Of a DNA stretch of 64,000 nucleotides, positions 1 to 64,000 are shown one piece after another. The notes beneath the pieces are model-generated. The model was not told the DNA's origin. It saw only the letters and a list, made by a program, of their open reading frames with translations, and ran no database searches. How positions within the stretch are numbered: the first letter of the stretch is position 1; each line of letters begins with the position of its first letter. This stretch comes from Escherichia coli (GTDB taxonomy: Bacteria > Pseudomonadota > Gammaproteobacteria > Enterobacterales > Enterobacteriaceae): NCBI RefSeq assembly GCF_016026235.1, contig NZ_CP065613.1; one strand, written 5' to 3'. The translations under genes and the position numbers were made by a program.

Positions 1-523
1 CTGCAGCCAGATCGGAATAGACCAAATCCTGGTTGGCATAGGCCACCACATCCACACCTTTGCTACGCCAGGTCTCGTTAGCGTAAGCTTCCTGGGTTGA
101 TCCCTGCAGCACACCAACATGTTTACCTTTCAGTGAATCCAGCGTTGGCTGAATCGGTGAACCTTTGGCGGCAATCAGACGAGAATCTGCGGCGTACAGC
201 TTATCGGAGAAAGCAATCTCCTGCTGACGTTTATCGGTAATGGAAAGCGACGAAATAATGGCGTCGATTTTTTTCGCTTTCAGTGAGGGGATCAGCGCGT
301 CAAAGTCACTGGCAACCCAGGTACATTTCACCTGCATCCGTTTGCACATCTCGTTACCGAGATCGATATCAAAGCCAACAAAATCACCTTTAGCATCTTT
401 CGACGAGAACGGCGCATAGGTGGTATCGGTTCCGATACGTACCGTCTCCGGTAGCGCCGCATAGCTGGAAGCCGCTGCGGAGAGACCGACTAACAAAGAC
501 AGAGCGAGAATCGACTTCTTCAT
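1..523 (-). CDS. argT: Lysine/arginine/ornithine-binding periplasmic protein, N-terminal part; C-terminus lies beyond window start
   Basis: Reverse-strand translation from ATG at 523..521 gives [39 protein letters not shown]..., matching ArgT from memory; no stop before position 1. Confidence 0.85.
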
Positions 524-788
524 ACATAACCCTCAAGTGAAAATGGCTTTTTTATGTTGTGTATTGTGTTGTGTGTTTGCAGGCTTGTTCATGCAGGTCT
601 TATGCCATCTTGACGACAACAGTAACATTCAACGTTAAATATGTTAATAAGACGTTGCATTATTGTCCTAAAGTTGAAGATAGCAGGTATAGCGGTTGAA
701 TCGCAGCGTTTCGATTGAATGGCAGAAACAAAATGTCGAGGATTTGATCGCGGTTGCAAAATTGCCCTGAAACAGGGCAACAGCGGAG

Positions 789-1358
789 TTATGCGCCCTG
801 CCAGCGGGCAAAGAGATCTTCAGGAAGGGTTATCGCAAACTGGTCAAGAACACGATTAACCGTCTGATTTATCACATCATCAAGGGATTGCGGGCGATGA
901 TAAAACGCCGGAACGGGAGGCATAATCACCGCACCGATTTCTGCTGCCTGAGTCATTAAACGCAGATGACCTAAGTGCAATGGTGTTTCACGCACGCAGA
1001 GCACCAACGGGCGACGCTCTTTCAGCACCACATCTGCCGCACGGGTCAGTAAGCCATCAGTATAGCTATGGACAATGCCGGAAAGGGTTTTGATTGAACA
1101 GGGTAAAATCACCATCCCCAGCGTCTGGAAAGAACCGGAAGAGATGCTGGCGGCAATATCGCGCGCATCGTGCGTGACATCGGCTAACGCCTGCACTTCG
1201 CGCAGGGAAAAATCCGTTTCGAGGGATAAGGTCTGGCGCGCCGCCTGGCTCATTACCAGATGCGTTTCGATATCTGTGACATCGCGCAGAACCTGTAATA
1301 AGCGCACACCATAAATCGCGCCGCTGGCACCGCTGATGCCCACAATAAGTCGTTTCAT
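789..1358 (-). CDS. ubiX: Flavin prenyltransferase UbiX
   Basis: 189-aa ORF MKRLIVGISGASGAIYGVRLL... recognised as UbiX; conserved position downstream of purF. Confidence 0.9.
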   Translation of the reverse strand: MKRLIVGISGASGAIYGVRLLQVLRDVTDIETHLVMSQAARQTLSLETDFSLREVQALADVTHDARDIAASISSGSFQTLGMVILPCSIKTLSGIVHSYTDGLLTRAADVVLKERRPLVLCVRETPLHLGHLRLMTQAAEIGAVIMPPVPAFYHRPQSLDDVINQTVNRVLDQFAITLPEDLFARWQGA

Positions 1359-1452
1359 AAATAGTTGCCCTGTCAGACTTGCAGGCAGACTTTGCAGGAT
1401 TTCGGCGGGAGTTGCAAGTCAGGGTGCCAGACCGGCACCCTGAGCGAAGGCA

Positions 1453-2970
1453 TCATCCTTCGTTATGCATTTCGAGATTTTCCACTTCGTTCTGACGTTG
1501 CACTGCTTTGGCGTCGTCATTACGTAAAGTATCGAGGAAATCGAGGTAGCCCTGATCAACATCTTTGGTGACGTAGACGCCGTTGAACACCGAGCATTCA
1601 AACTGCTGGATATCCGGGTTTTCAGCGCGAACGGCGTCGATCAGATCGTTCAGATCCTGGAAAATCAACCCGTCAGCACCGATGATCTGGCGAATTTCAT
1701 CTACTTCGCGACCGTGAGCGATCAGTTCCGTAGCGCTCGGCATATCGATACCGTAAACGTTCGGGAAGCGAATTTCCGGTGCCGCAGAAGCGAGGTACAC
1801 TTTCTTCGCTCCGGCTTCGCGTGCCATCTCGATAATCTGCTCAGAAGTGGTGCCACGGACGATGGAGTCGTCGACCAGCAGGACGTTTTTATCGCGGAAC
1901 TCGGCGCGGTTGGCGTTCAGTTTACGGCGCACGGACTTACGACGCAGCTGCTGGCCCGGCATGATGAAGGTGCGGCCAACATAGCGGTTTTTAACGAAGC
2001 CCTGGCGGTATGGTTTGCCCAGAATACGAGCAATTTCCAGCGCGATATCACACGAGGTTTCCGGAATAGGGATCACCACGTCGATATCCAGATCTTCCCA
2101 TTCGCGGGCAATTTTCTCACCCAGTTTCGTGCCCATATTCACACGTGCGCTGTAAACGGAAATTTTGTCGATGAACGAGTCCGGGCGGGCAAAGTATACA
2201 TACTCAAACAGGCACGGATTGCTGACCGGATTGTCAGCACATTGACGGGTAAACAACTGCCCTTCTTCAGTGATGTAAATCGCTTCGCCCGGCGCGACGT
2301 CACGCAGGAAATCAAAGCCCAGCGTATCGAGCGCTACGCTTTCGGAAGCGACCATATATTCTGTGCGGTTCTCGTCAATATCACGTTTTCCCAGAACCAG
2401 CGGACGAATACCGTTTGGATCGCGGAAAGCAACCATACCGTGGCCGATAATCATCGCCACACAGGCATACGCGCCGCGGATTAAGCGGTTTGTAGCAGCG
2501 ATGGCGGCGAAAATGTTGTCGGCTTCCAGCGGGTAGTGGCGGAAGTTGTCCAGCTCGCTGGCGAAGATATTAAGCAGAATTTCCGAGTCGGAAGTGGTGT
2601 TGATGTGGCGGCGTTTTTCTTCAAACAGTTTTTTGCGCAACTCGTGAGCGTTGGTCAGATTGCCGTTGTGGGCAAGCGTAATGCCATACGGGGAGTTAAC
2701 GTAAAACGGCTGCGCTTCAGAGGCGCTGGAGCTGCCAGCCGTAGGGTAACGCACATGACCAATGCCCATATTGCCCTGCAAACGCTGCATATGGCGAGCT
2801 TCAAATACATCGCTCACCAGCCCGTTCGCTTTACGCAAACGGAAGCAGTTATTGGCATCTATGGTGATGATGCCGGCGGCATCCTGACCGCGATGCTGAA
2901 GCACCGTTAAGGCATCATAAATCGACTGGTTAACCGGCATAACACCGGCGATACCGACAATACCGCACAT
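1453..2970 (-). CDS. purF: Amidophosphoribosyltransferase
   Basis: 505-aa ORF starting MCGIVGIAG (N-terminal Cys amidotransferase motif); PRTase domain. Confidence 0.95.
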
Positions 2971-3006
2971 ACGTCTTTTTCCTCGTTAAGCCACATCTCA
3001 GAGCAC

Positions 3007-3495
3007 TTACGCTCTGGGCAAGAAACTTGACGAGCTTTGCAGATAATCAAAAAACCATCTGATGATAAAACTGAACTGCGGGATCAGCTGTGATTTGCTC
3101 CAGTCTTCGCTTTTCGACACCCCGGTAAAGGAGTCGAGAAAGAAGAGAATGGCAGCAACAATCAACACACCGCGCAACGCACCGAAACAGACGCCCAGCA
3201 CCCGATCGGTGCCTGACAACCCCGTTTTCTCCACCAGCTGGCCTATCACGAAGTTCACGATAGCACCAACGATCAGGGTAGCGATAAATAGTACCGCGAT
3301 GGCAATCCCATTTCGAACCAGTTCGTCTTCAAAGCCCGTAAACCAGACTGACAGGTAAGTGTAGTAATGACTGGCAACAAAGAAAGCACACCCCCATGTC
3401 ACCAGCGATAACGCTTCACGAACAAAGCCGCGGATCAGGCTAACCAGAGAGGAAAAAGCAATCACCGCGATTATGGCGTAATCAATCCAGACCAT
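3007..3495 (-). CDS. cvpA: Colicin V production membrane protein
   Basis: 162-aa hydrophobic ORF MVWIDYAIIAVIAFSSLVSLIRGF...; position upstream of purF in the same operon. Confidence 0.9.
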   Translation of the reverse strand: MVWIDYAIIAVIAFSSLVSLIRGFVREALSLVTWGCAFFVASHYYTYLSVWFTGFEDELVRNGIAIAVLFIATLIVGAIVNFVIGQLVEKTGLSGTDRVLGVCFGALRGVLIVAAILFFLDSFTGVSKSEDWSKSQLIPQFSFIIRWFFDYLQSSSSFLPRA

Positions 3496-3552
3496 ATGTG
3501 TCCCACGATTTTACGCCCTGTCATCCTGTTCGGGGCGCATTCTAACAGAAAA

Positions 3553-3568
3553 AGAAAACGTTTGCGTA
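3553..3568. promoter_or_regulatory. Putative PurR operator upstream of cvpA-purF-ubiX
   Basis: AGAAAACGTTTGCGTA matches the PurR box palindrome (core AAACGTTT), about 58 bp upstream of the cvpA start. Confidence 0.55.
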
Positions 3569-3660
3569 GGGATTTCCTTCCCGCGCATCAATAAAAATGG
3601 CGCTGAAAAAATATTCAACGCCATCGACTTTTTATGCCTTTGCGGCATCGTGCAATGCGT

Positions 3661-4020
<360 letters not shown>

Positions 4021-4026
4021 ACCGTA

Positions 4027-4689
4027 TTAATTCGGCGTGTAGCCCATCACCACGCCGCTCAAACCAGAGATCTGCTTCAGTTCGCCAAGCGAACCTTTCA
4101 GCTTATCTTTCGAGGCATCTGGCCCAACCAGAATACGGGTAATTTTACCCTGCACTGGCGTGGATGGCGACGTATAAACCCGATAACCGGCACCGCGCAG
4201 CTTACCGACAATCTCATTCACTTTATCGGCATTTTTCAGCGCGCCCAGTTGCACAACATAGGCTTTACCCGTTGGCGCTGCTTTTTCTTCCACGACCGGC
4301 TTCGGTTCTGGCTTCGGCGCAGGTGGTGCTTCAACCTTCGGCTTAGGCGGCTCCACCGGTTTCGGCTTCGGTGGGGCGACCGGTGCAGGTTCCGGTTCAA
4401 ACTCGGTGTTATTGGCTGCAATAGTGGCCGGATCGAGCGACGGTGCTGCGGCATCACCTGCCCGCACCTCTTCCGCTGCGCCTTCCGGCGGCTGCGTCGG
4501 CAACGCCTGGGTGGCGGCTGGCATCATATCAGGCTCATCACGATCGCCCGCTTTCGGCACCAGCGGGATAGCCGCGAACTCATCCTGATAATGTTTTTTC
4601 TGCCCGTCCAGCAGCCCAGGAAGTACAATCACCCCCAGCGCCACCAGCACGATCGTGCCCACTAACCGATTCTGAAACTTACTTGCCAC
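4027..4689 (-). CDS. dedD: Cell division protein DedD (SPOR domain)
   Basis: ORF with GTG start at 4689 giving (M)ASKFQNRLVGTIVLVALG...; Pro/Lys/Glu-rich linker and C-terminal SPOR-like region; overlaps the folC stop. Confidence 0.85.
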   Translation of the reverse strand: MASKFQNRLVGTIVLVALGVIVLPGLLDGQKKHYQDEFAAIPLVPKAGDRDEPDMMPAATQALPTQPPEGAAEEVRAGDAAAPSLDPATIAANNTEFEPEPAPVAPPKPKPVEPPKPKVEAPPAPKPEPKPVVEEKAAPTGKAYVVQLGALKNADKVNEIVGKLRGAGYRVYTSPSTPVQGKITRILVGPDASKDKLKGSLGELKQISGLSGVVMGYTPN

Positions 4690-5947
4690 CGCTTCTCCTC
4701 GCGTCAATCACTTCCATGACATGTGCGACCGTGTGGAAAGAACCACACACCAGCACGGTGTCTTCCGCTTTAGCGTCCGCCATTGCGGCATCCCATGCCT
4801 GCGCAACGCTATCAAATGATTTGCCGTTACCCAAATGCTCAAGCAGTTGTTCTGCCGTGGCACCGCGCGGCCCTTCCAGTGGCGCACAATACCAGTCATC
4901 AACCACGCTTTTCAACCAGGCCAGAGTTCCGGCAATATCTTTATCATGTAGCATACCGATAACCGCCAGCACGCGCCCGTTTTTCGGTAGCGCTTTCATA
5001 CGCCCGGTGAGATATTCCGCCGCATGTGGATTATGCGCGACATCAAAAATAACGCGTGGCGACTCGCTCACAATCTGGAAACGTCCCGGCAAAATTGCGC
5101 TGGCAATCCCGTCGCGAATGGCATTTTCACTAACCTCCAGCCCGCTGGCACGCAGTGCCGCCAGCGCCGTTGCGGCATTCGGTTGCGGGACAAGCGGCAA
5201 CGGCAGGTTTTCCAGCGTGCCGTGAGCATCGCTAAACGCCCAGTCATGATCGGTGACGGAATAGTTCCACTCAACGCCCCGACGTTGTAACAGTGCACCT
5301 TTTTCCTGCGCCACATCAGCAATGGTAGAAGGCATTTCCGGCTCACCGACAATTGCCGGTTTTTCGCTGCGAAAGATGCCTGCTTTCTCGCGACCAATAC
5401 TTTCGCGATCTGGCCCCAGCCAGTCGGTATGATCCAGCGCAATACTGGTTACTACCGCGACATCGGCGTCGACAATATTGGTTGCGTCCAGACGACCGCC
5501 CAGCCCTACTTCCAGAATCACCACGTCAAGTTGTGCCTGTTTGAACAGCCACAACGCCGACAGCGTACCGTACTCGAAATAGGTCAGGGAAATATCACCG
5601 CGTGCCGATTCAATCTCCGCAAAAGAGGCGGTGTGGGCCGATTCCGGCAATTCCTGACCCTGCATACGTACGCGCTCGGTATAACGCACCAGATGAGGCG
5701 AACTGTAGACGCCCACTTTGTACCCTGCCGCCATCAGAATCGACTCCAGCGTACGGCAGGTGGTGCCTTTGCCATTCGTACCCGCAACGGTAAACACAAA
5801 TGGCGCTGGTTTCAGGACGCCAAGACGCGCCGCGACCTGGCTCACGCGCTCAAGGCCGAGATCGATAGTTTTACTGTGCAGGTTTTCCAGATAAGAAAGC
5901 CACGAAGCCAGAGGCGACGCGGCTTGAGGAGTGCGTTTGATAATCAT
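4679..5947 (-). CDS. folC: Dihydrofolate synthase / folylpolyglutamate synthase
   Basis: 422-aa ORF MIIKRTPQAASPLASWLSYLENLH...TVAGTNGKGTT recognised as FolC. Confidence 0.9.
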   Translation of the reverse strand: MIIKRTPQAASPLASWLSYLENLHSKTIDLGLERVSQVAARLGVLKPAPFVFTVAGTNGKGTTCRTLESILMAAGYKVGVYSSPHLVRYTERVRMQGQELPESAHTASFAEIESARGDISLTYFEYGTLSALWLFKQAQLDVVILEVGLGGRLDATNIVDADVAVVTSIALDHTDWLGPDRESIGREKAGIFRSEKPAIVGEPEMPSTIADVAQEKGALLQRRGVEWNYSVTDHDWAFSDAHGTLENLPLPLVPQPNAATALAALRASGLEVSENAIRDGIASAILPGRFQIVSESPRVIFDVAHNPHAAEYLTGRMKALPKNGRVLAVIGMLHDKDIAGTLAWLKSVVDDWYCAPLEGPRGATAEQLLEHLGNGKSFDSVAQAWDAAMADAKAEDTVLVCGSFHTVAHVMEVIDARRSGGK

Positions 5948-6016
5948 GGTATCCGCTGATTCGTTACGGTGAGAATAGCAAAAGGGCAGAGCCAGTGGCC
6001 CTGCCCTTATCAGTTA

Positions 6017-6931
6017 TCAGGCCTCAGGTTCCTGATCCGGTACCGGGGGTACCACTACGCCTTCACGCGGCGCTTCAGGATTCGGCGCTGGCAGATTCAT
6101 CAACTTCGCCAGAATGCTCGCCAGTTTCAGGCGCATTTCCGGACGACGGACGATCATGTCGATCGCGCCTTTCTCGATCAGGAATTCACTGCGCTGGAAT
6201 CCTGGCGGCAGTTTTTCGCGAACGGTCTGTTCGATAACACGCGGACCGGCAAAGCCGATTAACGCTTTAGGTTCAGCGATGTTGAGATCGCCCAGCATGG
6301 CGAAACTTGCAGAAACACCGCCCATCGTCGGGTCGGTCAGCACGGAGATGTACGGCAAGCCGCGCTCCTGCATTTTTGCCAGTGCCGCAGAGGTTTTCGC
6401 CATCTGCATCAGCGACATCAGTGCTTCCTGCATACGTGCGCCACCAGAGGCGGAGAAGCAGATCAGCGGGCAGTTATCTTCCAGCGCCTGCTCAACGGCA
6501 CGCACGAAACGTGCACCCACAACAGACCCCATTGAACCGCCCATAAAGGCGAACTCGAATGCCGCAGCGACAACCGGCATTCCATACAGAGTGCCTTTCA
6601 TCACCACCAGCGCATCTTTTTCGCCGGTTTCTTTCTGCGCAGATGCCAGACGGTCTTTATACTTCTTGGAGTCACGAAACTTCAGCACATCTTTCGGCTC
6701 AAGCTCGCTACCCAGCTCCACAAGGCTTCCTTCATCTAACAGGCTATGCAGGCGATTACGCGCTGTCATACGCATGTGATGGTCACACTTCGGACAGACC
6801 TCAAGATTACGTTCCAGCTCAGCGCGGTATAAAACCTGACCGCAGCTATCACACTTAGTCCACACCCCTTCAGGAATGCTCGCCTTGCGGGTGGGAGTAA
6901 TGTTGCTTTTAATTCGTTCAATCCAGCTCAT
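6017..6931 (-). CDS. accD: Acetyl-CoA carboxylase carboxyltransferase beta subunit
   Basis: Start set at the internal ATG (6931) giving [35 protein letters not shown]... with the Zn-ribbon CxxC..CxxC; 304 aa. Confidence 0.9.
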
Positions 6932-7086
6932 TAGGGACCTTTCTGTCTGAACCTGGTTCGATGCCAGTTTTATCTTTGGGGACGCATAATGCCATTTTTG
7001 CCCCCAACAGACCATGAATGTTGCACATTAAAACATAACAGCCCGAAACTTTGGATAAAAAAGTGGTCGAACCGCGGAGTTACTTT

Positions 7087-7746
7087 TTATTTTGCGGCGC
7101 GTGCCGCAGCGCGTTTGTGACGGATTATTTCGATGACGCCCGGCAAAATAGAAACCACAATAATCCCGACGATCAGCAGCTTAAGGTTATCCTGAACCAT
7201 CGGGATTGTACCGAAGAAATAGCCTGCGTAGGTAAAAAGCAGTACCCACAACAGTGCGCCGATCACGTTATAAGCAGCGAAATGACGGTACGACATGTGG
7301 CCCATTCCCGCAACAAACGGGGCGAACGTTCTGACGATCGGCACAAAACGGGCGAGAATAATCGTTTTGCCGCCATGTTTCTCATAAAACTGATGGGTTT
7401 TGTCGAGATAACTGCGACGGAAAATTTTCGAATTGGGATTACTGAATAACTTTTCACCGAACAACCGCCCGATAGTGTAATTGACCGCGTCACCCACAAT
7501 CGCGGCGATCAGCATCAGCACCACCATCATATGGACGTTGAGATCGTTGGTTTCCAGTGATGCCAACGCTCCGGCAACAAACAGCAATGAATCACCCGGT
7601 AAAAACGGCGTTACCACCAGACCGGTTTCACAGAACAAAATTAAGAACAAAATGGCATAAACCCAGACGCCGTACTCCGCGACCAGCTCTGCCAGATGCA
7701 CGTCAATGTGCAGGATAAAATCGATGAGGAAATAAATCAGGTCCAT
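7087..7746 (-). CDS. dedA: DedA family inner membrane protein
   Basis: 219-aa [33 protein letters not shown]... recognised as DedA. Confidence 0.9.
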
Positions 7747-7828
7747 ATTTGCCTATGCCTTGTACTCGTCATCTTTCAGGCTGTAACTACGTTGGCTACA
7801 GCCTGAAATGTTTCGAGCATTATTCTCG

Positions 7829-8641
7829 TTAGTCCGCCAGAAATAGCGGGCCCATTGGCGGTTTTGGAAGATCATACCGGTCAGGGTAATCCACCGCGAC
7901 CAGATACAGCCCTTCCGCTTTTGCCGTTGCTGCCGCCAGCGTTCTGTCCTTTGCCGCCAGCAACTCTGCTATCCAGCTCTCCGGCTGGTTGTGGGCACCG
8001 ACTTCCATCAGGCTGCCGACAATATTCCTGACCATATGATGTACAAAGGCATTCGCTTTGATATCTACCACCACATAAGGACCGTGACGCGTGACATTAA
8101 TATGCATAACGTTGCGCCACGGGGTTCGGGACTGGCACTGCACCGCACGGAACGAGGTGAAATCATTCTCGCCCAGCAAGCATTGCGCAGCCCGATGCAT
8201 CCGTTCAGCGTCCAGCGGTTCGTAAAAATGGGTTACCCCTTTACTCAGTACCGCCGGGCGCAGCCGATGATTGTAGATGATGTAGCGATAACGGCGAGCC
8301 GTGGCGCTAAATCGGGCATGAAAATCATCAGGTACAGCTTTAACCCAACGCACGGCGATGTCACCAGGTAAATTCGCATTTACGCCCAAGGTCCACGCCG
8401 CGTCTTTGCGCTGCGCGGTTGTTTCGAAATGCACCACCTGCCCGGTACCGTGTACCCCTGCGTCAGTACGCCCGGCGCAGAAGACGGTGATGGGTTCGTT
8501 CGCCACCTGGGAGAGCGCCTTTTCCAGCTTCTCCTGCACACTGCGGACTTCATTCTGCCGTTGCCAGCCGTAATACCTACTGCCGTCGTACTCAATGCCC
8601 AGCGCAATTTTATAAACTGGCGGTTGTTGCTGGTCGGACAT
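7829..8641 (-). CDS. truA: tRNA pseudouridine(38-40) synthase
   Basis: 270-aa [32 protein letters not shown]... with TruA catalytic motif GRTDAGVH. Confidence 0.9.
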
Positions 8642-9654
8642 TAGTACAGATACTCCTGCACCAGTTTCTCGGCGATTTTTACTGCCATCAGCGCGCCGCC
8701 AAAGCGAACGTTATCGGCCACCGACCAGAACTGGACTTGCTCCGGCATACCGTAGTCATTACGCACGCAGCCAACAGAAAGATGCGGCGTACCAGAAGCA
8801 TCACCTACCTGAGTTGGGAATTCGTTCTCTTCAGAGAGCACAATATCTTCGCCTTGAGCAAACGCATCACGCGCTTCTTCTGCCGCCAGCGGACGCAGAG
8901 CTTCAAAGTTGACCATCTGGGCGTGGCCGTAAAATACCGGTGCCTGGACGACGCTTGCCGAAATCATCAGTCCTTCGTCCTGCAGGATTTTGCGTACTTC
9001 GTCAACGATACGACGTTCTTCACGCACGCTACCTTCGCTATCCGGCAGTAACGGCAGCATGTTGAACGCCAGCTGACGCCCGAAGAAATCTTCTTCGTCA
9101 ATCGGAATGCCGTTGAGCAATTTCGCACTCTGCCCCGCTAACGCATCGACCGCTTTTTTGCCCTGGGCGGAGGCTGAAATCAGGCTGGTAACACTGATAC
9201 GCGACAAACCGCCCTGATCGATTAACGGTTTCAGTGCCGCCAGCAGCTGGCTGGTCAGACTGTCTGGTACGGCGATGACATTCCGGTTGCGGTAATCGGT
9301 CAGTACAAACGGGTTTACTTCCGGCACCACCAGCGGTACGTCGGGTTCGAGAGCAAACAGTCCGCTGCTGTCGATCACCAGGCAACCTGAGTTGGTCGCT
9401 TCTTCAACCCAGGCAGCGGTAGCTTCTTTGCCTGCGACAAAAAATGCCAGCTGCGCCTGCGTCCAGTCGAATTCAGCGGCATCCTGCACGGTGATTGTCT
9501 TACCACCAAAGCGCAGTTGTTCGCCTGCGCTTTCGTTACGTGCCAGTGCATAAATTTCCCCAACCGGGAACTGACGTTCAGCCAGCGTTTCAAGCAGGGC
9601 TTCGCCCACAGCGCCAGTTGCGCCCAGGACGGCAATGTTCCAGCCTTCAGACAT
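8641..9654 (-). CDS. usg: USG-1 protein, aspartate-semialdehyde dehydrogenase homolog
   Basis: 337-aa [27 protein letters not shown]... (Rossmann N-terminus); its stop shares position 8641 with the truA start. Confidence 0.85.
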
Positions 9655-9719
9655 GGTGGTTTACTCCAGAAATAGCAAAGCTCCCTGCCAATGTTACAGC
9701 AGAGAGCATGAAGAAGAGA

Positions 9720-10856
9720 TTAACGTGCCGGATGATGAACGGCGTTAAAACCCAGTTTACACAGCAATGATGCCGCACTGGCGTCATCACAAATTACATA
9801 CAGAGATGACCATTCACGGCGCTCAAGATAGTTTTTGCGCAGTTTATCGAACTCACCCGGTATCCCAGCGACTTTACGCAGCGGTGCGTCATCGCGGCGC
9901 ACATCATACACCAAATGCACCAGCCTTTTCAGCGTCGGTTGATCGAGCGGACCATGCAGCGTAATGCGGCCAAACTCAGGCGCGGGCAGCAACGTATCCA
10001 GCGCAACGTGTTGTTCATGCCCAATAAACTTGCTATAGGCTTCAAACACTTGCGTCGTGCCACGCGCTTTACCCTCCAGGGTATAGCCTGCGATATGCGG
10101 CGTGCCGATATCCACTTTTGTCAGCAATTCCACATTAAGTTCCGGTTCGCCTTCCCAGACATCCAGCACTACGCTTAACTTCTGGCCTTCATTCAGGCAG
10201 GTCAGCAGCGCGGTATTATCGACGACTGCGCCACGGCAGGCGTTAATCAGAATCGCTCCTGGCTTCAGGCTACGGATCAGTTTTTCATCCGCCAGATGCA
10301 GCGTTTTGTACGGCCCGTCTTTGAAAAGTGGCGTATGGAAAGTCAGAATATCCGCATGCTGAACTAATTCATCCAGCGAGCGGAAATCACCCTCATCCCC
10401 ACGGTCAGCGCGAGGCGGATCGCAAAGCAAGGTTTTAATCCCTAACGCTTCCAGTCGCGCCTGCAATCGACGTCCAACGTTACCAACGCCCACGATCCCC
10501 ACCGTACGGTCGTGCAGTGAAAATCCATCGCGTTCGGCAAGCATCAGTAGTGAGGAGAGAACATATTCCACCACCGCAATCGCATTACAGCCAGGTGCAG
10601 CGGAAAAACCAATTCCCGCCTGCTTTAACCATGCTTCATCGACATGGTCTGTCCCCGCAGTGGCAGTGCCAACAAATTTAATGGGTTTTCCTGCCAGCAA
10701 AGATTCATTCACTTTCGTGACCGAACGCACCATCAGCGCATCCGCGTCTGCCAGTTGAGCGACGGGGATTGGACGCCCGGGAACCGCGGTCACCTCACCC
10801 AAACGGCTAAATAAGTCGCGGGCATAAGGCATATTTTCATCAACAAGGATTTTCAC
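9720..10856 (-). CDS. pdxB: Erythronate-4-phosphate dehydrogenase
   Basis: 378-aa [25 protein letters not shown]...[12 protein letters not shown], a D-2-hydroxyacid dehydrogenase recognised as PdxB. Confidence 0.9.
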
Positions 10857-10954
10857 GTTTGTGTTACCTGTATGAGACGAGAGTTAACCGGACAAGTGTG
10901 CCATAATCTCGCGGCCAGGCATACTTGCGAAGATTTCAGGTATAAGGATACGTA

Positions 10955-13128
<2,174 letters not shown>

Positions 13129-13321
13129 TTACTCCAGAATGCAGCGCAAGGCGAGGAGTATCCCCGTCTCATCTCTCTGGTTTCAGGGTTACGGTGCGTT
13201 GGCAGGAATTAACGCGTACGTCTTTTCAGAAGGAAATCGACAAAGCGGGAAGTTTGCCTGGAACAGGCGGCGATTGTCAATGATGTGAAAAAGGGAACCA
13301 TCGGGTTCCCTTTGGCGTTAG

Positions 13322-13425
13322 TGCCGGAGGCCGCATTGGCGCGTAACGTCGGATGCGACGCTGGCGCGTAATGTCGGATGCGACGCTGGCGCGTCTTATC
13401 CGACCTACTCCGACTACTCCGACCT
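13322..13425. repeat. REP/BIME element
   Basis: GCCGGAGGCCGCATTGGCGCGTAACGTCGGATGCGACGCTGGCGCGTCTTATCCGACCTAC-type REP palindromes between yfcJ and fabB. Confidence 0.7.
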
Positions 13426-13433
13426 ACTGCGAA

Positions 13434-14654
13434 TTAATCTTTCAGCTTGCGCATTACCAGCGTGGCGTTGGTGCCGCCGAAGCCGAAGCTGTTAGACATA
13501 ACAGTGGTCAGTTCGCGATCGGTCGTTTCGGTCACGATGTTCAGACCCGCAGCCTGCTCGTCCAGCTCTTCAATGTTGATGCTCGGGGCGATAAAGCCGT
13601 GTTCCAGCATCAGCAGAGAGTAGATAGCTTCCTGTACGCCAGCAGCGCCCAGAGAGTGACCGGTCATGGCTTTGGTTGCAGAAATCGCCGGGCTCTTATC
13701 GCCGAACACTTCACGGATAGCTGCCAGCTCCTTCACGTCGCCAACCGGAGTCGAAGTACCGTGGGAGTTCAGGTAATCGATTGGGGTATCAACGCCATGC
13801 ATCGCCATCTGCATACAACGTACTGCGCCTTCGCCAGACGGAGCAACCATGTCTGCGCCATCAGACGTTGCGCCGTAGCCAACGATTTCAGCATAGATGT
13901 GAGCACCACGCGCCAGCGCGTGTTCCAGCTCTTCAACCACTACCATACCGCCGCCGCCAGCGATAACGAAACCGTCACGGTGAGCATCGTAAGTACGGGA
14001 GGCTTTTTCCGGGGTGTCGTTGTATTTAGTAGACAGCGCACCCATTGCATCGAATTCGCAAGCCATTTCCCAGCACAGCTCTTCGCCGCCGCCAGCAAAC
14101 ACGATGTCCTGTTTGCCCAGTTGGATCTGCTCTACTGCGTTACCGATACAGTGTGCGGAAGTCGCACACGCGGAGCTGATGGAGTAGTTAACGCCATGAA
14201 TTTTAAACGGGGTGGCGAGGCAGGCAGAAACGCCGGATGCCATCGCTTTGGTGACCACATACGGGCCAACCGCTTTCAGGCCGCGCGGGCCGCGCATTGC
14301 GTCAGCGCCGAACACCTGGAAACGCGGGGAACCGCCGCCAGAACCTGCAATCAGGCCAACGCGCGGATTATTCTGGTAAGCTTCCGGAGAGAGGCCCGCA
14401 TCAGCGATTGCCTGCTCCATAGAAAGGAATGCATAAATGGATGCGTCGCTCATAAAGCGCACAACTTTGCGGTCAATGAGGCCAGTGGTATCCAGTTTTA
14501 CGTTGCCCCAGACGTGGCTACGCATGCCGGAATCCTTCAGCTCCTGAGAGAAAGTGATCCCTGAACGTCCTTCACGCAGAGATGCCAGGACTTCCTGCTG
14601 GTTATTACCGATGCTGGAAACAATGCCCAGGCCAGTAATCACTGCACGTTTCAT
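13434..14654 (-). CDS. fabB: 3-oxoacyl-ACP synthase I
   Basis: 406-aa [35 protein letters not shown]... recognised as FabB. Confidence 0.95.
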
Positions 14655-14701
14655 TCAATACCTCTGTAAGTCGCACATAGAGTAAGTTTCGAATGCACAA
14701 T

Positions 14702-14736
14702 AGCGTACACTTGTACGCCGAACAAGTCCGATCAGC
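14702..14736. promoter_or_regulatory. Putative fabB operator region: FabR palindrome with adjacent FadR-like half-site
   Basis: AGCGTACACTTGTACGC palindrome followed by GAACAAGTCCGATCAGC, 50-80 bp upstream of the fabB start; consensus match only. Confidence 0.45.
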
Positions 14737-14746
14737 CAATTAATAG

Positions 14747-16819
<2,073 letters not shown>

Positions 16820-16837
16820 TCTGCTCTCGCAGTGTTT

Positions 16838-16933
<96 letters not shown>

Positions 16934-16939
16934 CGCAAC

Positions 16940-17218
16940 TTACTGCTGTGACGCCTGCTGAAACAGGTTTTCCCACATATCGGTCACCAGCGCCTGGTCA
17001 CGCGGCGACAATTCACCGGCACCAATGGCTTTTTCCAGACTCTGGCTAACGGTCGTATGCACCGCCTGAGCGGAGTGGTCATCACCACTTTCCAGTTCTG
17101 CGATGGCTAATGTCAGGTGGCCACGCAAATACCCACTGGCAAACAACTCATCATCACTGGCATGGTCAACCATACCGTCGATTAATGCCAGAATGCGTGA
17201 TTCAAACTCCGCGATCAT
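16940..17218 (-). CDS. yfcL: Uncharacterised protein YfcL
   Basis: 92-aa [38 protein letters not shown]...; conserved position upstream of epmC. Confidence 0.8.
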
Positions 17219-17251
17219 CTTCTTTCCTCATTGTAAAACGTGGCACCGGCT

Positions 17252-17800
17252 TCAGTTGAGCGCTTCCGGCCACGGGAACTGTTCCGCCGTAAGTTCCGGC
17301 GTGTGATAATAATTTTGTAGTGCTTTAATGAAGCGTGCCGGACGCTCGGGAATGCCATTTGTTAGATAATCCATCACCTGCGCATGTACTCGCCGTTGAA
17401 ACACCACGCGGTCCGGTTCGAAGTCGCCTTCCAGATTGTCGCAACTGACGTTAAACGGGTATCCCGCCGCCACGCAGAACAACCAGTCGAGCGCCTGCGG
17501 CTTCACTTCAACATCTTCAAACTGGCTTTGCGTTTGGGCATCGCGACCGTCCGGGCAATACCAGTAGCCGAAATCAACCTGCTCGCGGCGCGCTTTCCCG
17601 GCAATACACCAGTGCGAAATCTCATGAATTGCGCTGGCATAAAAGCCATGAGCAAAGACGATTCGGTTATACGGTACTTCCGCATCAGCAGGAAGATAGA
17701 TCGGTTCGTCGTCGCCTTTAATCAGACGGGTATTAAAATCATCGGCAAAGCAGCTATTAAAAATTTCAATCAACTGCTCATAGTGGTGTGTACTGTTCAT
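17252..17800 (-). CDS. epmC: Elongation factor P hydroxylase
   Basis: 182-aa ORF MNSTHHYEQLIEIFNSCFADDFNTRLIKGDDEPIYLP... recognised as YfcM/EpmC. Confidence 0.85.
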   Translation of the reverse strand: MNSTHHYEQLIEIFNSCFADDFNTRLIKGDDEPIYLPADAEVPYNRIVFAHGFYASAIHEISHWCIAGKARREQVDFGYWYCPDGRDAQTQSQFEDVEVKPQALDWLFCVAAGYPFNVSCDNLEGDFEPDRVVFQRRVHAQVMDYLTNGIPERPARFIKALQNYYHTPELTAEQFPWPEALN

Positions 17801-18609
17801 TAGTTCATCCCCAACCAGTGGAGGATCTCCTGTCCGTGGCTATCGTAAAGTAATTTGGCACTCATCACCGCGGAGACGATAACAATCATCGGGCGGATCA
17901 GCTTTTGTCCTTTGCTCAACACCAGTCGTGAACCCATGCGCGCGCCGAGGAACTGCCCCACCAGCATCACAAAGCCCGTCGCCCAAATCACTTTGCCGCC
18001 GAGAATAAACAGCAGTAAACCGCCGATATTTGACGTTGCGTTGAGTAATTTGGCGTGAGCCGTGGCTTTGGCGAGGTTGAATCCGCACAGCGTAACAAAG
18101 GCCAGCGCGTAAAACGATCCGGCTGCCGGACCAAAGAATCCGTCATAAAAACCGACGCAGCCACCGGCAATTAACGCGAAGGGTAAACCGTACATCCGGC
18201 GCTGGCGATCTTCTTCACCCAGCTTTGGCATCAGCAAGAAATAGAGGCCGATACAAATCACCAGAATGGGCAAAATCTGCCGTAAGACATCAGCCTGAAC
18301 GTATTGCACCAGCAGTGCGCCGCTCATTGAGCCGATAAAGGTCATGGCGATATTGAGTTTCTGATCGCTTAAACTAACCACTTTGCGGCGAATAAAGTAG
18401 ATAGTGGCGGAAATAGAGCCGCCGCAAGCTTGCAGTTTATTGGTTGCCAGCGCATTAGCGGGAGACATCCCTGCCGCCATCAATGCCGGAATCGTGAGTA
18501 ACCCACCACCACCGGCAATCGAGTCGATAAATCCCGCCAGCATGGCGACAAAAAAGAGAACTCCCAGCAACAGCGGGGAAACCATAAACAGGCTATTAAA
18601 CGTTTCCAT
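17800..18609 (-). CDS. yfcA: TauE/SafE-family membrane protein YfcA
   Basis: 269-aa polytopic [39 protein letters not shown]... Confidence 0.85.
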   Translation of the reverse strand: METFNSLFMVSPLLLGVLFFVAMLAGFIDSIAGGGGLLTIPALMAAGMSPANALATNKLQACGGSISATIYFIRRKVVSLSDQKLNIAMTFIGSMSGALLVQYVQADVLRQILPILVICIGLYFLLMPKLGEEDRQRRMYGLPFALIAGGCVGFYDGFFGPAAGSFYALAFVTLCGFNLAKATAHAKLLNATSNIGGLLLFILGGKVIWATGFVMLVGQFLGARMGSRLVLSKGQKLIRPMIVIVSAVMSAKLLYDSHGQEILHWLGMN

Positions 18610-19433
18610 TAGATCACGTGCTCATCCAGTAGCGCCTGGCAGGAAGGCGGCAACGGAGGCGGTGTCTTCTTCTCAGGCTTTGTTGTTCCCGGTTTTGGAG
18701 GTTCAAACCAGCTTTGCAGTTCTGCCCCGCAACCATCGCCTGGTGGCGGTAAAGGTTGATCTTCACACTCCAGACTATCGGCAGGGCAACGTAATCGTAC
18801 ATGCATATGCGCGCGATGCTGGAACCAGGGTCGCACTTTGCGCAACCAGTCGCGATCGGTGCCCGCATCAAGGCAAAGTTGTTGTTTAATCGCCGGATTA
18901 ACAAAAATGCGCGTGACGTCTTTGTCCTGGGCGGCGAGTTTGATCAAGCTGAAAATTTCTGGCTTCCACAGCGTGGAGACAACGTGTTTACCGTCGCGGG
19001 AAACTAAGTCCAGTGCTTGCGGGCGCAAGAGCTGCGCGGAGGTCCAGCGAGTTTTCGGCAGTTGCAGAAAGATATCGACATCCAGTCCGGTCTGGTGGCT
19101 GGCATGACCGCCGTTGAAACGCCCACCAGCGGGCATCCCCATATCGCCAATCAGCACCGTACCCATGCCCAGATTGCTCACCTGGCTACTCAGACGCTGG
19201 ATAAACATCACCAGGTCCGGGTGACCGAAATAGCGACGCTGATCGGTACGCATGACCTGATAATGTTCGGACTGTATCGGCAGCGTGTCAGCGCCGACGA
19301 TACAGCCATTAGAAAAACTGCCTATCGATTGTGCGCTACCCGGCACAGGTTGGGTTATTTTTTGCCACGGCGTCGCTGCCAGGCTGACGCTACTGGCAAG
19401 CAGGGCCAGCAGCGCAATCGCGGTTTTGTTCAT
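18609..19433 (-). CDS. mepA: Penicillin-insensitive murein DD-endopeptidase
   Basis: 274-aa ORF with signal peptide [24 protein letters not shown]... recognised as MepA. Confidence 0.9.
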
Positions 19434-19436
19434 TTT

Positions 19437-20522
19437 TTACCAGCGTGGAATATCAGTCTTCACATCGGCATTTTGCGCCCGCTGCCGTAACAGGTGATCC
19501 ATTAATACGATCGCCAGCATCGCTTCAGCGATCGGCACCGCGCGGATCCCGACACAAGGATCGTGACGGCCTTTGGTGATCATCTCAACTTCTTCGCCAA
19601 AGCGGTTAATGGTGCGCCCCGGCACGGTAATGCTGGAGGTCGGTTTCAGCGCCATATGGGCAATGATTTGCTGCCCGCTGCTGATACCGCCAAGAATGCC
19701 GCCCGCATGGTTGCTCTGGAAACCGTCTTTGGTGATTTCGTCGCGATTCTGGCTGCCGCGCAGCGCCACTACGTCAAAACCGTCGCCAATTTCCACGCCT
19801 TTCACCGCGTTGATGCTCATCAGCGCATGGGCGATGTCGGCATCCAGGCGGTCAAAGACCGGCTCGCCAAGTCCGGCGGGGACACCACTGGCTACAACGG
19901 TGACTTTCGCGCCGATGGAGTCGCCCTCTTTTTTCAGCGCGCGCATCAGTTCATCTAACGCGTCGATTTTGTCCGGGTCCGGGCAGAAGAACGGATTTTG
20001 TTCAACCTGCGACCAGTCTTTGATTTCCAGCGGAATGTCGCCCATCTGGGTCAGGCAGCCGCGGATTTCAATACCAAATGTCTCGGCGAGATATTTTTTG
20101 GCAATCGCCCCTGCCGCCACGCGCATGGCGGTTTCGCGGGCGGAAGAACGTCCACCGCCGCGATAATCGCGCAGACCGTATTTTTGTTCGTAGGTGTAAT
20201 CGGCATGGCCAGGACGGAAAACGTCCTTAATCGCACTATAATCCTGAGAACGCTGATCGGTATTTTCGATCAACAAACCAATGCTGGTGCCGGTAGTAAC
20301 ACCTTCAAAAACACCGGAGAGAATTTTGACCTGATCTGGCTCACGACGCTGGGTGGTATAGCGCGATGTCCCAGGGCGACGACGGTCGAGGTCATGTTGC
20401 AGGTCCGCTTCCGTCAGCGGAATGCCTGGCGGAACACCATCGACGATGCAGCCGAGCGCCAGCCCGTGCGATTCGCCGAAGGTGGTTACGCGAAAGAGTT
20501 GTCCAATTGTGTTTCCAGCCAT
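19437..20522 (-). CDS. aroC: Chorismate synthase
   Basis: ATG at 20522 gives [33 protein letters not shown]..., 361 aa. Confidence 0.95.
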
Positions 20523-20556
20523 CACGGCTCCGTTATTGTTGTGTTTGCGTGTTTAC

Positions 20557-21489
20557 TTAATCTTTATAAATCGCGAAATGTTCACGGGCCGCCAGCAGCT
20601 GCTCTTTGGTGAGCATAAACACACCATCGCCGCCGTTATCAAACTCCAGCCAGGTGAACGGAACATCCGGATATTGTTCCATAAGATGTACCATGCTGTT
20701 ACCGACTTCACAAATCAGTACGCCATCATCAGCAAGATAATCTGCCGCGTTACCGAGAATGCGACGCGTCAGTTTCAGGCCGTCGGTGCCAGATGCCAGG
20801 CCCAGTTCCGGCTCGTGACGGTATTCGTTTGGCAGGTCGGACATATCTTCCGCATCGACATACGGCGGGTTAGTGACGATCAGGTCGTACTGCACTTTCG
20901 GCAAATCACGGAACAGATCGGAACGAATCGGGATGACGTTGTGGATCAGACCGTGTTCTTCGATGTTCTGTTCGGCAACCGCCAGCGCGTCGGGAGAGAT
21001 ATCCACCGCGTCGACTTCCGCATCCGGGAAGGCATAAGCACAGGCAATGGCGATGCAGCCGCTACCGGTACACATATCTAAAATATGCTGCGGTTGCTTG
21101 CTGATTAGCCCGGCAAATTTATTGTTAATCAGTTCACCAATCGGCGAACGCGGCACCAGCACGCGTTCATCGACGTAAAATTCATGGCCGCAGAACCAGG
21201 CTTTATTGGTCAGGTAAGCCACCGGAATGCGTTCGTTGACGCGGCGGATCACGCGCTCAACAATACGGTGTTTTTCGCTGGAGGTCAGACGCGCAGTGCG
21301 CATATCTTCCGGAATATCCAGCGGCAGGTAGAGCGACAGCAACACCAGTTGTACGGCTTCATCCCACGGGTTATCGGTGCCGTGACCGTACCAGATATTT
21401 GCCGCGCTGAAGCGGCTAACCGACCAGCGCAACATGTCCTGAATGGTTTGCAGCTCATTAACTGCTTCATCAACGAAAATTTTATCCAC
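20557..21489 (-). CDS. prmB: Ribosomal protein uL3 glutamine methyltransferase
   Basis: GTG start at 21489 giving (M)[21 protein letters not shown]... with the NPPY methyltransferase motif; 310 aa; the ORF track runs 111 codons further upstream. Confidence 0.85.
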
Positions 21490-21654
21490 GTATTCCTCCA
21501 GGGCATGATCGCAATAATTTCGGCGGCTAGTTTGCCACGAAGATGACGATAAATCAGCATTCACGCGCGGTGAGTGAGGAAAAATACGTTTAAAACGATC
21601 GATTGCGCTACGAGTCGGGTAAACTGTAGGAAAATTAGAAATAGAGACAGATAA

Positions 21655-22206
21655 ATGAAAAAGAAAACAACACTTAGCGAGGAGGACCAGGCTCTGTTTC
21701 GCCAGTTGATGGCGGGGACTCGCAAGATTAAGCAGGACACGATTGTCCACCGACCACAGCGTAAAAAAGTCAGCGAAGTGCCGGTGAAACGCTTGATCCA
21801 GGAGCAGGCTGATGCCAGCCATTATTTCTCCGATGAGTTTCAGCCGTTATTAAATACCGAAGGTCCGGTTAAATATGTTCGCCCGGATGTGAGTCATTTT
21901 GAGGCGAAAAAGTTGCGACGCGGTGATTATTCGCCGGAATTGTTTTTGGATTTACACGGTCTGACGCAGCTGCAGGCCAAGCAGGAACTGGGCGCGTTGA
22001 TTGCCGCCTGCCGCCGTGAACATGTGTTTTGTGCCTGTGTGATGCATGGGCATGGTAAGCATATTTTGAAACAGCAAACGCCGCTGTGGCTGGCGCAACA
22101 TCCACATGTGATGGCATTTCACCAGGCGCCGAAAGAGTACGGTGGTGATGCGGCGTTGCTGGTGTTGATTGAAGTGGAAGAGTGGCTGCCGCCGGAATTG
22201 CCGTGA
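21655..22206 (+). CDS. smrB: Ribosome rescue endonuclease SmrB (Smr domain)
   Basis: 183-aa [35 protein letters not shown]...LDLHGLT. Confidence 0.9.
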
Positions 22207-22221
22207 ATATTAAGCACCGAA

Positions 22222-22329
22222 TGCCGGATGCGGCGTGAACGCCTTATCCGGACTACAAAGTGTGCAAATTCAATAGATTGTGATTCAATTGTAGGCCTGA
22301 TAAGACGCGACAGCGTCGCATCAGGCATC
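22222..22329. repeat. REP/BIME element
   Basis: ATGCCGGATGCGGCGTGAACGCCTTATCCGGACTAC ... GTAGGCCTGATAAGACGCGACAGCGTCGCATCAGGCATC between smrB and yfcO. Confidence 0.75.
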
Positions 22330-22338
22330 AGCGCACAA

Positions 22339-23187
22339 CTATAGTTCATTCAGTACATACTGGAAACGGCATGTAGAATCAATTGGCGCACGGCTACTGG
22401 TATTCACCTGTACCACAATGTCGTGTAGCTTTTTGTCCGTCACCGGTTGACGTGAGGGGGTGACTGTCACCTTTGCATTATCACAACCATACGAGGTAAA
22501 GGTTAATAAGTCCGAAACAGCACGACAATATGCCCCTCTGGAATCAAAAACACTGCCATCACAGAGTTTGCCGCTTTCCATCAGGTAGGTCGAAAGCGTA
22601 GTCGTGATAGTCGAACCATCGGATTGCAACCGCAACGCTTTATTATGGCTAACGTAATTCTCACTCCATGATATATCAAAAGAAGCAACCGGAATCGTGG
22701 GGCAAGCGGAATCATGTACCGTTGGACTGGTATAAACACCAAATCCTACCTGTTCTGAAACTGAATAAAATGACGCCTGCCATGGGCAACCATAATTATC
22801 AGACTCGACAGTGACATCAAACGTCATATATGCACAGTAAAAATTCTTCGTATTTATACCTGGACAATTCGAGGTATCAGTCCGACCATAGTCGGTCAAT
22901 TTCAACTGTGGTGCAGGCCCGGAACCGGTCCAGGAAATCACCGGGAGTATGTCGCCACGCCGAGCGTCCGAATTATATTGACCATAACTTACCTCTCCTG
23001 GTGTCAGCACCGTGACATAAAAAAACAAATCACCCACAGGCGATATTCTATTCATCCCATAATAAATCTCAGTACTTTTAAAAGTTGAACTCATGAGCTT
23101 ACTACCAGCATAGCTCTTTGATGTTCCCACATTTACTATAAGTAACAGAAGCGCCGCTAAAAAAAATGTCCATTTTTTCATATTCAA
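22339..23187 (-). CDS. yfcO: Fimbria-associated protein YfcO, putative adhesin / tip component
   Basis: ORF with signal peptide MNMKKWTFFLAALLLLIVNVGTSKSYA; the true start may be the third codon; first gene 3' of the yfc operon. Confidence 0.8.
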   Translation of the reverse strand: MNMKKWTFFLAALLLLIVNVGTSKSYAGSKLMSSTFKSTEIYYGMNRISPVGDLFFYVTVLTPGEVSYGQYNSDARRGDILPVISWTGSGPAPQLKLTDYGRTDTSNCPGINTKNFYCAYMTFDVTVESDNYGCPWQASFYSVSEQVGFGVYTSPTVHDSACPTIPVASFDISWSENYVSHNKALRLQSDGSTITTTLSTYLMESGKLCDGSVFDSRGAYCRAVSDLLTFTSYGCDNAKVTVTPSRQPVTDKKLHDIVVQVNTSSRAPIDSTCRFQYVLNEL

Positions 23188-23732
23188 AAATACTCAAAAG
23201 TTACCGTCATCGTGGCGGTGAAATCTCCGGACGTAACATCTCGTCCATTTACGGCCTGTAACCACGTATTAAAATTGACACTGTTATTTCCCTGATTTAA
23301 CGGGAATGTGGCACCTGTGTTGCTGTTAATAGGTACAGCCGCCCCTCCGGCAGTTTCAATGCCAATCCCAACACCCGTTGCAGAAGATGATGAATCAATC
23401 GACAGAAATCCAGGTAAGTCGGTGTCTTCTGTCCCCGTCAAGGTCACCTTGACATTAAACGCCGTGGCACTTTTGCAATCTTTCAACTGAAAGACTAATG
23501 GCACACGCTCTGACTGACCACGTAGCATTAAATCGCTGGCCGCAATTGTGGGGAAATGGATTTCCGCAAGTAAGTTGCCATTGATTACAGGAGTACAGGA
23601 TTTCCCAAACAAATTACCGGTAAAATGCAGATTATCGGCAGCGGAGACTGTCCCACTAAATAACAGCAGACTACAAATAAGCACCAACACACTGTTTTTC
23701 TTCATTGGTAATCCACCTGTAGCGTAGCCCAC
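23184..23732 (-). CDS. yfcP: Fimbrial minor subunit YfcP
   Basis: 182-aa ORF with signal peptide and pilin-like C-terminus ...TATMTVTFEYF. Confidence 0.8.
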   Translation of the reverse strand: MGYATGGLPMKKNSVLVLICSLLLFSGTVSAADNLHFTGNLFGKSCTPVINGNLLAEIHFPTIAASDLMLRGQSERVPLVFQLKDCKSATAFNVKVTLTGTEDTDLPGFLSIDSSSSATGVGIGIETAGGAAVPINSNTGATFPLNQGNNSVNFNTWLQAVNGRDVTSGDFTATMTVTFEYF

Positions 23733-24172
23733 GCCTCAAAGTCCGCCTCTGGTAAATCGACACCACTCTTTTTTACGGGAACGGCTGTTATCACAGGAAG
23801 GGCTGTTTCATTCACCACTAAGGGGGTATTCAGCTTAAAATCGCTTCCGGCTTGTTTAAGATGTATTGCTAATCCATTGATATCGGTGGTTACAGCCGCA
23901 TCATCAAAGTCACTCTGTGTGCCACTCCAGGTCAATGTCATTTCCATTTGAGGGTCACGAACAGTGGTATCACAGGTAATGGCATATGGCACAAACTGCT
24001 CATAATTGCTGCCGTTAATGTCATCAATATTCACGTCCCGAAACGTCAACTCTATATTTTCTCCATTACTAATTGTGCAATTCGGTGGCTGCACTAAATA
24101 ACCATGAAAAGAAATATTCGAGAGCGCCATAGAGCTAATGCCCCACAACATTAAGAGAGAAATCCGTTTCAT
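23702..24172 (-). CDS. yfcQ: Fimbrial minor subunit YfcQ
   Basis: 156-aa ORF MKRISLLMLWGISSMALSNISFHGYLV... ending ...ATLQVDYQ. Confidence 0.8.
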   Translation of the reverse strand: MKRISLLMLWGISSMALSNISFHGYLVQPPNCTISNGENIELTFRDVNIDDINGSNYEQFVPYAITCDTTVRDPQMEMTLTWSGTQSDFDDAAVTTDINGLAIHLKQAGSDFKLNTPLVVNETALPVITAVPVKKSGVDLPEADFEAWATLQVDYQ

Positions 24173-24669
24173 TGATAATCCACCACAATAGTGGCACTGG
24201 CGCTAAATTCCGCCGCCGTTAGAGATACACCGCTCTGCACGACAGGAACCGCTTCCAGTGCCGGTGCGCCCGATGAAAAGTTAAACGGTAACCATGTGCC
24301 AGGCGTTAAATCCAGAATGGAGTGATCGCTGGCTTTTTGAATCCGAATTCCAAAACCGGCAATACCCGTATCGATTACCGTTTCTCCGTTAATCACGGTT
24401 GTAGTTGCCTGCATATTTAAGCGCAGGTCGTCCATTGCCAGATTGTTGCACACAAGCGAGTAGTCAATGGGGCGTTTGTAACTTACCCCATCGATCTTAG
24501 AAATAAATACATTACCGAACTCCACGCTCGCACCAGTTACCGTACAGGGCGGCGGGGTATCAACGAGCACCCGCAAGACCATCGCAACCGATTTGCTACC
24601 CGCCATTACAGGCGTGCTCACAATACTACATAGCAATAACCACACCCAAGCCGAATAAGATCCTTTCAT
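24169..24669 (-). CDS. yfcR: Fimbrial minor subunit YfcR
   Basis: Start set at the internal ATG (24669) giving MKGSYSAWVWLLLCSIVSTPVMAG...; C-terminus ...ATIVVDYQ; the longer ORF-track start overlaps yfcS. Confidence 0.75.
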   Translation of the reverse strand: MKGSYSAWVWLLLCSIVSTPVMAGSKSVAMVLRVLVDTPPPCTVTGASVEFGNVFISKIDGVSYKRPIDYSLVCNNLAMDDLRLNMQATTTVINGETVIDTGIAGFGIRIQKASDHSILDLTPGTWLPFNFSSGAPALEAVPVVQSGVSLTAAEFSASATIVVDYQ

Positions 24670-24679
24670 ATTAGTGCTC

Positions 24680-25438
24680 CTATCCCTGGCCCTGGCTGTT
24701 TTGCTTTTCATCCACCTGGCAGGTGTTTCCCGTACAGGTGAAGAACAGCGGCATCCGCGCGCCATAGTCGTTGACGTAGGTCAGCACCGGGACGCTATCC
24801 ATTTTGACCTTTAACGGTACGGAGGTTTTTGGCGATATCACCAGCGGGGAAAATCCCGCTGCCGGATTACCATTTTTCTGCGCACTGGCGTTACTGATAA
24901 CCACGAAGTACGGCGTCGGGTTATTGACTGTAAACTCCTGGCCGCTGCGGGTTAAGGTCACCTTATGCTGCCACGGATTTTTCATGCTGACGTTTTCCAG
25001 CGCCTTTGGTCGCCAGAACAGCTTGATGCGCGTTTGCAGCGCAATCTGTAACGTGTTGGGTTTGTTCGATTTCGGCGGGATCTCACGCACGTTGAAATAG
25101 AACACGCTCTCGCGGTCGGCAGGCAGCTTGTTGATATCCGGCATGCCCTGTACCTTCACCTGACCGTTCATCATGGAATCGATGCGCTGCACCGGCGGCA
25201 GTACCGTCAGTGGCGAGCTAATCTTGTTACCCTGTTCATCTTCCATCCAGCTTTGTGCCAGATACGGCATTTTCGGGTCGTTATTGCGCAGCGTGACGCT
25301 GATTGATTTATCACTTTCGTTAAAAATCAGGCGTGTACGGTCCGGCGTGACAGAGGCCTGTGCTGACAGGCTGGCGGCAGTTATCAGTAACGCCAGCGTC
25401 GTTGCGGCCGTTCTGGCAGAGCAAAATAGATTCGTCAT
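24680..25438 (-). CDS. yfcS: Periplasmic fimbrial chaperone (PapD-like)
   Basis: 252-aa ORF with signal peptide and chaperone-like N-domain (...PDRTRLIFNESDKSISVTLRNN...). Confidence 0.85.
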   Translation of the reverse strand: MTNLFCSARTAATTLALLITAASLSAQASVTPDRTRLIFNESDKSISVTLRNNDPKMPYLAQSWMEDEQGNKISSPLTVLPPVQRIDSMMNGQVKVQGMPDINKLPADRESVFYFNVREIPPKSNKPNTLQIALQTRIKLFWRPKALENVSMKNPWQHKVTLTRSGQEFTVNNPTPYFVVISNASAQKNGNPAAGFSPLVISPKTSVPLKVKMDSVPVLTYVNDYGARMPLFFTCTGNTCQVDEKQNSQGQG

Positions 25439-25460
25439 GGATCATTCCTTAATCACGTTG

Positions 25461-28112
25461 TTAATTGGCGGATACCGATACCGGCGCTTCCGTTGGCATC
25501 ACCTGCTGGGTCTGCTCCTGGATCACCGGCTTAATTTGATGAGGCATCGAAGGAGATATCGCCCCTGTTTGTTGACATGGTAGTAACAGGCCATTGAACA
25601 GATCGGCTGGCAGTGGGTCCGGCAGATGAATATCACAGTGGGCCACACCGCCCCATGAAACGATCATATGCTCGCCAGGTTTGACACCCGCGAGGTAGAC
25701 GTTGCCGTCATCATCAACCAGACCGACGTTCTGCGCGTTGTCATTTTTCACTTCCGCGCCAAACGGCGGATGACTGCCATCTTGCAGGCGCAATACCGCC
25801 ATCGCTTTTTGCCCGCTGATAACCGAAAACTTACGGTAGCCAATGGCTCCTTCGGTAAGCGTCGCCTGCACCACAGACTGGGTGGCTTCGGCGTTTTCCG
25901 GCAGGTTGTTAAGGTCGATATAGGCCTGATTGCGGTAGTAGTTGTTGACGTCTGCCACCACGGTCTTACCGAACATATTGGTGTAAACCGCCGCGCCATT
26001 TCCTTCCACCGGAACACCAGCCACGCCATCGGCATCAATCAGCAGGCGCGTACCGCCCATATTCTGGGTACGGTGGAGCGCGTCACCCTGCGCGGTCAGC
26101 GTCGCGCCGCCCTGTAAGGAAATACCTGCCGAGGTGTACTGTCCTTCATGGTAGTTGGCGCTGAGGTCCACCTGCGCCAGCGAGCCATCGTGGCTGTAAT
26201 AGCCGTCAACGCTGGAGTGTTTGTCACTGGTCCCCACGTTCAGCTGGTAGTGAGTTGCGTCATCGACACGGCTGAAATACCCCACCTGGCTGCTGTCCGA
26301 ACCGCTGCCGTAGTTGCCGTTATAGCTGATGGTGCTGCTGTCACCCCACGGCATACTGAGCGATATATACACACCTTTATCGGCCTGGTTATCATACTCG
26401 TAGCGGTATCCGGTCATGGAAATGCTCATATTGCGGATACTGCCTAGGTTGAAGTAGTGCGAGAGCATGACGTTGTAGTTGGTCTGTTCGTCGCGATCCC
26501 AGTAGGTATGGCGGGTGTAGTTGAGATAAACAGACACACCGGCATCCCTGAAGTTCTGGTTATAGGTGGCGGTGTACATCTCTTTGTCGTTGCCGGTGCG
26601 CACCATTTCGCTGTCGCTGGCATCGAGATACTCGCTCATGGTCATGAAGTTCTCTTCCGAGAAGCGGTATCCGGCAAAAGTGACGCGGCTGTTCAGTTCA
26701 TCGAAGTCTTTGGAATAGCTCACGCGAAACGAGTTACCGTCCAGTGAACCTTTACCGTAGGCGGTCTCTTTATCCAGGCGGGTATGCGAGTGGGTGATAT
26801 CAAAGGCGACTGCGCCAAAGACAGACAGGTCGCGACCGACGCCAAGCGCCGCCGACTGATAGTGTTCATCTGCCAGCGCCCCGCCGTACAGCGACCAGCC
26901 GTTGGCAATCCCCCATGAAGCTTCGCCGCCGGAGAAGAAACCGCCCTCAACATGATGCCCCCACTCCTGCGGGCGGCCCATCATCAGCTTATAGCGCACC
27001 TGGCCGGGGCGGGTCAGGAACGGCATCGAGGCGGTGTTGATGTCATATTCCTGCACCTGGCCGTTCTGTTCTTCAATGCGGATGTGCAGTGTACCGGAGA
27101 CAGAATCGCCAAGATCCTGGATGCGGAACGGCCCCGCCGGAACCTGCGTTTCGTAAATCACGCGGCCCATCTGGCTGACGGTCACTTTCGCGGTGGTGTG
27201 CGCCACGCCGGAGATATCCGGCGCATAGCCGCGCAGATTCGGCGGCAACATTTGATCGTCGGTGCTGATACTGCCACCCACGTAGTTAAAGCCGTCGAAA
27301 ATATCAGAATTAAGGTAGTCTTCGCCAAGGCCAAGTTTGGCTTTTAGCGACGGTAAGGCCCGCCAGGCGTAGTAGCGGCTCCACTCCCAGTTTTTTTGCG
27401 TGTCATCACCGTTGATAACATCGTCATCATTGCTTTTGCTGTGCTGGTAGTCAGTCTGCCAGTCGGCTCGCAGACGCCATGCGCCGAGGTTAACCCCAAC
27501 CGTTCCGTTGCCGCTGATTTCATTGCTGTCATCCCCGCCATTTTCTTCATGTCGTGTCTGGGCGGTAATATTGTAGTCAGCAATTAAACCAGAAATACCG
27601 TCATCCCAGCGTGAAGGTGGATCCCAGTTGATGTCGGTATATTCAAGGTAAGCCTGGGGTAATGAAATGACTAACGCTGACTGACTCAGGTCAGCTTTAA
27701 TATCAATGCCTTCCAGTTGACCGAGTTTCAGGCATTTGCCGTCGTGGATCCATTGCAGGTTTTTTGCCACATCCTCTTTTAAGCCAAACTGCGCGACCAG
27801 TTCAGGCGTCAGGCAGGCATAGGTTTTACTGGCATCGTTCTCAGAGGCGTACCAGTAAATATCGTATTCTTCCGCCAGCGGCTGTTTATTTAGTTGAACC
27901 TGTAAATTGTATTTACCAGGTTCGACATATCCCTGGCTGGAAAATCGCTTCAGATCGATTTTTGTGTCGCCTTTTAACTCCAGAAAACGGGAATCAAACT
28001 GAATTTCATCTTCAGCCCAGGCATTGACATAACACCCTGACATTGCCAGCGCAATGCAGCAGGGAAGCACCCGCAGTCGGAAAAGAGAATGGTCAGGCAT
28101 ACACGTATCCAT
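25461..28112 (-). CDS. yfcU: Outer membrane fimbrial usher, intact 883-aa reading frame
   Basis: Single uninterrupted 883-aa ORF with usher-like length and composition (long Gly/Tyr/Asn/Ser-rich beta-barrel region); located between chaperone and major subunit. Confidence 0.85.
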   Translation of the reverse strand: MDTCMPDHSLFRLRVLPCCIALAMSGCYVNAWAEDEIQFDSRFLELKGDTKIDLKRFSSQGYVEPGKYNLQVQLNKQPLAEEYDIYWYASENDASKTYACLTPELVAQFGLKEDVAKNLQWIHDGKCLKLGQLEGIDIKADLSQSALVISLPQAYLEYTDINWDPPSRWDDGISGLIADYNITAQTRHEENGGDDSNEISGNGTVGVNLGAWRLRADWQTDYQHSKSNDDDVINGDDTQKNWEWSRYYAWRALPSLKAKLGLGEDYLNSDIFDGFNYVGGSISTDDQMLPPNLRGYAPDISGVAHTTAKVTVSQMGRVIYETQVPAGPFRIQDLGDSVSGTLHIRIEEQNGQVQEYDINTASMPFLTRPGQVRYKLMMGRPQEWGHHVEGGFFSGGEASWGIANGWSLYGGALADEHYQSAALGVGRDLSVFGAVAFDITHSHTRLDKETAYGKGSLDGNSFRVSYSKDFDELNSRVTFAGYRFSEENFMTMSEYLDASDSEMVRTGNDKEMYTATYNQNFRDAGVSVYLNYTRHTYWDRDEQTNYNVMLSHYFNLGSIRNMSISMTGYRYEYDNQADKGVYISLSMPWGDSSTISYNGNYGSGSDSSQVGYFSRVDDATHYQLNVGTSDKHSSVDGYYSHDGSLAQVDLSANYHEGQYTSAGISLQGGATLTAQGDALHRTQNMGGTRLLIDADGVAGVPVEGNGAAVYTNMFGKTVVADVNNYYRNQAYIDLNNLPENAEATQSVVQATLTEGAIGYRKFSVISGQKAMAVLRLQDGSHPPFGAEVKNDNAQNVGLVDDDGNVYLAGVKPGEHMIVSWGGVAHCDIHLPDPLPADLFNGLLLPCQQTGAISPSMPHQIKPVIQEQTQQVMPTEAPVSVSAN

Positions 28113-28181
28113 CCGTAATTATTATAATTTGCGCGAATTCCATTTAAAAACCCCATAGCCCGAAAGCTATGGGGGTATCAC

Positions 28182-39371: not shown

Positions 39372-39446
39372 GTCCTCTTAGTTAAATGGATATAACGAGC
39401 CCCTCCTAAGGGCTAATTGCAGGTTCGATTCCTGCAGGGGACACCA
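39372..39446 (+). tRNA. argW: tRNA-Arg (anticodon CCU)
   Basis: GTCCTCTTAGTTAAATGGATATAACGAGCCCCTCCTAAGGGCTAATTGCAGGTTCGATTCCTGCAGGGGACACCA: 75 nt, cloverleaf-compatible, anticodon loop CUCCUAA, 3' CCA encoded. Confidence 0.92.
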
Positions 39447-39887
39447 GATACCCTTCAAACCAAATCTACCTTCACCCCGTCAAAGATGGGTTTGGCAGCA
39501 CATTTGCCTTATATCTACTCATTTTTACTGCAACAGGTTGAAATCTCAGCACTGTCAGAAAGTGCTGATGACTAAACAGCCCTGGGCCGGGCGATGTAAC
39601 CATCACACAGAATCCTGATAGCGAAATATGGCGTGACTCGATACTTCACTCCGCAATGCATTCCTTGATGAATTCGCAGGCCCGTGATACACGGGAAAGG
39701 TCGCTGAATGACGACAATGTCCTGGAAATCAGCGAACCGTGTATCCGGAGTACATTTGAGCGACTGTACCAGAACATGAATGAGGTGTTTGGATTAGGCG
39801 ATTATTAGCAGGGCTAAGCATTTTACTATTATTATTTTCCGGTTGAGGGATATGGAGATATCGACAACAACCGGAAAAAGTTTACGT

Positions 39888-41135
39888 CTATATTGCTGAA
39901 GGTACAGGCGTTTCCATAACTATTTGCTCGCGTTTTTTACTCAGGAAGAAAATGCCAAATAGCAACATCAGGCAGACAATACCCGAAATTGCGAAGAAAA
40001 CTGTCTGGTAGCCTGCGTGGTCAAAGAGTATCCCAGTCGGCGTTGAAAGCAGCACAATCCCAAGCGAACTGGCAATTTGAAAACCAATCAGAAAGATCGT
40101 CGACGACAGGCGCTTATCAAAGTTTGCCACGCTGTATTTGAAGACGGATATGACACAAAGTGGAACCTCAATGGCATGTAACAGCTTCACTAATGAAATA
40201 ATCCAGGGGTTAACAAACAGCGCGCAGGAAAGGATACGCAACGCCATAATCACAACACCGATAAGTAATGCATTTTTTGGCCCTACCCGATTCACAAAGA
40301 AAGGAATAATCGCCATGCACAGCGCTTCGAGTACCACCTGGAATGAGTTGAGATAACCATACAGGCGCGTTCCTACATCGTGTGATTCGAATAAACCTGC
40401 ATAAAAGACAGGAAAAAGTTGTTGATCAAAAATGTTATAGAAAGACCACGTCCCAACAATAAATATGACGAAAACCCAGAAGTTTCGATCCTTGAAAACT
40501 GCGATAAAATCCTCTTTTTTTACCCCTCCCGCATCCGCCGCTACGCACTGGTGATTCTTATCTTTAAAACACATGTTGATCATCATAAATACAGCGCCAA
40601 ATAGCGAGACCAACCAGAAGTTGATATGGGGACTGATACTAAAAAATATGCCGGCAAAGAACGCGCCAATAGCATAGCCAAAAGATCCCCAGGCGCGCGC
40701 TGTTCCATATTCGAAATGAAAATTTCGCGCCATTTTTTCGGTGAAGCTGTCAAGCAAACCGCATCCCGCCAGATACCCCAGGCAAAAAAAGAGCGCCCCC
40801 AGAATTAGACCTACAGAAAAATTGCTTTGCAGTAATGGTTCATAAACGTAAATCATAAACGGTCCGGTCAAGACCTGGATGAAACTCATACACCAGATGA
40901 GCGGTTTCTTCAGACCGAGTTTATCCTGAACGATGCCGTAGAACATCATAAATAGAATGCTGGTAAACTGGTTGACCGAATAAAGTGTACCTAATTCCGT
41001 CCCTGTCAACCCTAGATGTCCTTTCAGCCAAATAGCGTATAACGACCACCACAGCGACCAGGAAATAAAAAAGAGAAATGAGTAACTGGATGCAAAACGA
41101 TAGTACGCATTTCTGAATGGAATATTCAGTGCCAT
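39888..41135 (-). CDS. cscB: Sucrose:H+ symporter (LacY-like MFS permease)
   Basis: 415-aa ORF MALNIPFRNAYYRFASSYSFLFFISWSLWWSLYAIWLKGHLGL... recognised as CscB. Confidence 0.88.
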   Translation of the reverse strand: MALNIPFRNAYYRFASSYSFLFFISWSLWWSLYAIWLKGHLGLTGTELGTLYSVNQFTSILFMMFYGIVQDKLGLKKPLIWCMSFIQVLTGPFMIYVYEPLLQSNFSVGLILGALFFCLGYLAGCGLLDSFTEKMARNFHFEYGTARAWGSFGYAIGAFFAGIFFSISPHINFWLVSLFGAVFMMINMCFKDKNHQCVAADAGGVKKEDFIAVFKDRNFWVFVIFIVGTWSFYNIFDQQLFPVFYAGLFESHDVGTRLYGYLNSFQVVLEALCMAIIPFFVNRVGPKNALLIGVVIMALRILSCALFVNPWIISLVKLLHAIEVPLCVISVFKYSVANFDKRLSSTIFLIGFQIASSLGIVLLSTPTGILFDHAGYQTVFFAISGIVCLMLLFGIFFLSKKREQIVMETPVPSAI

Positions 41136-41206
41136 AATTACCTGCCTGTCGTTAAAAAATTCACGTCCTATTTAGAGATAAGAGCGACTTCGCCGTTTAC
41201 TTCTCA

Positions 41207-42117
41207 CTATTCCAGTTCTTGTCGACATGGCAGCGCTGTCATTGCCCCTTTCGCCGTTACTGCAAGCGCTCCGCAACGTTGAGCGAGATCGATAATTCGT
41301 CGCATTTCTCTCTCATCTGTAGATAATCCCGTAGAGGACAGACCTGTGAGTAACCCGGCAACGAACGCATCTCCCGCCCCCGTGCTATCGACACAATCCA
41401 CAGACATTCCAGCAAAATGGTGAACTTGTCCTCGATAACAGACCACCACCCCTTCTGCACCTTTAGTCACCAACAGCATGGCGATCTCATACTCTTTTGC
41501 CAGGGCGCATATATCCCGATCGTTCTGTGTTTTTCCACTGATAAGTCGCCATTCTTCTTCCGAGAGCTTGACGACATCCGCCAGTTGTAGCGCCTGCCGC
41601 AAACACAAGCGGAGCAAATGCTCGTCTTGCCATAGATCTTCACGAATATTGGGATCGAAGCTGACAAAACCTCCGGCATGCCGGATCGCCGTCATCGCAG
41701 TAAATGCGCTGGTACGCGAAGGCTCGGCAGACAACGCAATTGAACAGAGATGTAACCATTCGCCATGTCGCCAGCAGGGCAAGTCTGTCGTCTCTAAAAA
41801 AAGATCGGCACTGGGGCGAACCATAAACGTAAATGAACGTTCCCCTTGATCGTTCAGATCGACAAGCACCGTGGATGTCCGGTGCCATTCATCTTGCTTC
41901 AGATACGTGATATCGACTCCCTCAGTTAGCAGAGTTCTTTGCATTAACGCACCAAAAGGATCATCACCGACCCGACCTATAAACCCACTTATTCCGCCTA
42001 ATCTGGCGATTCCCACCGCAACGTTAGCTGGCGCGCCGCCAGGACAAGGCAGTAGGCGCCCGTCTGATTCTGGCAAGAGATCTACTACCGCATCCCCTAA
42101 AACCCATACTTTGGCTG
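41207..42117 (-). pseudogene. cscK: Fructokinase cscK body; the ATG and first nucleotide of codon 2 are separated from it by IS4 and lie at 43556..43559
   Basis: Frame reads ...(I)TAKVWVLGDAVVDLLPESDGRLLPCPGGAPANVAVGIARLGG... (pfkB family) up to the IS4 left end; splicing out IS4 and one target-duplication copy restores ATG TCA GCC AAA GTA TGG = MSAKVW. Confidence 0.8.
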
Positions 42118-43543
42118 TAATGCCGATCAGTTAAGGATCAGTTGACCGATCCAGTGGCTGTGTAAGAATCCGGAAACGCTCACTTGTTTCCGGATTTTTT
42201 TATGCACATTGGACAGGCTCTTGATCTGGTATCCCGTTACGATTCTCTGCGTAACCCACTGACTTCTCTGGGGGATTACCTCGACCCCGAACTCATCTCT
42301 CGTTGCCTTGCCGAATCAGGTACTGTAACGCTACGCAAGCGCCGTCTTCCCCTCGAAATGATGGTCTGGTGTATTGTTGGCATGGCGCTTGAGCGTAAAG
42401 AACCTCTTCACCAGATTGTGAATCGCCTGGACATCATGCTGCCGGGCAATCGCCCCTTCGTTGCCCCCAGTGCCGTTATTCAGGCCCGCCAGCGCCTGGG
42501 AAGTGAGGCTGTCCGCCGCGTGTTCACGAAAACAGCGCAGCTCTGGCATAACGCCACGCCGCATCCGCACTGGTGCGGCCTGACCCTGCTGGCCATCGAT
42601 GGTGTGTTCTGGCGCACACCGGATACACCAGAGAACGATGCAGCCTTCCCCCGCCAGACACATGCCGGGAACCCGGCGCTCTACCCGCAGGTCAAAATGG
42701 TCTGCCAGATGGAACTGACCAGCCATCTGCTGACGGCTGCAGCCTTCGGCACGATGAAGAACAGCGAAAATGAGCTTGCTGAGCAACTTATAGAACAAAC
42801 CGGCGATAACACTCTGACGTTAATGGATAAAGGTTATTACTCACTGGGACTGTTAAATGCCTGGAGCCTGGCGGGAGAACACCGCCACTGGATGATACCT
42901 CTCAGAAAGGGAGCGCAATATGAAGAGCTCAGAAAACTGGGTAAAGGCGATCATCTGGTGAAGCTGAAAACCAGCCCGCAGGCACGAAAAAAGTGGCCGG
43001 GACTGGGAAATGAAGTGACAGCCCGCCTGCTGACCGTGACGCGCAAAGGAAAAGTCTGCCATCTGCTGACGTCGATGACGGACGCCATGCGCTTCCCCGG
43101 AGGAGAAATGGCGGATCTGTACAGTCATCGCTGGGAAATCGAACTGGGATACAGGGAGATAAAACAGACGATGCAACTGAGCAGGCTGACGCTGAGAAGT
43201 AAAAAGCCGGAGCTTGTGGAGCAAGAGCTGTGGGGTGTCTTACTGGCTTATAATCTGGTGAGATATCAGATGATTAAAATGGCGGAACATCTGAAAGGTT
43301 ACTGGCCGAATCAACTGAGTTTCTCAGAATCATGCGGAATGGTGATGAGAATGCTGATGACATTGCAGGGCGCTTCACCGGGACGTATACCGGAGCTGAT
43401 GCGCGATCTTGCAAGTATGGGACAACTTGTGAAATTACCGACGAGAAGGGGAAGGGCCTTCCCGAGAGTGGTAAAGGAGAGGCCCTGGAAATACCCCACA
43501 GCCCCGAAAAAGAGCCAGTCAGTTGCTTAACTGACTGGCATTA
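42118..43543 (+). mobile_element. IS4 insertion sequence, complete at 1426 bp, flanked by a 12-bp target duplication
   Basis: Terminal inverted repeats TAATGCCGATCAGTTAAGG (42118..) and CTTAACTGACTGGCATTA (..43543); direct repeat ATACTTTGGCTG at 42106..42117 and 43544..43555; encodes the IS4 transposase. Confidence 0.92.
42202..43530 (+). CDS. insG: IS4 transposase
   Basis: 442-aa [52 protein letters not shown]... recognised as IS4 InsG; DDE transposase. Confidence 0.92.
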
Positions 43544-43773
43544 ATACTTTGGCTGACATTTTTTTCCCTTAAATTCATCTGACTTACGCATAGTGATAAA
43601 CCTCTTTTTCGCAAAATCGTCATGGATTTACTAAAACATGCATATTCGATCACAAAATGTCATAGTTAACGTTAACATTTGTGATATTCATCGCATTATG
43701 AAAGTAAGGGACTTTATTTTTATAAAAGTTAACGTTAACAATTCACCAAATTTGCTTAACCAGGATGATTAAA

Positions 43774-45207
43774 ATGACGCAATCTCGATTGCATGCGGCG
43801 CAAAACGCACTAGCAAAACTTCATGAGCACCGGGGTAACACTTTCTATCCCCATTTTCACCTCGCGCCTCCTGCCGGGTGGATGAACGATCCAAACGGCC
43901 TGATCTGGTTTAACGATCGTTATCACGCGTTTTATCAGCATCACCCGATGAGCGAACACTGGGGGCCAATGCACTGGGGACATGCCACCAGCGACGATAT
44001 GATCCACTGGCAGCATGAGCCTATTGCGCTAGCGCCAGGAGACGATAATGACAAAGATGGGTGTTTTTCAGGTAGTGCTGTCGATGACAATGGTGTCCTC
44101 TCACTTATCTACACCGGACACGTCTGGCTCGATGGTGCAGGTAATGACGATGCAATTCGCGAAGTACAATGTCTGGCTACCAGTCGGGATGGTATTCATT
44201 TCGAGAAACAGGGTGTGATCCTCACTCCACCAGAAGGAATCATGCACTTCCGCGATCCTAAAGTGTGGCGTGAAGCCGACACATGGTGGATGGTAGTCGG
44301 GGCGAAAGACCCAGGCAACACGGGGCAGATCCTGCTTTATCGCGGCAGTTCATTACGTGAATGGACTTTCGATCGCGTACTGGCCCACGCTGATGCGGGT
44401 GAAAGCTATATGTGGGAATGTCCGGACTTTTTCAGCCTTGGCGATCAGCATTATCTGATGTTTTCCCCGCAGGGAATGAATGCCGAGGGATACAGTTACC
44501 GAAATCGCTTTCAAAGTGGCGTAATACCCGGAATGTGGTCGCCAGGACGACTTTTTGCACAATCCGGGCATTTTACTGAACTTGATAACGGGCATGACTT
44601 TTATGCACCACAAAGCTTTGTAGCGAAGGATGGTCGGCGTATTGTTATCGGCTGGATGGATATGTGGGAATCGCCAATGCCCTCAAAACGTGAAGGCTGG
44701 GCAGGCTGCATGACGCTGGCGCGCGAGCTATCAGAGAGCAATGGCAAACTCCTACAACGCCCGGTACACGAAGCTGAGTCGTTACGCCAGCAGCATCAAT
44801 CTATCTCTCCCCGCACAATCAGCAATAAATATGTTTTGCAGGAAAACGCGCAAGCAGTTGAGATTCAGTTGCAGTGGGCGCTGAAGAACAGTGATGCCGA
44901 ACATTACGGATTACAGCTCGGCACTGGAATGCGGCTGTATATTGATAACCAATCTGAGCGACTTGTTTTGTGGCGGTATTACCCACACGAGAATTTAGAC
45001 GGCTACCGTAGTATTCCCCTCCCGCAGCGTGACACGCTCGCCCTAAGGATATTTATCGATACATCATCCGTGGAAGTATTTATTAACGACGGGGAAGCGG
45101 TGATGAGTAGTCGAATCTATCCGCAGCCAGAAGAACGGGAACTGTCGCTTTATGCCTCCCACGGAGTGGCTGTGCTGCAACATGGAGCACTCTGGCAACT
45201 GGGTTAG
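43774..45207 (+). CDS. cscA: Sucrose-6-phosphate hydrolase / invertase (GH32)
   Basis: ATG at 43774 gives MTQSRLHAAQNALAKLHEHRGNTFYPHFHLAPPAGWMNDPNGLIWF... (NDPNG GH32 motif), 477 aa. Confidence 0.9.
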   Translation: MTQSRLHAAQNALAKLHEHRGNTFYPHFHLAPPAGWMNDPNGLIWFNDRYHAFYQHHPMSEHWGPMHWGHATSDDMIHWQHEPIALAPGDDNDKDGCFSGSAVDDNGVLSLIYTGHVWLDGAGNDDAIREVQCLATSRDGIHFEKQGVILTPPEGIMHFRDPKVWREADTWWMVVGAKDPGNTGQILLYRGSSLREWTFDRVLAHADAGESYMWECPDFFSLGDQHYLMFSPQGMNAEGYSYRNRFQSGVIPGMWSPGRLFAQSGHFTELDNGHDFYAPQSFVAKDGRRIVIGWMDMWESPMPSKREGWAGCMTLARELSESNGKLLQRPVHEAESLRQQHQSISPRTISNKYVLQENAQAVEIQLQWALKNSDAEHYGLQLGTGMRLYIDNQSERLVLWRYYPHENLDGYRSIPLPQRDTLALRIFIDTSSVEVFINDGEAVMSSRIYPQPEERELSLYASHGVAVLQHGALWQLG

Positions 45208-45214
45208 CATAATA

Positions 45215-46210
45215 TCAGGTGGAACAACGGATCAACAGCGGGCAAGGGATCCGCGTCACACTTCCCCCTTCACGACCTTCAATAATATGCAATGCAGCTT
45301 CCCGCCCGATAATGTCATGTGGAAGCTGAATTGTGGTCAGCGGCGGTAAAAACAGATGCCCGACACCAACCAGATTATCAAAGCCCATTACGGCGACATC
45401 CTGCGGGATACGTACCCCCTTCGCCAGGAGAACCTGATAAGCCACAAAGGCTGCGCGATCGTTACCACATATCAGAACATCAAAATCTGGTTTGCCCGAT
45501 TTGAAGTGGTCATTGAGTAAACTTGCGAGATCGGTGTAGTGATCATCACCTGTTGCCATGTGAAATTGTTTCACCTCAGCCAGATCTCGTCCAGCATCAC
45601 GCCAGGCCTGCTCAAATCCCTGCCGACGATACCCCGTTGCCAACGCACTTTCCGGTAGCCAGAAGCATAACGGTTGACGATAGCCCGCCGCGAGCAAATG
45701 CTGTGTTGATTCATATTGTGCAGTGTAATCATCAGGGATATAACTGGGTAACGCTGGGTCATCCGCCACACAGTTAGCCAATACAATATTTTCACCATAC
45801 AGAGACTCAGGTAGCGTGATATGTCGCAGCCCCATTGTAGTATAGATAATGCCATCCGGACGGTGGGCAAGCAGCTGACGTGCCGCGCGGGCAGCGTCAT
45901 CTTCAGAAAAAATATTGATTAAAAAACTATTCCAGCCGAACTCGCTGGCGGTTTGCTCAATGGCAAGCAGAATATCAACAGAGAAAGGAGTGGTAGCCGT
46001 GTCCTGCGCCAGCACGGCGAGAGTCGACGGCTTACGTCCTTGAGCGCGCATCTTACGGGCGGAAAGATCAGGAACATAATTCAGGGTCTGGATTGCCTGC
46101 AATACGCGGTCACGCGTTGCAGGACGCACAGATTCTGCATTATGCATCACCCGGGAGACTGTCATCATCGACACTCCCGCCAGGCGTGCGACATCCTTTA
46201 ATGAAGCCAT
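45215..46210 (-). CDS. cscR: LacI-family sucrose operon repressor
   Basis: Start set at the ATG (46210) giving MASLKDVARLAGVSMMTVSRVMHNAESVRPATRDRVLQAIQTLNYVPD... (HTH LacI), 331 aa; the ORF track starts 62 codons upstream. Confidence 0.88.
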   Translation of the reverse strand: MASLKDVARLAGVSMMTVSRVMHNAESVRPATRDRVLQAIQTLNYVPDLSARKMRAQGRKPSTLAVLAQDTATTPFSVDILLAIEQTASEFGWNSFLINIFSEDDAARAARQLLAHRPDGIIYTTMGLRHITLPESLYGENIVLANCVADDPALPSYIPDDYTAQYESTQHLLAAGYRQPLCFWLPESALATGYRRQGFEQAWRDAGRDLAEVKQFHMATGDDHYTDLASLLNDHFKSGKPDFDVLICGNDRAAFVAYQVLLAKGVRIPQDVAVMGFDNLVGVGHLFLPPLTTIQLPHDIIGREAALHIIEGREGGSVTRIPCPLLIRCST

Positions 46211-46428
46211 ATCCAAGCCGTTTGCCGTAAAACGGGCACTGTAGCAGAAACAGACGTCACTGGCGAGATCCAACGCCCTATCACCTGTCACGGCAATACA
46301 ATAAAAAATAACAATAATTGCCGAATAATTGTACCCAATTCCGCCTCTGTTCTCGCCAACGAGTAACCATATAGGCAAGTAAGTAAAACATGCCAACTGG
46401 CATCGCCAACCTGGAGAAGAAAATATAA

Positions 46429-46659
46429 ATATGGATCATTGTGCTGCCGCTGTATCCCGACATCAGCCCGGAAATTATTGCGATTGCTATCGGTTCAGGT
46501 GCAATTGGCTGCACGATCGTTACGGACTCGCTTTTCTGGCTGGTGAAACAATATTGCGGCGCTACGCTCAATGAAACATTTAAATACTATACGACAGCGA
46601 CATTTATCGCTTCAGTCGTCGCTCTGGCGGGCACATTCCTGCTGTCATTTATCATCTAA
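46429..46659 (+). pseudogene. dsdX: 3' remnant of the D-serine permease gene dsdX (last ~76 codons only)
   Basis: Frame reads ...[76 protein letters not shown], recognised as the DsdX (GntP family) C-terminus; an in-frame stop lies immediately upstream and no N-terminal part is present. Confidence 0.7.
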
Positions 46660-46676
46660 GCGCAAAGAGACGTACT

Positions 46677-48005
46677 ATGGAAAACGCTAAAATGAACTCG
46701 CTCATCGCCCAGTATCCGTTGGTAAAGGATCTGGTTGCTCTTAAAGAAACCACCTGGTTTAATCCTGGCACGACCTCATTGGCTGAAGGTTTACCTTATG
46801 TTGGCCTGACCGAACAGGATGTTCAGGACGCCCATGCGCGCTTATCCCGTTTTGCACCCTATCTGGCAAAAGCATTTCCTGAAACTGCTGCCACTGGGGG
46901 GATTATTGAATCAGAACTGGTTGCCATTCCGGCTATACAAAAACGGCTGGAAAAGGAATATCAACAACCGATCAGCGGGCAACTGTTACTGAAAAAAGAT
47001 AGCCATTTGCCCATTTCCGGCTCCATAAAAGCACGCGGCGGGATTTATGAAGTCCTGGCACACGCAGAAAAACTGGCTCTGGAAGCGGGGTTGCTGACGC
47101 TTGATGATGACTACAGCAAACTGCTGTCTCCGGAGTTTAAACAGTTCTTTAGCCAATACAGCATTGCTGTGGGCTCAACCGGAAATCTGGGGTTATCAAT
47201 CGGCATTATGAGCGCCCGCATTGGCTTTAAGGTGACAGTGCATATGTCTGCTGATGCCCGGGCATGGAAAAAAGCGAAACTGCGCAGCCATGGCGTTACG
47301 GTCGTGGAATATGAGCAAGATTATGGTGTTGCCGTCGAGGAAGGACGTAAAGCAGCGCACTCTGACCCGAACTGTTTCTTTATTGATGACGAAAATTCCC
47401 GCACGTTGTTCCTTGGGTATTCCGTCGCTGGCCAGCGTCTTAAAGCGCAATTTGCCCAGCAAGGCCGTATCGTCGATGCTGATAACCCTCTGTTTGTCTA
47501 TCTGCCGTGTGGTGTTGGCGGTGGTCCTGGTGGCGTCGCATTCGGGCTTAAACTGGCGTTTGGCGATCATGTTCACTGCTTTTTTGCCGAACCAACGCAC
47601 TCCCCTTGTATGTTGTTAGGCGTCCATACAGGATTACACGATCAGATTTCTGTTCAGGATATTGGTATCGACAACCTTACCGCAGCGGATGGCCTTGCAG
47701 TTGGTCGCGCATCAGGCTTTGTCGGGCGGGCAATGGAGCGTCTGCTGGATGGCTTCTATACCCTTAGCGATCAAACCATGTATGACATGCTTGGCTGGCT
47801 GGCGCAGGAAGAAGGTATTCGTCTTGAACCTTCGGCACTGGCGGGTATGACCGGACCTCAGCGCGTGTGTGCATCAGTAAGTTACCAACAGATGCACGGT
47901 TTCAGCGCAGAACAACTGCGTAATACCACTCATCTGGTGTGGGCGACGGGAGGTGGAATGGTGCCGGAAGAAGAGATGAATCAATATCTGGCAAAAGGCC
48001 GTTAA
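46677..48005 (+). CDS. dsdA: D-serine dehydratase (PLP-dependent)
   Basis: 442-aa [34 protein letters not shown]... recognised as DsdA. Confidence 0.93.
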
Positions 48006-48112
48006 TAACGTTTCAACGCAGCATCGCCATCCTTTCCCTGGGTGAGCGATGCTGCCGATGGCGCAGACTTAAGATCCCCAGTCTTACCCGCTATAACCCC
48101 CTGCTTTTACCA

Positions 48113-49651
48113 TCACCCAACGCCTTTCGCTGTAAACGGCGGTTTCGCAAACCACACCAAAACCGTAAGTAAGATAAAAGCAATAGCCGCCATACGGAAA
48201 ATCTCATTTGCAGAAATAGAAAGTGACTGCTGGGTTATTTCATTATTAATTTCATTAAGAACTCCTGAAAGCGAACCATAGTATTTATCCATAATTTGTG
48301 ACGATGAATTAAACACGGGGTTAAATTGATCGATGGTTGCTGTCAACTGACTATGGTGTAACGATTCGCGTCGTCCCCACAGCGTCATTGTCAACGACGT
48401 ACCAACGGATCCTGACAAGGTACGAAAAAAATTACTCATACTCGAGGCATTGGCAAATTTATTATCTGGCAAGCCTGAAAACGAAATCGTTGTTAAGGGT
48501 AAAAAGAAACAGGCAACGGCGAATCCCTGAAAAAACTGCGGCAAAATGATACCTGTAAAATCAATCGTTGGCATAAATGTCACAGAACGCCAGTAATAGC
48601 AAACCGCATACATCAAAAAACTAAATGTCACCAACACCCGCATGTCAATTTTGTTGCCATAACGTCCTATCAAAGGCGAAATCAATAGTGGCATGATGCC
48701 GATGGGCGCATAAGCAAGTCCGGCCCATATCGCATTATACCCCATCGTTTCCTGGAGTAACTGCGGCATAAGGACTATCGCTCCAGAGTAAAATAAATAC
48801 GCGCAGGTGATACTCACAATACCAATGGTGAAATTACGGGACTTAAACAAACTGAGGTCAAGAATCGGGTTCTCTGAGGTCGACTCCCAAATGACTAAAG
48901 AGATCAGAGAAATAACTGATACTACTGTTAATATTATTATTGTACTCGAGTTGAACCAATCCAGATCGCGCCCTTTATCAAGCATAATTTGCAAGCCACC
49001 AACACCGAGCACTAACAGGGTCAGTCCTGGTAGATTCATTTTGACCGGTGAAGTCTCAGTTTCTCTTCCTTTAAGTAAGGTTAAGCATAATGTCAGGACG
49101 ATAATCCCCATAGGGACATTGATTAAAAATATCCAACCCCAGCTAAAGTTATCGCAAATATATCCGCCTAATATCGGCCCACATATCGGAGCGATAATCA
49201 CGGTCATTGACCATAATGCCAGAGCAAATGTTCTTTTTTCTGGTGGATAATTCCTTAATAATAAACTCTGTGACAGTGGAATTAACGGCCCTGCCATTAA
49301 CCCCTGAACGACTCTAAAAAATATCAGCACATCAAGATTGGTCGATAAACTACACATTAATGAAGACAGCGAAAAAAAAGTGACTGAAAGTAAAAATAAC
49401 CTTAATTCGCCTATTCTTTGTGCCAGCCTGCCGGTAACAGGGATCGCAATGGCATTTGCTACGCCAAACGAGGTGATAACCCAGGTGCCTTCGTCTGTTG
49501 ATGCTCCCAGAAAGCCAGATATTGTCGGTATTGCGACGTTAGAAATAGTGGAATCCAACATTTGCATAAACGTCGCTAATGACAATGCAATAGTGACGCA
49601 CCATAACGTCCCACCGGTTAATGGTGCCGGAGTTGATTTAGTGATTGCCAT
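48113..49651 (-). CDS. emrY: MFS multidrug efflux pump (EmrB paralog)
   Basis: 512-aa 14-TMS-type ORF MAITKSTPAPLTGGTLWCVTIALSLATFMQMLDSTISNVAIP... Confidence 0.9.
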   Translation of the reverse strand: MAITKSTPAPLTGGTLWCVTIALSLATFMQMLDSTISNVAIPTISGFLGASTDEGTWVITSFGVANAIAIPVTGRLAQRIGELRLFLLSVTFFSLSSLMCSLSTNLDVLIFFRVVQGLMAGPLIPLSQSLLLRNYPPEKRTFALALWSMTVIIAPICGPILGGYICDNFSWGWIFLINVPMGIIVLTLCLTLLKGRETETSPVKMNLPGLTLLVLGVGGLQIMLDKGRDLDWFNSSTIIILTVVSVISLISLVIWESTSENPILDLSLFKSRNFTIGIVSITCAYLFYSGAIVLMPQLLQETMGYNAIWAGLAYAPIGIMPLLISPLIGRYGNKIDMRVLVTFSFLMYAVCYYWRSVTFMPTIDFTGIILPQFFQGFAVACFFLPLTTISFSGLPDNKFANASSMSNFFRTLSGSVGTSLTMTLWGRRESLHHSQLTATIDQFNPVFNSSSQIMDKYYGSLSGVLNEINNEITQQSLSISANEIFRMAAIAFILLTVLVWFAKPPFTAKGVG

Positions 49652-50814
49652 TAAAGTTGTCCATTATGCGAAATAATGTTGCTAATTTCTTTTTCTATCG
49701 GACTGGTATCGATAACTAAAGCCTTACTGGTATAAGCCGGCATGGACGTCACGGTTGAAGCCAGCTCAGGCATCTCAGCAATGTCTTCGTTCTTCGTATC
49801 AATAGTTGCAGTCATCGATAAACCAATGCGCAAGGGGTGTTCCATGAGTTCTTTTGGATCAAGAGAAACTTCAACCGGTACACGCTGAACGATTTTGATC
49901 CAGTTCCCTGTCGCATTTTGTGCAGGTAATAAGGAGAACGCATTGCCGGTTCCCATATTGATCCCTGTCACCCGGCCATGAAACACAACATTCTCACCAT
50001 AAAGATCGCTGATAATATTGACCGATTGACCAATCCGTACATCCGTGAGTTGTGTTTCTTTAAAGTTGGCATTAACCCACATTTGACGTGCTGGTACGAC
50101 AGCCATTAACGATTGTCCGGGACTCACTGTTTCGCCGACCTGAACACTTCGCTGGGCAATATAGCCGGTAACCGGACTCTTAATATCCGTACGTTTAAGC
50201 GCCAACCAGGCTTCTTTGGTTGCATCCGCAGCTTCAACGACTTGTGGCTGACGGTTTAATGGTGTGTTCATTACTAAAGCTTTATTCGCTTTATAAGCCT
50301 GGATAGCGGCATTCAATGCCGCTTTGCTACTTATTAACGTATCTTTGGTATGCTCCAGCGTTTCTTTTGAAATAACCCCCTGCTTCGCTAACGGCACACG
50401 ACGGTTATAATCTTCTAAAGATTGTTGATACTGAATACGTGCTGAAGCGACTTCGGCACTGTATTGTTTATCCTGTAAGTACAGTTTATTCGTTTGCCGA
50501 ACAATATTTGCCAGATTATTTTTAGCTTTATTGAGTGCGATAGTGGCATCAGTTTTATCCAGTGAAACTAAAATGTCACCCTGTCGAACGTAGTTTGTAT
50601 CTTTATGATTAACTACAGTGACACTACCTGAGACTTGTGCAGAAATTGGATCTGCATTCCCCGTGACATAGGCGTCATCTGTACTAATCATGTCTTCTAA
50701 TTCCATTGACCAATAGGCATAAGCACCTGAAAACGCAATAAATAAAACTATCGCCAATAAAGAAAAGTATTTTCTTCTGTTAGAATGTTTTTTATTTGAA
50801 TTAATCTGTTCCAC
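49651..50814 (-). CDS. emrK: Multidrug efflux membrane fusion protein (EmrA paralog)
   Basis: 387-aa ORF MEQINSNKKHSNRRKYFSLLAIVLFIAFSGAYAYW...; its stop shares position 49651 with the emrY start. Confidence 0.88.
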   Translation of the reverse strand: MEQINSNKKHSNRRKYFSLLAIVLFIAFSGAYAYWSMELEDMISTDDAYVTGNADPISAQVSGSVTVVNHKDTNYVRQGDILVSLDKTDATIALNKAKNNLANIVRQTNKLYLQDKQYSAEVASARIQYQQSLEDYNRRVPLAKQGVISKETLEHTKDTLISSKAALNAAIQAYKANKALVMNTPLNRQPQVVEAADATKEAWLALKRTDIKSPVTGYIAQRSVQVGETVSPGQSLMAVVPARQMWVNANFKETQLTDVRIGQSVNIISDLYGENVVFHGRVTGINMGTGNAFSLLPAQNATGNWIKIVQRVPVEVSLDPKELMEHPLRIGLSMTATIDTKNEDIAEMPELASTVTSMPAYTSKALVIDTSPIEKEISNIISHNGQL

Positions 50815-50987
50815 TATTATCTCTCATTTCGCATAGATGAAATTTATGAATTGAATGAAAAGAGTATTCATTCTTCATATCAAACACAGTGCATGTGTTG
50901 CACATTATCCCAGGAACGTTGGAGGCCTAATTTAAATGAGGTGCAAAAAAAACAACAGAGGACTAAACCGTGGCTTTTGCAATACAA

Positions 50988-51005
50988 TTCTTACGCCTGT
51001 AGGAT
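50988..51005. promoter_or_regulatory. Putative EvgA box in the emrK-evgA divergent intergenic region
   Basis: TTCTTACGCCTGTAGGAT resembles the EvgA inverted-repeat consensus TTCYTACA-NN-TGTARGAA. Confidence 0.45.
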
Positions 51006-51229
51006 TAGTGAGAAGACTTATAGTGCTAACTTGAAACTATAAATCATCGGTATAATCCCTGATTTTATTGTTGACATTTCATATATGCCGACTATTTATA
51101 TGGTATACTTGTCGAATTATCTTAAAGGAAGCTCAAATTTTCTTATTTTTATTGAGAAAATGAGATGATGCCTTATGTCTGTATTACTACAGGGAGAAGG
51201 GAGATGCTTCATTGCAAAGGGAATAATCT

Positions 51230-51844
51230 ATGAACGCAATAATTATTGATGACCATCCTCTTGCTATCGCAGCAATTCGTAATTTATTGATCAAAAACGA
51301 TATTGAAATCTTAGCAGAGTTGACTGAAGGCGGAAGTGCCGTTCAGCGGGTGGAAACACTTAAGCCTGATATCGTCATCATTGATGTCGATATCCCCGGA
51401 GTTAACGGTATCCAGGTGTTAGAAACGCTGAGGAAGCGCCAATATAGCGGAATTATTATTATCGTCTCCGCTAAAAATGACCATTTTTACGGGAAACATT
51501 GTGCTGATGCTGGCGCTAATGGTTTCGTGAGTAAAAAAGAAGGCATGAACAATATCATTGCGGCTATTGAAGCTGCAAAAAATGGCTACTGCTATTTCCC
51601 TTTCTCTCTCAACCGGTTTGTTGGAAGTTTAACGTCCGACCAGCAAAAACTCGACTCCTTATCGAAACAAGAAATTAGTGTCATGCGCTATATTCTTGAT
51701 GGCAAGGATAATAATGACATTGCTGAAAAAATGTTCATCAGCAACAAAACTGTCAGCACTTATAAAAGTCGCCTGATGGAAAAATTAGAATGTAAATCAC
51801 TGATGGATCTTTACACATTCGCACAACGTAACAAAATCGGCTAA
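51230..51844 (+). CDS. evgA: Response regulator EvgA (LuxR/FixJ family)
   Basis: 204-aa ORF MNAIIIDDHPLAIAAIRNLLIKNDIEILAELTEGGSAVQRVETLKPDIVIIDVDIPG... Confidence 0.93.
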   Translation: MNAIIIDDHPLAIAAIRNLLIKNDIEILAELTEGGSAVQRVETLKPDIVIIDVDIPGVNGIQVLETLRKRQYSGIIIIVSAKNDHFYGKHCADAGANGFVSKKEGMNNIIAAIEAAKNGYCYFPFSLNRFVGSLTSDQQKLDSLSKQEISVMRYILDGKDNNDIAEKMFISNKTVSTYKSRLMEKLECKSLMDLYTFAQRNKIG

Positions 51845-51848
51845 CCAC

Positions 51849-54800
51849 ATGAAGTTTTTACCCTATATTTTTCTTCTCTGTTGTGGTCTTTGGTCGACCA
51901 TAAGTTTCGCAGACGAAGATTACATCGAATATCGTGGCATCAGTAGTAACAACCGTGTCACACTTGATCCACTACGTCTGAGCAACAAGGAATTACGTTG
52001 GTTAGCGAGCAAAAAAAATCTTGTGATTGCAGTACACAAGTCCCAAACGGCTACGTTGTTGCATACCGATTCGCAGCAACGGGTTCGTGGTATTAATGCT
52101 GATTATTTAAATCTTTTAAAAAGAGCGTTAAATATCAAATTAACACTCCGGGAATACGCAGATCATCAAAAAGCAATGGACGCGCTGGAAGAAGGTGAAG
52201 TCGATATAGTGTTATCACATTTAGTTGCTTCGCCGCCTCTTAATGATGACATTGCTGCAACCAAACCACTGATAATTACCTTTCCGGCGCTGGTCACCAC
52301 CCTTCACGATTCAATGCGACCGCTTACCTCATCAAAACCAGTAAATATTGCTCGAGTAGCAAATTATCCCCCTGACGAGGTAATTCATCAATCATTTCCA
52401 AAAGCAACAATTATCTCTTTTACAAATTTATATCAGGCATTAGCATCCGTCTCAGCCGGACAGAATGATTACTTTATTGGTAGTAACATCATTACCAGCA
52501 GTATGATTTCCCGCTATTTCACTCACTCCTTAAATGTAGTGAAATATTATAACTCACCGCGTCAATATAACTTCTTCTTAACCAGAAAAGAATCTGTCAT
52601 TCTTAATGAAGTACTCAATCGATTTGTTGATGCTTTAACAAATGAAGTTCGCTATGAAGTATCACAAAATTGGCTTGATACAGGAAACCTGGCCTTTCTG
52701 AACAAGCCATTAGAACTCACTGAACATGAAAAACAGTGGATTAAGCAGCATCCCGATTTAAAGGTGCTGGAAAATCCTTACTCGCCCCCCTATTCTATGA
52801 CGGATGAAAATGGCTCGGTTCGGGGCGTTATGGGGGACATTCTTAATATTATTACCTTGCAAACAGGTTTAAATTTTTCTCCGATCACCGTTTCACACAA
52901 TATCCATGCTGGAACACAGCTGAATCCCGGCGAATGGGATATATTACCCGGTGCTATTTATAGTGAAGATAGAGAAAATAATGTTTTATTTGCTGAAGCC
53001 TTCATAACAACGCCTTACGTTTTTGTCATGCAAAAAGCGCCTGACAGTGAACAAACATTAAAAAAAGGAATGAAAGTTGCCATTCCATATTATTATGAGC
53101 TTCATTCGCAATTAAAAGAGATGTATCCGGAGGTAGAGTGGATAAAAGTCGATAACGCCAGCGCTGCATTTCACAAGGTCAAGGAAGGCGAACTTGATGC
53201 TCTGGTCGCGACACAGTTAAATTCACGTTACATGATCGACCATTACTATCCTAATGAACTTTATCATTTTCTTATTCCCGGCGTTCCGAATGCATCGCTT
53301 TCGTTCGCTTTTCCTCGCGGAGAACCGGAACTTAAGGATATTATTAATAAAGCACTGAATGCAATCCCCCCAAGCGAAGTTCTGCGCCTGACCGAAAAAT
53401 GGATTAAAATGCCCAATGTGACCATTGACACATGGGACCTCTATAGCGAGCAATTTTATATTGTTACGACATTATCCGTTTTATTAGTTGGCAGTAGCCT
53501 TTTATGGGGATTCTACCTGTTACGCTCAGTTCGTCGTCGTAAAGTCATTCAGGGTGATTTAGAAAACCAAATATCATTCCGGAAAGCGCTCTCGGACTCC
53601 TTACCGAATCCAACTTATGTTGTAAACTGGCAAGGTAATGTCATTAGTCACAATAGTGCATTTGAACATTATTTCACTGCTGATTACTACAAAAATGCAA
53701 TGTTGCCATTAGAAAACAGTGAATCCCCCTTTAAAGATGTTTTTTCTAATACGCATGAAGTCACAGCAGAGACGAAAGAAAACCGAACAATATACACACA
53801 GGTATTTGAAATTGATAATGGCATCGAGAAAAGATGCATTAATCACTGGCATACATTATGTAATCTGCCAGCCAGCGAACATGCTGTTTATATTTGTGGT
53901 TGGCAAGATATTACCGAGACGCGTGATTTAATTCATGCACTCGAAGTAGAGAGAAATAAAGCGATCAATGCAACTGTCGCAAAAAGTCAGTTTCTGGCAA
54001 CAATGAGTCACGAAATAAGAACACCAATAAGCTCCATTATGGGCTTCCTGGAACTTCTGTCGGGTTCTGGTCTTAGCAAGGAACAACGGGTGGAGGCGAT
54101 TTCACTTGCCTACGCCACCGGACAATCACTCCTCGGCTTAATTGGTGAAATCCTTGATGTCGACAAAATTGAATCGGGTAACTATCAACTTCAACCACAA
54201 TGGGTCGATATTCCTACTTTAGTCCAGAACACTTGTCACTCTTTCGGTGCGATTGCTGCAAGCAAATCGATCGCATTAAGTTGCAGCAGTACGTTTCCTG
54301 AACATTACCTGGTTAAGATCGACCCTCAGGCGTTTAAGCAGGTCTTATCAAATTTACTGAGTAATGCTCTCAAATTTACCACCGAGGGGGCAGTAAAAAT
54401 TACAACCGCCCTGGTTCACATTGATGACAACCACGCTGTAATCAAAATGACGATTATGGATTCTGGAAGTGGATTATCACAGGAAGAACAACAACAACTG
54501 TTTAAACGTTATAGCCAAACAAGTGCAGGTCGTCAGCAAACAGGTTCTGGTTTAGGCTTAATGATCTGCAAAGAATTAATTAAAAACATGCAGGGTGATT
54601 TGTCATTAGAAAGTCATCCAGGCATAGGAACAACATTTACGATCACAATCCCGGTAGAAATTATCCAACAAGTGGCGGCTGTCGAGGCAAAAGCAGAACA
54701 ACCTATCACACTACCTGAAAAGTTGAGCATATTAATCGCGGATGATCATCCGACCAACAGGCTATTACTCAAACGCCAGCTAAATCTATTAGGATATGAT

Positions 54801-55442
54801 GTTGACGAAGCCACTGATGGTGTGCAAGCGCTACACAAAGTCAGTATGCAACATTATGATCTGCTTATTACTGACGTTAATATGCCGAATATGGATGGTT
54901 TTGAGTTGACTCGCAAACTCCGTGAGCAAAATTCGTCCTTACCCATCTGGGGGCTTACAGCCAACGCACAGGCTAACGAACGTGAAAAAGGGTTAAATTG
55001 CGGCATGAACTTATGTTTGTTCAAACCGTTGACCCTGGATGTACTGAAAACACATTTAAGTCAGTTACACCAGGTTGCGCATATTGCACCTCAGTATCGC
55101 CACCTTGATATCGAAGCCCTGAAAAATAATACGGCGAACGATCTACAACTGATGCAGGAGATTCTCATGACTTTCCAGCATGAAACGCATAAAGATCTAC
55201 CCGCTGCGTTTCATGCACTAGAAGCTGGCGATAATAGAACTTTCCATCAGTGTATTCATCGCATCCACGGTGCGGCTAACATCCTGAATTTGCAAAAGTT
55301 GATTAATATTAGCCATCAGTTAGAAATAACACCTGTTTCAGATGACAGTAAGCCTGAAATTCTTCAGCTGCTGAACTCTGTAAAAGAACACATTGCAGAG
55401 CTGGACCAGGAAATTGCTGTTTTCTGTCAGCAAAATGACTAA
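51849..55442 (+). CDS. evgS: Hybrid sensor histidine kinase EvgS (periplasmic binding domains, HisKA/HATPase, receiver, HPt)
   Basis: 1197-aa ORF MKFLPYIFLLCCGLWSTISFADEDYIEYRGISS...; H-box SHEIRTPISSIMGF. Confidence 0.93.
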   Translation: MKFLPYIFLLCCGLWSTISFADEDYIEYRGISSNNRVTLDPLRLSNKELRWLASKKNLVIAVHKSQTATLLHTDSQQRVRGINADYLNLLKRALNIKLTLREYADHQKAMDALEEGEVDIVLSHLVASPPLNDDIAATKPLIITFPALVTTLHDSMRPLTSSKPVNIARVANYPPDEVIHQSFPKATIISFTNLYQALASVSAGQNDYFIGSNIITSSMISRYFTHSLNVVKYYNSPRQYNFFLTRKESVILNEVLNRFVDALTNEVRYEVSQNWLDTGNLAFLNKPLELTEHEKQWIKQHPDLKVLENPYSPPYSMTDENGSVRGVMGDILNIITLQTGLNFSPITVSHNIHAGTQLNPGEWDILPGAIYSEDRENNVLFAEAFITTPYVFVMQKAPDSEQTLKKGMKVAIPYYYELHSQLKEMYPEVEWIKVDNASAAFHKVKEGELDALVATQLNSRYMIDHYYPNELYHFLIPGVPNASLSFAFPRGEPELKDIINKALNAIPPSEVLRLTEKWIKMPNVTIDTWDLYSEQFYIVTTLSVLLVGSSLLWGFYLLRSVRRRKVIQGDLENQISFRKALSDSLPNPTYVVNWQGNVISHNSAFEHYFTADYYKNAMLPLENSESPFKDVFSNTHEVTAETKENRTIYTQVFEIDNGIEKRCINHWHTLCNLPASEHAVYICGWQDITETRDLIHALEVERNKAINATVAKSQFLATMSHEIRTPISSIMGFLELLSGSGLSKEQRVEAISLAYATGQSLLGLIGEILDVDKIESGNYQLQPQWVDIPTLVQNTCHSFGAIAASKSIALSCSSTFPEHYLVKIDPQAFKQVLSNLLSNALKFTTEGAVKITTALVHIDDNHAVIKMTIMDSGSGLSQEEQQQLFKRYSQTSAGRQQTGSGLGLMICKELIKNMQGDLSLESHPGIGTTFTITIPVEIIQQVAAVEAKAEQPITLPEKLSILIADDHPTNRLLLKRQLNLLGYDVDEATDGVQALHKVSMQHYDLLITDVNMPNMDGFELTRKLREQNSSLPIWGLTANAQANEREKGLNCGMNLCLFKPLTLDVLKTHLSQLHQVAHIAPQYRHLDIEALKNNTANDLQLMQEILMTFQHETHKDLPAAFHALEAGDNRTFHQCIHRIHGAANILNLQKLINISHQLEITPVSDDSKPEILQLLNSVKEHIAELDQEIAVFCQQND

Positions 55443-55443
55443 A

Positions 55444-55482
55444 TAGCGGCTCCCACAATGTTCAAATGTGGGAGCTATTTAC
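55444..55482. terminator. Putative bidirectional terminator hairpin between evgS and yfdE
   Basis: GCTCCCACA-atgttcaaa-TGTGGGAGC stem-loop flanked by A/T-rich sequence, directly after the evgS stop. Confidence 0.4.
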
Positions 55483-55497
55483 CAGCACATCTTACAT

Positions 55498-56643
55498 TTA
55501 TGATGAGAACTCCTGGCGAATTTGCTCCCCATGCTGGTCGAGCGTTGCCGCTCCCGGCATAACATGCGGGTCCGCGCAGCCACTGATTTTTATCGGATTA
55601 CCCGGCATCATTATTCCCCCGGCTTCAATCAACATATTTCTCGCCTGAGTTTGTGGCAAATTAATGGCCTCAGCCACACTTAATAACGGCGCGACGGGCA
55701 CACCAACTTCATGTATTCTGGCTAACCAAACTTCAGCTGCCTGTGTTTTTAACGTCCGCTCAATATATTGTTTAAGAATAGCCTGGTTTTGTACGCGTAA
55801 AATATTGCTGCTAAATCGGGGATCATTAACCAGTTCTGTAAGCTCCAGTGCCTGGCATAACGCAGAAAAAAGCTTGTCATTACCACAACAAATCGTAATC
55901 GACTTATCCTGAGTATCAAAAACATCAAAAGGTGCCATGTAGGGATGGCGATTTCCCAGGCGTTGTGGTGACTTCCCTGTCGCAATATATGCCATCAGAC
56001 CATGCTCCAGAAAACTCAGCGTGGCATCAAACATCGCTATATCGACATGCGCCCCTCTCTGGCTCTTTTCGCGGCCATAAAGTGCACTCACTATTCCGCT
56101 GAATAAATAGACACCGCCGCATAGATCCGCAAGAGAGGTACCAACACGCACTGGCGGAGCATCAGGGTACCCTGTTTCCATCATTATCCCGCTCATTGCC
56201 TGAATGATGGTATCGTAGGCAGGAGCATCTTTTAGCGGACCGGTATGTCCGAAACCTGACGATGAAGCATATATGAGGCGCGGGTTGATTTCTTGTAACC
56301 TTTCCCATGAAAACCCCAGTTTTTCCATTGTACCTGGGCGAAAATTCTCAGCTAATACATCAGCTTGTTTAAGCATATTTATAAATATACTTTTATCGTG
56401 ATCATTCTTTAGATCAAGAACCACACTCTCTTTGCCATGATTATTAAAACTGTAATAGAGTGACTGTCCATCCACATAGGGGCCAAATGTGCGGGTATCA
56501 TCACCATGACCCGGCGGCTCAACTTTAATTACCCTTGCGCCCATATTACAAAGAAGTTGAGTTCCGAAAGGCCCATTAAGGACATGCGTCATATCGATAA
56601 CTAATAAGCCTTCAAACGGCCCTTTGCTTTCATTATTTGTCAT
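55498..56643 (-). CDS. yfdE: CoA-transferase family III protein (acetyl-CoA:oxalate CoA-transferase)
   Basis: ATG at 56643 gives MTNNESKGPFEGLLVIDMTHVLNGPFGTQLL..., 381 aa. Confidence 0.88.
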   Translation of the reverse strand: MTNNESKGPFEGLLVIDMTHVLNGPFGTQLLCNMGARVIKVEPPGHGDDTRTFGPYVDGQSLYYSFNNHGKESVVLDLKNDHDKSIFINMLKQADVLAENFRPGTMEKLGFSWERLQEINPRLIYASSSGFGHTGPLKDAPAYDTIIQAMSGIMMETGYPDAPPVRVGTSLADLCGGVYLFSGIVSALYGREKSQRGAHVDIAMFDATLSFLEHGLMAYIATGKSPQRLGNRHPYMAPFDVFDTQDKSITICCGNDKLFSALCQALELTELVNDPRFSSNILRVQNQAILKQYIERTLKTQAAEVWLARIHEVGVPVAPLLSVAEAINLPQTQARNMLIEAGGIMMPGNPIKISGCADPHVMPGAATLDQHGEQIRQEFSS

Positions 56644-56716
56644 TTGCTTATGCCTTGAAAAAAGCCGAAGGTGAAAAGACACTTCGGCATTTATGTAAAA
56701 TCAATAACATGATTAA

Positions 56717-57661
56717 TTATGAAACCAGTCGACTGACATAAATCCACAAGGGAGCCGTGACGACAAAACCCAGTACGCTCACAGCCAATGACGCTGTACC
56801 AGTGCGGGTGTAGACATTAAACCGGCTGGCAATAATGATTCCGGAGAATGCCGGCGGTAATGCGCCTGCCAGTACCATCATCTGCAGATGTTCGCTGTTC
56901 AAATGACATGCCATACCAACAAGAAGCAGCGCCAGTGGCATCAGAATCAGCTTCAGGAAGGTGTTATAAGCAATTTCGGCACTGAACTCGAATTTATGTG
57001 CAGCCAGAGTCAACCCCGCAGCGAATACCGCTACCCCTGAGTTAGCCTTCGCAATCAGATTAAAGGTTGGGTCCCATGCTGCCGGAATTTTTACCCCAAC
57101 CAGCACCAGGATCGTTGCCAGAACAGGTGCCCATACTACAGGCTCCTTTGCCGCAGAAATTAATGCGCTCAGATTACTATTCTTCTTACCATCCGCTCCT
57201 GAGGAAGGATTCAGCAAATACAGACCAATAGGAATAGTAATTGCGTTAACAATAATAGAAATAATTGCTACAACTAAACCTGTTGATACGGAATCACCAT
57301 AAATAGGGTCGAGAACTGCAAATCCCAGGAATCCAATAGTAGGTGAACCTGCAATTAATGCACATACAGCTGCTTCTGCATGAGTACGTTTAAAAAATTT
57401 GTAGCAACCGAACCAGGAGAAAAAGAAACATCCGACAATAACCACAAGTGATACAAGGGTCAGACGAGTGTCCGCAAAAATCATTTCCCTGTTTGCCCGG
57501 GTAATAGAAACAAATAGGGCTGCAGGAAGCGCGTAGTTTAATACCAGTTTATTAAATGCCCGGGCTTGATCTTCTGAAAATGTTTCTCGTCTGCCGCTAA
57601 AATAACCCAACAGCATGATTACGATAATAGGCAATAAATCGCCAATAAAAAATGTTAGCAT
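56717..57661 (-). CDS. yfdV: AEC-family membrane transporter
   Basis: 314-aa polytopic [34 protein letters not shown]... Confidence 0.88.
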
Positions 57662-57730
57662 AATAGTATTTCCGATAAGGGTCCCCTCACCATCGCATAA
57701 TGAGTTGGCAAGAGGAGACGATGTCAGTAT

Positions 57731-59425
57731 TTAATTACCAGCGACTTGTTTTGGGTTAAGTTTGGTAATATGGCCACTTTCAGTTCCTGCTGCAGGGTCG
57801 ATGACCACGTTAATAATGGTCGGTTTGCGCGACTGAATACCGGTGGTTAAAGCATGACGAAGTTCATCTGTCGTGGTTACGTTATAGCCAACGCCACGAA
57901 ACGCATCCATTAATTTGTCATACCTTGCATGGTGCAACAGATCTGTTGGTGATGGTGCACCAGCGCCACTGAGATCAACACCGTCTCCTCTGTAGATGCC
58001 GCCATTATTAAAAATAACGATCGTCACCGGCAGGTTATATCGACAAATCGTTTCAATCTCCATCCCACTGAAACCAAAAGCACTATCACCTTCAATGGCG
58101 ACAACCGGAGAACCAGAGGTCACGCTAGCACCGATGGCATAGCCCATACCGATGCCCATGACACCCCAGGTACCACAATCCAGACGACGACGTGGTTTAT
58201 ACATATCAATAATATTTCGTGCATTATCCAGGGTATTTGCACCTTCATTAACTAAATAAATATCCTGGTTCTCACGCAATACATCGCGCACAGCACTTAA
58301 TGCATTAAAGTAATTTAATGGTTGGGTATCTGTACTTAATTTTTCATGCATTTTTTGTGCATTTTGCTGCTTGTGGATATTTAAAATATCGCGCCATACC
58401 AGTGGAGTCGTAAATGTGTTTTGTTTCAGTTCTGCCAGCATACCTTGCATACTGGATGCAATATCGCCAACGACTGGCACAGCAATGGGGCGGTTGCTGT
58501 CAATTTCCTGCGGTTCAATATCCAGTTGAATAAACTGTGTATCTGCCGCCCATCCTTTTTTACCGTGTGCCAGTAACCAATTCAGTCGTGCACCAACAAG
58601 CATGACAACGTCAGCATTTGCCAGGGCAAACGAACGCGCAGCTGCCGCAGAAAGTGGATGCGTATCTTCGAGGATCCCTTTCGCCATAGACATTGGCAGG
58701 AATGGAATCTGGGCACTTTCAATAAATTCACGAAGCTGTTCGTCAGCTTGTGAATACGCCGCGCCTTTGCCAAGGATAATTAATGGCCGTTCAGCTTTTG
58801 CTAAAAGCGAAATTGCGCTAGTGACTGACTTCGGGCATGGCAATAATGCTGGCGACGGATTTTCAACTTTTACAATCGTGGTTAACGCTTCGTCTTTTTC
58901 CATCGTCGCGGCCAGGACATTTGCTGGCAAATCAAGATAAACTCCGCCAGGGCGACCCGATACTGAGACCCGGATAGCGCGTGCCAATGCAATGCCAAGA
59001 TCCTGCGGCTGATTAACGCGAAATGCAGCTTTGGCATACGATTTTGCCGCATTCATTTGGTCCAGCTCTTCATAATCACCTTGCTGTAGGTCGACGATCG
59101 CGCGGTCGCTGGAGCCGCTAATCATGATCATCGGAAAACCATTTACCGTTGCGTTGGCCAATGCGGTCAAACCATTGAGGAATCCTGGCGCAGACACTGT
59201 CAGGCAGATCCCTGGTTTTTGGGTAAGAAAACCGCTTGCCGCAGCGGCATAGCCTGCCGACTGCTCATGACGAAAACCAATATAACGAATGCCTTCCGCC
59301 TGGGCATGGCGCGCCATATCCGTCACAGGAATACCTACAACACCATAAATAGTGTCAATATTATTCTGTTTTAATGCTTCAACGATGATATGCATACCAT
59401 CTGTCATTTGAAGTTGATCTGACAT
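57731..59425 (-). CDS. oxc: Oxalyl-CoA decarboxylase (ThDP-dependent)
   Basis: 564-aa ORF MSDQLQMTDGMHIIVEALKQNNIDTIYGVVGIPVTDMA... Confidence 0.92.
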   Translation of the reverse strand: MSDQLQMTDGMHIIVEALKQNNIDTIYGVVGIPVTDMARHAQAEGIRYIGFRHEQSAGYAAAASGFLTQKPGICLTVSAPGFLNGLTALANATVNGFPMIMISGSSDRAIVDLQQGDYEELDQMNAAKSYAKAAFRVNQPQDLGIALARAIRVSVSGRPGGVYLDLPANVLAATMEKDEALTTIVKVENPSPALLPCPKSVTSAISLLAKAERPLIILGKGAAYSQADEQLREFIESAQIPFLPMSMAKGILEDTHPLSAAAARSFALANADVVMLVGARLNWLLAHGKKGWAADTQFIQLDIEPQEIDSNRPIAVPVVGDIASSMQGMLAELKQNTFTTPLVWRDILNIHKQQNAQKMHEKLSTDTQPLNYFNALSAVRDVLRENQDIYLVNEGANTLDNARNIIDMYKPRRRLDCGTWGVMGIGMGYAIGASVTSGSPVVAIEGDSAFGFSGMEIETICRYNLPVTIVIFNNGGIYRGDGVDLSGAGAPSPTDLLHHARYDKLMDAFRGVGYNVTTTDELRHALTTGIQSRKPTIINVVIDPAAGTESGHITKLNPKQVAGN

Positions 59426-59478
59426 GATTAATAACCTCGAAATTTTTATAAATTGGGAGCCAGAAGCCCCCGTTAATA

Positions 59479-60729
59479 TCAGATGGCGTGGTTTTGCTTC
59501 ATTGCAGCAATTTCATCGTCGCTATAACCCAGCTCCTGCAATACAGCAGCGGTATGTTCACCTAATAGCGGCGCAGCTTTAATATCCGGCGTAAAGTCAG
59601 AGAATTTCATTGGACAACCAACTGTCAGATATTTTCCACGCAACGGTTGTTCCACTTCGACAACACTGCCACTTTGGCGCAAAGAGGGATCAAGTGAAAT
59701 TTCTTTCATACTTAAAACCGGTGCACAAGGAATATCAAATTGAGTCAAATAGGCCACCGCTTCATGTTTATCAATAGTGACAGTGTATTTTTCGATTTCA
59801 GCAAAAATATCGAAAATATGTGGCTGTCGGGCATGGGCTGTACTGTATGCCGGATCGGTAATCCAATCTGGTTTGCCGATGGCTTTACAGGTGTTTTCCC
59901 AGTTTTGCTCCTGAATAGTGAAATAAATATAGGCGTTAGGATCGGTTTCCCAGCCTTTACATTTCAGGATCCAGCCAGGCTGACCGCCACCACCCGCATT
60001 ACCTCCGCGGGGAACTGCATCACCAAATGTGCCATTCGGATACTGCGGGTATTCTTCCAGATAACCCAATTTATCGAGACGCTGCTGGTCGCGTAATTTC
60101 ACGCGGCAAAGGTTCAATACGGCATCCTGCATTGACATGGTGACTCGTTGCCCACGCCCCGTTTTTTCGCGATGCAGCAAAGCAGCAAGTAAACCGATCA
60201 GTAAATGCATTCCGGTGTTGCTGTCTCCTAACGCTGCAGCGCTTACCAGCGGCGGACCGTCCCAAAAACCCGTAGTGGATGCCGCGCCACCCGCTGCCTG
60301 AGCAACGTTTTCATAGGCTTTTACATTCACATAAGGCGAACACTCATCAAACCCTTTGATCGAACCAAAAATCAGACGTGGATTGATTTCTTGAATATGC
60401 TCCCAGGTGAAACCCATGTGATCAATGGCCCCTGGATGAAAGTTCTCGACTAAGATATCAGCTTCGCGGATCAGCTTTTCCATTACCTCTTTGCCTTCCG
60501 CTGTTTTGGTATTTAACTCAATAGAACGTTTGTTACTGTTAAGCATGGTGAAGTAAAGCGCATCGATATCAGGAATATCTCGCAGCTGGTGACGCGTTAC
60601 GTCACCAACGCCGGGGCGTTCAATTTTAATGACGTCAGCGCCAAACCAGGCCAGCATTTGAGTACAAGATGGGCCAGATTGCACACCGGTGAAATCGAGA
60701 ACTTTAATTCCTTGAAGTGGAGTTGACAT
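59479..60729 (-). CDS. frc: Formyl-CoA:oxalate CoA-transferase
   Basis: 416-aa [49 protein letters not shown]... Confidence 0.92.
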
Positions 60730-60979
60730 AGCAATACCTATTAGTTAATTAAATATGTGTTAATTTAGCGTTTATTTAAGGCATAACGCCTCTATAAATA
60801 ATCCGCAAAATATCGTCGTAGCGGCACTCGATATTTTTACATTCCTGTATCAAGTACTGAAAATCATTTCATCGCCACTTCCAATTCCTTTCTGCATGGT
60901 AAGTAGTGAGGACGAAAAGAAGAATATGATAAATATTGCTTCGCGGTAATCAGAGAGAGCCGCGAGATTTGTGATGTTA

Positions 60980-60997
60980 TTCTTACAACTGTAAGAA
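60980..60997. promoter_or_regulatory. Putative EvgA box upstream of frc (perfect palindrome)
   Basis: TTCTTACAACTGTAAGAA is an exact TTCTTACA-NN-TGTAAGAA inverted repeat, about 250 bp upstream of the frc start. Confidence 0.55.
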
Positions 60998-61240
60998 GCG
61001 CCGGTGATTTACAAGAAAGGGTATGATTACGCTTTTTAAAGCGTACCATAAAATATAACATAATAAATGATTTGTGATGACGCGGGATTATTACGGTTTA
61101 CTTTGAGGAATATAAAATGCGAGTTTATAGCAGCGCGAGCGCCAAATAATTTTATGACCACAACCTGTCGTATTGTGGTCATAAAAAATTGTCGGCTGGA
61201 GGGAGTTAAATCCTTTACCTCAATATACTGCCTGTCAGCA

Positions 61241-64000: not shown

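Follow-up and report, generated by a model that had tools for sequence, protein, structure and literature searches.

Five pairs of adjacent genes in the stretch of Escherichia coli chromosome analysed here (64,000 nucleotides from ubiX to lpxP, hereafter the window) share a single base. At each of these five minus-strand junctions the sequence reads TAATG, the final A of the stop codon TAA being the first base of the next ATG. The overlaps are real, ordinary and already known. We consider it probable that they are ordinary -1 overlaps at which termination is followed by reinitiation, most likely with a dependence that is specific to each pair and a hand-over that is not one to one.

One-base overlaps in the window

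The gene map was carried over from RefSeq/PGAP and the K-12 annotations of the homologous regions, and each open reading frame was checked singly. This check showed that the members of the five TAATG pairs are adjacent, on the same strand and without an intervening gene. The initial annotation had listed five shared boundary coordinates; all five were confirmed, with identical boundaries in RefSeq/PGAP and in K-12:

8639..8643, minus strand: usg stop / truA start; TAATG, -1; RefSeq and K-12 boundary identical
17798..17802, minus strand: yfcA stop / epmC start; TAATG, -1; RefSeq and K-12 boundary identical
18607..18611, minus strand: mepA stop / yfcA start; TAATG, -1; no usable Shine-Dalgarno motif upstream
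32219..32223, minus strand: fadI stop / fadJ start; TAATG, -1; RefSeq and K-12 boundary identical
49649..49653, minus strand: emrK stop / emrY start; TAATG, -1; AU-rich, unstructured, no Shine-Dalgarno motif

The five junctions belong to four operons: pdxB-usg-truA-dedA, aroC-mepA-yfcA-epmC-yfcL, fadIJ and emrKY.

Overlaps of 4–31 nt had also been reported for yfcP, yfcQ and yfcR. Inspection of the junctions for ATGA and TAATG motifs showed ATGA at both yfcR>yfcQ and yfcQ>yfcP, so the 4-nt figure stands. The 31-nt figure does not: it arose because the yfcP start had been placed at the GTG of the longest open reading frame (23732) instead of the ATG at 23705. This ATG is preceded by a GGTGGA Shine-Dalgarno motif, and a signal peptide (MKKNSVLVLICS...) follows directly.

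23702..23705, minus strand: yfcQ stop / yfcP start; ATGA, -4 overlap, not 31 nt
24169..24172, minus strand: yfcR stop / yfcQ start; ATGA, -4 overlap

The folC>dedD and evgL>evgA overlaps were absent from the earlier list; the evgL>evgA junction is ATGA, -4 (51230-51233).

4679..4689, minus strand: folC / dedD 11-nt overlap (-11); dedD GTG start with a GAGGAG Shine-Dalgarno motif
51204..51233, plus strand: evgL, a 9-codon upstream open reading frame (MLHCKGNNL) whose TGA overlaps the evgA ATG

We compared the frequency of the one-base overlap with chance and with the E. coli background. A spacing of exactly -1 occurs in 5 of the 33 co-directional pairs in the window, and in 5 of the 25 short-gap pairs versus 0.2 expected under a uniform, random-gap null (P about 2e-6). 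TG directly follows 8 of 44 TAA/TGA stops versus 3.1 expected (P = 0.011). Set against published genome-wide figures, the window is ordinary: 10/33 pairs have a spacing of -8 to +6 versus 707/2,987 (24%) in the genome (P = 0.24). The -1 count is thus beyond random-gap chance, yet not unusual for E. coli.

The -1 overlap is the second commonest (second most enriched) co-directional spacing in E. coli and in prokaryotes generally, and Huber 2023 tabulates all five K-12 pairs at distance -1, which bears out the earlier description of the junctions as ordinary operon architecture. Motif, spacing and position within the operon are identical to those of the catalogued -1 TAATG/TGATG overlaps (Huber 2019/2023; review Brown & Wade 2025). 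Genome-wide, -4 is commoner than -1, whereas the window has 5 pairs at -1 and 2 at -4 (3 with evgL), a skew that is not meaningful because the numbers are so small.

Conservation of the junctions and their start codons

Junctions at 80 loci were called from tblastn alignments; Kosakonia, Buttiauxella and a few others, whose alignments stopped short of residue 1, were inspected by eye and scored by the nearest ATG. The mepA>yfcA junction is -1 (TRATG) in 73 of 80 enterobacterial species; in these 73 the mepA stop is TAA in 53 and TGA in 20, and the final mepA codon takes five forms among species with the conserved junction. Across 79 species, yfcA>epmC is -1 in 57 and -4 in 14 (71/79), with spacings of at most +16 in the other 8. 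The remaining pairs were sampled in fewer relatives. The usg>truA junction is -1 in Citrobacter, Cronobacter and Pantoea (three related genera sampled), and fadI>fadJ shares its coordinate in Salmonella, Citrobacter farmeri and Enterobacter cloacae (three genera sampled). For emrK>emrY, a Klebsiella-like ortholog has TGATG (-1; one related genus sampled), and an 81-mer spanning the junction was found in 5,387 of 5,426 E. coli genomes. Junctions kept despite stop and codon turnover and -1/-4 interconversion suggest that tight spacing is under selection.

In Proteus, truA appears to lie +53 from usg; the public start is ATT, while the usg stop forms a TGATG whose ATG is in frame with truA. This gap is probably a start mis-call in the public record.

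In all five pairs the ATG at the overlap is a true start. Each is the most 5' ATG/GTG/TTG of its open reading frame, and codon-position entropy across species showed that the coding pattern of both yfcA and epmC begins at codon 2. The claim that the overlaps support the chosen starts is upheld by concordant annotations, by the most 5' position, by retention of TRATG with stop turnover and by the variation from codon 2 onward. This support rests on evidence beyond what the initial annotation had.

Could the overlaps be annotation artefacts, with the true starts downstream and the genes non-overlapping? In-frame ATGs do exist at yfcA codon 9 (conserved) and fadJ codon 3, and the 31-nt yfcP overlap did prove to be an artefact of start choice. 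However, the shared mepA>yfcA ATG is kept as TRATG in the 73 species above, and yfcA codons 2, 4 and 8, ahead of Met9, carry a coding signature (positions 1-2 invariant, position 3 variable). Salmonella FadJ begins MTTTSAF and so lacks Met3 while retaining the shared ATG; no other start precedes the conserved cores of truA, epmC and emrY; and the same starts are given by PGAP and by K-12 curation. An artefact is therefore scarcely credible. For the four poorly expressed pairs (all but usg/truA), the TRAINSPOTTER N-terminomics data contain no entries, and INRI-seq lists nothing beyond a weak CTG site, out of frame, close to fadJ.

Translation across the junctions

The analysis shows the junction sequences, the starts, their non-random frequency and their conservation; coupling at the five junctions, with its mechanism, is a plausible inference. 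In the mechanism that we favor, a ribosome terminating at the UAA would already be on the next AUG, which lies in a frame shifted by one base. Once the peptide was released, the ribosome, whole (70S) or as its 30S subunit, would re-engage this AUG rather than leave the mRNA, and a share of the downstream gene's translation would thereby be fed from translation of the upstream gene. Dependence on the hand-over would probably be unequal among pairs, and the hand-over not one to one. Efficient coupling covers spacings from about -8/-4 to +3/+6, which include -1, and is reported to be most efficient at -4 to +3.

We wondered which downstream genes could also recruit ribosomes by themselves. Motifs were present upstream of three starts:

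8653..8657, minus strand: truA AGGAG Shine-Dalgarno-like motif in usg; 11 nt upstream of ATG, long spacing
17808..17812, minus strand: epmC GGGGA Shine-Dalgarno-like motif in yfcA; 7 nt upstream of ATG
32229..32233, minus strand: fadJ GGAGG Shine-Dalgarno motif in fadI; 7 nt upstream of ATG; conserved

The fadJ motif is the strongest of the five starts (-9.3 kcal/mol), and Citrobacter, Cronobacter, Pantoea and Proteus all retain the truA motif as CAGGAG. For yfcA and emrY, no Shine-Dalgarno motif was found within 22 nt upstream, the best duplex being about -3 kcal/mol. A Shine-Dalgarno motif at functional distance is thus present for fadJ and epmC, marginal for truA and lacking for yfcA and emrY. 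Because yfcA and emrY have no usable motif, they should lean most on the hand-over; because fadJ, epmC and truA have a motif, inside the upstream coding sequence, de novo initiation is also possible there. The expected dependence on upstream translation should therefore rank yfcA and emrY first, truA next, and epmC and fadJ last.

Published expression data bear on one pair: the table of Burkhardt 2017 covers usg/truA alone among the five, the other four being poorly expressed. In K-12, usg and truA have equal mRNA (196 versus 198), which is consistent with a single transcript; co-transcription of the two genes has been shown by RT-PCR in Salmonella. Ribosome density by Ribo-seq is 207 versus 77 and translation efficiency 1.05 versus 0.39, a 2.7-fold drop, and protein copies per cell are about 380 (Usg) versus 40 (TruA). 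With equal mRNA, these gaps mean that any hand-over is partial, and the figures fit independent weak initiation equally well. Among the other pairs, fadIJ has been described as an operon; for mepA-yfcA-epmC and for emrKY we infer one mRNA from spacing and annotation.

How do the five junctions compare with systems in which coupling is established? The trpB-trpA junction is an overlapping stop and start. It and similar classical E. coli pairs have been cited as translationally coupled. It lies within one polycistronic mRNA, as the five junctions probably do; coupling was shown there genetically. In published tests on native E. coli overlapping pairs, 4 of 5 were tightly coupled, and removal of the Shine-Dalgarno motif lowered reinitiation in 4 of 5; bioBF, among the five tested, initiates de novo. 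These pairs resemble fadJ, epmC and truA in having a short overlap and a Shine-Dalgarno motif in the upstream open reading frame. However, all are ATGA (-4) rather than -1, and yfcA and emrY lack the motif that was important in 4 of the 5. We found no coupling experiments on any of the five pairs in the literature that we could reach.

Gene function divides the pairs. FadI and FadJ are subunits of the FadIJ trifunctional enzyme and EmrK and EmrY of the EmrKY pump; pairs encoding subunits of one machine are enriched among short overlaps. Usg/TruA, MepA/YfcA and YfcA/EpmC have no known association and are marked 'not' in the Huber 2023 table. Since these three pairs are functionally unrelated, stoichiometric coupling would have no obvious benefit there.

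The paralogous efflux pair emrA-emrB has the same adaptor-then-transporter order and the same protein families as emrK-emrY (EmrB and EmrY share about 62% identity), but a +16 nt spacer with a GAGG motif stands where emrK and emrY overlap. The emrKY-like pair of Serratia (+3) and a related Hafnia pair (+8) do not overlap either. These relatives work without an overlap, which counts against a need for coupling.

The statement that start/stop sharing "implies translational coupling" was too strong: besides the -4 spacing of all tested pairs and the lower ribosome density on truA, relative translation efficiency across E. coli is spread equally for overlapping and non-overlapping pairs. There may indeed be no functional coupling, the overlaps having arisen neutrally from gene packing and from the ease with which TRATG or ATGA appears beside a start codon, with each downstream gene initiated independently by free 30S subunits. 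The equally wide spread of translation-efficiency ratios fits this explanation, as do the poor translation of truA at equal mRNA (TruA protein is about 9.5-fold scarcer than Usg), the Shine-Dalgarno motifs that fadJ, epmC and truA have of their own, the de novo initiation of bioBF and the unrelated functions in three of the five pairs. It does not readily account for a tight junction kept over 80 species despite TAA/TGA switching and -1/-4 interconversion, for yfcA and emrY starts that lack a Shine-Dalgarno motif, or for coupling in most of the tested E. coli pairs. We regard an absence of coupling as unlikely.

Coupling could also act through RNA unfolding: the upstream ribosome would melt a structure that hides the start, and a new 30S subunit would bind de novo. 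Other E. coli pairs, e.g. atpHA and rplJL, are known to be coupled in this way, and in the minimum-energy folds part of the truA AGGAG is base-paired and a 6-bp hairpin forms just past the yfcA AUG. However, when we folded the five 103-nt junction windows against 200 dinucleotide shuffles, none folded better than its shuffles (z -0.27 to +0.56); the fold of the emrK/emrY junction has almost no structure (-9.8 kcal/mol), and the hairpin after the yfcA start lies in sequence that is variable among species. Unfolding is thus a quite improbable basis for coupling at these junctions, and termination-reinitiation remains the reading that we prefer.

Successive overlaps in mepA-yfcA-epmC and possible consequences of coupling

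Most Enterobacteriaceae keep the two successive one-base overlaps of mepA>yfcA>epmC, and yfcA, in the middle, lacks a Shine-Dalgarno motif. It is conceivable, if very doubtful, that the three genes form an obligate chain of ribosome hand-over. Such a chain would tie the synthesis of the TauE-family inner-membrane protein YfcA and, next, of the EF-P hydroxylase EpmC to translation of MepA, a periplasmic murein endopeptidase. It would hint at an unrecognised link in function or localisation, for example translation of epmC from a membrane-tethered mRNA.

The conserved TRATG and ATGA junctions confirm the starts of truA, yfcA, epmC, fadJ, emrY, yfcP and yfcQ, which is of slight importance outside annotation quality. 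For genetic work, disrupting usg, mepA, yfcA, fadI or emrK by an insertion or an early stop may lower expression of the next gene translationally as well as transcriptionally, a warning that is relevant to engineering and to the design of knock-outs.

Junction sequences and gene models

We examined the five gene boundaries on RefSeq models and K-12 models transferred onto the window; all 50 of the 50 transferred models checked had a start codon, a terminal stop and no internal stop. A megablast search of 5,426 complete RefSeq E. coli genomes returned the E. coli chromosomal gene order: ubiX, truA, fabB, aroC, the yfc fimbrial operon, fadIJ and fadL in the first part, then argW, the csc sucrose locus, dsdA, emrKY, evgAS, the oxalate genes and lpxP. 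The top match reached only 98.3–98.9% over stretches of 12–24 kb, and the strain's lineage is thus not closely represented among these genomes. Identity to K-12 was 97.4–98.4%.

Five gene pairs had been reported to share a boundary coordinate. The coordinates are correct, and inspection revealed TAATG at every junction, the final A of the upstream TAA being the A of the downstream ATG (spacing −1). For two pairs, the names had followed the map and not the direction of transcription, and the minus strand of all five had gone unstated. In transcription order, the junctions are:

8639–8643, minus strand: usg>truA, TAATG
17798–17802, minus strand: yfcA>epmC, TAATG
18607–18611, minus strand: mepA>yfcA, TAATG
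32219–32223, minus strand: fadI>fadJ, TAATG
49649–49653, minus strand: emrK>emrY, TAATG

For two other strains PGAP places the boundaries identically, as does the curated K-12 record, and the K-12 junction sequences are those of the window. In a mechanical ORF list, all five downstream genes open at the first ATG, GTG or TTG following the prior in-frame stop. Thus, alternative starts could only lie downstream of the shared ATG.

Other overlaps and neighbouring features

Two further overlaps had gone unlisted:

4679–4689, minus strand: folC>dedD, 11-nt overlap (−11), dedD GTG start preceded by a GAGGAG motif
51204–51233, plus strand: nine-codon upstream ORF (MLHCKGNNL; named evgL in K-12), its TGA overlapping the evgA ATG (ATGA)

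The folC>dedD spacing is also −11 in K-12. GGGAGAAGGGAG precedes the evgL ORF, which may be a leader peptide or a coupling element for the acid-response regulator evgA. The convergent genes flk (plus) and yfcJ (minus) overlap their stop codons by 4 nt (GTTAAC, 11947–11950).

An overlap of 4–31 nt had also been claimed for yfcP/yfcQ/yfcR. The 4-nt figure stands, since ATGA (−4) is the sequence at yfcR>yfcQ and again at yfcQ>yfcP. The 31-nt figure falls: it arises only when the longest-ORF GTG at 23732 is taken as the yfcP start, whereas ATG 23705 is better supported. A GGTGGA motif lies 6 nt before this ATG, a signal peptide (MKKNSVLVLICS...) follows it directly, and both PGAP and K-12 use it as the yfcP start. 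The fimbrial operon (22339–28745, minus strand) is only ~83.5% identical to K-12, versus 97–98% for its flanks. Its usher gene yfcU is intact here (883 aa) and a pseudogene in K-12, yfcS>yfcR spacing is +10 versus −1 in K-12, and the sixA–smrB interval lacks the operon in the Salmonella, Citrobacter farmeri and Enterobacter cloacae loci fetched for comparison (L088–L090).

Elsewhere, the dedD–cvpA gap measures 531 nt versus 258 nt in K-12, and carries three tandem naRNA4 REP-type elements (3712–3964, minus strand; Rfam RF02564, 73–80 bits). The csc sucrose-utilisation locus (cscB, cscK, cscA, cscR; 39888–46210) adjoins tRNA-Arg (argW) and takes the place of dsdC and of most of dsdX. Between cscK and cscA sits an IS4 copy (transposase 42202–43530), with its terminal repeat abutting cscK, hence the annotated ATT "start" (42121); the cscK start codon has probably been lost. 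Several RefSeq strains have the same csc/IS4 arrangement. In this strain yfdF (36075–37133, plus strand) has probably become a pseudogene, since a premature stop at codon 94 (36354–36356) interrupts an allele otherwise 99.3% identical to the intact 352-codon one.

Conservation of the junctions

We scanned for YfcA with one genome per species, yielding 80 Enterobacteriaceae loci at 83–100% protein identity. The mepA>yfcA junction was TAATG or TGATG in 73 of 80 (stop TAA in 53, TGA in 20); of the exceptions, Buttiauxella and its relatives were spaced at +11/+12 and two loci carried an insertion. The last mepA codon took five forms with a variable third base (1.4 bits); no variation was seen in the ATG or in the T of the stop. 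At yfcA>epmC, spacing was −1 in 57 of 79 loci, −4 in 14 (every Kosakonia locus plus some others) and +1 to +16, depending on the ATG chosen, in the other 8. Switching between −1 and −4 while remaining tight is what selection on spacing, and not on sequence, would predict.

From codon 2 of yfcA and epmC onward, position 3 varies freely and positions 1 and 2 are conserved (for example yfcA codons 2, 4 and 8: D/E, F, F). This coding pattern argues for a yfcA start at the shared ATG and, being present already at codon 2, against a start at Met9.

For the other three junctions, homologues were drawn from the protein database and we retrieved the contigs that carry them. Citrobacter arsenatis, Cronobacter dublinensis and Pantoea ananatis share the usg>truA coordinate; the junction there is TAATG or TGATG, and CAGGAG is kept. 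In the Proteus mirabilis locus (L087, 1945–2003), the public truA start is ATT; an in-frame ATG lies 54 nt upstream, in a TGATG at the usg stop with CAGGAG upstream. The ATT was probably called in error, masking a conserved −1 overlap. Salmonella enterica, Citrobacter farmeri and Enterobacter cloacae share the fadI>fadJ coordinate, and each carries ...CTGGAGGCnGAATAATG. In Salmonella, FadJ opens with MTTTSAF, and Met3 of E. coli FadJ is therefore not conserved as an alternative start. The 81-nt emrK/emrY junction is present in 5,387 of 5,426 E. coli genomes at 95–100% identity. For emrK>emrY, a Klebsiella-like ortholog adjoining evgAS has TGATG, the Serratia fonticola spacing is +3 and that of Hafnia alvei +8; the E. 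coli paralog pair emrA>emrB is spaced at +16 rather than −1. Annotation agreement, first-start position, cross-species conservation and the coding pattern from codon 2 thus bear out the view that the junctions support the chosen starts.

Possible translational coupling and the E. coli background

Two coupling models are found in the literature: either the ribosome reinitiates after terminating, or the upstream ribosome unfolds an RNA structure that is inhibitory. The efficiency of coupling peaks at spacings of −4 to +3. When native E. coli overlapping pairs were studied with mRNA-normalised reporters, 4 of 5 were tightly coupled and the Shine-Dalgarno motif mattered in 4 of 5. We scored Shine-Dalgarno strength by anti-Shine-Dalgarno duplex scanning:

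fadJ: GGAGG, −9.3 kcal/mol, 7 nt before ATG
truA: AGGAG, −6.9 kcal/mol, 11 nt before ATG (distant)
epmC: GGGGA, −5.5 kcal/mol, 7 nt before ATG

The scan gave no usable match for yfcA or emrY (about −3 kcal/mol). Folding of the 103-nt windows around the five junctions was in no case better than that of their shuffles (z from −0.27 to +0.56), and the emrK/emrY junction RNA is almost unstructured. In the minimum-energy fold, a 6-bp hairpin (GGAAAC...GUUUCC; ~18574–18606, minus strand) directly follows the yfcA AUG; it lies in an interspecies-variable stretch and is thus probably without meaning. Given the folding result, we favour reinitiation over RNA unfolding: the terminating ribosome would reinitiate at the overlapping downstream start. 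yfcA and emrY are predicted to depend most strongly on reinitiation, and fadJ, epmC and truA to be able to recruit ribosomes directly as well.

Direct data were found for usg/truA only, in K-12. The mRNA levels are equal (196 vs 198), which fits a single transcript, and RT-PCR has detected usg-truA co-transcription in Salmonella. Ribosome density is 207 vs 77 and translation efficiency (TE) 1.05 vs 0.39 (Burkhardt 2017), with about 380 vs 40 protein copies per cell (Zhao 2019). Any hand-over must thus be partial, and weak independent initiation at truA accounts equally well for the 2.7-fold drop in translation. Moreover, relative TE varies as much among overlapping as among non-overlapping pairs (Burkhardt et al.). 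The overlaps had been said to imply translational coupling; given these data, they are better described as fitting coupling and as a statistical predictor of it.

Among 33 co-directional adjacent pairs in the window, five are spaced at −1, two at −4 and one at −11. With short gaps uniform over −20 to +100, 0.2 pairs would be expected at −1 versus 5 observed (P about 2e-6), and TG follows a TAA or TGA stop in 8 of 44 cases versus 3.1 expected from composition (P = 0.011). Thus, the pattern is non-random. Against the E. coli background, the overlap frequency is not special: spacings of −8 to +6 occur in 10/33 pairs (30%) versus 707/2,987 (24%) genome-wide (Huber et al. 2023; P = 0.24), and −1 is the second commonest spacing in E. 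coli and across 1,695 prokaryotic species. "Ordinary operon architecture", as first proposed, is an apt description.

Complex subunits are reported to be enriched 4.5-fold among short-distance E. coli pairs. FadI/FadJ, a second trifunctional beta-oxidation complex transcribed as an operon, and EmrK/EmrY, adaptor and transporter of one efflux pump, fit this enrichment. The K-12 table of Huber et al. 2023 marks EmrK/EmrY as a complex; it marks fadI/fadJ as non-complex. Since FadIJ is elsewhere described as a trifunctional-enzyme complex, the published enrichment is conservative. No association is known for Usg/TruA, MepA/YfcA or YfcA/EpmC, which the table lists as "not", like 70% of short-distance E. 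coli pairs.

The same supplementary table lists all five pairs at −1 and folC>dedD at −11, and every feature of the five junctions fits the catalogued −1 overlap class. Taken together, the five overlaps are real, non-random, conserved, ordinary and already tabulated, with nothing new in them; their practical value is the support that they lend to the start codons.

Follow-up and report, generated by a model that had tools for sequence, protein, structure and literature searches.

In the 64-kb window, the whole stretch of Escherichia coli DNA that we analyzed, positions 39447 to 46441 hold a csc block, with argW on the left and a dsdX remnant and dsdA on the right. We identified this interval as the chromosomal csc regulon, which serves non-PTS sucrose catabolism and comprises genes for the CscB permease, the CscK fructokinase, the CscA invertase, and the CscR repressor. 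The block occupies the usual site directly 3′ of argW and stands in for dsdC and all but the 3′ fifth of dsdX. A preliminary description of the locus had placed cscB, cscK, cscA, cscR, and IS4 directly downstream of argW, and NCBIfam profiles, together with ARAGORN and Rfam identification of the tRNA, bore this out.

BLAST homology to K-12 (MG1655) stops at 39446 and restarts at 46442, with 218 nt of dsdX left up to its stop codon. The island is therefore 39447 to 46441. The extent first proposed, 39447 to 46428, was correct on the left and 13 bp short on the right. A GC scan, which had been suggested for placing the boundaries, gave about 43 to 44% for the spacer next to argW and for cscB, about 50 to 52% for the remainder, and up to 60% for IS4. 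This contrast was too weak to place boundaries, so we took them from the alignment.

The argW gene (39372 to 39446, plus strand), a tRNA-Arg(CCT), was identified by ARAGORN, Rfam (RF00005, 63 bits), and K-12 BLAST, and its 3′ end marks the left limit of K-12 homology. An Rfam scan of 38000 to 48500 returned this tRNA and no other match. The adjoining 441-bp spacer (39447 to 39887, plus strand) moves with the csc block and is present at ≥80% coverage in 2623 of 5426 complete E. coli genomes. It holds the remnant of a DUF4942 gene, an open reading frame (ORF) of 50 to 60 amino acids at 39626 to 39808 that is the equivalent of z3622 of EDL933 (PGAP and Pfam calls in near-identical loci). Bases 145 to 345 of the spacer are 72 to 76% identical to full-length DUF4942 genes at other places.

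The cscB ORF (39888 to 41135, minus strand) is intact and encodes a sucrose:H+ symporter of 415 amino acids (TIGR00882, 587 bits; cutoff, 220). CscB is full length, matches LacY-type oligosaccharide transporters of the MFS (NCBIfam), and is identical to the protein in FDAARGOS_943 and other assemblies. Adjoining cscB and upstream of it is the fructokinase body of cscK (41207 to 42117, minus strand; NF006957, 471 bits; cutoff, 450; profile positions 15 to 302), called as an ORF at 41207 to 42076 on the minus strand in the NCBIfam search. Divergent from cscK on the plus strand is cscA (43774 to 45207), which encodes a GH32 sucrose hydrolase (invertase) of 477 amino acids (TIGR01322, 479 bits; cutoff, 356; PGAP in strain 789); an alternative in-frame ATG at 43765 gives an ORF of 43765 to 45207 and 480 amino acids. 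The LacI-family repressor gene cscR (45215 to 46210, minus strand; NCBIfam) encodes 331 amino acids. Its ORF as listed is 45215 to 46396, and the real start is 46210, which gives the 996 nt annotated as cscR in homologous loci.

The last 231 bp of the block (46211 to 46441) have no K-12 homology by BLAST. As the preliminary description had noted, a C-terminal fragment of dsdX precedes dsdA. K-12 BLAST and PGAP define it as 218 nt (46442 to 46659, plus strand), the last 72 codons and the stop, and PGAP annotates it in homologous loci as a pseudogene, "DsdX, missing N-terminus." Missing are dsdC and the first ~1120 nt of dsdX; the breakpoint is at K-12 locus position 15968 within dsdX (14848 to 16185). 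The D-serine ammonia-lyase gene dsdA (46677 to 48005, plus strand; TIGR02035, 812 bits) is intact yet lacks its activator gene, dsdC.

IS4 insertion in cscK

By sequence and promoter scan, the divergent control region between cscK and cscA (43556 to 43773) is intact. It contains two GTTAACGTTAAC palindromes (43665 to 43676 and 43728 to 43739) that bracket a promoter-like site for cscA (TTAACA, 43672 to 43677; CATTAT, 43694 to 43699). These palindromes are predicted CscR operators; two palindromic operators in this intergenic region belong to the description of Jahreis et al. (2002) as quoted in PMC11251922. Despite the presence of IS4, cscA and cscR retain their own control region.

The only IS element in the 64-kb window is a 1426-bp IS4 (42118 to 43543, plus strand; NF033592, 304 bits), whose bounds we took from alignment with the empty site. 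It carries a single IS4-family DDE transposase gene (42202 to 43530; the ORF as listed is 42184 to 43530, plus strand), and Pfam Nterm_IS4 and DDE_Tnp_1 match the same gene in loci L004 and L007. Its terminal inverted repeats, TAATGCCGATCAGTTAAG and TAATGCCAGTCAGTTAAG, match at 16 of 18 positions. The target-site duplication of IS4 is 11 to 13 bp (ISfinder). As the test for an IS4 duplication, we used about one helical turn (10 to 13 bp) shown against the empty site, and the window fits: alignment with the IS4-free allele shows the 12-bp ATACTTTGGCTG at 42106 to 42117 and again at 43544 to 43555, and it is single copy in the IS4-free strains FDAARGOS_943 and SRR13627082.

We found that IS4 lies inside cscK, after codon 5, and not between genes. 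As a result, cscK has lost its promoter and ribosome-binding site together with the native ATG and the first base of codon 2. Its first two codons are now ATT ACA, supplied by the IS4 end, and its translation begins ITAKVWVLGD versus MSAKVWVLGD in the IS4-free allele. The orphaned start remains beyond the right duplication (ACAT at 43556 to 43559, ATGT on the minus strand). The position inside cscK and the separation of cscK-cscB from promoter and start codon are points beyond the preliminary description.

The insertion in the window lineage is recent, because the IS4-free sisters FDAARGOS_943 and SRR13627082 differ from the window by only 0 to 1 position in 2200 bp of flank and 0 to 6 positions in 2600 bp. 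IS4 copies 100% identical to that of the window occur on the chromosome and the invasion plasmid of the EIEC strain CFSAN029787.

Predicted effect on sucrose use

A terminator scan detected a hairpin at 43514 to 43539 (minus strand), with an 11-bp stem followed by UCUUUUU. It lies just inside the right end of IS4 and is oriented against transcripts from the cscK promoter. Its RNA fold is −26.6 kcal/mol (z = −4.6), and 0 of 200 shuffles were as stable. In a crude consensus scan of 41900 to 43900, in which a weak outward promoter in the left end of IS4 could be missed, we found no outward minus-strand promoter-like site toward cscK. We also found no Shine-Dalgarno sequence ahead of the cscK ATT.

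In this lineage, IS4 has transposed into the A4-N18-T7 site at cscK codons 2 to 5 and duplicated 12 bp, so that 1.4 kb now separates the cscK-cscB operon from the promoter, ribosome-binding site, and ATG that belong to it. According to our model, transcripts from the native cscK promoter would stop inside IS4 at the intrinsic-terminator-like hairpin, and cscB would go unexpressed. A sucrose-negative or late-fermenting phenotype is thus predicted, since cscK-cscB is cut from its promoter and the hairpin faces that promoter. The IS4 at cscK therefore probably turns off sucrose uptake, and precise excision of IS4 could bring reversion. It has been reported that a cscB defect delays sucrose fermentation, which then proceeds via revertants, and that cscK is dispensable (PMC10132054). 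Low-level read-through could still yield some CscB.

We also considered that IS4 might be neutral or activating, with transcription from or through IS4 driving cscK-cscB, the ATT start in use, and the strain still sucrose positive. The reading frame is preserved across the cscK fusion, and in strain 789 and others PGAP annotates a CscK of 304 amino acids that begins at ATT. Outward promoters occur in some IS elements, and the dispensability of cscK for sucrose fermentation would also fit. Against this, the scan returned no minus-strand promoter-like site, the hairpin and its U-run oppose the native promoter, the ATT has no Shine-Dalgarno sequence before it, and IS-interrupted csc loci in Shigella go with no sucrose use (PMC11251922). 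We consider a neutral or activating IS4 distinctly improbable and favor the loss of cscB expression. With dsdC and dsdX missing, the strain should likewise be unable to use D-serine.

Recurrence of the insertion

The cscK::IS4 junction, which the 28-nt sequence CCCATACTTTGGCTGTAATGCCGATCAG represents, is present in 6 of 5426 complete E. coli genomes. The 6 carriers fall on three further csc haplotypes, so that four csc haplotypes have IS4 at one and the same nucleotide, with orientation and duplication also identical. Two other matching genomes resembled same-site carriers but were rejected; their IS4 lies elsewhere, beside mlaA in one and in dsdA in the other.

We compared the divergence of IS4 with that of its flanks. 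Relative to the window, the flanks diverge by 0.98% in the 789-type haplotype, 2.0% in JNEC-KY173, and 3.7% in RMDEC465, and the IS4 copies differ at 12, 7, and 3 of 1426 bp, respectively. The IS4 divergence is out of step with the flank divergence, and the site therefore looks like a recurrent IS4 hotspot. The 789-type alone, with 0.84% in IS4 versus ~1% in the flanks, cannot separate shared descent from independent insertion.

A single origin of cscK::IS4, spread by descent or homologous recombination and followed by precise excision in the IS4-free sisters, would need no hotspot. The near-equal divergence of IS4 and flanks between the window and strain 789 favors it, and the 12-bp duplications could allow precise excision, for which growth on sucrose would select. 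However, RMDEC465 and JNEC-KY173 depart from this pattern, and the carriers share no common local haplotype around IS4; the window and 789 have 5 differences in the adjoining 230 bp. The csc haplotypes already indicate that the carriers belong to separate clades. Since the carriers are 6 of ~2684 csc-positive complete genomes, one ancient insertion would have to be followed by thousands of precise losses. Moreover, FDAARGOS_943 gave one matching place for an 8-kb query and thus has no IS4 anywhere. The cscK site also fits the empirically derived IS4 target pattern. We regard a single origin as very unlikely.

We derived that pattern from elements that share this right end; their 115 distinct sites have 70 to 78% T at +17 to +20 and a T-run that starts most often at +15 or +16. 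At cscK, the T-run starts at +16. Most of seven complete IS4 sites show the A-run/duplication/T-run symmetry. The 12 bp at cscK are not a GC-rich palindrome, unlike many IS4 targets, so the site matches only the A/T-arm part of the preference. IS4-subgroup elements have marked target specificity (PMC2266710), and a transposase preference for this type of target would explain repeated insertion. The type IS4 (ISfinder; insG in K-12) has 1426 bp, 18-bp imperfect repeats, one DDE transposase, and pronounced target selectivity (PMC2266710). The window copy shows no difference of substance and represents one further insertion site.

More tentatively, the sequence of cscK codons 2 to 5, with its A4-N18-T7 arms, might itself specify an IS4 hotspot. 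Four or more lineages of E. coli/Shigella type would have acquired the insertion separately, with a bias toward those in which IS4 is expanding, for example, after invasion-plasmid gain. The insertion would then be a reversible off-switch for sucrose uptake, with precise excision restoring the operon, and could underlie "late" fermentation. We hold this broader proposal to be possible but less probable than not.

Nature of the csc block

The preliminary description had called the block a tRNA-associated island. The block does lie beside argW; it is not a canonical tRNA-integrated island. We found no integrase among the ORFs of ≥60 amino acids in 39447 to 46441, all of which are accounted for, and K-12 has intS where the window has no integrase. 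The ORFs and IS4 fill the whole interval and leave no space for an integrase or phage gene, in agreement with the earlier claim that there are none; besides IS4, the DUF4942 fragment is the sole remnant of mobile-element origin. A direct-repeat check, also suggested earlier, found the argW 3′ end (15 to 25 nt, ≤2 mismatches, both strands) nowhere else in the 64-kb window. The missing integrase and repeat lead us to reject a clean integrase-type island.

Several observations nonetheless speak for a classical genomic island integrated site specifically at argW. The left K-12 boundary falls exactly at the argW 3′ end, DUF4942 is typical of CP4-type integrative islands, and argW is a proven prophage attachment site, occupied by CPS-53 in K-12. 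In RMDEC465 and TUM13936, too, prophages separate argW from the spacer. That the boundary coincides exactly with the argW end is due in part to the K-12 prophage, which begins at this point. In addition to the absence of integrase and repeat, the right end is inside dsdX, which means that native genes were deleted or replaced and argues against a clean insertion. Integrase-mediated integration thus appears unlikely, and a replacement segment, located at a hotspot of recombination and prophage integration, is the better description of the csc block.

The contrast with K-12 that had been drawn initially, with CPS-53 and dsdC-dsdX at argW, held in the K-12 BLAST, and the locus is not collinear with K-12. 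The flanks, yfdF-mlaA-yfdC-argW and dsdA-emrYK-evgAS, are collinear at 97.7 to 98.7% identity. Between them, K-12 has the 10.2-kb cryptic prophage CPS-53 (intS...torI), a 15-bp attR (pawZ), and a complete dsdCXA, and the window lacks all of these.

The cscR/dsdX (right) junction is present in 2684 of 5426 complete E. coli genomes (49%) and the argW/spacer (left) junction in 1414 (26%). These counts and earlier reports (PMC3032704, PMC4366372, PMC11251922) agree with the view that this is a known variable configuration and not a novel system. They do not agree with the proposal that the junctions identify the strain. The internal IS4 does not identify it either; the insertion is rare yet recurs in unrelated backgrounds and is therefore unfit as a clonal marker. 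At the allele level, the sequence is 99.99% identical to GCA_900449985.1 and GCA_031665325.1 and 99.9% identical to FDAARGOS_943, the nearest of the complete E. coli genomes, with every other at ≤98.5%. It is such allele-level sequence, not the junctions, that places the lineage.

Discussion

Among variable metabolic loci of E. coli, the argW site with either csc or dsdCXA is a textbook case, and the choice between the two has been tied to sucrose use and D-serine sensitivity. The csc regulon of E. coli EC3132 and E. coli W (Bockmann 1992 and Jahreis 2002, as cited in PMC3032704 and PMC11251922) has the same four genes, order, and orientation as the window, the same divergent control region with two GTTAACGTTAAC operators, and the same site between argW (PMC3032704) and a truncated dsdX. 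EC3132 and W are sucrose positive; the window differs in having IS4 after cscK codon 5, with cscK-cscB detached from its promoter. In EHEC, csc replaces dsdC and part of dsdX (PMC4366372). The architecture of EHEC O157:H7 EDL933, z3622-cscB-cscK-cscA-cscR-dsdA, is identical to that of the window, including the small z3622/DUF4942 ORF after argW (PMC4366372, PMC7486766). Both have lost dsdC and 5′ dsdX and kept dsdA, and their spacers are ~97% identical, but EDL933 has no IS4 at csc.

In the nonfunctional csc loci of Shigella, a copy of IS1, IS3, or IS4 disrupts cscK or cscB (PMC11251922). These loci resemble the window in combining an IS interruption with intact cscA and cscR, and invasion plasmids of the EIEC/Shigella type carry IS4 copies identical to that of the window. 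Such hints may point to a lineage of EIEC/Shigella type, but the presence of a single IS in 64 kb speaks against a Shigella rich in IS elements. The report on Shigella gives IS4 in csc without the exact insertion point or recurrence (PMC11251922). Thus, the csc layout is common and already described, and IS-disrupted csc, including disruption by IS4, is already known from Shigella; the IS4 insertion is the one uncommon feature of this locus.

Taken together, we consider it highly probable that a csc regulon at its usual argW site has had cscK-cscB detached from its promoter by a recent IS4, leaving cscB silent and the strain sucrose negative or late fermenting and without D-serine use, and that this insertion recurs through the target preference of IS4. 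The finding has little significance beyond annotation and typing. Because the four csc genes annotate as intact and PGAP rescues cscK through an ATT inside IS4, genome-based prediction would wrongly score such a strain as csc positive. The cscK site adds one more well-documented natural target for the study of IS4 target selectivity.

The csc genes replace dsdC and most of dsdX downstream of argW

We found that homology to K-12 stops at 39446, the final base of argW [tRNA-Arg(CCT), 39372-39446; ARAGORN and Rfam], and starts again at 46442, within dsdX (BLAST against MG1655). Between these breakpoints, MG1655 has instead the cryptic prophage CPS-53 (intS to torI, attR pawZ), dsdC, and full-length dsdX. 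In the window, argW is followed by a 441-bp spacer, cscB (39888-41135, minus strand, 415 aa), cscK (41207-42117, minus), IS4 (42118-43543, 1,426 bp), the cscK/cscA control region between IS4 and cscA, cscA (43774-45207, plus), cscR (45215-46210, minus), 231 bp of island-specific DNA, a 218-nt 3' remnant of dsdX (46442-46659), and an intact dsdA (46677-48005). The csc-locus products were named by NCBIfam profiles with scores above or near the curated cutoffs, and PGAP gives the same gene names in near-identical loci of complete genomes. This confirms the csc locus at argW reported in a preliminary description, whose island coordinates, 39447-46428, were correct to within 13 bp by the MG1655 alignment.

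As that description also claimed, the island contains no integrase gene. No second copy of the argW 3' end (last 15 to 25 nt, up to 2 mismatches) was found anywhere in the 64 kb. The sole trace of mobile-element ancestry in the island is a DUF4942 gene fragment of 50 to 60 aa (39626-39808), with 72 to 76% DNA identity to full-length DUF4942 genes elsewhere in E. coli. A GC scan found only mildly atypical base composition, with the spacer and cscB at ~43 to 44% GC.

Of 5,426 complete E. coli genomes, 2,684 covered a 300-bp probe that spans the cscR/dsdX junction, and 1,414 covered a junction-spanning argW/spacer probe. The second count is lower because in some genomes, such as RMDEC465 and TUM13936, a prophage separates argW from the spacer. 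E. coli W carries csc as an insertion between argW and dsdX (PMC3032704); in EHEC, it lies in place of dsdC and part of dsdX, at a recombination hot spot (PMC4366372); and csc is distributed by phylogroup and is mutually exclusive with D-serine use (PMC11251922). The junction prevalence and these reports support the earlier interpretation of a known variable configuration.

The flanks, yfdF-mlaA-yfdC and emrY-emrK-evgAS, are K-12 backbone. At 36075-37133, two ORFs (93 and 224 aa) make up yfdF, a single 352-aa gene in K-12. This lineage probably has a yfdF pseudogene; in the sister genome FDAARGOS_943, an additional IS1 lies at yfdF. Between cvpA and dedD (3660-4019), a 91-bp unit made up of REP/BIME-like palindromes is repeated four times with 97% matches, versus one copy in K-12 (2430913-2431014). 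The yfc fimbrial operon region (22206-29366) aligns to K-12 over 4.2 kb at only ~83.5% identity and has unaligned stretches on either side; because the surrounding backbone is 97 to 98.5% identical, this region looks like an allelic replacement.

IS4 removes the native start of cscK

We set the limits of IS4 from alignments of the window to strain 789, another carrier, and to FDAARGOS_943, whose allele has no IS4. The 1,426-bp element has terminal inverted repeats matching at 16 of 18 positions and is flanked by a 12-bp duplication, ATACTTTGGCTG, at 42106-42117 and 43544-43555. On its own strand, native cscK begins ATG TCA GCC AAA GTA TGG. The promoter side of IS4 keeps ATGT and one duplication copy; on the gene side, the IS4 end is fused to the other copy, and cscK now opens ATT ACA GCC AAA. 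Lacking the native ATG, the gene is therefore begun by ORF calling only at an internal TTG. PGAP annotates the carriers with an "intact" 304-aa kinase starting at the ATT (window 42119-42121), which sits in the IS4 terminal repeat. A plus-strand hairpin with a trailing T7 (42165-42200) lies just 5' of the transposase ATG and would block outside read-through into the transposase gene.

IS4 may have entered the same cscK site repeatedly

The cscK/IS4 junction was spanned in only 6 of 5,426 complete genomes. An exact-protein lookup gave GCA_031665325.1 and GCA_900449985.1, which are 99.99% identical to the window over 13.2 kb, including IS4. The lookup also recovered SRR13627082 and FDAARGOS_943, which belong to the same lineage without this IS4 (0 to 1 flank difference in 2,200 bp and 0 to 6 in 2,600 bp). 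Among complete E. coli genomes, only FDAARGOS_943 is at least 99% identical to the window backbone, and it appears to lack any IS4.

Four csc haplotypes share the insertion nucleotide, orientation, and duplication. Compared with the window over 4,800 bp of flanks and the 1,426 bp of IS4, the 789 type has 47 flank and 11 to 12 IS4 differences, JNEC-KY173 has 95 and 7, and RMDEC465 has 179 and 3. Because divergence in IS4 and divergence in the flanks do not run in parallel, the sequences favor separate insertions over a single old one. The argW-csc-dsd neighborhood gathers IS insertions in several strains: EC1722-1 has IS4 within dsdA and IS1 in cscA, and TUM13936 has IS4 adjoining mlaA.

A single search of species-representative genomes for the 21-nt right end of IS4 returned 120 loci in many genera. 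Among 115 distinct right flanks, T occupied positions +17 to +20 in 70 to 78%, and the first T run most often started at +15 or +16. The cscK target has a T7 run from +16, mirrored by A4 on the opposite side. Most of seven complete sites have this symmetry of A run, 10- to 12-bp duplication, and T run, often at terminator-like palindromes. The pattern agrees with the striking specificity in both target arms published for IS4-subgroup elements (PMC2266710). The genera among the 120 loci include Pseudomonas, Acinetobacter, Budvicia, Yersinia, Silvania, and Dryocola, and the elements with this right end lie almost always within terminator- or REP-like palindromes between A and T runs. A preprint on laboratory evolution on sucrose describes reads joining K-12 IS4 to a plasmid with cscBKA (bioRxiv 10.1101/2024.12.20.629655), which may be an experimental hit on the same cscK target.

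EIEC strain CFSAN029787 has copies that match the window IS4 with 100% identity, including one on its 294-kb plasmid among ipgB2, ospD1, ospB, phoN2, and icsP. The carrier RMDEC465 has 31 IS4 copies, and the csc loci of Shigella have typically lost function through IS1, IS3, or IS4 insertion in cscK or cscB (PMC11251922). For these reasons, the window may come from an EIEC/Shigella-type lineage; however, a single IS in 64 kb is atypical for Shigella.

The insertion is predicted to silence cscK and cscB

IS4 leaves the divergent control region on its right intact, including a promoter-like site for cscA and two GTTAACGTTAAC palindromes (promoter scan and sequence). With this region preserved, cscA and cscR should behave normally. 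A terminator scan found, just inside IS4 and facing the cscK promoter, a hairpin with an 11-bp stem followed by UCUUUUU (-26.6 kcal/mol, z = -4.6). Transcripts from the cscK promoter would run into IS4 and meet this terminator-like hairpin at once. The promoter scan found no cscK-strand promoter-like site between the hairpin and cscK, and no Shine-Dalgarno sequence precedes the cscK ATT. From these features, we infer that cscK-cscB is silent. Since CscB is the sucrose permease, the strain would be sucrose negative or a late fermenter. A cscB frameshift was shown to delay sucrose fermentation, which proceeds via revertants, and cscK is dispensable (PMC10132054). Because dsdA lacks dsdC and dsdX, the strain is also expected to be unable to use D-serine, like EHEC (PMC4366372, PMC7486766).

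The csc locus is already known, and IS-disrupted versions have been reported in general terms. The analysis adds modestly to this: it gives the exact structure of the IS4 insertion, the likely silencing of cscKB despite an "intact" annotation, and evidence for a recurrent IS4 target. The ATT-start annotation conceals the disruption of cscK from gene presence surveys.

Follow-up and report, generated by a model that had tools for sequence, protein, structure and literature searches.

The 50-codon open reading frame (ORF) in the intergenic junction between argW and cscB of Escherichia coli very probably belongs, as far as sequence comparison can tell, to the remains of a DUF4942-family gene that has become a pseudogene, of which it is the longest part still open; nothing in the data points to a function. 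The sequence analysed here, referred to as the window, is a stretch of 64,000 nucleotides of contig NZ_CP065613.1 (RefSeq assembly GCF_016026235.1). The locus combines the three features by which a relic is recognized: a longer homologous gene that is intact, disabling lesions, and variation among strains that follows a neutral pattern. The ORF most likely makes no functional product, judging from the lack of a ribosome-binding site, the retention of only about 30% of the domain, and the neutral drift among strains. The biological weight of the relic is small, as it is a decayed gene fragment that already carries a label in RefSeq; what the analysis usefully adds is a resolved structure of the relic and a case for its annotation as a pseudogene.

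The junction between argW and cscB

The junction is 441 bp long (39447..39887), with argW at its left boundary and cscB at its right boundary (Table 1). The coordinates and sequence that the first-pass annotation had given for the ORF were confirmed, including the frame being open from position 39572, straight after a TGA codon at 39569-39571. The product of cscB is named either “oligosaccharide MFS transporter” or “sucrose MFS transporter” in RefSeq.

The 3′ end of argW serves as an attachment site for integrating elements. In E. coli K-12 the right end of prophage CPS-53 has a second copy (pawZ) of a 15-nt core of the argW 3′ end, and in O157 and WL164 elements are located between argW and the junction described here. 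Passages in the literature describe an argW-dsdCXA / cscRAKB variable region, in which the csc genes take the place of dsdC and the 5′ part of dsdX beside argW, as a recombination hotspot (PMC11251922, PMC3032704, citing Jahreis et al. 2002, Moritz & Welch 2006). The passages naming argW in the csc/argW papers, these two included, do not mention a DUF4942 fragment at the argW-cscB junction. At the other end of the csc region a 3′ remnant of dsdX was located at about 46444-46662 of the window (locus 11560-11778 in strain FDAARGOS_943, shifted by the offset of an IS4-family insertion), just 5′ of an intact dsdA (46677-48005). It is the known right-hand scar of the replacement of dsdC and the 5′ part of dsdX by csc.

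Table 1. Features of the argW-cscB junction and its boundaries (positions in the window).
Feature	Position	Strand	Description
argW, tRNA-Arg(CCU)	39372..39446	+	ARAGORN; Rfam tRNA 63.4 bits
Spacer, 66 bp	39447..39512	.	no DUF4942 similarity (shuffle p=0.87; forced alignment 23-30% nt identity)
Terminator-like hairpin	39494-39508		GGCAGCACATTTGCC then TTATATCT; consensus scan only
Relic segment A	39513..39599	+	codons 38-66 (nt 112-198) of intact DUF4942
Deletion point	39599..39600	+	parental nt 199-253 (codons 67-85), 55 nt, missing
Relic segment B	39600..39800	+	codons 85-151 (nt 254-454) of intact DUF4942
50-codon ORF	39656..39808	+	ATG 39656, TAG 39806-39808, 50 aa, MHSLMNSQARDTRERSLNDDNVLEISEPCIRSTFERLYQNMNEVFGLGDY
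3′ flank of cscB, 79 bp	39809..39887	.	no similarity to C-terminal half of DUF4942
cscB, sucrose permease	39888..41135	-	415-aa ORF; right boundary of junction

Homology to the DUF4942 family

The 78-aa open frame that contains the ORF matched the Pfam model PF13708 (DUF4942) with 39.6 bits (E=5.6e-10; cut-off 25), and the 50-aa ORF alone scored 27.4 bits, still above the 25-bit gathering cut-off; an NCBIfam search returned no family. The Pfam match was limited to profile positions 5-62 of 190 and the domain is hence not complete, intact DUF4942 proteins being 280-283 aa long with the domain at aa 87-276 (profile positions 1-190). In a tblastn comparison of the junction with an intact protein, aa 73-151 of the latter were matched at 53% identity (E=2e-21). 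Among the 15 residues of the retained region that are near-invariant in the family 11 were kept, the remaining four being replaced (L98S, M99I, D109N, W116R). In RefSeq the identical 153-nt coding sequence (CDS) in an identical junction is annotated as WP_038340630.1, “DUF4942 domain-containing protein”. The ORF had initially been described as an orphan, with a homolog search in Enterobacterales proposed as a check; homologs do exist (about 53% protein and 75-76% DNA identity to intact 280-aa genes), and the description as an orphan has to be given up in view of these and of the existing annotation.

A close full-length parent was not found. No full-length protein more than 55% identical was present among 1.84 billion representatives or 5.8 billion clusters, and the E. 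coli DNA matches included none in the 80-90% nucleotide identity band and no intact gene closer than about 76%. One genome per species (GTDB) was scanned with a degenerate DNA pattern derived from the relic motif FERLYQNMNE/D and gave no match, so that the motif is absent from the representative genomes of other species. The parent protein had no match among PDB sequences or in PADLOC. Its AlphaFold model is of moderate quality (pLDDT 69, pTM 0.44), and a Foldseek search of PDB with this model gave no significant match (best E=0.28, TM below 0.2). The sole functional lead comes from PHROG, where one family labelled DNA methyltransferase includes the DUF4942 domain.

Among the database “representatives” of DUF4942 many are fragments or contain frameshifts, and a copy on Klebsiella oxytoca plasmid LR890315 (3776-4618 of the locus examined) is disrupted and carries no annotation. 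Where CP4-type islands degrade, decay of this family seems to be frequent.

Anatomy of the relic

The structure of the relic was determined by alignment of the junction DNA to two intact DUF4942 genes (loci L016 and L004) using MAFFT. Two co-linear pieces of the parent were recognized, separated by a deletion (Table 1).

Segment B is the larger piece and the source of the reading frame of the ORF, with 152/201 identical nucleotides to L016 and 150/201 to L004 (75-76%). Directly past position 39800 the identity falls to 27%, and it amounts to 23-30% on both sides of the relic. Segment A shares 65/87 nucleotides with L016 and 58/87 with L004 (67-75%). It was also recovered as a co-linear piece by blastn (E about 0.01), as the second piece of two matches in a sensitive DNA search (H74 and H75), and by tblastn with 12/28 identities; a shuffle test gave p about 0.004. 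Its parental frame (39513+3n) is other than that of the ORF and is interrupted by two nonsense codons (TAA at 39573-39575 and TAA at 39597-39599), the parent having AAA (Lys) at both positions. The finding of this second piece of the same gene, in another frame and separated by the 55-nt deletion, corrects the earlier description of the junction as otherwise non-coding, gene-derived sequence being present outside the ORF as well.

The loss of 55 nt shifts the frame, so that segments A and B are now in different frames. The deletion is apparent also in matches H74 and H75, in which 279 nt of the query correspond to a 334-nt span of the subject, and the parental gene has two ATGAAA repeats, 54 nt apart, that enclose the sequence lost here. 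Because segment A is in another frame and the 55 nt are missing, the first nine codons of the 79-codon open frame (39572-39598) are out of the parental frame. A tblastn alignment that extended the similarity through 39563-39598 to aa 73-84 was rejected as spurious, since the DNA alignment places this stretch in the other parental frame (aa 55-66). Extensions of the relic to the left into 39447-39512 or to the right into 39806-39887 were supported neither by the shuffle test nor by nucleotide identity.

Neither end of the ORF is an end of the parental gene. Its ATG is the codon of an internal methionine of the parent (Met104), and its TAG is not the native stop and lies one to two codons past the right breakpoint; the ORF exists because Met104 is followed by 49 surviving sense codons and this TAG comes just past the breakpoint. 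Together with the frameshifting deletion and the two TAA codons upstream these boundaries leave no intact frame of a DUF4942 member. About 37 N-terminal and about 129 C-terminal codons have been lost outright. The suggestion that the ORF is the 3′ remnant of a truncated gene thus holds as far as the remnant is concerned; the remnant is an internal piece (aa 85-151) and not the 3′ end, as both ends of the gene are gone.

Distribution among E. coli genomes

The junction was detected in 2,644 of 5,426 complete E. coli genomes, with a coverage of at least 80% in 2,623. All copies were chromosomal and 93-100% identical. The junction is absent from K-12, which carries dsdCXA in place of csc. Where argW is occupied by a prophage or island (O157:H7, KY1497, WL164) the junction sits after the right end of the element. 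The sensitive DNA search separated the genomes into two clean groups, 2,628 with relic alleles of at least 90% identity and a further 1,862 with only intact paralogues at 60-80%. The junction adjoined cscB in all 18 junction-bearing genomes inspected. The conditions that had been named as refuting the initial proposal gave a mixed outcome: homologs exist, but the frame is not conserved among strains, some alleles having early stop codons and others lacking one nucleotide or six codons.

Several individual records deserve mention. In the csc genome of ETEC L7_E1373 the relic and the spacer are replaced by ISEc46 and a fragment of a P4-type integrase. ISEc46 (IS200/IS605 family, tnpA and tnpB) abuts with its right end the base just after the TAG of the relic (…GATTATTAG / CAGGGC…, the slash marking the join; L7_E1373 locus 2960-3010, corresponding to window position 39809), which may reflect a target preference of the IS (TTAG?) followed by deletion. 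In NZ_CP170328.1 (strain BKQ37E) a 63-nt match of 93.7% to window positions 39743-39805 lies at an unrelated chromosomal position (252773-252835) and is unannotated. Matches to “phage” sequences were dismissed as a sign of a phage-borne relic, the records being prophage records that include host flank. GenBank record ON470608.1 (“Escherichia phage vB_EcoS-733R5”, 4301-8699) and three sister records, which were deposited as complete phage genomes, carry tRNA-Arg, the relic junction, cscB, cscK, and cscA as such flank. Two evidently spurious calls, “A-kinase anchor protein 5” and “hypothetical protein”, have been placed in them over the relic region, on the strand opposite to it.

Sequence variation and selection

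Variation was analysed in a set of 11 alleles spanning the identity range. Nucleotide diversity of the ORF (0.041) matched that of the two non-coding parts beside it (0.047 and 0.0475) and that of the cscB synonymous sites (0.047); overall, the junction was about three times as diverse as cscB (0.043 vs 0.013). Variable sites at codon positions 1, 2, and 3 numbered 4, 6, and 7 in the ORF compared to 14, 3, and 35 in cscB. The pN/pS ratio of the ORF (0.38-0.53, based on 17-26 variable sites) compares with 0.07 for cscB and with 0.54 and 1.29 for out-of-frame controls, and is not distinguishable from these controls.

Codon 31 of the ORF is a premature TGA in 3 of the 11 alleles and in all of four added genomes, which were picked because RefSeq annotates nothing at the relic, i.e., in 7/15 altogether; the 50-codon frame is intact in the other 8/15. 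The TGA carriers were all seven genomes examined without a RefSeq CDS for the relic (six with no CDS, and L003, in which a “hypothetical protein” of a prophage overlaps it). In two evenly spaced samples a DUF4942 call was lacking in 10/29 and 11/23 rows, and since every such genome examined carried the TGA the nonsense allele is probably present in a third or more of the junction carriers. Other alleles showed a 1-nt upstream deletion by which the frame is joined to an earlier ATG, giving 79 codons (L008), a 6-codon deletion near the end, or an early end at 59 aa.

Annotation in RefSeq

One and the same relic locus is annotated by RefSeq/PGAP as a 50-aa CDS, as a 60- or 73-aa CDS (apparently with non-ATG starts), as a “hypothetical protein”, or not at all. 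The non-ATG starts are chosen by homology extension. The label “DUF4942 domain-containing protein” is inconsistently applied, and a pseudogene flag was never used by RefSeq for the relic in the loci examined (window ortholog loci L002 and L007-L014). The relic is a clean example of inconsistent annotation and should carry this flag.

Alternative explanations

The junction might matter as an RNA or regulatory element, i.e., as terminator of argW, as 3′ untranslated region or terminator of cscB, or as an unannotated small RNA, with the ORF being incidental. Its presence in 2,623 genomes would agree with such a role. A terminator-like hairpin with a T-rich tail is located 48 nt past argW (Table 1) and could, from its sequence, act as transcription terminator of argW. 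Its fold was only marginally better than that of shuffled sequences (z=-1.7), and it differs among strains by 1-2 nt indels in loci L009, L013, and L014. The 66-bp spacer in which it lies had no similarity to the sequence 3′ of argW in K-12 and ETEC L7_E1373. On the cscB side, the 79-bp flank was kept with cscB at 100% identity in ETEC L7_E1373, where the relic is absent. Another hairpin in this flank (CCGGTTG...CAACCGG, about 39841-39874) was discarded as a cscB terminator, as there was no T-run on either strand and the terminator scan was silent. Against a role of the junction as RNA, a Rfam scan of 39200-40000 (E up to 1) returned nothing besides the tRNA, and the diversity of the junction equals that of cscB synonymous sites, so that extra constraint is not visible. 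We consider this explanation very improbable; it would moreover concern 39447-39512 and 39809-39887 and not the ORF, and is compatible with the latter being part of a pseudogene.

Slightly less credible still is a domesticated small protein, in which a product of 50-79 aa consisting of the N-terminal helices of the DUF4942 domain would be translated and have a function of its own, e.g., as a decoy or interaction module. The frame being open in about half of the sampled alleles, the intact CDS of 50, 60, or 73 aa called by PGAP in many genomes, the pN/pS values nominally below 1, and the helical nature of the retained region in the AlphaFold model of the parent (H79-152) are in keeping with it. 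The signals for translation initiation are lacking, though: GGAG, GAGG, and AGGA are all absent from the 25 nt 5′ of the ATG (GCGTGACTCGATACTTCACTCCGCA), as had been noted at the outset with regard to a Shine-Dalgarno sequence, and a promoter scan of the plus strand revealed no site upstream of the ORF, the sole promoter-like site being downstream. The start codon is the internal Met codon of the parent and the annotated starts differ between genomes (50, 60, 73, 79 aa), non-ATG starts included. The premature TGA, the neutral level of diversity without an excess at third positions, and the loss of 4 of 15 family-conserved residues likewise speak against a frame that is conserved or under purifying selection. 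The proposal of a small island-borne protein made in the first-pass annotation is therefore not supported. A special form of the same idea, to which we attach equally little probability, is that the helical fragment (50-79 aa) is translated where the frame is intact, via read-through from argW or an unrecognized promoter, and acts as a micro-protein, e.g., by interfering with intact DUF4942 proteins encoded on CP4-type islands, which most E. coli genomes carry.

The explanation that the frame is open by chance, in non-coding DNA without gene ancestry, is refuted by the homology to DUF4942 (Pfam and tblastn scores, and 201 nt aligned at 75-76%), even though the length of the ORF is unremarkable, as an open frame of at least 78 codons occurred in 30% and an ATG-initiated ORF of at least 50 codons in 34% of 5,000 shuffles of the 441-bp junction; it is because of the homology and not the length that the ORF is non-random.

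Proposed origin of the relic and neighboring insertions

At three independent loci the intact DUF4942 gene was found to be the last gene of a CP4-type tRNA-associated island carrying the CbtA/CbeA (YeeV/YeeU) toxin-antitoxin system. The genes of these islands are arranged in the order DUF932, antirestriction, RadC/JAB, DUF987, YeeU/CbeA, CbtA, DUF5983, DUF957, and DUF4942, followed by the chromosomal flank or a tRNA gene. For the pseudogene relic at argW, a history can be envisaged in which a CP4-type island was formerly present at argW, be it in the lineage of E. coli or in the csc donor. Nearly the whole island would then have been lost by deletion, apart from the DUF4942 fragment, and the relic would since have been inherited as a block with cscBKAR.

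The lack of any further trace of the island in the window counts against an island at argW. Between argW (39446) and the relic (39513) there are only 66 bp and no CP4-type island genes, the junction contains no integrase ORF, and a second att core was not detected, the 23-nt and 15-nt 3′ ends of argW occurring once in the 64-kb window (allowing at most 3 and 2 mismatches, respectively). Linkage of the relic to cscB is tight, as indicated by the 2,623 genomes with the full junction, and the relic may hence serve as a marker of a CP4-type island once at or next to the argW-csc junction that could help to reconstruct the acquisition of csc. It may be left over from the island or donor context by which the csc genes reached argW.

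Two further insertions were observed in the vicinity. An IS4-family element at 42118-43543 (transposase ORF 42184-43530, + strand, with Pfam domains Nterm_IS4 and DDE_Tnp_1) ends in 18-nt terminal inverted repeats and is flanked by a 12-bp target duplication (ATACTTTGGCTG, window 42106-43555). It sits in the first codons of cscK, so that cscK and probably also the downstream cscB are cut off from the start and promoter in the window strain. Strain FDAARGOS_943, with a junction 100% identical to that of the window, does not have this insertion. In the same strain a yfdF-like pseudogene located between fadL and mlaA contains an IS1 (locus 1487-3868). This IS1 is absent from window 35709-37314, and the spacing of fadL and mlaA is 776 bp shorter in the window. 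A 224-aa ORF at 36459-37133 of the window had no Pfam match, and its counterpart is marked by RefSeq as a pseudogene with an internal stop.

Comparison with known systems

The relic was compared with the DUF4942 (PF13708) proteins, e.g., WP_001280481.1 and WP_001280435.1 (280-281 aa), to which it has 53% amino acid identity over aa 85-151 and 75-76% nucleotide identity. Like intact DUF4942 copies it has the same direction as the adjacent tRNA gene and lies next to a tRNA-linked integration hotspot. Unlike the intact genes it has about 96 codons left out of 280, split between two frames; it bears the 55-nt deletion and the pair of nonsense codons and is devoid of the native start and stop. The partner genes of CP4-type islands (DUF957, DUF5983, cbtA/cbeA, radC, and others) are absent beside the relic, which sets it apart from these islands.

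Decayed remnants of cryptic elements at E. coli tRNA genes offer a further comparison, e.g., pawZ of K-12, a pseudo-copy of the argW 3′ end located where CPS-53 ends. While pawZ is the att duplicate of a prophage that is still present, the element of the relic is gone but for one gene fragment, and no att duplicate exists in the window. Both are leftovers of mobile elements at the argW hotspot that are vertically inherited and have no evident function. With respect to the argW-dsdCXA / cscRAKB variable region, the relic is situated at the same locus.

Follow-up and report, generated by a model that had tools for sequence, protein, structure and literature searches.

A recent IS4 insertion four nucleotides into cscK of Escherichia coli, at a preferred target site and with probable silencing of cscKB

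In the Escherichia coli sequence analysed here (a stretch of 64,000 nucleotides, referred to below as the window) the sucrose locus carries a complete IS4 at the very start of cscK. This raises the question of how and when the element arrived, why it chose this nucleotide, and what is left of cscK and cscB expression. The explanation that we regard as highly probable is a recent IS4 insertion at a target-preferred site, with silencing expected.

The element and its insertion point in the csc locus

The element and the repeats which flank it were located as follows.

42106..42117, no strand, left copy of the target-site duplication, ATACTTTGGCTG, equal to cscK nucleotides 16-5 read on the plus strand
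42118..43543, plus strand, complete IS4 of 1426 bp, its transposase strand antisense to cscK
42118..42135, plus strand, left inverted repeat (IRL), TAATGCCGATCAGTTAAG, fitting the IS4-subgroup end signature
42142..42169, plus strand, candidate transposase promoter called by consensus scan alone (TTGACC, 16-nt spacer, AAGAAT, extended-10 TG)
42164..42206, plus strand, inward hairpin with a stem of about 14-15 bp followed by U7, directly 5' of the transposase ATG
42202..43530, plus strand, transposase gene (442 aa plus stop), one ORF from the ATG at 42202 with no frameshift
43526..43543, plus strand, right inverted repeat (IRR), CTTAACTGACTGGCATTA, paired with IRL
43544..43555, no strand, right copy of the target-site duplication, ATACTTTGGCTG, a perfect 12-bp match to the left copy

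A preliminary description of this DNA had reported a full-length 1426-bp IS4 with imperfect 18-bp ends and an intact 442-aa transposase, and each of these sequence claims was correct. The size lies within the 1400-1650 bp given for the IS4 subgroup (PMC2266710, Table 1), and the two 18-nt ends are complementary at 16 of 18 positions. The subgroup end signature, -AATR--------WTW---- (PMC2266710), is present in TAATGCCGATCAGTTAAG, which has AAT at positions 2-4, G at position 5 and TTA at positions 14-16. The transposase covered the full profile of the NCBIfam transpos_IS4_1 equivalog at 303.8 bits (cut-off 115) and its translation contained the YREK signature, Y-(2)-R-(3)-E-(6)-K; for the identical protein Pfam lists PF13006 and PF01609, and the transposase is of the DDE type. 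Compared with E. coli IS4 (insG), the type element of the IS4 family, the length, inverted repeats, 442-aa DDE/YREK transposase, 12-bp duplication and A-run/T-run target arms were all alike; the element itself showed no difference and only its location was strain-specific, being found in the window and a few other genomes. There were no mismatches between the window IS4 and IS4 copies in other public genomes, one of which contained five identical copies.

The intact ORF and ends, together with the occurrence of the same IS4 sequence at several places in a single genome, suggest that the window IS4 is active in transposition, and the empty site in a 99.94% identical relative (see below) points in the same direction. 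The site at 42142..42169 may act as promoter of the transposase gene, while the IRL-side hairpin (-18.8 kcal/mol, z = -5.4) would either stop transcripts entering from the left or fold away their ribosome site. An Rfam search gave zero RNA family matches within or beside IS4.

The locus around the element is organized as listed here.

39888..41135, minus strand, cscB (sucrose permease, 415 aa), intact, downstream of cscK in the same operon
41207..42121, minus strand, body of cscK (fructokinase), its frame open up to an ATT at 42121-42119 that comes from the IS4 terminus
43527..43559, minus strand, orphaned native cscK start (ATG 43559-43557), a 10-codon ORF with its stop inside IRR
43560..43773, no strand, cscK-cscA intergenic control region, intact, with operator-like palindromes and a cscA promoter-like site
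43774..45207, plus strand, cscA (invertase, 477 aa), intact, NCBIfam sucrose-6-P hydrolase family at 479 bits
45215..46210, minus strand, cscR (LacI-family repressor, 331 aa), intact, with a LacI-family regulator match

The gene order of this chromosomal non-PTS sucrose regulon, with cscB and cscK divergent from cscA and cscR beyond cscA, is that of the RefSeq annotations, and the cscK-cscB operon structure has been described previously (PMC3938415). The cscK body scored 471.2 bits against NCBIfam fructokinase and cscB 586.7 bits against the NCBIfam oligosaccharide MFS transporter. The locus sits between argW, a tRNA-Arg(CCT) gene at 39372-39446, and dsdA at 46677-48005, consistent with the published location between argW and truncated dsdX/dsdA (PMC3032704); a truncated dsdX remnant is annotated in relatives.

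IS4 entered after nucleotide 4 of cscK and the duplication spans nucleotides 5-16 (codons 2-6), so that the ATGT at 43559-43556 is parted from the gene body. When IS4 and one repeat copy were removed the sequence read ATGTCAGCCAAAGTATGG... and opened a 304-aa ORF, MSAKVWVLGDAVVD..., corresponding to CscK with an MSAKVW start. The restored sequence was matched base for base by the empty site of E. coli FDAARGOS_943, and also by the cscK 5' end of E. coli W as given in a primer, ATGTCAGCCAAAGTATGGGTTTTAGG (PMC3938415); both bear out the insertion point and native N-terminus proposed earlier. Within the window ATACTTTGGCTG occurred only twice when both strands were checked, and 12 bp falls inside the 10-13 bp range of IS4-subgroup duplications (PMC2266710). 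We judged the repeat to be a target duplication, as the preliminary description had, and rejected a native origin: in 2649 of 2662 csc-carrying genomes the site is uninterrupted and holds one copy. An assembly artefact was ruled out by the perfect duplication and by the same junctions in independent assemblies.

It had also been claimed that the insertion splits the divergent cscA-cscKB control region, which we did not find. CscR operators are known as two 12-bp inverted repeats (PMC11251922, citing Jahreis 2002), and two operator-like palindromes, GTTAACGTTAAC, were present at 43665-43676 and 43728-43739, with a cscA promoter-like site at 43672-43699. Both palindromes and the whole intergenic region are still contiguous with cscA; the insertion has left the operators and cscA alone, and the control region is in one piece.

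Transcription and translation across the insertion

The cscK body and cscB have, as was originally proposed, been cut off from the native start codon and promoter, and the Shine-Dalgarno sequence has been lost to them as well. One further element lies in the path of transcripts from the native promoter.

43505..43539, minus strand (the cscK strand), inward terminator-like element with an 11-bp stem, GCCAGUCAGUU/AACUGACUGGC, a 4-nt loop and then UCUUUUU

This hairpin (-18.7 kcal/mol, z = -5.6) was reported by the terminator scan and, at 5 nt inside IS4, is the first structure facing transcripts from the cscK promoter; the U-tract behind it is short and interrupted. Translation of transcripts from the CscR/CRP-controlled promoter would be limited to 10 codons, after which they would reach the inward hairpin and U-tract, and any read-through would face 1.4 kb of untranslated antisense IS4 RNA in which Rho-dependent termination is expected. 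On the far side of the element, IS4 would direct no promoter toward cscK, and the remaining starts would be a TTG that truncates the protein and an ATT with no Shine-Dalgarno sequence before it. With the hairpin in place and no outward promoter, cscKB is probably silenced by IS4, and we expect little or no expression of CscK and, what weighs more, of the essential permease CscB.

The alternative is that IS4 acts as a mobile promoter, so that the operon has been rewired and not silenced, with CscR-independent cscKB expression and a cscK start at ATT or at TTG 42076. The cscK frame does run open into the IS end, the product from ATT would differ from wild type only at residue 2, PGAP calls a full-length cscK CDS, and cscB, with a start of its own, would require no more than transcription. 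Against this, a crude consensus scan, which may overlook promoters in IS4 or cscK that are weak, sigma-S-dependent or activator-dependent, found no sigma-70-like site of at least 9/12 on the cscK strand in 39700-43800, and a relaxed scan of the IRL-proximal part of IS4 (42118-42600) gave just two 8/12 matches, both with poor, non-optimal spacers and some 270-300 nt inside the element; an outward or hybrid promoter at the left end of IS4 was rejected on these grounds. The consensus scan likewise found no internal cscB promoter within cscK or in the 71-bp cscK-cscB spacer. ATT is a very poor translation initiator, and the sequence upstream of it, GATCGGC, contains no Shine-Dalgarno motif. The in-frame TTG at 42076 is the first canonical cscK start and opens a 289-aa ORF, but a product begun there lacks residues 1-15, including the conserved GDAVVD segment. 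The escape route of an outward promoter combined with this TTG, which the preliminary description had allowed for, thus found no support, and we consider expression driven from IS4 very unlikely.

Growth on sucrose depends on both cscB and cscA (PMC3938415), and a silenced cscKB would be expected to give a sucrose-negative or very slow phenotype with cscA, cscR and their regulation intact. Wild-type csc with an intact cscR supports slow or no growth in many isolates (PMC11251922), so the phenotypic difference could be small.

Age, recurrence and target choice

The closest relative of the window was E. coli FDAARGOS_943, which has the empty site and differed by 28 substitutions in 47.5 kb (99.94% identity) and by three IS presence/absence differences; its identity to the window was about 99.9% over 45 kb, against 98.8-99.1% for the next-best genomes. 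The empty site in so similar a genome, together with an IS4 identical to copies elsewhere, supported the earlier view of a recent event. The window junction with matching flanks was in no complete E. coli RefSeq genome; it was carried by GCA_901482675.2 with 1 mismatch in 4329 bp. An active IS4 copy would have entered cscK recently by cut and paste, staggered cuts after nucleotides 4 and 16 leaving the 12-bp target duplication, and precise excision between the repeats could restore cscK.

Among 2662 complete E. coli genomes with csc, eight had IS4 at exactly the same cscK nucleotide with an identical duplication, six in the orientation of the window and two in the opposite one. The flanks formed five haplotype groups, 19-106 substitutions per flank apart, and the IS4 copies at the site differed by only 3-13 nt across strains; the window copy was 3-12 nt away from those of the other strains. 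With the window included there were at least five independent IS4 events at this nucleotide, in both orientations.

To describe the target, we took the pattern directly from 26 distinct IS4 sites, which showed an A-run at -16..-10 and a T-run at +10..+16. The cscK site has this geometry, AAAA-CCC-[ATACTTTGGCTG]-ACA-TTTTTTT, in which A-run and T-run stand about 18 bp apart with the duplicated bases in the middle; the A-rich spacer that precedes the cscK start codon and the GGG TTT TA codons supply the runs. In a position matrix trained on 22 non-csc IS4 sites, with the cscK site excluded, the cscK site ranked 3rd of 125,043 window positions. A 'spectacular' specificity in the target arms has been noted for the IS4 subgroup (PMC2266710). 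The A4-N18-T4 motif was also found at six unoccupied places in the window, and therefore does not by itself fully determine where IS4 lands. Site preference explains why IS4 chose this cscK nucleotide: the same position has been struck repeatedly, in both orientations and in unrelated lineages, because its geometry is one that IS4 prefers.

A single ancient insertion, spread by descent or recombination with no hot spot involved, would be another way to arrive at a shared position. Within one group, CE0021a, 789 and ST865/866, flanks and IS4 are virtually identical (0-2 differences), and the insertion there probably arose once and was then inherited or transferred. Across the carriers as a whole, the two genomes with the opposite orientation and the same duplication, the haplotype-specific SNPs within 15-40 bp of the IS ends, and the identity of the window flanks to those of an empty-site genome all speak against it, as does RMDEC465, whose flanks are 4% from the window while its IS4 differs by just 3 nt. 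Opposite orientation, flank haplotypes and empty-site flanks largely refute a single event, and we give it almost no credence.

Recurrence could alternatively reflect positive selection, if host-restricted, Shigella/EIEC-like lineages gain a pathoadaptive advantage from no longer taking up sucrose. Destruction of csc is near-universal in Shigella and selection against the locus has been suggested (PMC11251922); the same allele as the window IS4 is found in genomes with several identical IS4 copies, and FDAARGOS_943 carries IS1 and IS600 insertions of the kind typical of IS-expanded lineages. A Shigella/EIEC affinity of the window strain is only suggested. Against selection, only the 8 of 2662 genomes bear the insertion, from cattle, turkey, pig and human sources with no evident common niche. 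Target preference alone places the site in the top 3 of the window, and the eno-flanking and mdh-degQ sites have been hit repeatedly by IS4 too, so recurrence needs no selection. We regard selection as unlikely. A more elaborate version, in which the cscK start is an orientation-independent IS4 landing pad and serves as a recurrent, reversible sucrose off-switch selected in host-adapted E. coli and Shigella and hidden in RefSeq by the ATT, appears to us distinctly unlikely; reversal in that version would be the precise excision between the 12-bp repeats. Recent insertion at a site that IS4 prefers remains our reading of the locus.

Related insertions, annotation and significance

Disruption of csc by insertion sequences is best documented in Shigella, where cscK and cscB usually contain an interrupting IS1, IS3 or IS4 (PMC11251922), and IS4 belongs to the five IS types that have expanded in Shigella and EIEC (PMC7373316). 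The window resembles those loci in having cscRAKB beside argW and dsdA, in an IS hit on cscK/cscB that includes IS4, and in an intact cscA and cscR with a sucrose-negative phenotype expected; it is unlike them in that nothing else in the locus is damaged and the insertion is single and recent. The likeness is at the level of genes, the text of that paper being without nucleotide-level insertion positions (PMC11251922). Also comparable are the scrY::IS3 insertions of E. coli F/ST62, which lie 12 bp into scrY and from which Suc+ revertants arise under prolonged selection (PMC11251922). In both cases an IS sits a few bases into the first gene of a sucrose operon with downstream polarity presumed, but scrY::IS3 involves the IS3 family and the scr operon (PTS pathway) and is one clonal configuration that is not recurrent (PMC11251922). 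A laboratory-evolution preprint describes IS4 becoming linked to a cscBKA plasmid (10.1101/2024.12.20.629655).

The cscK::IS4 insertion is an ordinary mobile-element insertion of an already known kind, with no new element or mechanism. Polar IS4 insertions in galT and in the pheST attenuator were reportedly described in the early 1980s by Klaer, Habermann and Starlinger and by Mayaux et al., with strong site specificity, 11-13-bp duplications and one site occupied in both orientations. That work is also said to have arrived at an AAA-N20-TTT target consensus, which the cscK site satisfies, in a target gene other than galT or pheST.

In the carriers with annotation examined, RefSeq/PGAP calls cscK as a full-length CDS from the ATT supplied by the IS4 end. 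The gene is annotated as intact because the IS4 terminus creates this in-frame codon; automated annotation thereby leaves the disruption unflagged, and gene-presence surveys therefore overcount functional csc loci. Neither the in-frame ATT at the IS4 end nor the recurrent IS4 hot spot had been noticed in the preliminary description.

For the strain itself, one would predict from the insertion that growth on sucrose is absent or very slow, despite the intact appearance of all four csc genes; this is of relevance to genome-based phenotype prediction and to biochemical typing. For IS4, cscK::IS4 is a clean natural illustration of the narrow target choice of the element.

IS4 at the cscK site

The features of the interrupted csc locus are listed in window coordinates.
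39888-41135, minus strand: cscB (sucrose permease)
41207-42117, minus strand: body of cscK (fructokinase)
42118-43543: IS4 element, 1426 bp, read from the sequence and script-checked
42202 (ATG) to 43530 (stop): IS4 transposase reading frame, 442 aa
43539-43505, cscK strand: terminator-like hairpin at the right inverted repeat (IRR), five bases inside the IS, 11-bp G+C-containing stem followed by UCUUUUU
43774-45207, plus strand: cscA (invertase)
45215-46210, minus strand: cscR (repressor), with dsdA next

The tRNA-Arg(CCT) gene argW lies just upstream, which is where the csc regulon is normally located (PMC3032704). Reading of 41900-43800 together with a script confirmed the preliminary description of a full-length 1426-bp IS4 with imperfect 18-bp inverted repeats, a 442-aa transposase and a perfect flanking 12-bp direct repeat. 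The 18-nt ends (TAATGCCGATCAGTTAAG / CTTAACTGACTGGCATTA) are complementary at 16 of 18 positions, and the repeat ATACTTTGGCTG is found at 42106-42117 and 43544-43555 and nowhere else on either strand of the whole window. The transposase matched the NCBIfam IS4 equivalog over the entire profile (303.8 bits, cut-off 115) and carries the Y-(2)-R-(3)-E-(6)-K motif defined for the family in PMC2266710; the element also conforms to what that review lists for the IS4 subgroup in end signature (-AATR--------WTW----), size range and duplication length (10-13 bp). Public genomes have the same 1426 bp elsewhere with 0 differences, and the inserted element is IS4 itself.

In silico deletion of IS4 and one repeat copy restored ATG TCA GCC AAA GTA TGG, the start of a 304-aa fructokinase (MSAKVWVLGDAVVD...). 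E. coli FDAARGOS_943, whose site is uninterrupted, showed no differences at this junction, which also agreed with the cscK 5' end of the sucrose-positive strain W, as printed in a primer (PMC3938415), so that the proposed native N-terminus MSAKVW was borne out. The cscK 5' region was present in 2662 of 5426 complete E. coli genomes and uninterrupted in 2649 of them, indicating that the native 12-mer is single-copy and that the repeat, which spans cscK nt 5-16, is by sequence comparison a genuine target duplication rather than native sequence.

FDAARGOS_943 was by far the closest genome (99.9% identity over 45 kb; next best 98.8-99.1%). Direct alignment with the window over 47.5 kb gave 28 substitutions. 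Large differences numbered exactly three, IS600 and IS1 being present only in FDAARGOS_943 and IS4 only in the window. A public assembly, GCA_901482675.2, shares this csc::IS4 (1 mismatch in 4329 bp) and has at least four additional IS4 copies at other sites which are identical to the window copy. The empty site in a 99.94%-identical strain and these identical copies argue for a young insertion, as had been proposed, in a lineage in which IS activity continues. IS4 is among five IS types expanded in Shigella and EIEC (PMC7373316). The IS600 lies in a yfc fimbrial usher gene (empty target at window 28033-28040) and the IS1 between mlaA and fadL, in a hypothetical gene (empty target at 36173-36180); counting the IS4, these near-identical strains differ by the presence or absence of three IS elements in 49 kb. 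At window 45114, within cscA, FDAARGOS_943 has an extra ATC (3 nt; added Ile, SSRIIYPQ) that the window and other strains lack; the window CscA has the usual 477 aa. Three tandem matches to Rfam naRNA4 (CssrE, REP-derived; 73-80 bits) at 3712-3964, minus strand, are unrelated to the csc insertion.

Expected effect on cscKB expression

cscB lies directly downstream of cscK in the same operon, and growth on sucrose requires both cscB and cscA (PMC3938415). The native start signals, a Shine-Dalgarno sequence with its ATG (AAGGGAAAAAAATG), now lead a 10-codon reading frame which stops within IRR. The IRR-side hairpin has a folding energy of -18.7 kcal/mol (z = -5.6), and no shuffled sequence folded equally well. 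A mirror 14-15-bp stem followed by U7 (-18.8 kcal/mol) is found on the plus strand at the other IS end, right before the transposase ATG. With inward-facing terminator-like structures at both ends IS4 should be polar in either orientation, and we propose these predicted hairpins as the proximate cause of polarity. Transcripts from the cscK promoter would be translated for only 10 codons before reaching the hairpin and U-tract inside IS4; beyond it they would contain 1.4 kb of untranslated antisense IS4 RNA. Rho-dependent termination is expected in such long untranslated RNA.

A scan of the cscK strand revealed no sigma-70-like promoter in IS4, cscK or the cscK-cscB spacer. Upstream of the cscK body the reading frame stays open as far as a TAA within the left inverted repeat, and it includes an ATT made by the IS terminus (ATT ACA GCC AAA...), ahead of which no Shine-Dalgarno sequence was found. 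The first canonical start is TTG 42076, whose product would lose residues 1-15, GDAVVD included. The escape route allowed for earlier, an outward promoter combined with this TTG, is thus disfavored, and given the terminator-like hairpin and the lack of a promoter or good start we would expect little or no CscK and CscB.

The divergent cscA-cscKB control region had also been described as split. It is not, as cscA and cscR, the two operator-like palindromes (43665-43676, 43728-43739) and the promoter-like site of cscA are contiguous and untouched; this was the sole point that did not hold, the interpretation being otherwise supported, if incomplete in places.

On the plus strand (42142-42206), the -10 hexamer of a candidate transposase promoter sits in the left arm of the pre-ATG hairpin. 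Transcripts started at this promoter would not include the arm and read-in transcripts would fold the hairpin, from which we infer that the transposase gene may be shielded from outside transcription.

Recurrence and target preference

IS4 was found at the same nucleotide, with the same 12-bp duplication and orientation, in six complete genomes (CE0021a, 789, ST865, ST866, JNEC-KY173 and RMDEC465), and in opposite orientation with the same duplication in two more (HCP5S3_I2, LCP30S3_I5). Pairwise comparison divided the carriers into five groups: the window, with flanks identical to an empty-site genome; CE0021a/789/ST866, 0-2 substitutions apart in each flank or IS4 segment compared, and probably one insertion event; JNEC-KY173, with flanks 46 and 61 substitutions from the window; RMDEC465, with flanks 90 and 106 substitutions away (~4%) yet an IS4 differing by only 3 nt; and the opposite-orientation pair. 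Haplotype-specific SNPs were found 15-40 bp from the IS ends. These groups and SNPs indicate, at the level of sequence, at least five independent insertions at one cscK nucleotide. RMDEC465 also has a cscA annotated as frameshifted (L003, 5575-7009), together with ~31 IS4-matching places in its genome, which suggests that the locus has decayed further in a strain where IS4 has expanded.

Thirty more IS4 loci were collected by exact look-up of three transposase variants and their empty targets reconstructed. The 26 distinct sites have an A-run ~10-16 bp left of the duplication centre and a T-run at the mirror position, usually spaced by 18 bp; many are bidirectional terminators, such as AAAAAACCGG...CCGGTTTTTT between mdh and degQ. 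This pattern agrees with the AAA-N20-TTT target rule of the 1980s literature. It also agrees with the 'spectacular' arm specificity described for the IS4 subgroup (PMC2266710). The cscK target, AAAA-CCC-[ATACTTTGGCTG]-ACA-TTTTTTT, is a perfect A4-N18-T7, with its runs supplied by the A-rich spacer that precedes the ATG and by the codons GGG TTT TA. After training on 22 sites, with csc and duplicate loci left out, a symmetrised position matrix placed it 3rd among the 125,043 positions scored in the window once the IS had been deleted. The bare A4-N18-T4 motif looks necessary but is insufficient alone, since it occurs six more times in the window; one match lies within cscB (40495-40520). Unoccupied high-scoring targets are predicted at window centres 39295 (the best, between yfdC and argW), 7072, 256, 18425 and 37288, the last resembling a bidirectional terminator.

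Other recurrent IS4 sites in different genomes were L020 vs L022/L025, L009 vs L015, L023 vs L024, and L029/L032/L037. The one beside eno is occupied in both orientations. At a site by a phage integrase gene the duplication was shifted by one base, and the TTTGTTACAAACAC/CAGAACCAAGAT site common to three genomes fits the A-run/T-run pattern poorly. In L013 (740-3367) IS4 is nested in another DDE-transposase gene, flanked by 234-aa and 145-aa fragments, making it an IS within an IS.

Known systems and annotation

In Shigella, cscK/cscB are interrupted by IS elements including IS4 and csc is described as non-functional (PMC11251922); the present insertion is an ordinary event of this known kind. 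An analogous case is scrY::IS3, in which IS3 sits 12 bp inside scrY, the first scr operon gene, and from which Suc+ revertants arose (PMC11251922). We think it improbable that host-adapted lineages use the cscK site as a selected and reversible off-switch for the uptake of sucrose. Other IS4 sites, for example near eno (L020 vs L022/L025), have likewise been hit more than once or in both orientations across genomes, and the recurrence in cscK therefore requires no special selection.

The present analysis contributes the recurrence at nucleotide level, a site-predicting target model, the inward-facing hairpins and an annotation artefact. Both IS4 ends finish ...GGCATTA on the cscK strand, so that an in-frame ATT arises in either orientation. 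In the six carrier genomes examined (L001, L003-L007) RefSeq/PGAP lists cscK, under the product name 'aminoimidazole riboside kinase', as a complete CDS of 915-918 nt (304-305 aa) with an ATT start (ITAKVW...) and not as a pseudogene. The disruption is thus invisible in the annotation, and gene-content surveys would score these loci as intact.

Follow-up and report, generated by a model that had tools for sequence, protein, structure and literature searches.

Can a strain of Escherichia coli still make use of an intact D-serine deaminase gene, dsdA, once the activator gene dsdC and most of the permease gene dsdX have gone? The question is raised by a 64,000-nucleotide (64-kb) stretch of E. coli DNA, hereafter the window, in which dsdA adjoins a set of sucrose (csc) genes. 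The niche that an E. coli strain prefers is known to be marked by the csc/dsd switch at the tRNA gene argW: dsd strains, typically urinary or meningitic, use D-serine, whereas for csc strains, typically intestinal and with EHEC among them, it is a poison, and they shut down type III secretion. The window carries the common csc allele of the argW–dsdA region; we consider it highly probable that its dsdA gene is devoid of inducible expression, and a D-serine-negative and D-serine-sensitive strain is to be expected. Recognizing the allele permits a confident prediction of phenotype and brings no new biology; the csc-for-dsdCX arrangement and its interpretation are already known from work of 1979, 2002 and 2006. 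Our additions are only an IS4 hit on cscK–cscB in this strain and a correction concerning trans-activation by DsdC.

From left to right, the region comprises argW, an open reading frame (ORF) with a DUF4942 domain, cscB, cscK, an IS4 element, the cscK/cscA control region, cscA, cscR, a spacer, a dsdX remnant, dsdA, emrY–emrK and evgA–evgS. The left edge of this variable island is argW, a plus-strand tRNA-Arg(CCU) gene (39372..39446) called by ARAGORN, matched by Rfam RF00005 at 63 bits as the sole Rfam hit in 38000..49000, and annotated as tRNA-Arg in the nearest complete genome, FDAARGOS_943. Between argW and cscB, the ORF list contains a short plus-strand frame of 50 codons (39656..39808) whose FDAARGOS_943 counterpart, a 153-bp coding sequence, is annotated as a DUF4942 domain-containing protein; it reads as the remnant of an element integrated at argW. 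The minus strand then encodes cscB (39888..41135), a sucrose:H+ symporter of 415 amino acids with an intact ORF (TIGR00882 oligosaccharide MFS transporter, 587 bits), and cscK (41207..42117), a fructokinase gene without its first 4 nucleotides (NF006957, 471 bits). Beyond the IS4 element and the control region, cscA (43771..45207, plus strand), the intact gene of a sucrose hydrolase (invertase), matches TIGR01322 at 479 bits and is annotated as such in FDAARGOS_943 and O157:H7, and cscR (45215..46210, minus strand), an intact gene for a LacI-family sucrose repressor of 331 amino acids, is recognized by its LacI-family matches and labelled ‘sucrose operon repressor CscR’ in several genomes. All four Csc proteins match NCBIfam models, and their genes are colinear with the annotation of FDAARGOS_943 and O157:H7, two genomes that share the CscR accession WP_001301925.1. 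The block sits between argW and dsdA–emrY (emrY at 48113..49651, downstream of dsdA, from the ORF list and the FDAARGOS_943 annotation), which is the position of the csc/dsd replacement allele, and the start codon of cscR faces dsdA.

The interval from the start of cscR to dsdA (46211..46676) measures 466 bp, close to the roughly 470 bp stated in a first-pass annotation made from the DNA alone. Its first 231 bp (46211..46441), delimited by alignment to K-12 and O157:H7, are the right-end spacer of the csc block; this is cscR upstream DNA, shows no K-12 dsdX homology in the alignment, and replaces dsdC, the dsdC–dsdX intergenic promoter and dsdX codons 1–373. K-12 homology sets in precisely at 46442 and extends, at 98% identity, as far as 54010, the end of the K-12 locus compared. 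The breakpoint, between CATTG and TGCTGCCG (…GGATCATTG on its left, TGCTGCCGCTG… on its right), is base-for-base the same in O157:H7.

What follows the breakpoint is a plus-strand pseudogene fragment of dsdX (46442..46659). By tblastn, it corresponds to K-12 DsdX residues 374–445 at 98.6% identity, ending in the stop codon at 46657–46659, so that 72 codons plus the stop (16% of the protein) are left of the full-length 445-amino-acid permease that a functional dsdCXA system has. The match to NF007395 likewise covers positions 374–445 of 445 and, at 146 bits, falls well short of the cutoff of 618; in csc-type genomes the stump bears the NCBI annotation of a partial DsdX pseudogene with its N terminus missing. 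An in-frame TAA (46426–46428) is followed by four non-dsdX codons, giving an open frame of 76 codons; the earlier description of the last ~76 codons of dsdX, with an in-frame stop just upstream and no start, is accurate for this frame, 72 codons of which are homologous. The open frame contains no ATG, and the GTG at 46441 is a chance product of the junction, at a place where K-12 has ATG. No further part of dsdX lies within the 64-kb window, and a tblastn search of the whole window with K-12 DsdC returned no match at E ≤ 1e-3. The divergent LysR-type dsdC and its intergenic promoter, the other parts of a functional dsdCXA system, are absent from the 64-kb window, and the nearest complete genome also lacks dsdC at megablast sensitivity. 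With K-12 homology present only from 46442 onwards, this bears out the initial observation that dsdC and the dsdXA promoter are gone and that the start region of cscR stands in their place. One minus-strand ORF across the junction (46281..46571, 96 amino acids) was rejected as a gene; it spans the recombination junction, is antisense to the dsdX stump and is almost certainly spurious. It encloses two minus-strand terminator-like hairpins (46411..46395 and 46403..46390), which belong to the spacer upstream of cscR.

The closest known system is the replacement described for EC3132, E. coli W and O157:H7 EDL933 (Alaeddinoglu and Charles 1979; Jahreis et al. 2002; Moritz and Welch 2006; Connolly et al. 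2015; O’Boyle et al. 2020), with which the window shares the argW/dsdA–emrY position, the order cscB–cscK–cscA–cscR, the dsdX breakpoint, the 72-codon stump, an intact dsdA and the absence of dsdC, and from which it differs by an IS4 element 4 nucleotides into cscK. In EDL933, at the recombination hotspot argW, the csc locus has taken the place of dsdC and of part of dsdX (PMC4366372, PMC7486766), a substitution that these two papers credit to Jahreis et al. 2002 and Moritz and Welch 2006. The mutual exclusion of chromosomal sucrose use and D-serine use at argW (PMC3032704, PMC11251922, PMC13054288) is traced in PMC11251922 to Alaeddinoglu and Charles 1979, and a triplex PCR on cscR, dsdX and dsdA types the csc versus the dsd state (PMC13054288). 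Compared with O157:H7, the window spacer lacks 12 bp (ACGAAATTCTCG) at 46272/46273 and carries a few substitutions nearby. Compared with the dsdCXA loci of K-12 and CFT073, dsdA and the last 72 dsdX codons are 98–99% identical and are followed by the same emrY, emrK, evgA and evgS, whereas dsdC, the divergent dsdC/dsdX promoter region and dsdX codons 1–373 are missing from the window.

This arrangement is ordinary: roughly every second complete E. coli genome has it. A contiguous cscR–dsdX remnant–dsdA block (window 45200..48010) occurs at 95–100% identity in 2,660 of 5,426 complete genomes, and the remainder mostly have the K-12-type dsdX–dsdA. Together with a junction identical to that of O157:H7, this occurrence points to one ancestral event that spread through the species and not to a private deletion. 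On this reading, a single ancestral recombination put cscB–cscK–cscA–cscR where dsdC, the control region and dsdX codons 1–373 had been, and its product has since spread through E. coli.

The enzyme itself is sound. The first-pass annotation called dsdA (46677..48005, plus strand) intact at 442 amino acids, and the gene does have 442 codons without an internal stop, encoding a protein that matches TIGR02035 over profile positions 1–431 of 431 with 811.5 bits against a cutoff of 368. It is identical at 439 of 442 residues to the crystallized E. coli DsdA (PDB 3SS7), with an unchanged SGSIKARGG segment; the residue that binds PLP is Lys118, and a full-length, above-cutoff match combined with the PLP-lysine motif identifies it as a D-serine ammonia-lyase. 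Three changes separate it from K-12 DsdA (M87I, Q228H and A392T), and 435 of 442 residues are identical to O157:H7 DsdA, the other 7 being different. A mutation that brought a promoter upstream could, in principle, switch such a gene on.

The issue is therefore one of transcription. DsdC is the essential LysR-type activator of dsdXA (PMC4366372, PMC7486766), without which the dsd system is nonfunctional, and EHEC does not grow on D-serine (PMC7486766). Since both dsdC and the dsdC–dsdX intergenic region are deleted, dsdA keeps only activator-independent transcription: normally read from the DsdC-activated dsdX promoter, it would here be transcribed only weakly, D-serine deaminase would not be inducible, and neither growth on D-serine nor freedom from inhibition by it would be expected. 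The same prediction of a D-serine-sensitive, non-utilizing phenotype, made at first reading from the loss of DsdC-dependent dsdXA transcription, agrees with what has been published for strains that have this allele. EHEC and EPEC grow on D-serine only when given plasmid-borne dsdA, and 95% of diarrhoeagenic strains show no growth on it (PMC4366372); D-serine lowers the growth rate of EHEC in glucose minimal medium from 0.63 to 0.19 per hour (PMC4366372/PMC7486766); and the same csc insertion deprived E. coli W of D-serine use (PMC3032704). By analogy, we infer that the EHEC phenotype and the silence of dsdA would carry over to the window strain, with the proviso that EHEC reporter data are not strictly transferable to a spacer that differs from that of O157:H7 by the 12-bp deletion and a few substitutions.

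An opposing view is that dsdA is usefully expressed without DsdC, either from a promoter within what remains of dsdX or by transcription that runs on from cscA across the antisense cscR, so that detoxification is not meaningfully impaired. We judge this improbable, even though some expression does seem to persist. A promoter element of dsdA has been reported 115 bp upstream of its start (PMC7486766), a position that falls inside the retained dsdX stump, and knocking out dsdA in EHEC raises basal recA promoter activity (PMC13012123); the two observations together imply that dsdA is not completely silent. Of five csc-type lineages sampled, moreover, just one, EPEC E2348/69, has a frameshifted dsdA; the gene is intact in the others (the window, O157:H7, an ST1193 strain and strain MDR_56), and read-through from cscA (ending at 45207) to dsdA would meet just one plus-strand terminator-like site, a weak one at 46625–46644 inside the stump. 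Against useful expression stand the data from EHEC, which has the same junction: wild-type fragments from the cscA promoter (cscAp) to dsdA give low activity, and D-serine inhibits the strain and does not support its growth (PMC4366372, PMC7486766). In numbers, wild-type fragments upstream of dsdA yielded 63–134 RFU and an activating deletion 2,001 RFU; spontaneous deletions fusing cscAp or z3622p to dsdA raised its mRNA 33-fold and restored D-serine catabolism (PMC7486766). EHEC is accordingly described as keeping an intact dsdA allele with no possibility of upregulation (PMC13012123). A sigma-70 consensus scan of both strands of 45100..48300 found 0 matches against 3.8 expected in shuffled sequence, a scan that weak promoters could escape. 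As for read-through, IS4 separates cscB from its promoter, so sucrose would hardly enter the cell to derepress cscA.

A second way in which the organism might be D-serine-positive is a complete dsdCXA copy elsewhere in its genome, as in many K1 strains. Two dsdCXA copies in some E. coli, many K1 strains among them, are attributed to Moritz and Welch 2006 in the accounts given by PMC7486766 and PMC11251922, the latter of which also mentions a few strains with both csc and dsd entire, and some complete E. coli genomes show two to three places for the cscR–dsdX remnant–dsdA query. We examined this by proxy, in the nearest complete genome, in the 25 closest csc-type genomes and in 29 csc-type genomes from an evenly spaced sample. 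FDAARGOS_943 agrees with the window at 100% identity over 45200–48010 and at 99.9% over the 21 kb compared; dsdA has one place in it, and a chimeric query of csc and K-12 dsdC likewise found only one, so that this genome has no dsdC at megablast sensitivity. The csc-plus-dsdC query had a single place in 24 of the 25 closest genomes, and a query of csc, dsdA, dsdC and dsdX a single place in all 29 sampled genomes; nothing DsdC-like exists in the 64-kb window itself. A second copy is on these grounds very improbable, more so than useful DsdC-independent expression. It would also act differently from what was first supposed. The first-pass annotation envisaged an intact dsdC–dsdX elsewhere driving dsdA in trans, which could not happen here because the dsdC–dsdX intergenic promoter/operator region, the target of DsdC, is deleted; a second copy could rescue the strain only through its own dsdA.

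Whether the strain gains sucrose use in return is another matter. An IS4 element of 1,426 bp (42118..43543, plus strand) has inserted after the fourth nucleotide of cscK. Its transposase ORF (42184..43530) matches NF033592 at 304 bits, it is bounded by imperfect 18-bp terminal inverted repeats (TAATGCCGATCAGTTAAG and TAATGCCAGTCAGTTAAG), and it is flanked by a 12-bp target duplication, ATACTTTGGCTG, at 42106–42117 and 43544–43555. IS4 elements are typically about 1.4 kb long, with 18-bp imperfect terminal inverted repeats, an IS4-family DDE transposase and target duplications of 11–13 bp, and the element agrees with this description in size, inverted repeats, transposase and duplication; its counterpart in other genomes is annotated ‘IS4-like element IS4 family transposase’. 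The corresponding locus of FDAARGOS_943, 99.9% identical in other respects, has no IS4 and contains the 12-bp target once, at 7342–7353; window positions 36173..42117 align with its positions 1409..7353, and the intact cscK ends there at 7357.

The insertion cuts the first 4 nucleotides of cscK (ATG plus one base), the ribosome-binding site and the promoter from the rest of the gene, and translation across the IS4/cscK junction yields no start codon. On the far side, 43544..43770 comprises the divergent cscK/cscA control region and the first 16 nucleotides of cscK, the duplicated target included, as delimited by BLAST against the FDAARGOS_943 locus. In a functional Csc regulon, cscK–cscB are joined to the CscR-controlled promoter; here IS4 lies between them. 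With cscK–cscB separated from promoter and start codon, the sucrose permease is probably not expressed and the csc sucrose locus probably dead. From the layout of the genes, we infer that the insertion would abolish sucrose uptake, in which case the strain may use neither sucrose nor D-serine via the argW–dsdA locus, having lost the sucrose benefit usually thought to offset lost D-serine use. The earlier pairing of a D-serine-negative state with a sucrose locus was correct in that csc genes adjoin dsdA, and overstated in that cscK carries IS4.

The control region contains two perfect 12-bp palindromes, GTTAACGTTAAC, at 43665..43676 and 43728..43739 in the cscK–cscA intergenic DNA, 63 bp apart. 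A palindrome search found exact copies at those two positions only in the 64 kb, and no copy between cscR and dsdA; the palindromes are candidate CscR operators. IS4 occupies this position in cscK in a handful of further E. coli genomes, and several of these are otherwise diverged (97.6–98.8% identity) and align gap-free across 42106..43555. Either the 12-bp site is an IS4 hotspot, or an IS-bearing csc allele has been spread by recombination.

A similar combination is known from Shigella csc loci (Stephens et al. 2024; PMC11251922), where cscA and cscR are intact, the cscK/cscB part is interrupted by an IS element and no functional dsd is present; disruptions by IS1, IS3 and IS4 have been reported there (PMC11251922). 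Unlike in Shigella, cscK and cscB in the window are near-complete ORFs that have lost only their promoter connection and start codon, IS elements are nearly absent from the remainder of the window, and its nearest match is labelled E. coli.

It could be asked why an orphan dsdA should persist at all. One speculative answer is that it is kept by selection, with a DsdC-independent low-level role and as a reserve gene reactivated by promoter-capturing deletions, the window strain representing a double-negative, Shigella-like intermediate. We regard this as unlikely, albeit less so than either of the routes to a D-serine-positive strain considered above. If it were true, the role of dsdA might be, for example, to remove D-serine that is endogenous or present in traces and to keep basal SOS signalling lower, and the sucrose-negative, D-serine-negative state would make dsdA-reactivating deletions cost-free. 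Pairwise dN/dS of dsdA is 0.02–0.09 between distant lineages and 0.19–0.27 between close ones, values that rest on small counts and from which the time spent in the csc context is inseparable. The frameshift in EPEC E2348/69 shows that orphan dsdA does decay in some lineages. In that csc-type B2 strain (locus 1677–3001), dsdA is annotated as frameshifted, and its alignment to the window shows a 4-base gap. Across strains, dsdA alleles sort with phylogroup and not with csc/dsd state, with a dS of 0.013 between the csc strain of ST1193 and the dsd strain Nissle and of 0.016 between the window and K-12. Such clustering implies repeated recombinational exchange of csc and dsdCX segments, with a crossover near the junction.

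FDAARGOS_943 also differs from the window outside the argW–dsdA region. It has P2-like prophage genes by flk, an IS600 in a yfc fimbrial usher gene and, between fadL and mlaA, an IS1; the window lacks all of these (at about 10834, 28033..28040 and 36173..36180, respectively), so that the window strain is a relative less laden with IS elements than FDAARGOS_943.

Follow-up and report, generated by a model that had tools for sequence, protein, structure and literature searches.

The 18-mer TTCTTACGCCTGTAGGAT, read directly from the plus strand at positions 50988–51005 of the 64-kb stretch of DNA analysed here (the window), is very probably the operator through which phosphorylated EvgA activates emrKY from the emrK–evgA control region. 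On sequence grounds we regard it as a known EvgA operator that would mainly serve emrKY, and we take it to be identical with the mapped EvgA site, an assumption that draws on the sequence of the 18-mer and on what Masuda and Church (2003) reportedly found. The initial annotation had proposed an imperfect EvgA box between the divergent emrKY and evgAS operons, and the box was recovered at exactly that position, with two mismatches to the consensus and a weight-matrix score of 18.55 bits. It forms an imperfect 18-bp inverted repeat, TTCTTACG-CC-TGTAGGAT, without strand assignment, recognised from consensus, matrix and conservation, with half-sites at 50988–50995 and 50998–51005 separated by a central spacer at 50996–50997. 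When compared with the consensus TTCYTACANNTGTARGAA (TTCYTACA-N2-TGTARGAA), the mismatches are the G at position 8 and the T at position 18, and 14 of the 16 specified positions are matched. The two half-sites are symmetrical at only 5/8 positions, the outer base being asymmetric.

The box falls within the 415-bp emrK–evgA gap, 173 bp upstream of the emrK start codon; the flanking genes were named from their open reading frames, from the RefSeq annotation of 100%-identical genomes and from Pfam. On one side of the gap, emrK (49651–50814, minus strand) encodes the membrane-fusion subunit of the EmrKY–TolC efflux pump, with HlyD/CusB adaptor domains, and is the first gene of the activated operon, followed by emrY (48113–49651). 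On the other side, evgA (51230–51844, plus strand) encodes a NarL/LuxR-type response regulator with Response_reg and GerE domains, and evgS (51849–55442, plus strand) encodes a hybrid sensor kinase. The genes yfdE, yfdV, oxc, frc, yfdX and ypdI are found downstream in the window. The 601 bp around the site are 100% identical to CB9615, RM12579 and others of the O55:H7/O157 lineage. A 9-codon leader open reading frame, evgL (MLHCKGNNL; 51204–51233, plus strand; b4781 in K-12), is apparent from the sequence, its stop overlapping the evgA ATG; translational coupling between evgL and evgA, and repression of evgL by CsrA, are reported in PMC11210196.

The initial annotation had also stated that EvgA activates emrKY, and published work agrees. 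Passages in PMC9496106, PMC8350985, PMC8174306 and PMC5706723, each citing Kato 2000, describe direct binding of EvgA to the emrKY promoter region; dependence of emrKY on EvgA has been reported (PMC6393483, PMC5706723, PMC8174306), and PemrK reporters need EvgA (PMC6393483). A full-text literature search for the 18-mer and the consensus strings returned unrelated primers only, and the phrase ‘EvgA box’ gave no match.

Matches to the consensus are strongly over-represented in the window. Three matches with at most two mismatches were found where shuffled sequences predict 0.03, all three at EvgA targets, and four with at most three mismatches where 0.57 are expected. A leave-this-site-out weight matrix, trained on only the five other EvgA boxes, ranked the emrK box third of 63,983 window positions; the first and second ranks are training sites, and the emrK box is the top non-training match in the 64 kb. 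Only 1 of 4.0 million positions in mononucleotide shuffles attained 18.55 bits, equivalent, as an order of magnitude only, to ∼1e-4 for each intergenic region and 0.016 in 64 kb. A functionless chance match to the consensus might be suspected from the two mismatches, the asymmetric outer base and the AT-richness of the intergenic region (29–36% GC). However, such an explanation has to accommodate the very low rate expected per gap, the concentration of matches at EvgA targets, and the conservation pattern described below, in which the box is retained while its flanks diverge and the variation sampled among E. coli genomes falls in the spacer. We consider it extremely improbable and, on present evidence, already effectively refuted. 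The matrix scan detected no second EvgA site in the emrK–evgA gap, the runner-up scoring 5.26 bits, so that by this measure the gap offers no alternative; the emrK box is the sole credible candidate EvgA box within it.

Of 5426 complete E. coli genomes, 5397 contain the 50-bp stretch surrounding the box, and 4888 have an exact copy of the 30-mer at 50979–51008. Among the 5417 E. coli records that match the 30-mer, 525 do so with a single mismatch, and all three of these that were sampled carry a C to A change at box position 10, reading TTCTTACGCATGTAGGAT; this is base two of the central spacer, which the consensus leaves unspecified. The emrK–evgA 18-mer is identical in K-12, where it occupies 2,483,513–2,483,530. 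Two more diverged emrKY–evgAS loci were compared, one from the GTDB E. coli representative (L005; EvgA 97.5%, EmrK 95.9% and EvgS 93.7% identical) and one from a Yersinia vastinensis contig (L006; EvgA 93.6%, EmrK 83% and EvgS 84%). The former carries a perfect consensus, TTCTTACACCTGTAGGAA (2260–2277 of that locus), and the latter the box TTCTTACACGTGTAGGCA, both nearer the consensus than the box in the window. The perfect consensus in L005 implies that the box of the K-12/O157 type has been slightly weakened. A four-way alignment that includes the diverged loci reveals TTTGnAATACAATTCTTACnCnTGTAGG as an island of identity amid diverged flanks, and the emrK box thus appears to be conserved under selection relative to its surroundings.

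Some of the loci recovered in these comparisons are of interest in their own right. The Yersinia vastinensis locus (NZ_CACVAF010000001.1, 571961–577572) comprises the whole emrY–emrK/evgA–evgS module near the end of a 590-kb contig and looks like horizontal transfer, and a 398-bp Rhizobium cauense contig (L010), which matches E. coli evgA at 100% identity, appears to be contamination. On a 102-kb plasmid (L089; NZ_AP027874.1, 15590–27619), evgAS lies between IS1 copies and emrK has been lost; the evgAS box there (6010–6027 of the locus) has a change in its core, TTCTTACGCATGCAGGAT, and a separate, strong EvgA box belongs to a YmgB/AriR-family gene near evgAS. The possibility that this gene is a yegR homologue was rejected, there being no similarity. 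Twenty plasmid places were found among E. coli genomes, and these occurrences suggest that EvgAS is a mobile module.

Further EvgA boxes lie elsewhere in the window, identified from consensus, matrix and PMC3720670 and likewise without strand assignment. A box of perfect consensus, TTCTTACAACTGTAAGAA, is located upstream of frc (yfdW) at 60980–60997, and upstream of yfdX there are two boxes whose centres are 38 bp apart, the proximal one (61974–61991) with three mismatches and the distal one (62012–62029) with one. The distal box also faces ypdI (62172–62447) and, on the plus strand toward that gene, is one mismatch from the extended register described below, a near-fit that suggests it may serve ypdI too. 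A consensus search of K-12 returned boxes upstream of safA, ydeP and yegR in addition to the identical emrK–evgA 18-mer. The genes with these boxes (safA, ydeP, yegR, frc and yfdX) were reportedly the direct EvgA targets in the 2003 study of Masuda and Church. Published papers name ydeP, safA–ydeO, yfdX and yfdWUVE as EvgA targets, and an EvgA site is described at every directly regulated gene (PMC4283999; PMC3720670 for yfdX and yfdWUVE); no published confirmation of yegR as an EvgA target was found in the literature examined.

Six K-12 promoters, those of emrK, safA, ydeP, yegR and frc and that of the proximal yfdX box, share a longer pattern oriented toward the target gene, in which the box is followed by N8, CA, N15 and TCY. 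The CA is invariant at +9/+10 and the TCY occupies +26 to +28. On the emrK side, the CA is at 50979–50978 and a TCC at 50962–50960, within TTTAGTCCT, both on the minus strand, and the block at a fixed distance from the box (50960–50987, minus strand) is predicted from the shared register to contain the emrK core promoter, with a putative −10 element and start site. The downstream blocks read TCCTCTG at emrK, TCCTATT at safA and yegR, TCTTATT at ydeP, and TCTGATT at frc and yfdX. None of 2000 random-register controls matched the observed information content, and four sites in the window fit the box together with the register, against 0.22 expected. Both L005 and L006 retain the register on their emrK side, and it is also present at the promoter of the plasmid YmgB/AriR-family gene (4600–4654 of L089, minus strand), which was not used in deriving the pattern. 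On the side of the box that faces evgA the register is absent, the bases there being AG at +9/+10 and TTG from +26. To our knowledge, a shared downstream register of EvgA-box promoters has not been described before.

A convincing −10 hexamer could not be assigned within the conserved downstream block, as no register gives a good match to TATAAT in all six promoters. The hexamers at +21 to +26 (TTTAGT, ACCAGT, CAGAGT, TATAAT, CTCTCT and TGCTCT) are weak, that of emrK being TTTAGT and that of yegR TATAAT. If TTTAGT (50967–50962) is the emrK −10 element, the box centre would lie at −41.5, the classic position of class II activators, and emrK transcription would start near 50955, or about 2,483,480 in K-12; given the weakness of this −10 candidate and a start site that is itself deduced, the class II position is tentative.

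Proteins of the LuxR/NarL family recognise related short inverted repeats, and TACGCCT in the box agrees with 6/7 positions of the NarL heptamer TACYYMT, so a site for another member such as NarL, RcsB, GadE or UhpA deserves consideration. This attribution is very unlikely: the full 18-bp pattern and the downstream register match specifically those of the other EvgA-target promoters, emrK induction is reported to be lost in an evgA deletion in which the box is intact, and a passage in PMC8174306, citing EcoCyc, states that emrKY and ydeP have no common regulator except EvgA.

The evgA core promoter region was placed at 51071–51116 (plus strand) from the sequence and from published leaders. It comprises a −35 element TTGACA (51071–51076) and a −10 element TATTTA (51093–51098), with an extended −10, TGGTATACT, at 51101–51109 ahead of the start at 51116. 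A published leader construct starting TACTTGTCG (124-nt leader, PMC11052181 supplement) points to an evgA start at 51106, and the 114-nt evgA leader of PMC11210196, where a sigma-S promoter start was chosen over a sigma-70 promoter start, points to a sigma-S start at 51116. These starts would put the centre of the box at −109.5 and −119.5 from the evgA starts. It is conceivable, though in our judgement doubtful, that the box works in both directions as a shared operator and, in addition to its role at emrKY, drives positive autoregulation of evgAS from ∼110–120 bp upstream, perhaps by cooperative spreading of EvgA toward the evgA promoter, as for BvgA in Bordetella. Such an arrangement would be consistent with there being no other EvgA-type site in the gap, and Masuda and Church are said to have counted evgAS among the directly induced operons. 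Further support comes from emrK-less loci with EvgA homologues (Klebsiella, Hafnia and Buttiauxella; 66–71% identity), in which the best matrix match lies upstream of the evgA homologue, the Klebsiella and Buttiauxella loci having an identical 18-mer, TTCCTACAGCTGTCATCC; these box-like elements make an ancestral autoregulatory role plausible.

Several observations argue against a bidirectional operator. The box is distant from both evgA starts, its evgA-facing side is without the CA/TCY register of the six activated promoters, and the evgA promoter has a consensus −35 element and should thus need no activator. Constant EvgS levels are reported in PMC8174306, and a passage there, citing Eguchi 2003, states that evgAS is not autoregulated; evgA of the wild type does not respond to mild acid (PMC11210196), and evgA expression in macrophages does not change significantly while emrK is strongly induced (PMC6393483). 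The initial annotation had referred to ‘known autoregulation’, wording that is overstated in view of the contrary statement in PMC8174306; a passage in PMC11210196 describes EvgA as ‘reported to be autoregulatory’, and the literature on evgAS autoregulation is split. A measurable role of the box at evgA in E. coli seems to us rather unlikely.

A stricter reading would make the box a one-directional operator dedicated to emrK, embedded in a longer fixed-register EvgA promoter pattern common to all EvgA-activated promoters, with the box having no autoregulatory effect on evgAS in E. coli and the site probably derived from an ancestral autoregulatory site. We offer this reading tentatively, as less likely than not. 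If it is true, the pattern would predict new EvgA promoters, for example that of the plasmid ariR-like gene.

Other elements of the gap were noted. A terminator-like hairpin, GTGCAACACATGCAC, with a T-rich tail at 50889–50903 (minus strand) lies in the presumed emrK leader; a functional role was rejected, as L005, a diverged locus, does not preserve its stem and the hairpin is thus probably not functional. The stretch TCCCAGGAAC (50908–50917), also in the emrK leader, is near-invariant when the gap in E. coli is compared with that on the Yersinia contig, with one substitution in L006, and GAAACTATAA (51033–51042), between the box and the evgA promoter, is invariant across these versions. A generic sigma-70 scan of the gap gave a single weak minus-strand match (51091–51062), below the shuffle count; since it also missed the literature-derived evgA promoters, the scan is uninformative.

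Returning to the reading that we favour, in which phosphorylated EvgA activates emrKY from this box, a mechanism can be outlined. Mild acid and alkali metals would activate EvgS, leading to phosphorylation of EvgA. NarL/FixJ-family proteins bind as dimers to inverted repeats, and an EvgA dimer would be expected at 50988–51005, one of the inverted half-sites being TTCTTACG and the other the complement of TGTAGGAT. The box would abut the emrK −35 region or stand in for it, its centre falling near −41.5 if TTTAGT is the −10 element, and bound EvgA could recruit RNA polymerase directly at the adjacent emrK core promoter in a class-II-like manner, giving leftward transcription of emrKY. Both the precise position of the emrK start and the class-II-like mode of activation are deduced from the geometry. 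Mutations in EvgA-box half-sites have reportedly been made for ydeP and b1500 and are not known for emrK.

Descriptions of the 18-bp EvgA motif and of the control of emrKY by EvgA date back about two decades, and by its consensus match, position and conservation the emrK box belongs to this already known family. The practical value of the analysis lies in correct annotation of the emrK–evgA control region in a genome of the O55/O157 lineage. The mildly new points are two: the shared downstream register, the strictness of which could sharpen prediction of the EvgA regulon, and the geometric case for an emrK-directed box, which by favouring emrK over evgA bears on the question of evgAS autoregulation.

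The emrK box resembles its sisters at safA–ydeO, ydeP, yegR, frc (yfdW) and yfdX in being an 18-bp inverted repeat of the form TTCYTACA-N2-TGTARGAA, and in the degenerate outer bases of its promoter-distal half-site (AT at emrK, TG at safA and AG at ydeP). It differs from them in being the weakest primary box (18.6 bits compared with 21–26), in the innermost base of its proximal half-site, G rather than A, and in its location, as the only box with the operon of the regulator itself on one side and a target operon on the other. Among characterised proteins, the homologue nearest to EvgA would be BvgA of Bordetella, whose sites at fha, bvg and ptx are inverted heptads TTTCCTA with a half-site core, TTCCTA, that overlaps the EvgA TTCYTA. 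BvgA promoters combine a far-upstream high-affinity site with cooperative low-affinity sites that extend up to the −35 region, whereas emrK has a single box that apparently abuts the core promoter, and no BvgA-type arrays were found in the window. The emrK box is also similar to NarL 7-2-7 sites and to class II sites near −41.5, in that a dimer with a GerE/LuxR-type helix-turn-helix would engage an inverted repeat with a 2-bp centre adjoining or overlapping the −35 region; unlike the NarL 7-2-7 sites, it has a different recognition sequence, and its placement at −41.5 is deduced from a weak −10 candidate.

Follow-up and report, generated by a model that had tools for sequence, protein, structure and literature searches.

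An EvgA box with perfect consensus in the yfdX-frc spacer of Escherichia coli, an already known and strongly conserved element

The window, i.e. the whole 64-kb stretch of DNA analysed here, matches E. coli strain FDAARGOS_943 at 100% and represents the E. coli region containing emrY, emrK, evgA, evgS, yfdE, yfdV, oxc, frc, yfdX, ypdI and further genes. The identities of the yfdX-frc-oxc-yfdV-yfdE genes, as named in the original prediction, were confirmed by this gene content. EvgA is a response regulator of the NarL/FixJ type, and such proteins bind short inverted repeats as dimers. The evgA gene is located about 9 kb from the EvgA box upstream of frc, in the same window. The genes of the region and the elements between yfdX and frc are listed below.

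51230-55442, plus strand: evgA (regulator, 51230-51844) and evgS (sensor kinase, 51849-55442)
55498-56643, minus strand: yfdE, acetyl-CoA:oxalate CoA-transferase
56717-57661, minus strand: yfdV, putative transporter
57731-59425, minus strand: oxc (yfdU), oxalyl-CoA decarboxylase
59479-60729, minus strand: frc (yfdW), encoding formyl-CoA transferase; nearest gene downstream of the box
60980-60997, no strand assigned: EvgA box, TTCTTACA-AC-TGTAAGAA, which is TTCTTACAGTTGTAAGAA when read toward frc
61150-61186, minus strand: intrinsic terminator of yfdX, with a stem of 14-15 bp, a loop of 7-9 nt and a T-rich tail
61241-61876, minus strand: yfdX, a separate upstream transcription unit

A sequence check of the window placed the 18-mer TTCTTACAACTGTAAGAA at exactly 60980-60997, inside the 511-bp yfdX-frc spacer and 250 bp 5' of the ATG of frc, which is encoded on the minus strand. 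The counterpart in K-12 MG1655 is located at NC_000913.3 2493506-2493523. The element had been described as a perfect 18-bp palindrome. The position is exact and the two 8-bp arms are perfect, but the central dinucleotide AC is not symmetric, and the 18-mer differs from its reverse complement at these two positions, so that 16 of the 18 positions are symmetric and the geometry is 8-2-8. A 65-aa open reading frame on the minus strand (60864-61061) runs across the box but is not regarded as a gene, since it carries no annotation in K-12 or any other strain examined and contains an in-frame TAG in ST131.

The window was scanned with the motif TTCYTACA-N2-TGTARGAA (16 specified positions), which we take to be the EvgA consensus and which was checked against the boxes of safA, ydeP, yegR, emrK/evgA and yfdX. 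The frc box has zero mismatches to TTCYTACANNTGTARGAA and is the sole zero-mismatch match in the window; together with the 8-2-8 geometry, this bears out its assignment as an EvgA box. In 200 composition-preserving shuffles of the window the expected number of sites was 0.00 for 0-1 mismatch, 0.04 for 2 mismatches and 0.74 for 3 mismatches. Sites with at most 3 mismatches number four in the window, all of them in three spacers adjoining EvgA-regulated genes. The three sites other than the frc box are as follows.

50988-51005, no strand assigned: EvgA box in the divergent emrK-evgA spacer, TTCTTACGCCTGTAGGAT, 2 mismatches
61974-61991, no strand assigned: proximal, weaker EvgA-like box of yfdX, 3 mismatches
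62012-62029, no strand assigned: distal EvgA box of yfdX, GTCTTACAATTGTAGGAA, 1 mismatch

The box could in principle be a chance inverted repeat without function, since a generic perfect 8-2-8 repeat should arise about once in 64 kb by chance. The window contains four of them where 1.1 are expected, and up to 4 were seen in shuffles, so the generic repeat is not rare. What is rare about the frc box is its match to the specific EvgA motif and not the 8-2-8 repeat itself: a zero-mismatch match to the 16 specified positions was not obtained in any of the shuffles. One of the other perfect 8-2-8 repeats, TACGCTTT-TT-AAAGCGTA, is located at 61028-61045, 48 bp 5' of the frc box relative to frc. It was considered as a partner site and rejected, being unconserved both in ST131, which has two substitutions in one arm, and in Yersinia; this repeat is probably due to chance.

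In K-12, boxes with 1-2 mismatches were found 5' of safA, ydeP and yegR, and among the EvgA boxes at the loci examined only the frc box has the perfect consensus. The other EvgA targets (safA-ydeO, ydeP, yegR, emrKY/evgAS and yfdX) share with frc the 8-2-8 geometry and the half-site TTCYTACA, and at frc and the other direct targets the distance from box to start codon, within the upstream spacer, is 107-268 bp. The arrangement at yfdX differs from that at frc in having two boxes, 38 bp apart, instead of one; both of these and the intervening GCGATAA are kept 5' of yfdX in Yersinia vastinensis (approximately 1634-1700 of locus L014). No match with up to 3 mismatches was found in the hdeD-gadE spacer of K-12, a reported EvgA target, and the consensus therefore misses some reported EvgA sites. 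A 2-mismatch sequence resembling the EvgA box, TTCTTACGCATGAAAGAA, was observed inside the coding region of mdtE (locus L023, 7887-7904; K-12, 3659886-3659903).

The comparison with published EvgA sites showed that the element has been reported before. The legend to Figure 2 of Mullins et al. (PMC3720670), which cites Masuda & Church 2003, gives EvgA-bound inverted repeats 5' of both yfdX and yfdWUVE, where yfdW is frc. As far as that legend describes it, the published K-12 repeat 5' of yfdW/frc is the same element in the same yfdX-frc spacer, and nothing substantive differs. A 2021 review counts the frc promoter as one that EvgA 'strongly binds' (PMC8147483). In evgS-constitutive mutants, frc and oxc belong to the most induced genes, and the same study located EvgA sites at no targets other than those known before (Johnson et al. 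2014, PMC4283999); acid induces frc, oxc, yfdV and yfdX (PMC10746267). The box lies in a non-coding region 5' of a gene whose expression is raised by EvgA/EvgS activation (PMC4283999) and by acid (PMC10746267).

Within E. coli, five divergent lineages, K-12 MG1655 and ST131 among them, were aligned; all have the identical box, whereas the bases directly 5' of it are variable (CACCGGCGC for the window versus CACTGACAC for ST131). Between the window strain and K-12, the box and its flanks are identical and the differences are scattered over the spacer outside the box. A 30-mer comprising the box and 12 downstream bases is present in 5406 of 5426 complete E. coli genomes; it is free of mismatches in 5404 of the 5407 matching records, where 'without mismatch' denotes the band of at least 99% identity. 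The whole yfdX-frc spacer is only 95-97% identical to most genomes. About 20 of the 5426 genomes are without the box region. In E. coli 1218KP (locus L006), an IS1 element lies 118 bp 5' of frc, only 57 bp of the spacer are left, and neither the EvgA box nor yfdX is retained, which makes this strain a natural operator-deletion variant.

A cross-genus scan with a degenerate pattern from the 5' coding region of frc, using one genome per species, returned 14 loci, with representatives from Y. vastinensis, an Erwinia sp., Providencia spp., Moellerella, Orbus and a Klebsiella sp. The output contained no Escherichia or Shigella record, even though the pattern matches the window itself. The Y. vastinensis locus alone gave information on synteny; this species has an island with yfdX-frc-oxc-yfdV-yfdE and a convergent evgS, as in E. 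coli, and carries TTCTTACACGCGTAAGAA 277 bp 5' of frc. The box and the following 34 bp are identical at 47 of 52 positions between E. coli and Y. vastinensis, compared with a background of 57% in the spacer and 60% at third codon positions of frc (binomial p ~1e-7 per window; <1e-3 after correction for all windows). The box is therefore conserved above background, and it co-occurs with evgS, Y. vastinensis being the sole non-Escherichia evgS locus available. The frc loci of Providencia, Moellerella, Orbus and the Klebsiella sp. contain no box with up to 4 mismatches within 700 bp upstream, and no evgS or yfdX was found in the frc loci fetched from these organisms. Invariance of the site in more than 5400 genomes and its retention in Yersinia against a near-saturated background leave next to no probability for a functionless repeat, and the conservation data effectively refute that reading.

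The palindrome could instead be the site of another regulator, either of the NarL/FixJ family, such as RcsB, or GadE or YdeO, with indirect control by EvgA. Short inverted repeats of a related kind serve as targets of NarL/FixJ-type regulators; in Klebsiella pneumoniae, the promoter region of yfdX is bound by RcsB (PMC6394985), and SlyA affects Frc levels in Shigella (PMC6128205). However, the RcsB element KMRGAWTMWYCTGS, as printed in PMC6394985, has no match with up to 2 mismatches on either strand of 60730-61240, and the yfdX-frc spacer contains no match to the GAD box better than 6 mismatches in 20. The frc box is perfect for the motif common to safA, ydeP, yegR, emrK and yfdX, the passages cited above report binding of EvgA itself at this place (PMC3720670, PMC8147483), and the box accompanies evgS across genera. 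Control by such a regulator is accordingly regarded as very improbable.

Transcription of frc from the yfdX promoter has to be considered in view of the terminator at 61150-61186. This strong terminator shows no differences among the five E. coli lineages and is kept in Yersinia, and it belongs to the best-conserved parts of the spacer (80-85% versus 57% overall between E. coli and Y. vastinensis). Because a conserved intrinsic terminator is located between yfdX and the box, frc needs a promoter of its own, and the arrangement fits two units, yfdX and frc-oxc-yfdV-yfdE. The arms of the box can also pair in RNA, with a 7-bp stem and a 4-nt loop, and could in that case form a terminator, attenuator or processing site in a yfdX-frc read-through transcript. 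Such a hairpin would be weak, at -6.0 kcal/mol with a z of -1.7 for the frc strand and of -0.7 for the opposite one; no T-run follows it, and the terminator scan made no call at the box. An Rfam search of 60600-62300 gave no match at the box, the sole sub-threshold match, to a microRNA, being on the yfdX terminator. In Yersinia one arm is changed from TGTAAGAA to CGTAAGAA without a compensating change in the other arm, and a role as an RNA hairpin is hardly credible.

The elements of the predicted frc promoter, downstream of the box, are as follows.

60946-60979, minus strand: 34-bp block TAACATCACAAATCTCGCGGCTCTCTCTGATTAC directly 3' of the box, 2 differences from Y. vastinensis
60948-60957, minus strand: motif CTCTCTGATT, its centre 38 bp downstream of the box centre
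60921-60926, minus strand: TATTCT, the predicted -10 hexamer, which aligns with TATGAT in yfdX and with TATTAT in Yersinia frc

Only two exact copies of CTCTCTGATT occur in the window, at 60948-60957 and, also on the minus strand, at 61942-61951, and the latter has the same 38-bp offset from the proximal yfdX box. In this respect the sequence 3' of the frc box resembles that of yfdX and not those of safA, ydeP or yegR. A gap-free alignment of four regions (E. coli frc, the proximal box of E. coli yfdX and the two Yersinia counterparts) provided the promoter register. A TATNNT hexamer is found 21 nt past CTCTCTGATT in each of them, namely TATTCT in E. coli frc, TATGAT in both yfdX regions and TATTAT in Yersinia frc; an alternative -10 hexamer, TATCAT at 60926-60931, is present in E. 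coli only. Judged from this register, CTCTCTGATT is probably part of the -35 region. The predicted start of frc is at about 60914 (K-12, about 2493440), corresponding to a box centre near -74.5 and a leader of about 185 nt. The predicted leader folds mildly better than shuffled sequences (z = -2.0) and has no Rfam match. A class II arrangement for frc, with the box overlapping the -35 region and TTGTAA as the -35 hexamer, was rejected, there being no -10-like hexamer at a distance of 16-18 bp.

It is tentatively suggested, with the odds clearly against it, that the box is only part of the operator and that the 34-bp block with CTCTCTGATT marks a second cis element of the EvgA-dependent promoters of the island that has not yet been described. 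Such an element could be the site of a co-factor, a surface contacted by another EvgA dimer that binds weakly, or a -35 or spacer element of unusual type on which activation depends. The register of CTCTCTGATT shared by frc and yfdX may alternatively reflect the common ancestry of two duplicated promoters.

A consensus scan of the minus strand between the box and the frc ATG detected no good sigma-70 promoter. Poor agreement with the sigma-70 consensus is usual for activator-dependent promoters. The lack of a good -35 hexamer downstream of the box would also suit a reading in which EvgA binds the box and acts mainly by displacing H-NS or on a constitutive promoter further upstream, at 61116-61087. 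The spacer is AT-rich, with 37-39% G+C versus about 50% in the flanking genes. Shimada et al. 2014 reported a genomic SELEX peak of the RpoD holoenzyme in the yfdX-frc spacer, with H-NS marked, and proposed an frc promoter TTTATA-18-AATAAT (PMC3946193), which was found by scanning at 61116-61087 on the minus strand. This promoter is upstream of the box, and the box would therefore fall inside the region transcribed from it. Against this reading, E. coli and Yersinia share only 35-45% identity over 61060-61140, the conserved part of the spacer being the box with the 80 bp that follow, and the recurrence at yfdX of the register of box, CTCTCTGATT and TATNNT argues for a promoter downstream of the box. 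EvgA action mainly through H-NS or the upstream promoter is thus considered unlikely.

The preferred reading, to which we assign a probability of roughly 0.9 in view of the consensus match, the conservation, the yfdX terminator and the literature on EvgA binding and induction, is that 60980-60997 is the site at which a dimer of phosphorylated EvgA would activate a separate promoter of frc-oxc-yfdV-yfdE. At mildly acidic pH, the kinase EvgS would phosphorylate EvgA, the phosphorylated dimer would bind the 8-2-8 repeat, and the bound protein would activate a weak sigma-70 promoter just downstream on the minus strand. The frc promoter would then drive frc-oxc-yfdV-yfdE as a unit apart from yfdX, with yfdX using its own pair of EvgA boxes and its own intrinsic terminator. 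Activation presumably involves recruitment of RNA polymerase from an upstream site, possibly combined with relief of H-NS silencing. NarL 7-2-7 sites and the inverted heptads of BvgA are likewise inverted repeats with a 2-bp gap that are bound by dimeric helix-turn-helix regulators, and activation of the NarL/BvgA type proceeds from sites that overlap the -35 region or lie upstream of it. Compared with these sites, as generally known, the frc box has another half-site sequence, and the EvgA half-sites are 8 bp long; membership of the frc box in the NarL or BvgA regulons is not proposed.

The original prediction of an EvgA-dependent frc promoter in addition to the yfdX promoter is supported by the literature, the consensus match, the conservation and the yfdX terminator. 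The idea is correct, yet already in the literature, and the frc EvgA box is a known, ordinary and strongly conserved element. The site would explain how the proton-consuming oxalate/formyl-CoA cycle (frc, oxc, yfdE) is coupled to acid sensing by EvgS/EvgA independently of yfdX, which has also been published. The present analysis adds the observation that it is the sole perfect-consensus box among the loci examined, a quantitative record of its conservation in E. coli and Yersinia, and, from the comparison with yfdX, a testable prediction of the promoter register.

Several observations were made on frc loci outside E. coli. The island of Y. vastinensis IP38594 (locus L014, 1-10800) directly follows arsB-arsC; its proteins are 80-96% identical to those of E. 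coli and its third codon positions about 60%, which suggests an old horizontal transfer of the genes together with their operators. In Moellerella and Providencia spp. (loci L009, L010, L018 and L020) two frc paralogues are present in the order frc-oxc-yfdV-frc2, often followed by yfdE. The Moellerella and Providencia clusters are without yfdX, evgS and an EvgA box, and the same enzymes must therefore be under different regulation there. Erwinia sp. ErVv1 (locus L013, approximately 7380-7400) has a box-like perfect 8-2-8 palindrome, ATCCTACAGATGTAGGAT, 238 bp 5' of frc; its neighbours are a fragment of an IS3 transposase and the gene of a P4-type primase, and yfdX is absent. A 498-bp contig of 'Terrisporobacter petrolearius' (locus L007, coverage 0.93) encodes residues 1-104 of Frc with 100% identity to E. 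coli and almost certainly stems from E. coli DNA contaminating a Firmicute assembly.
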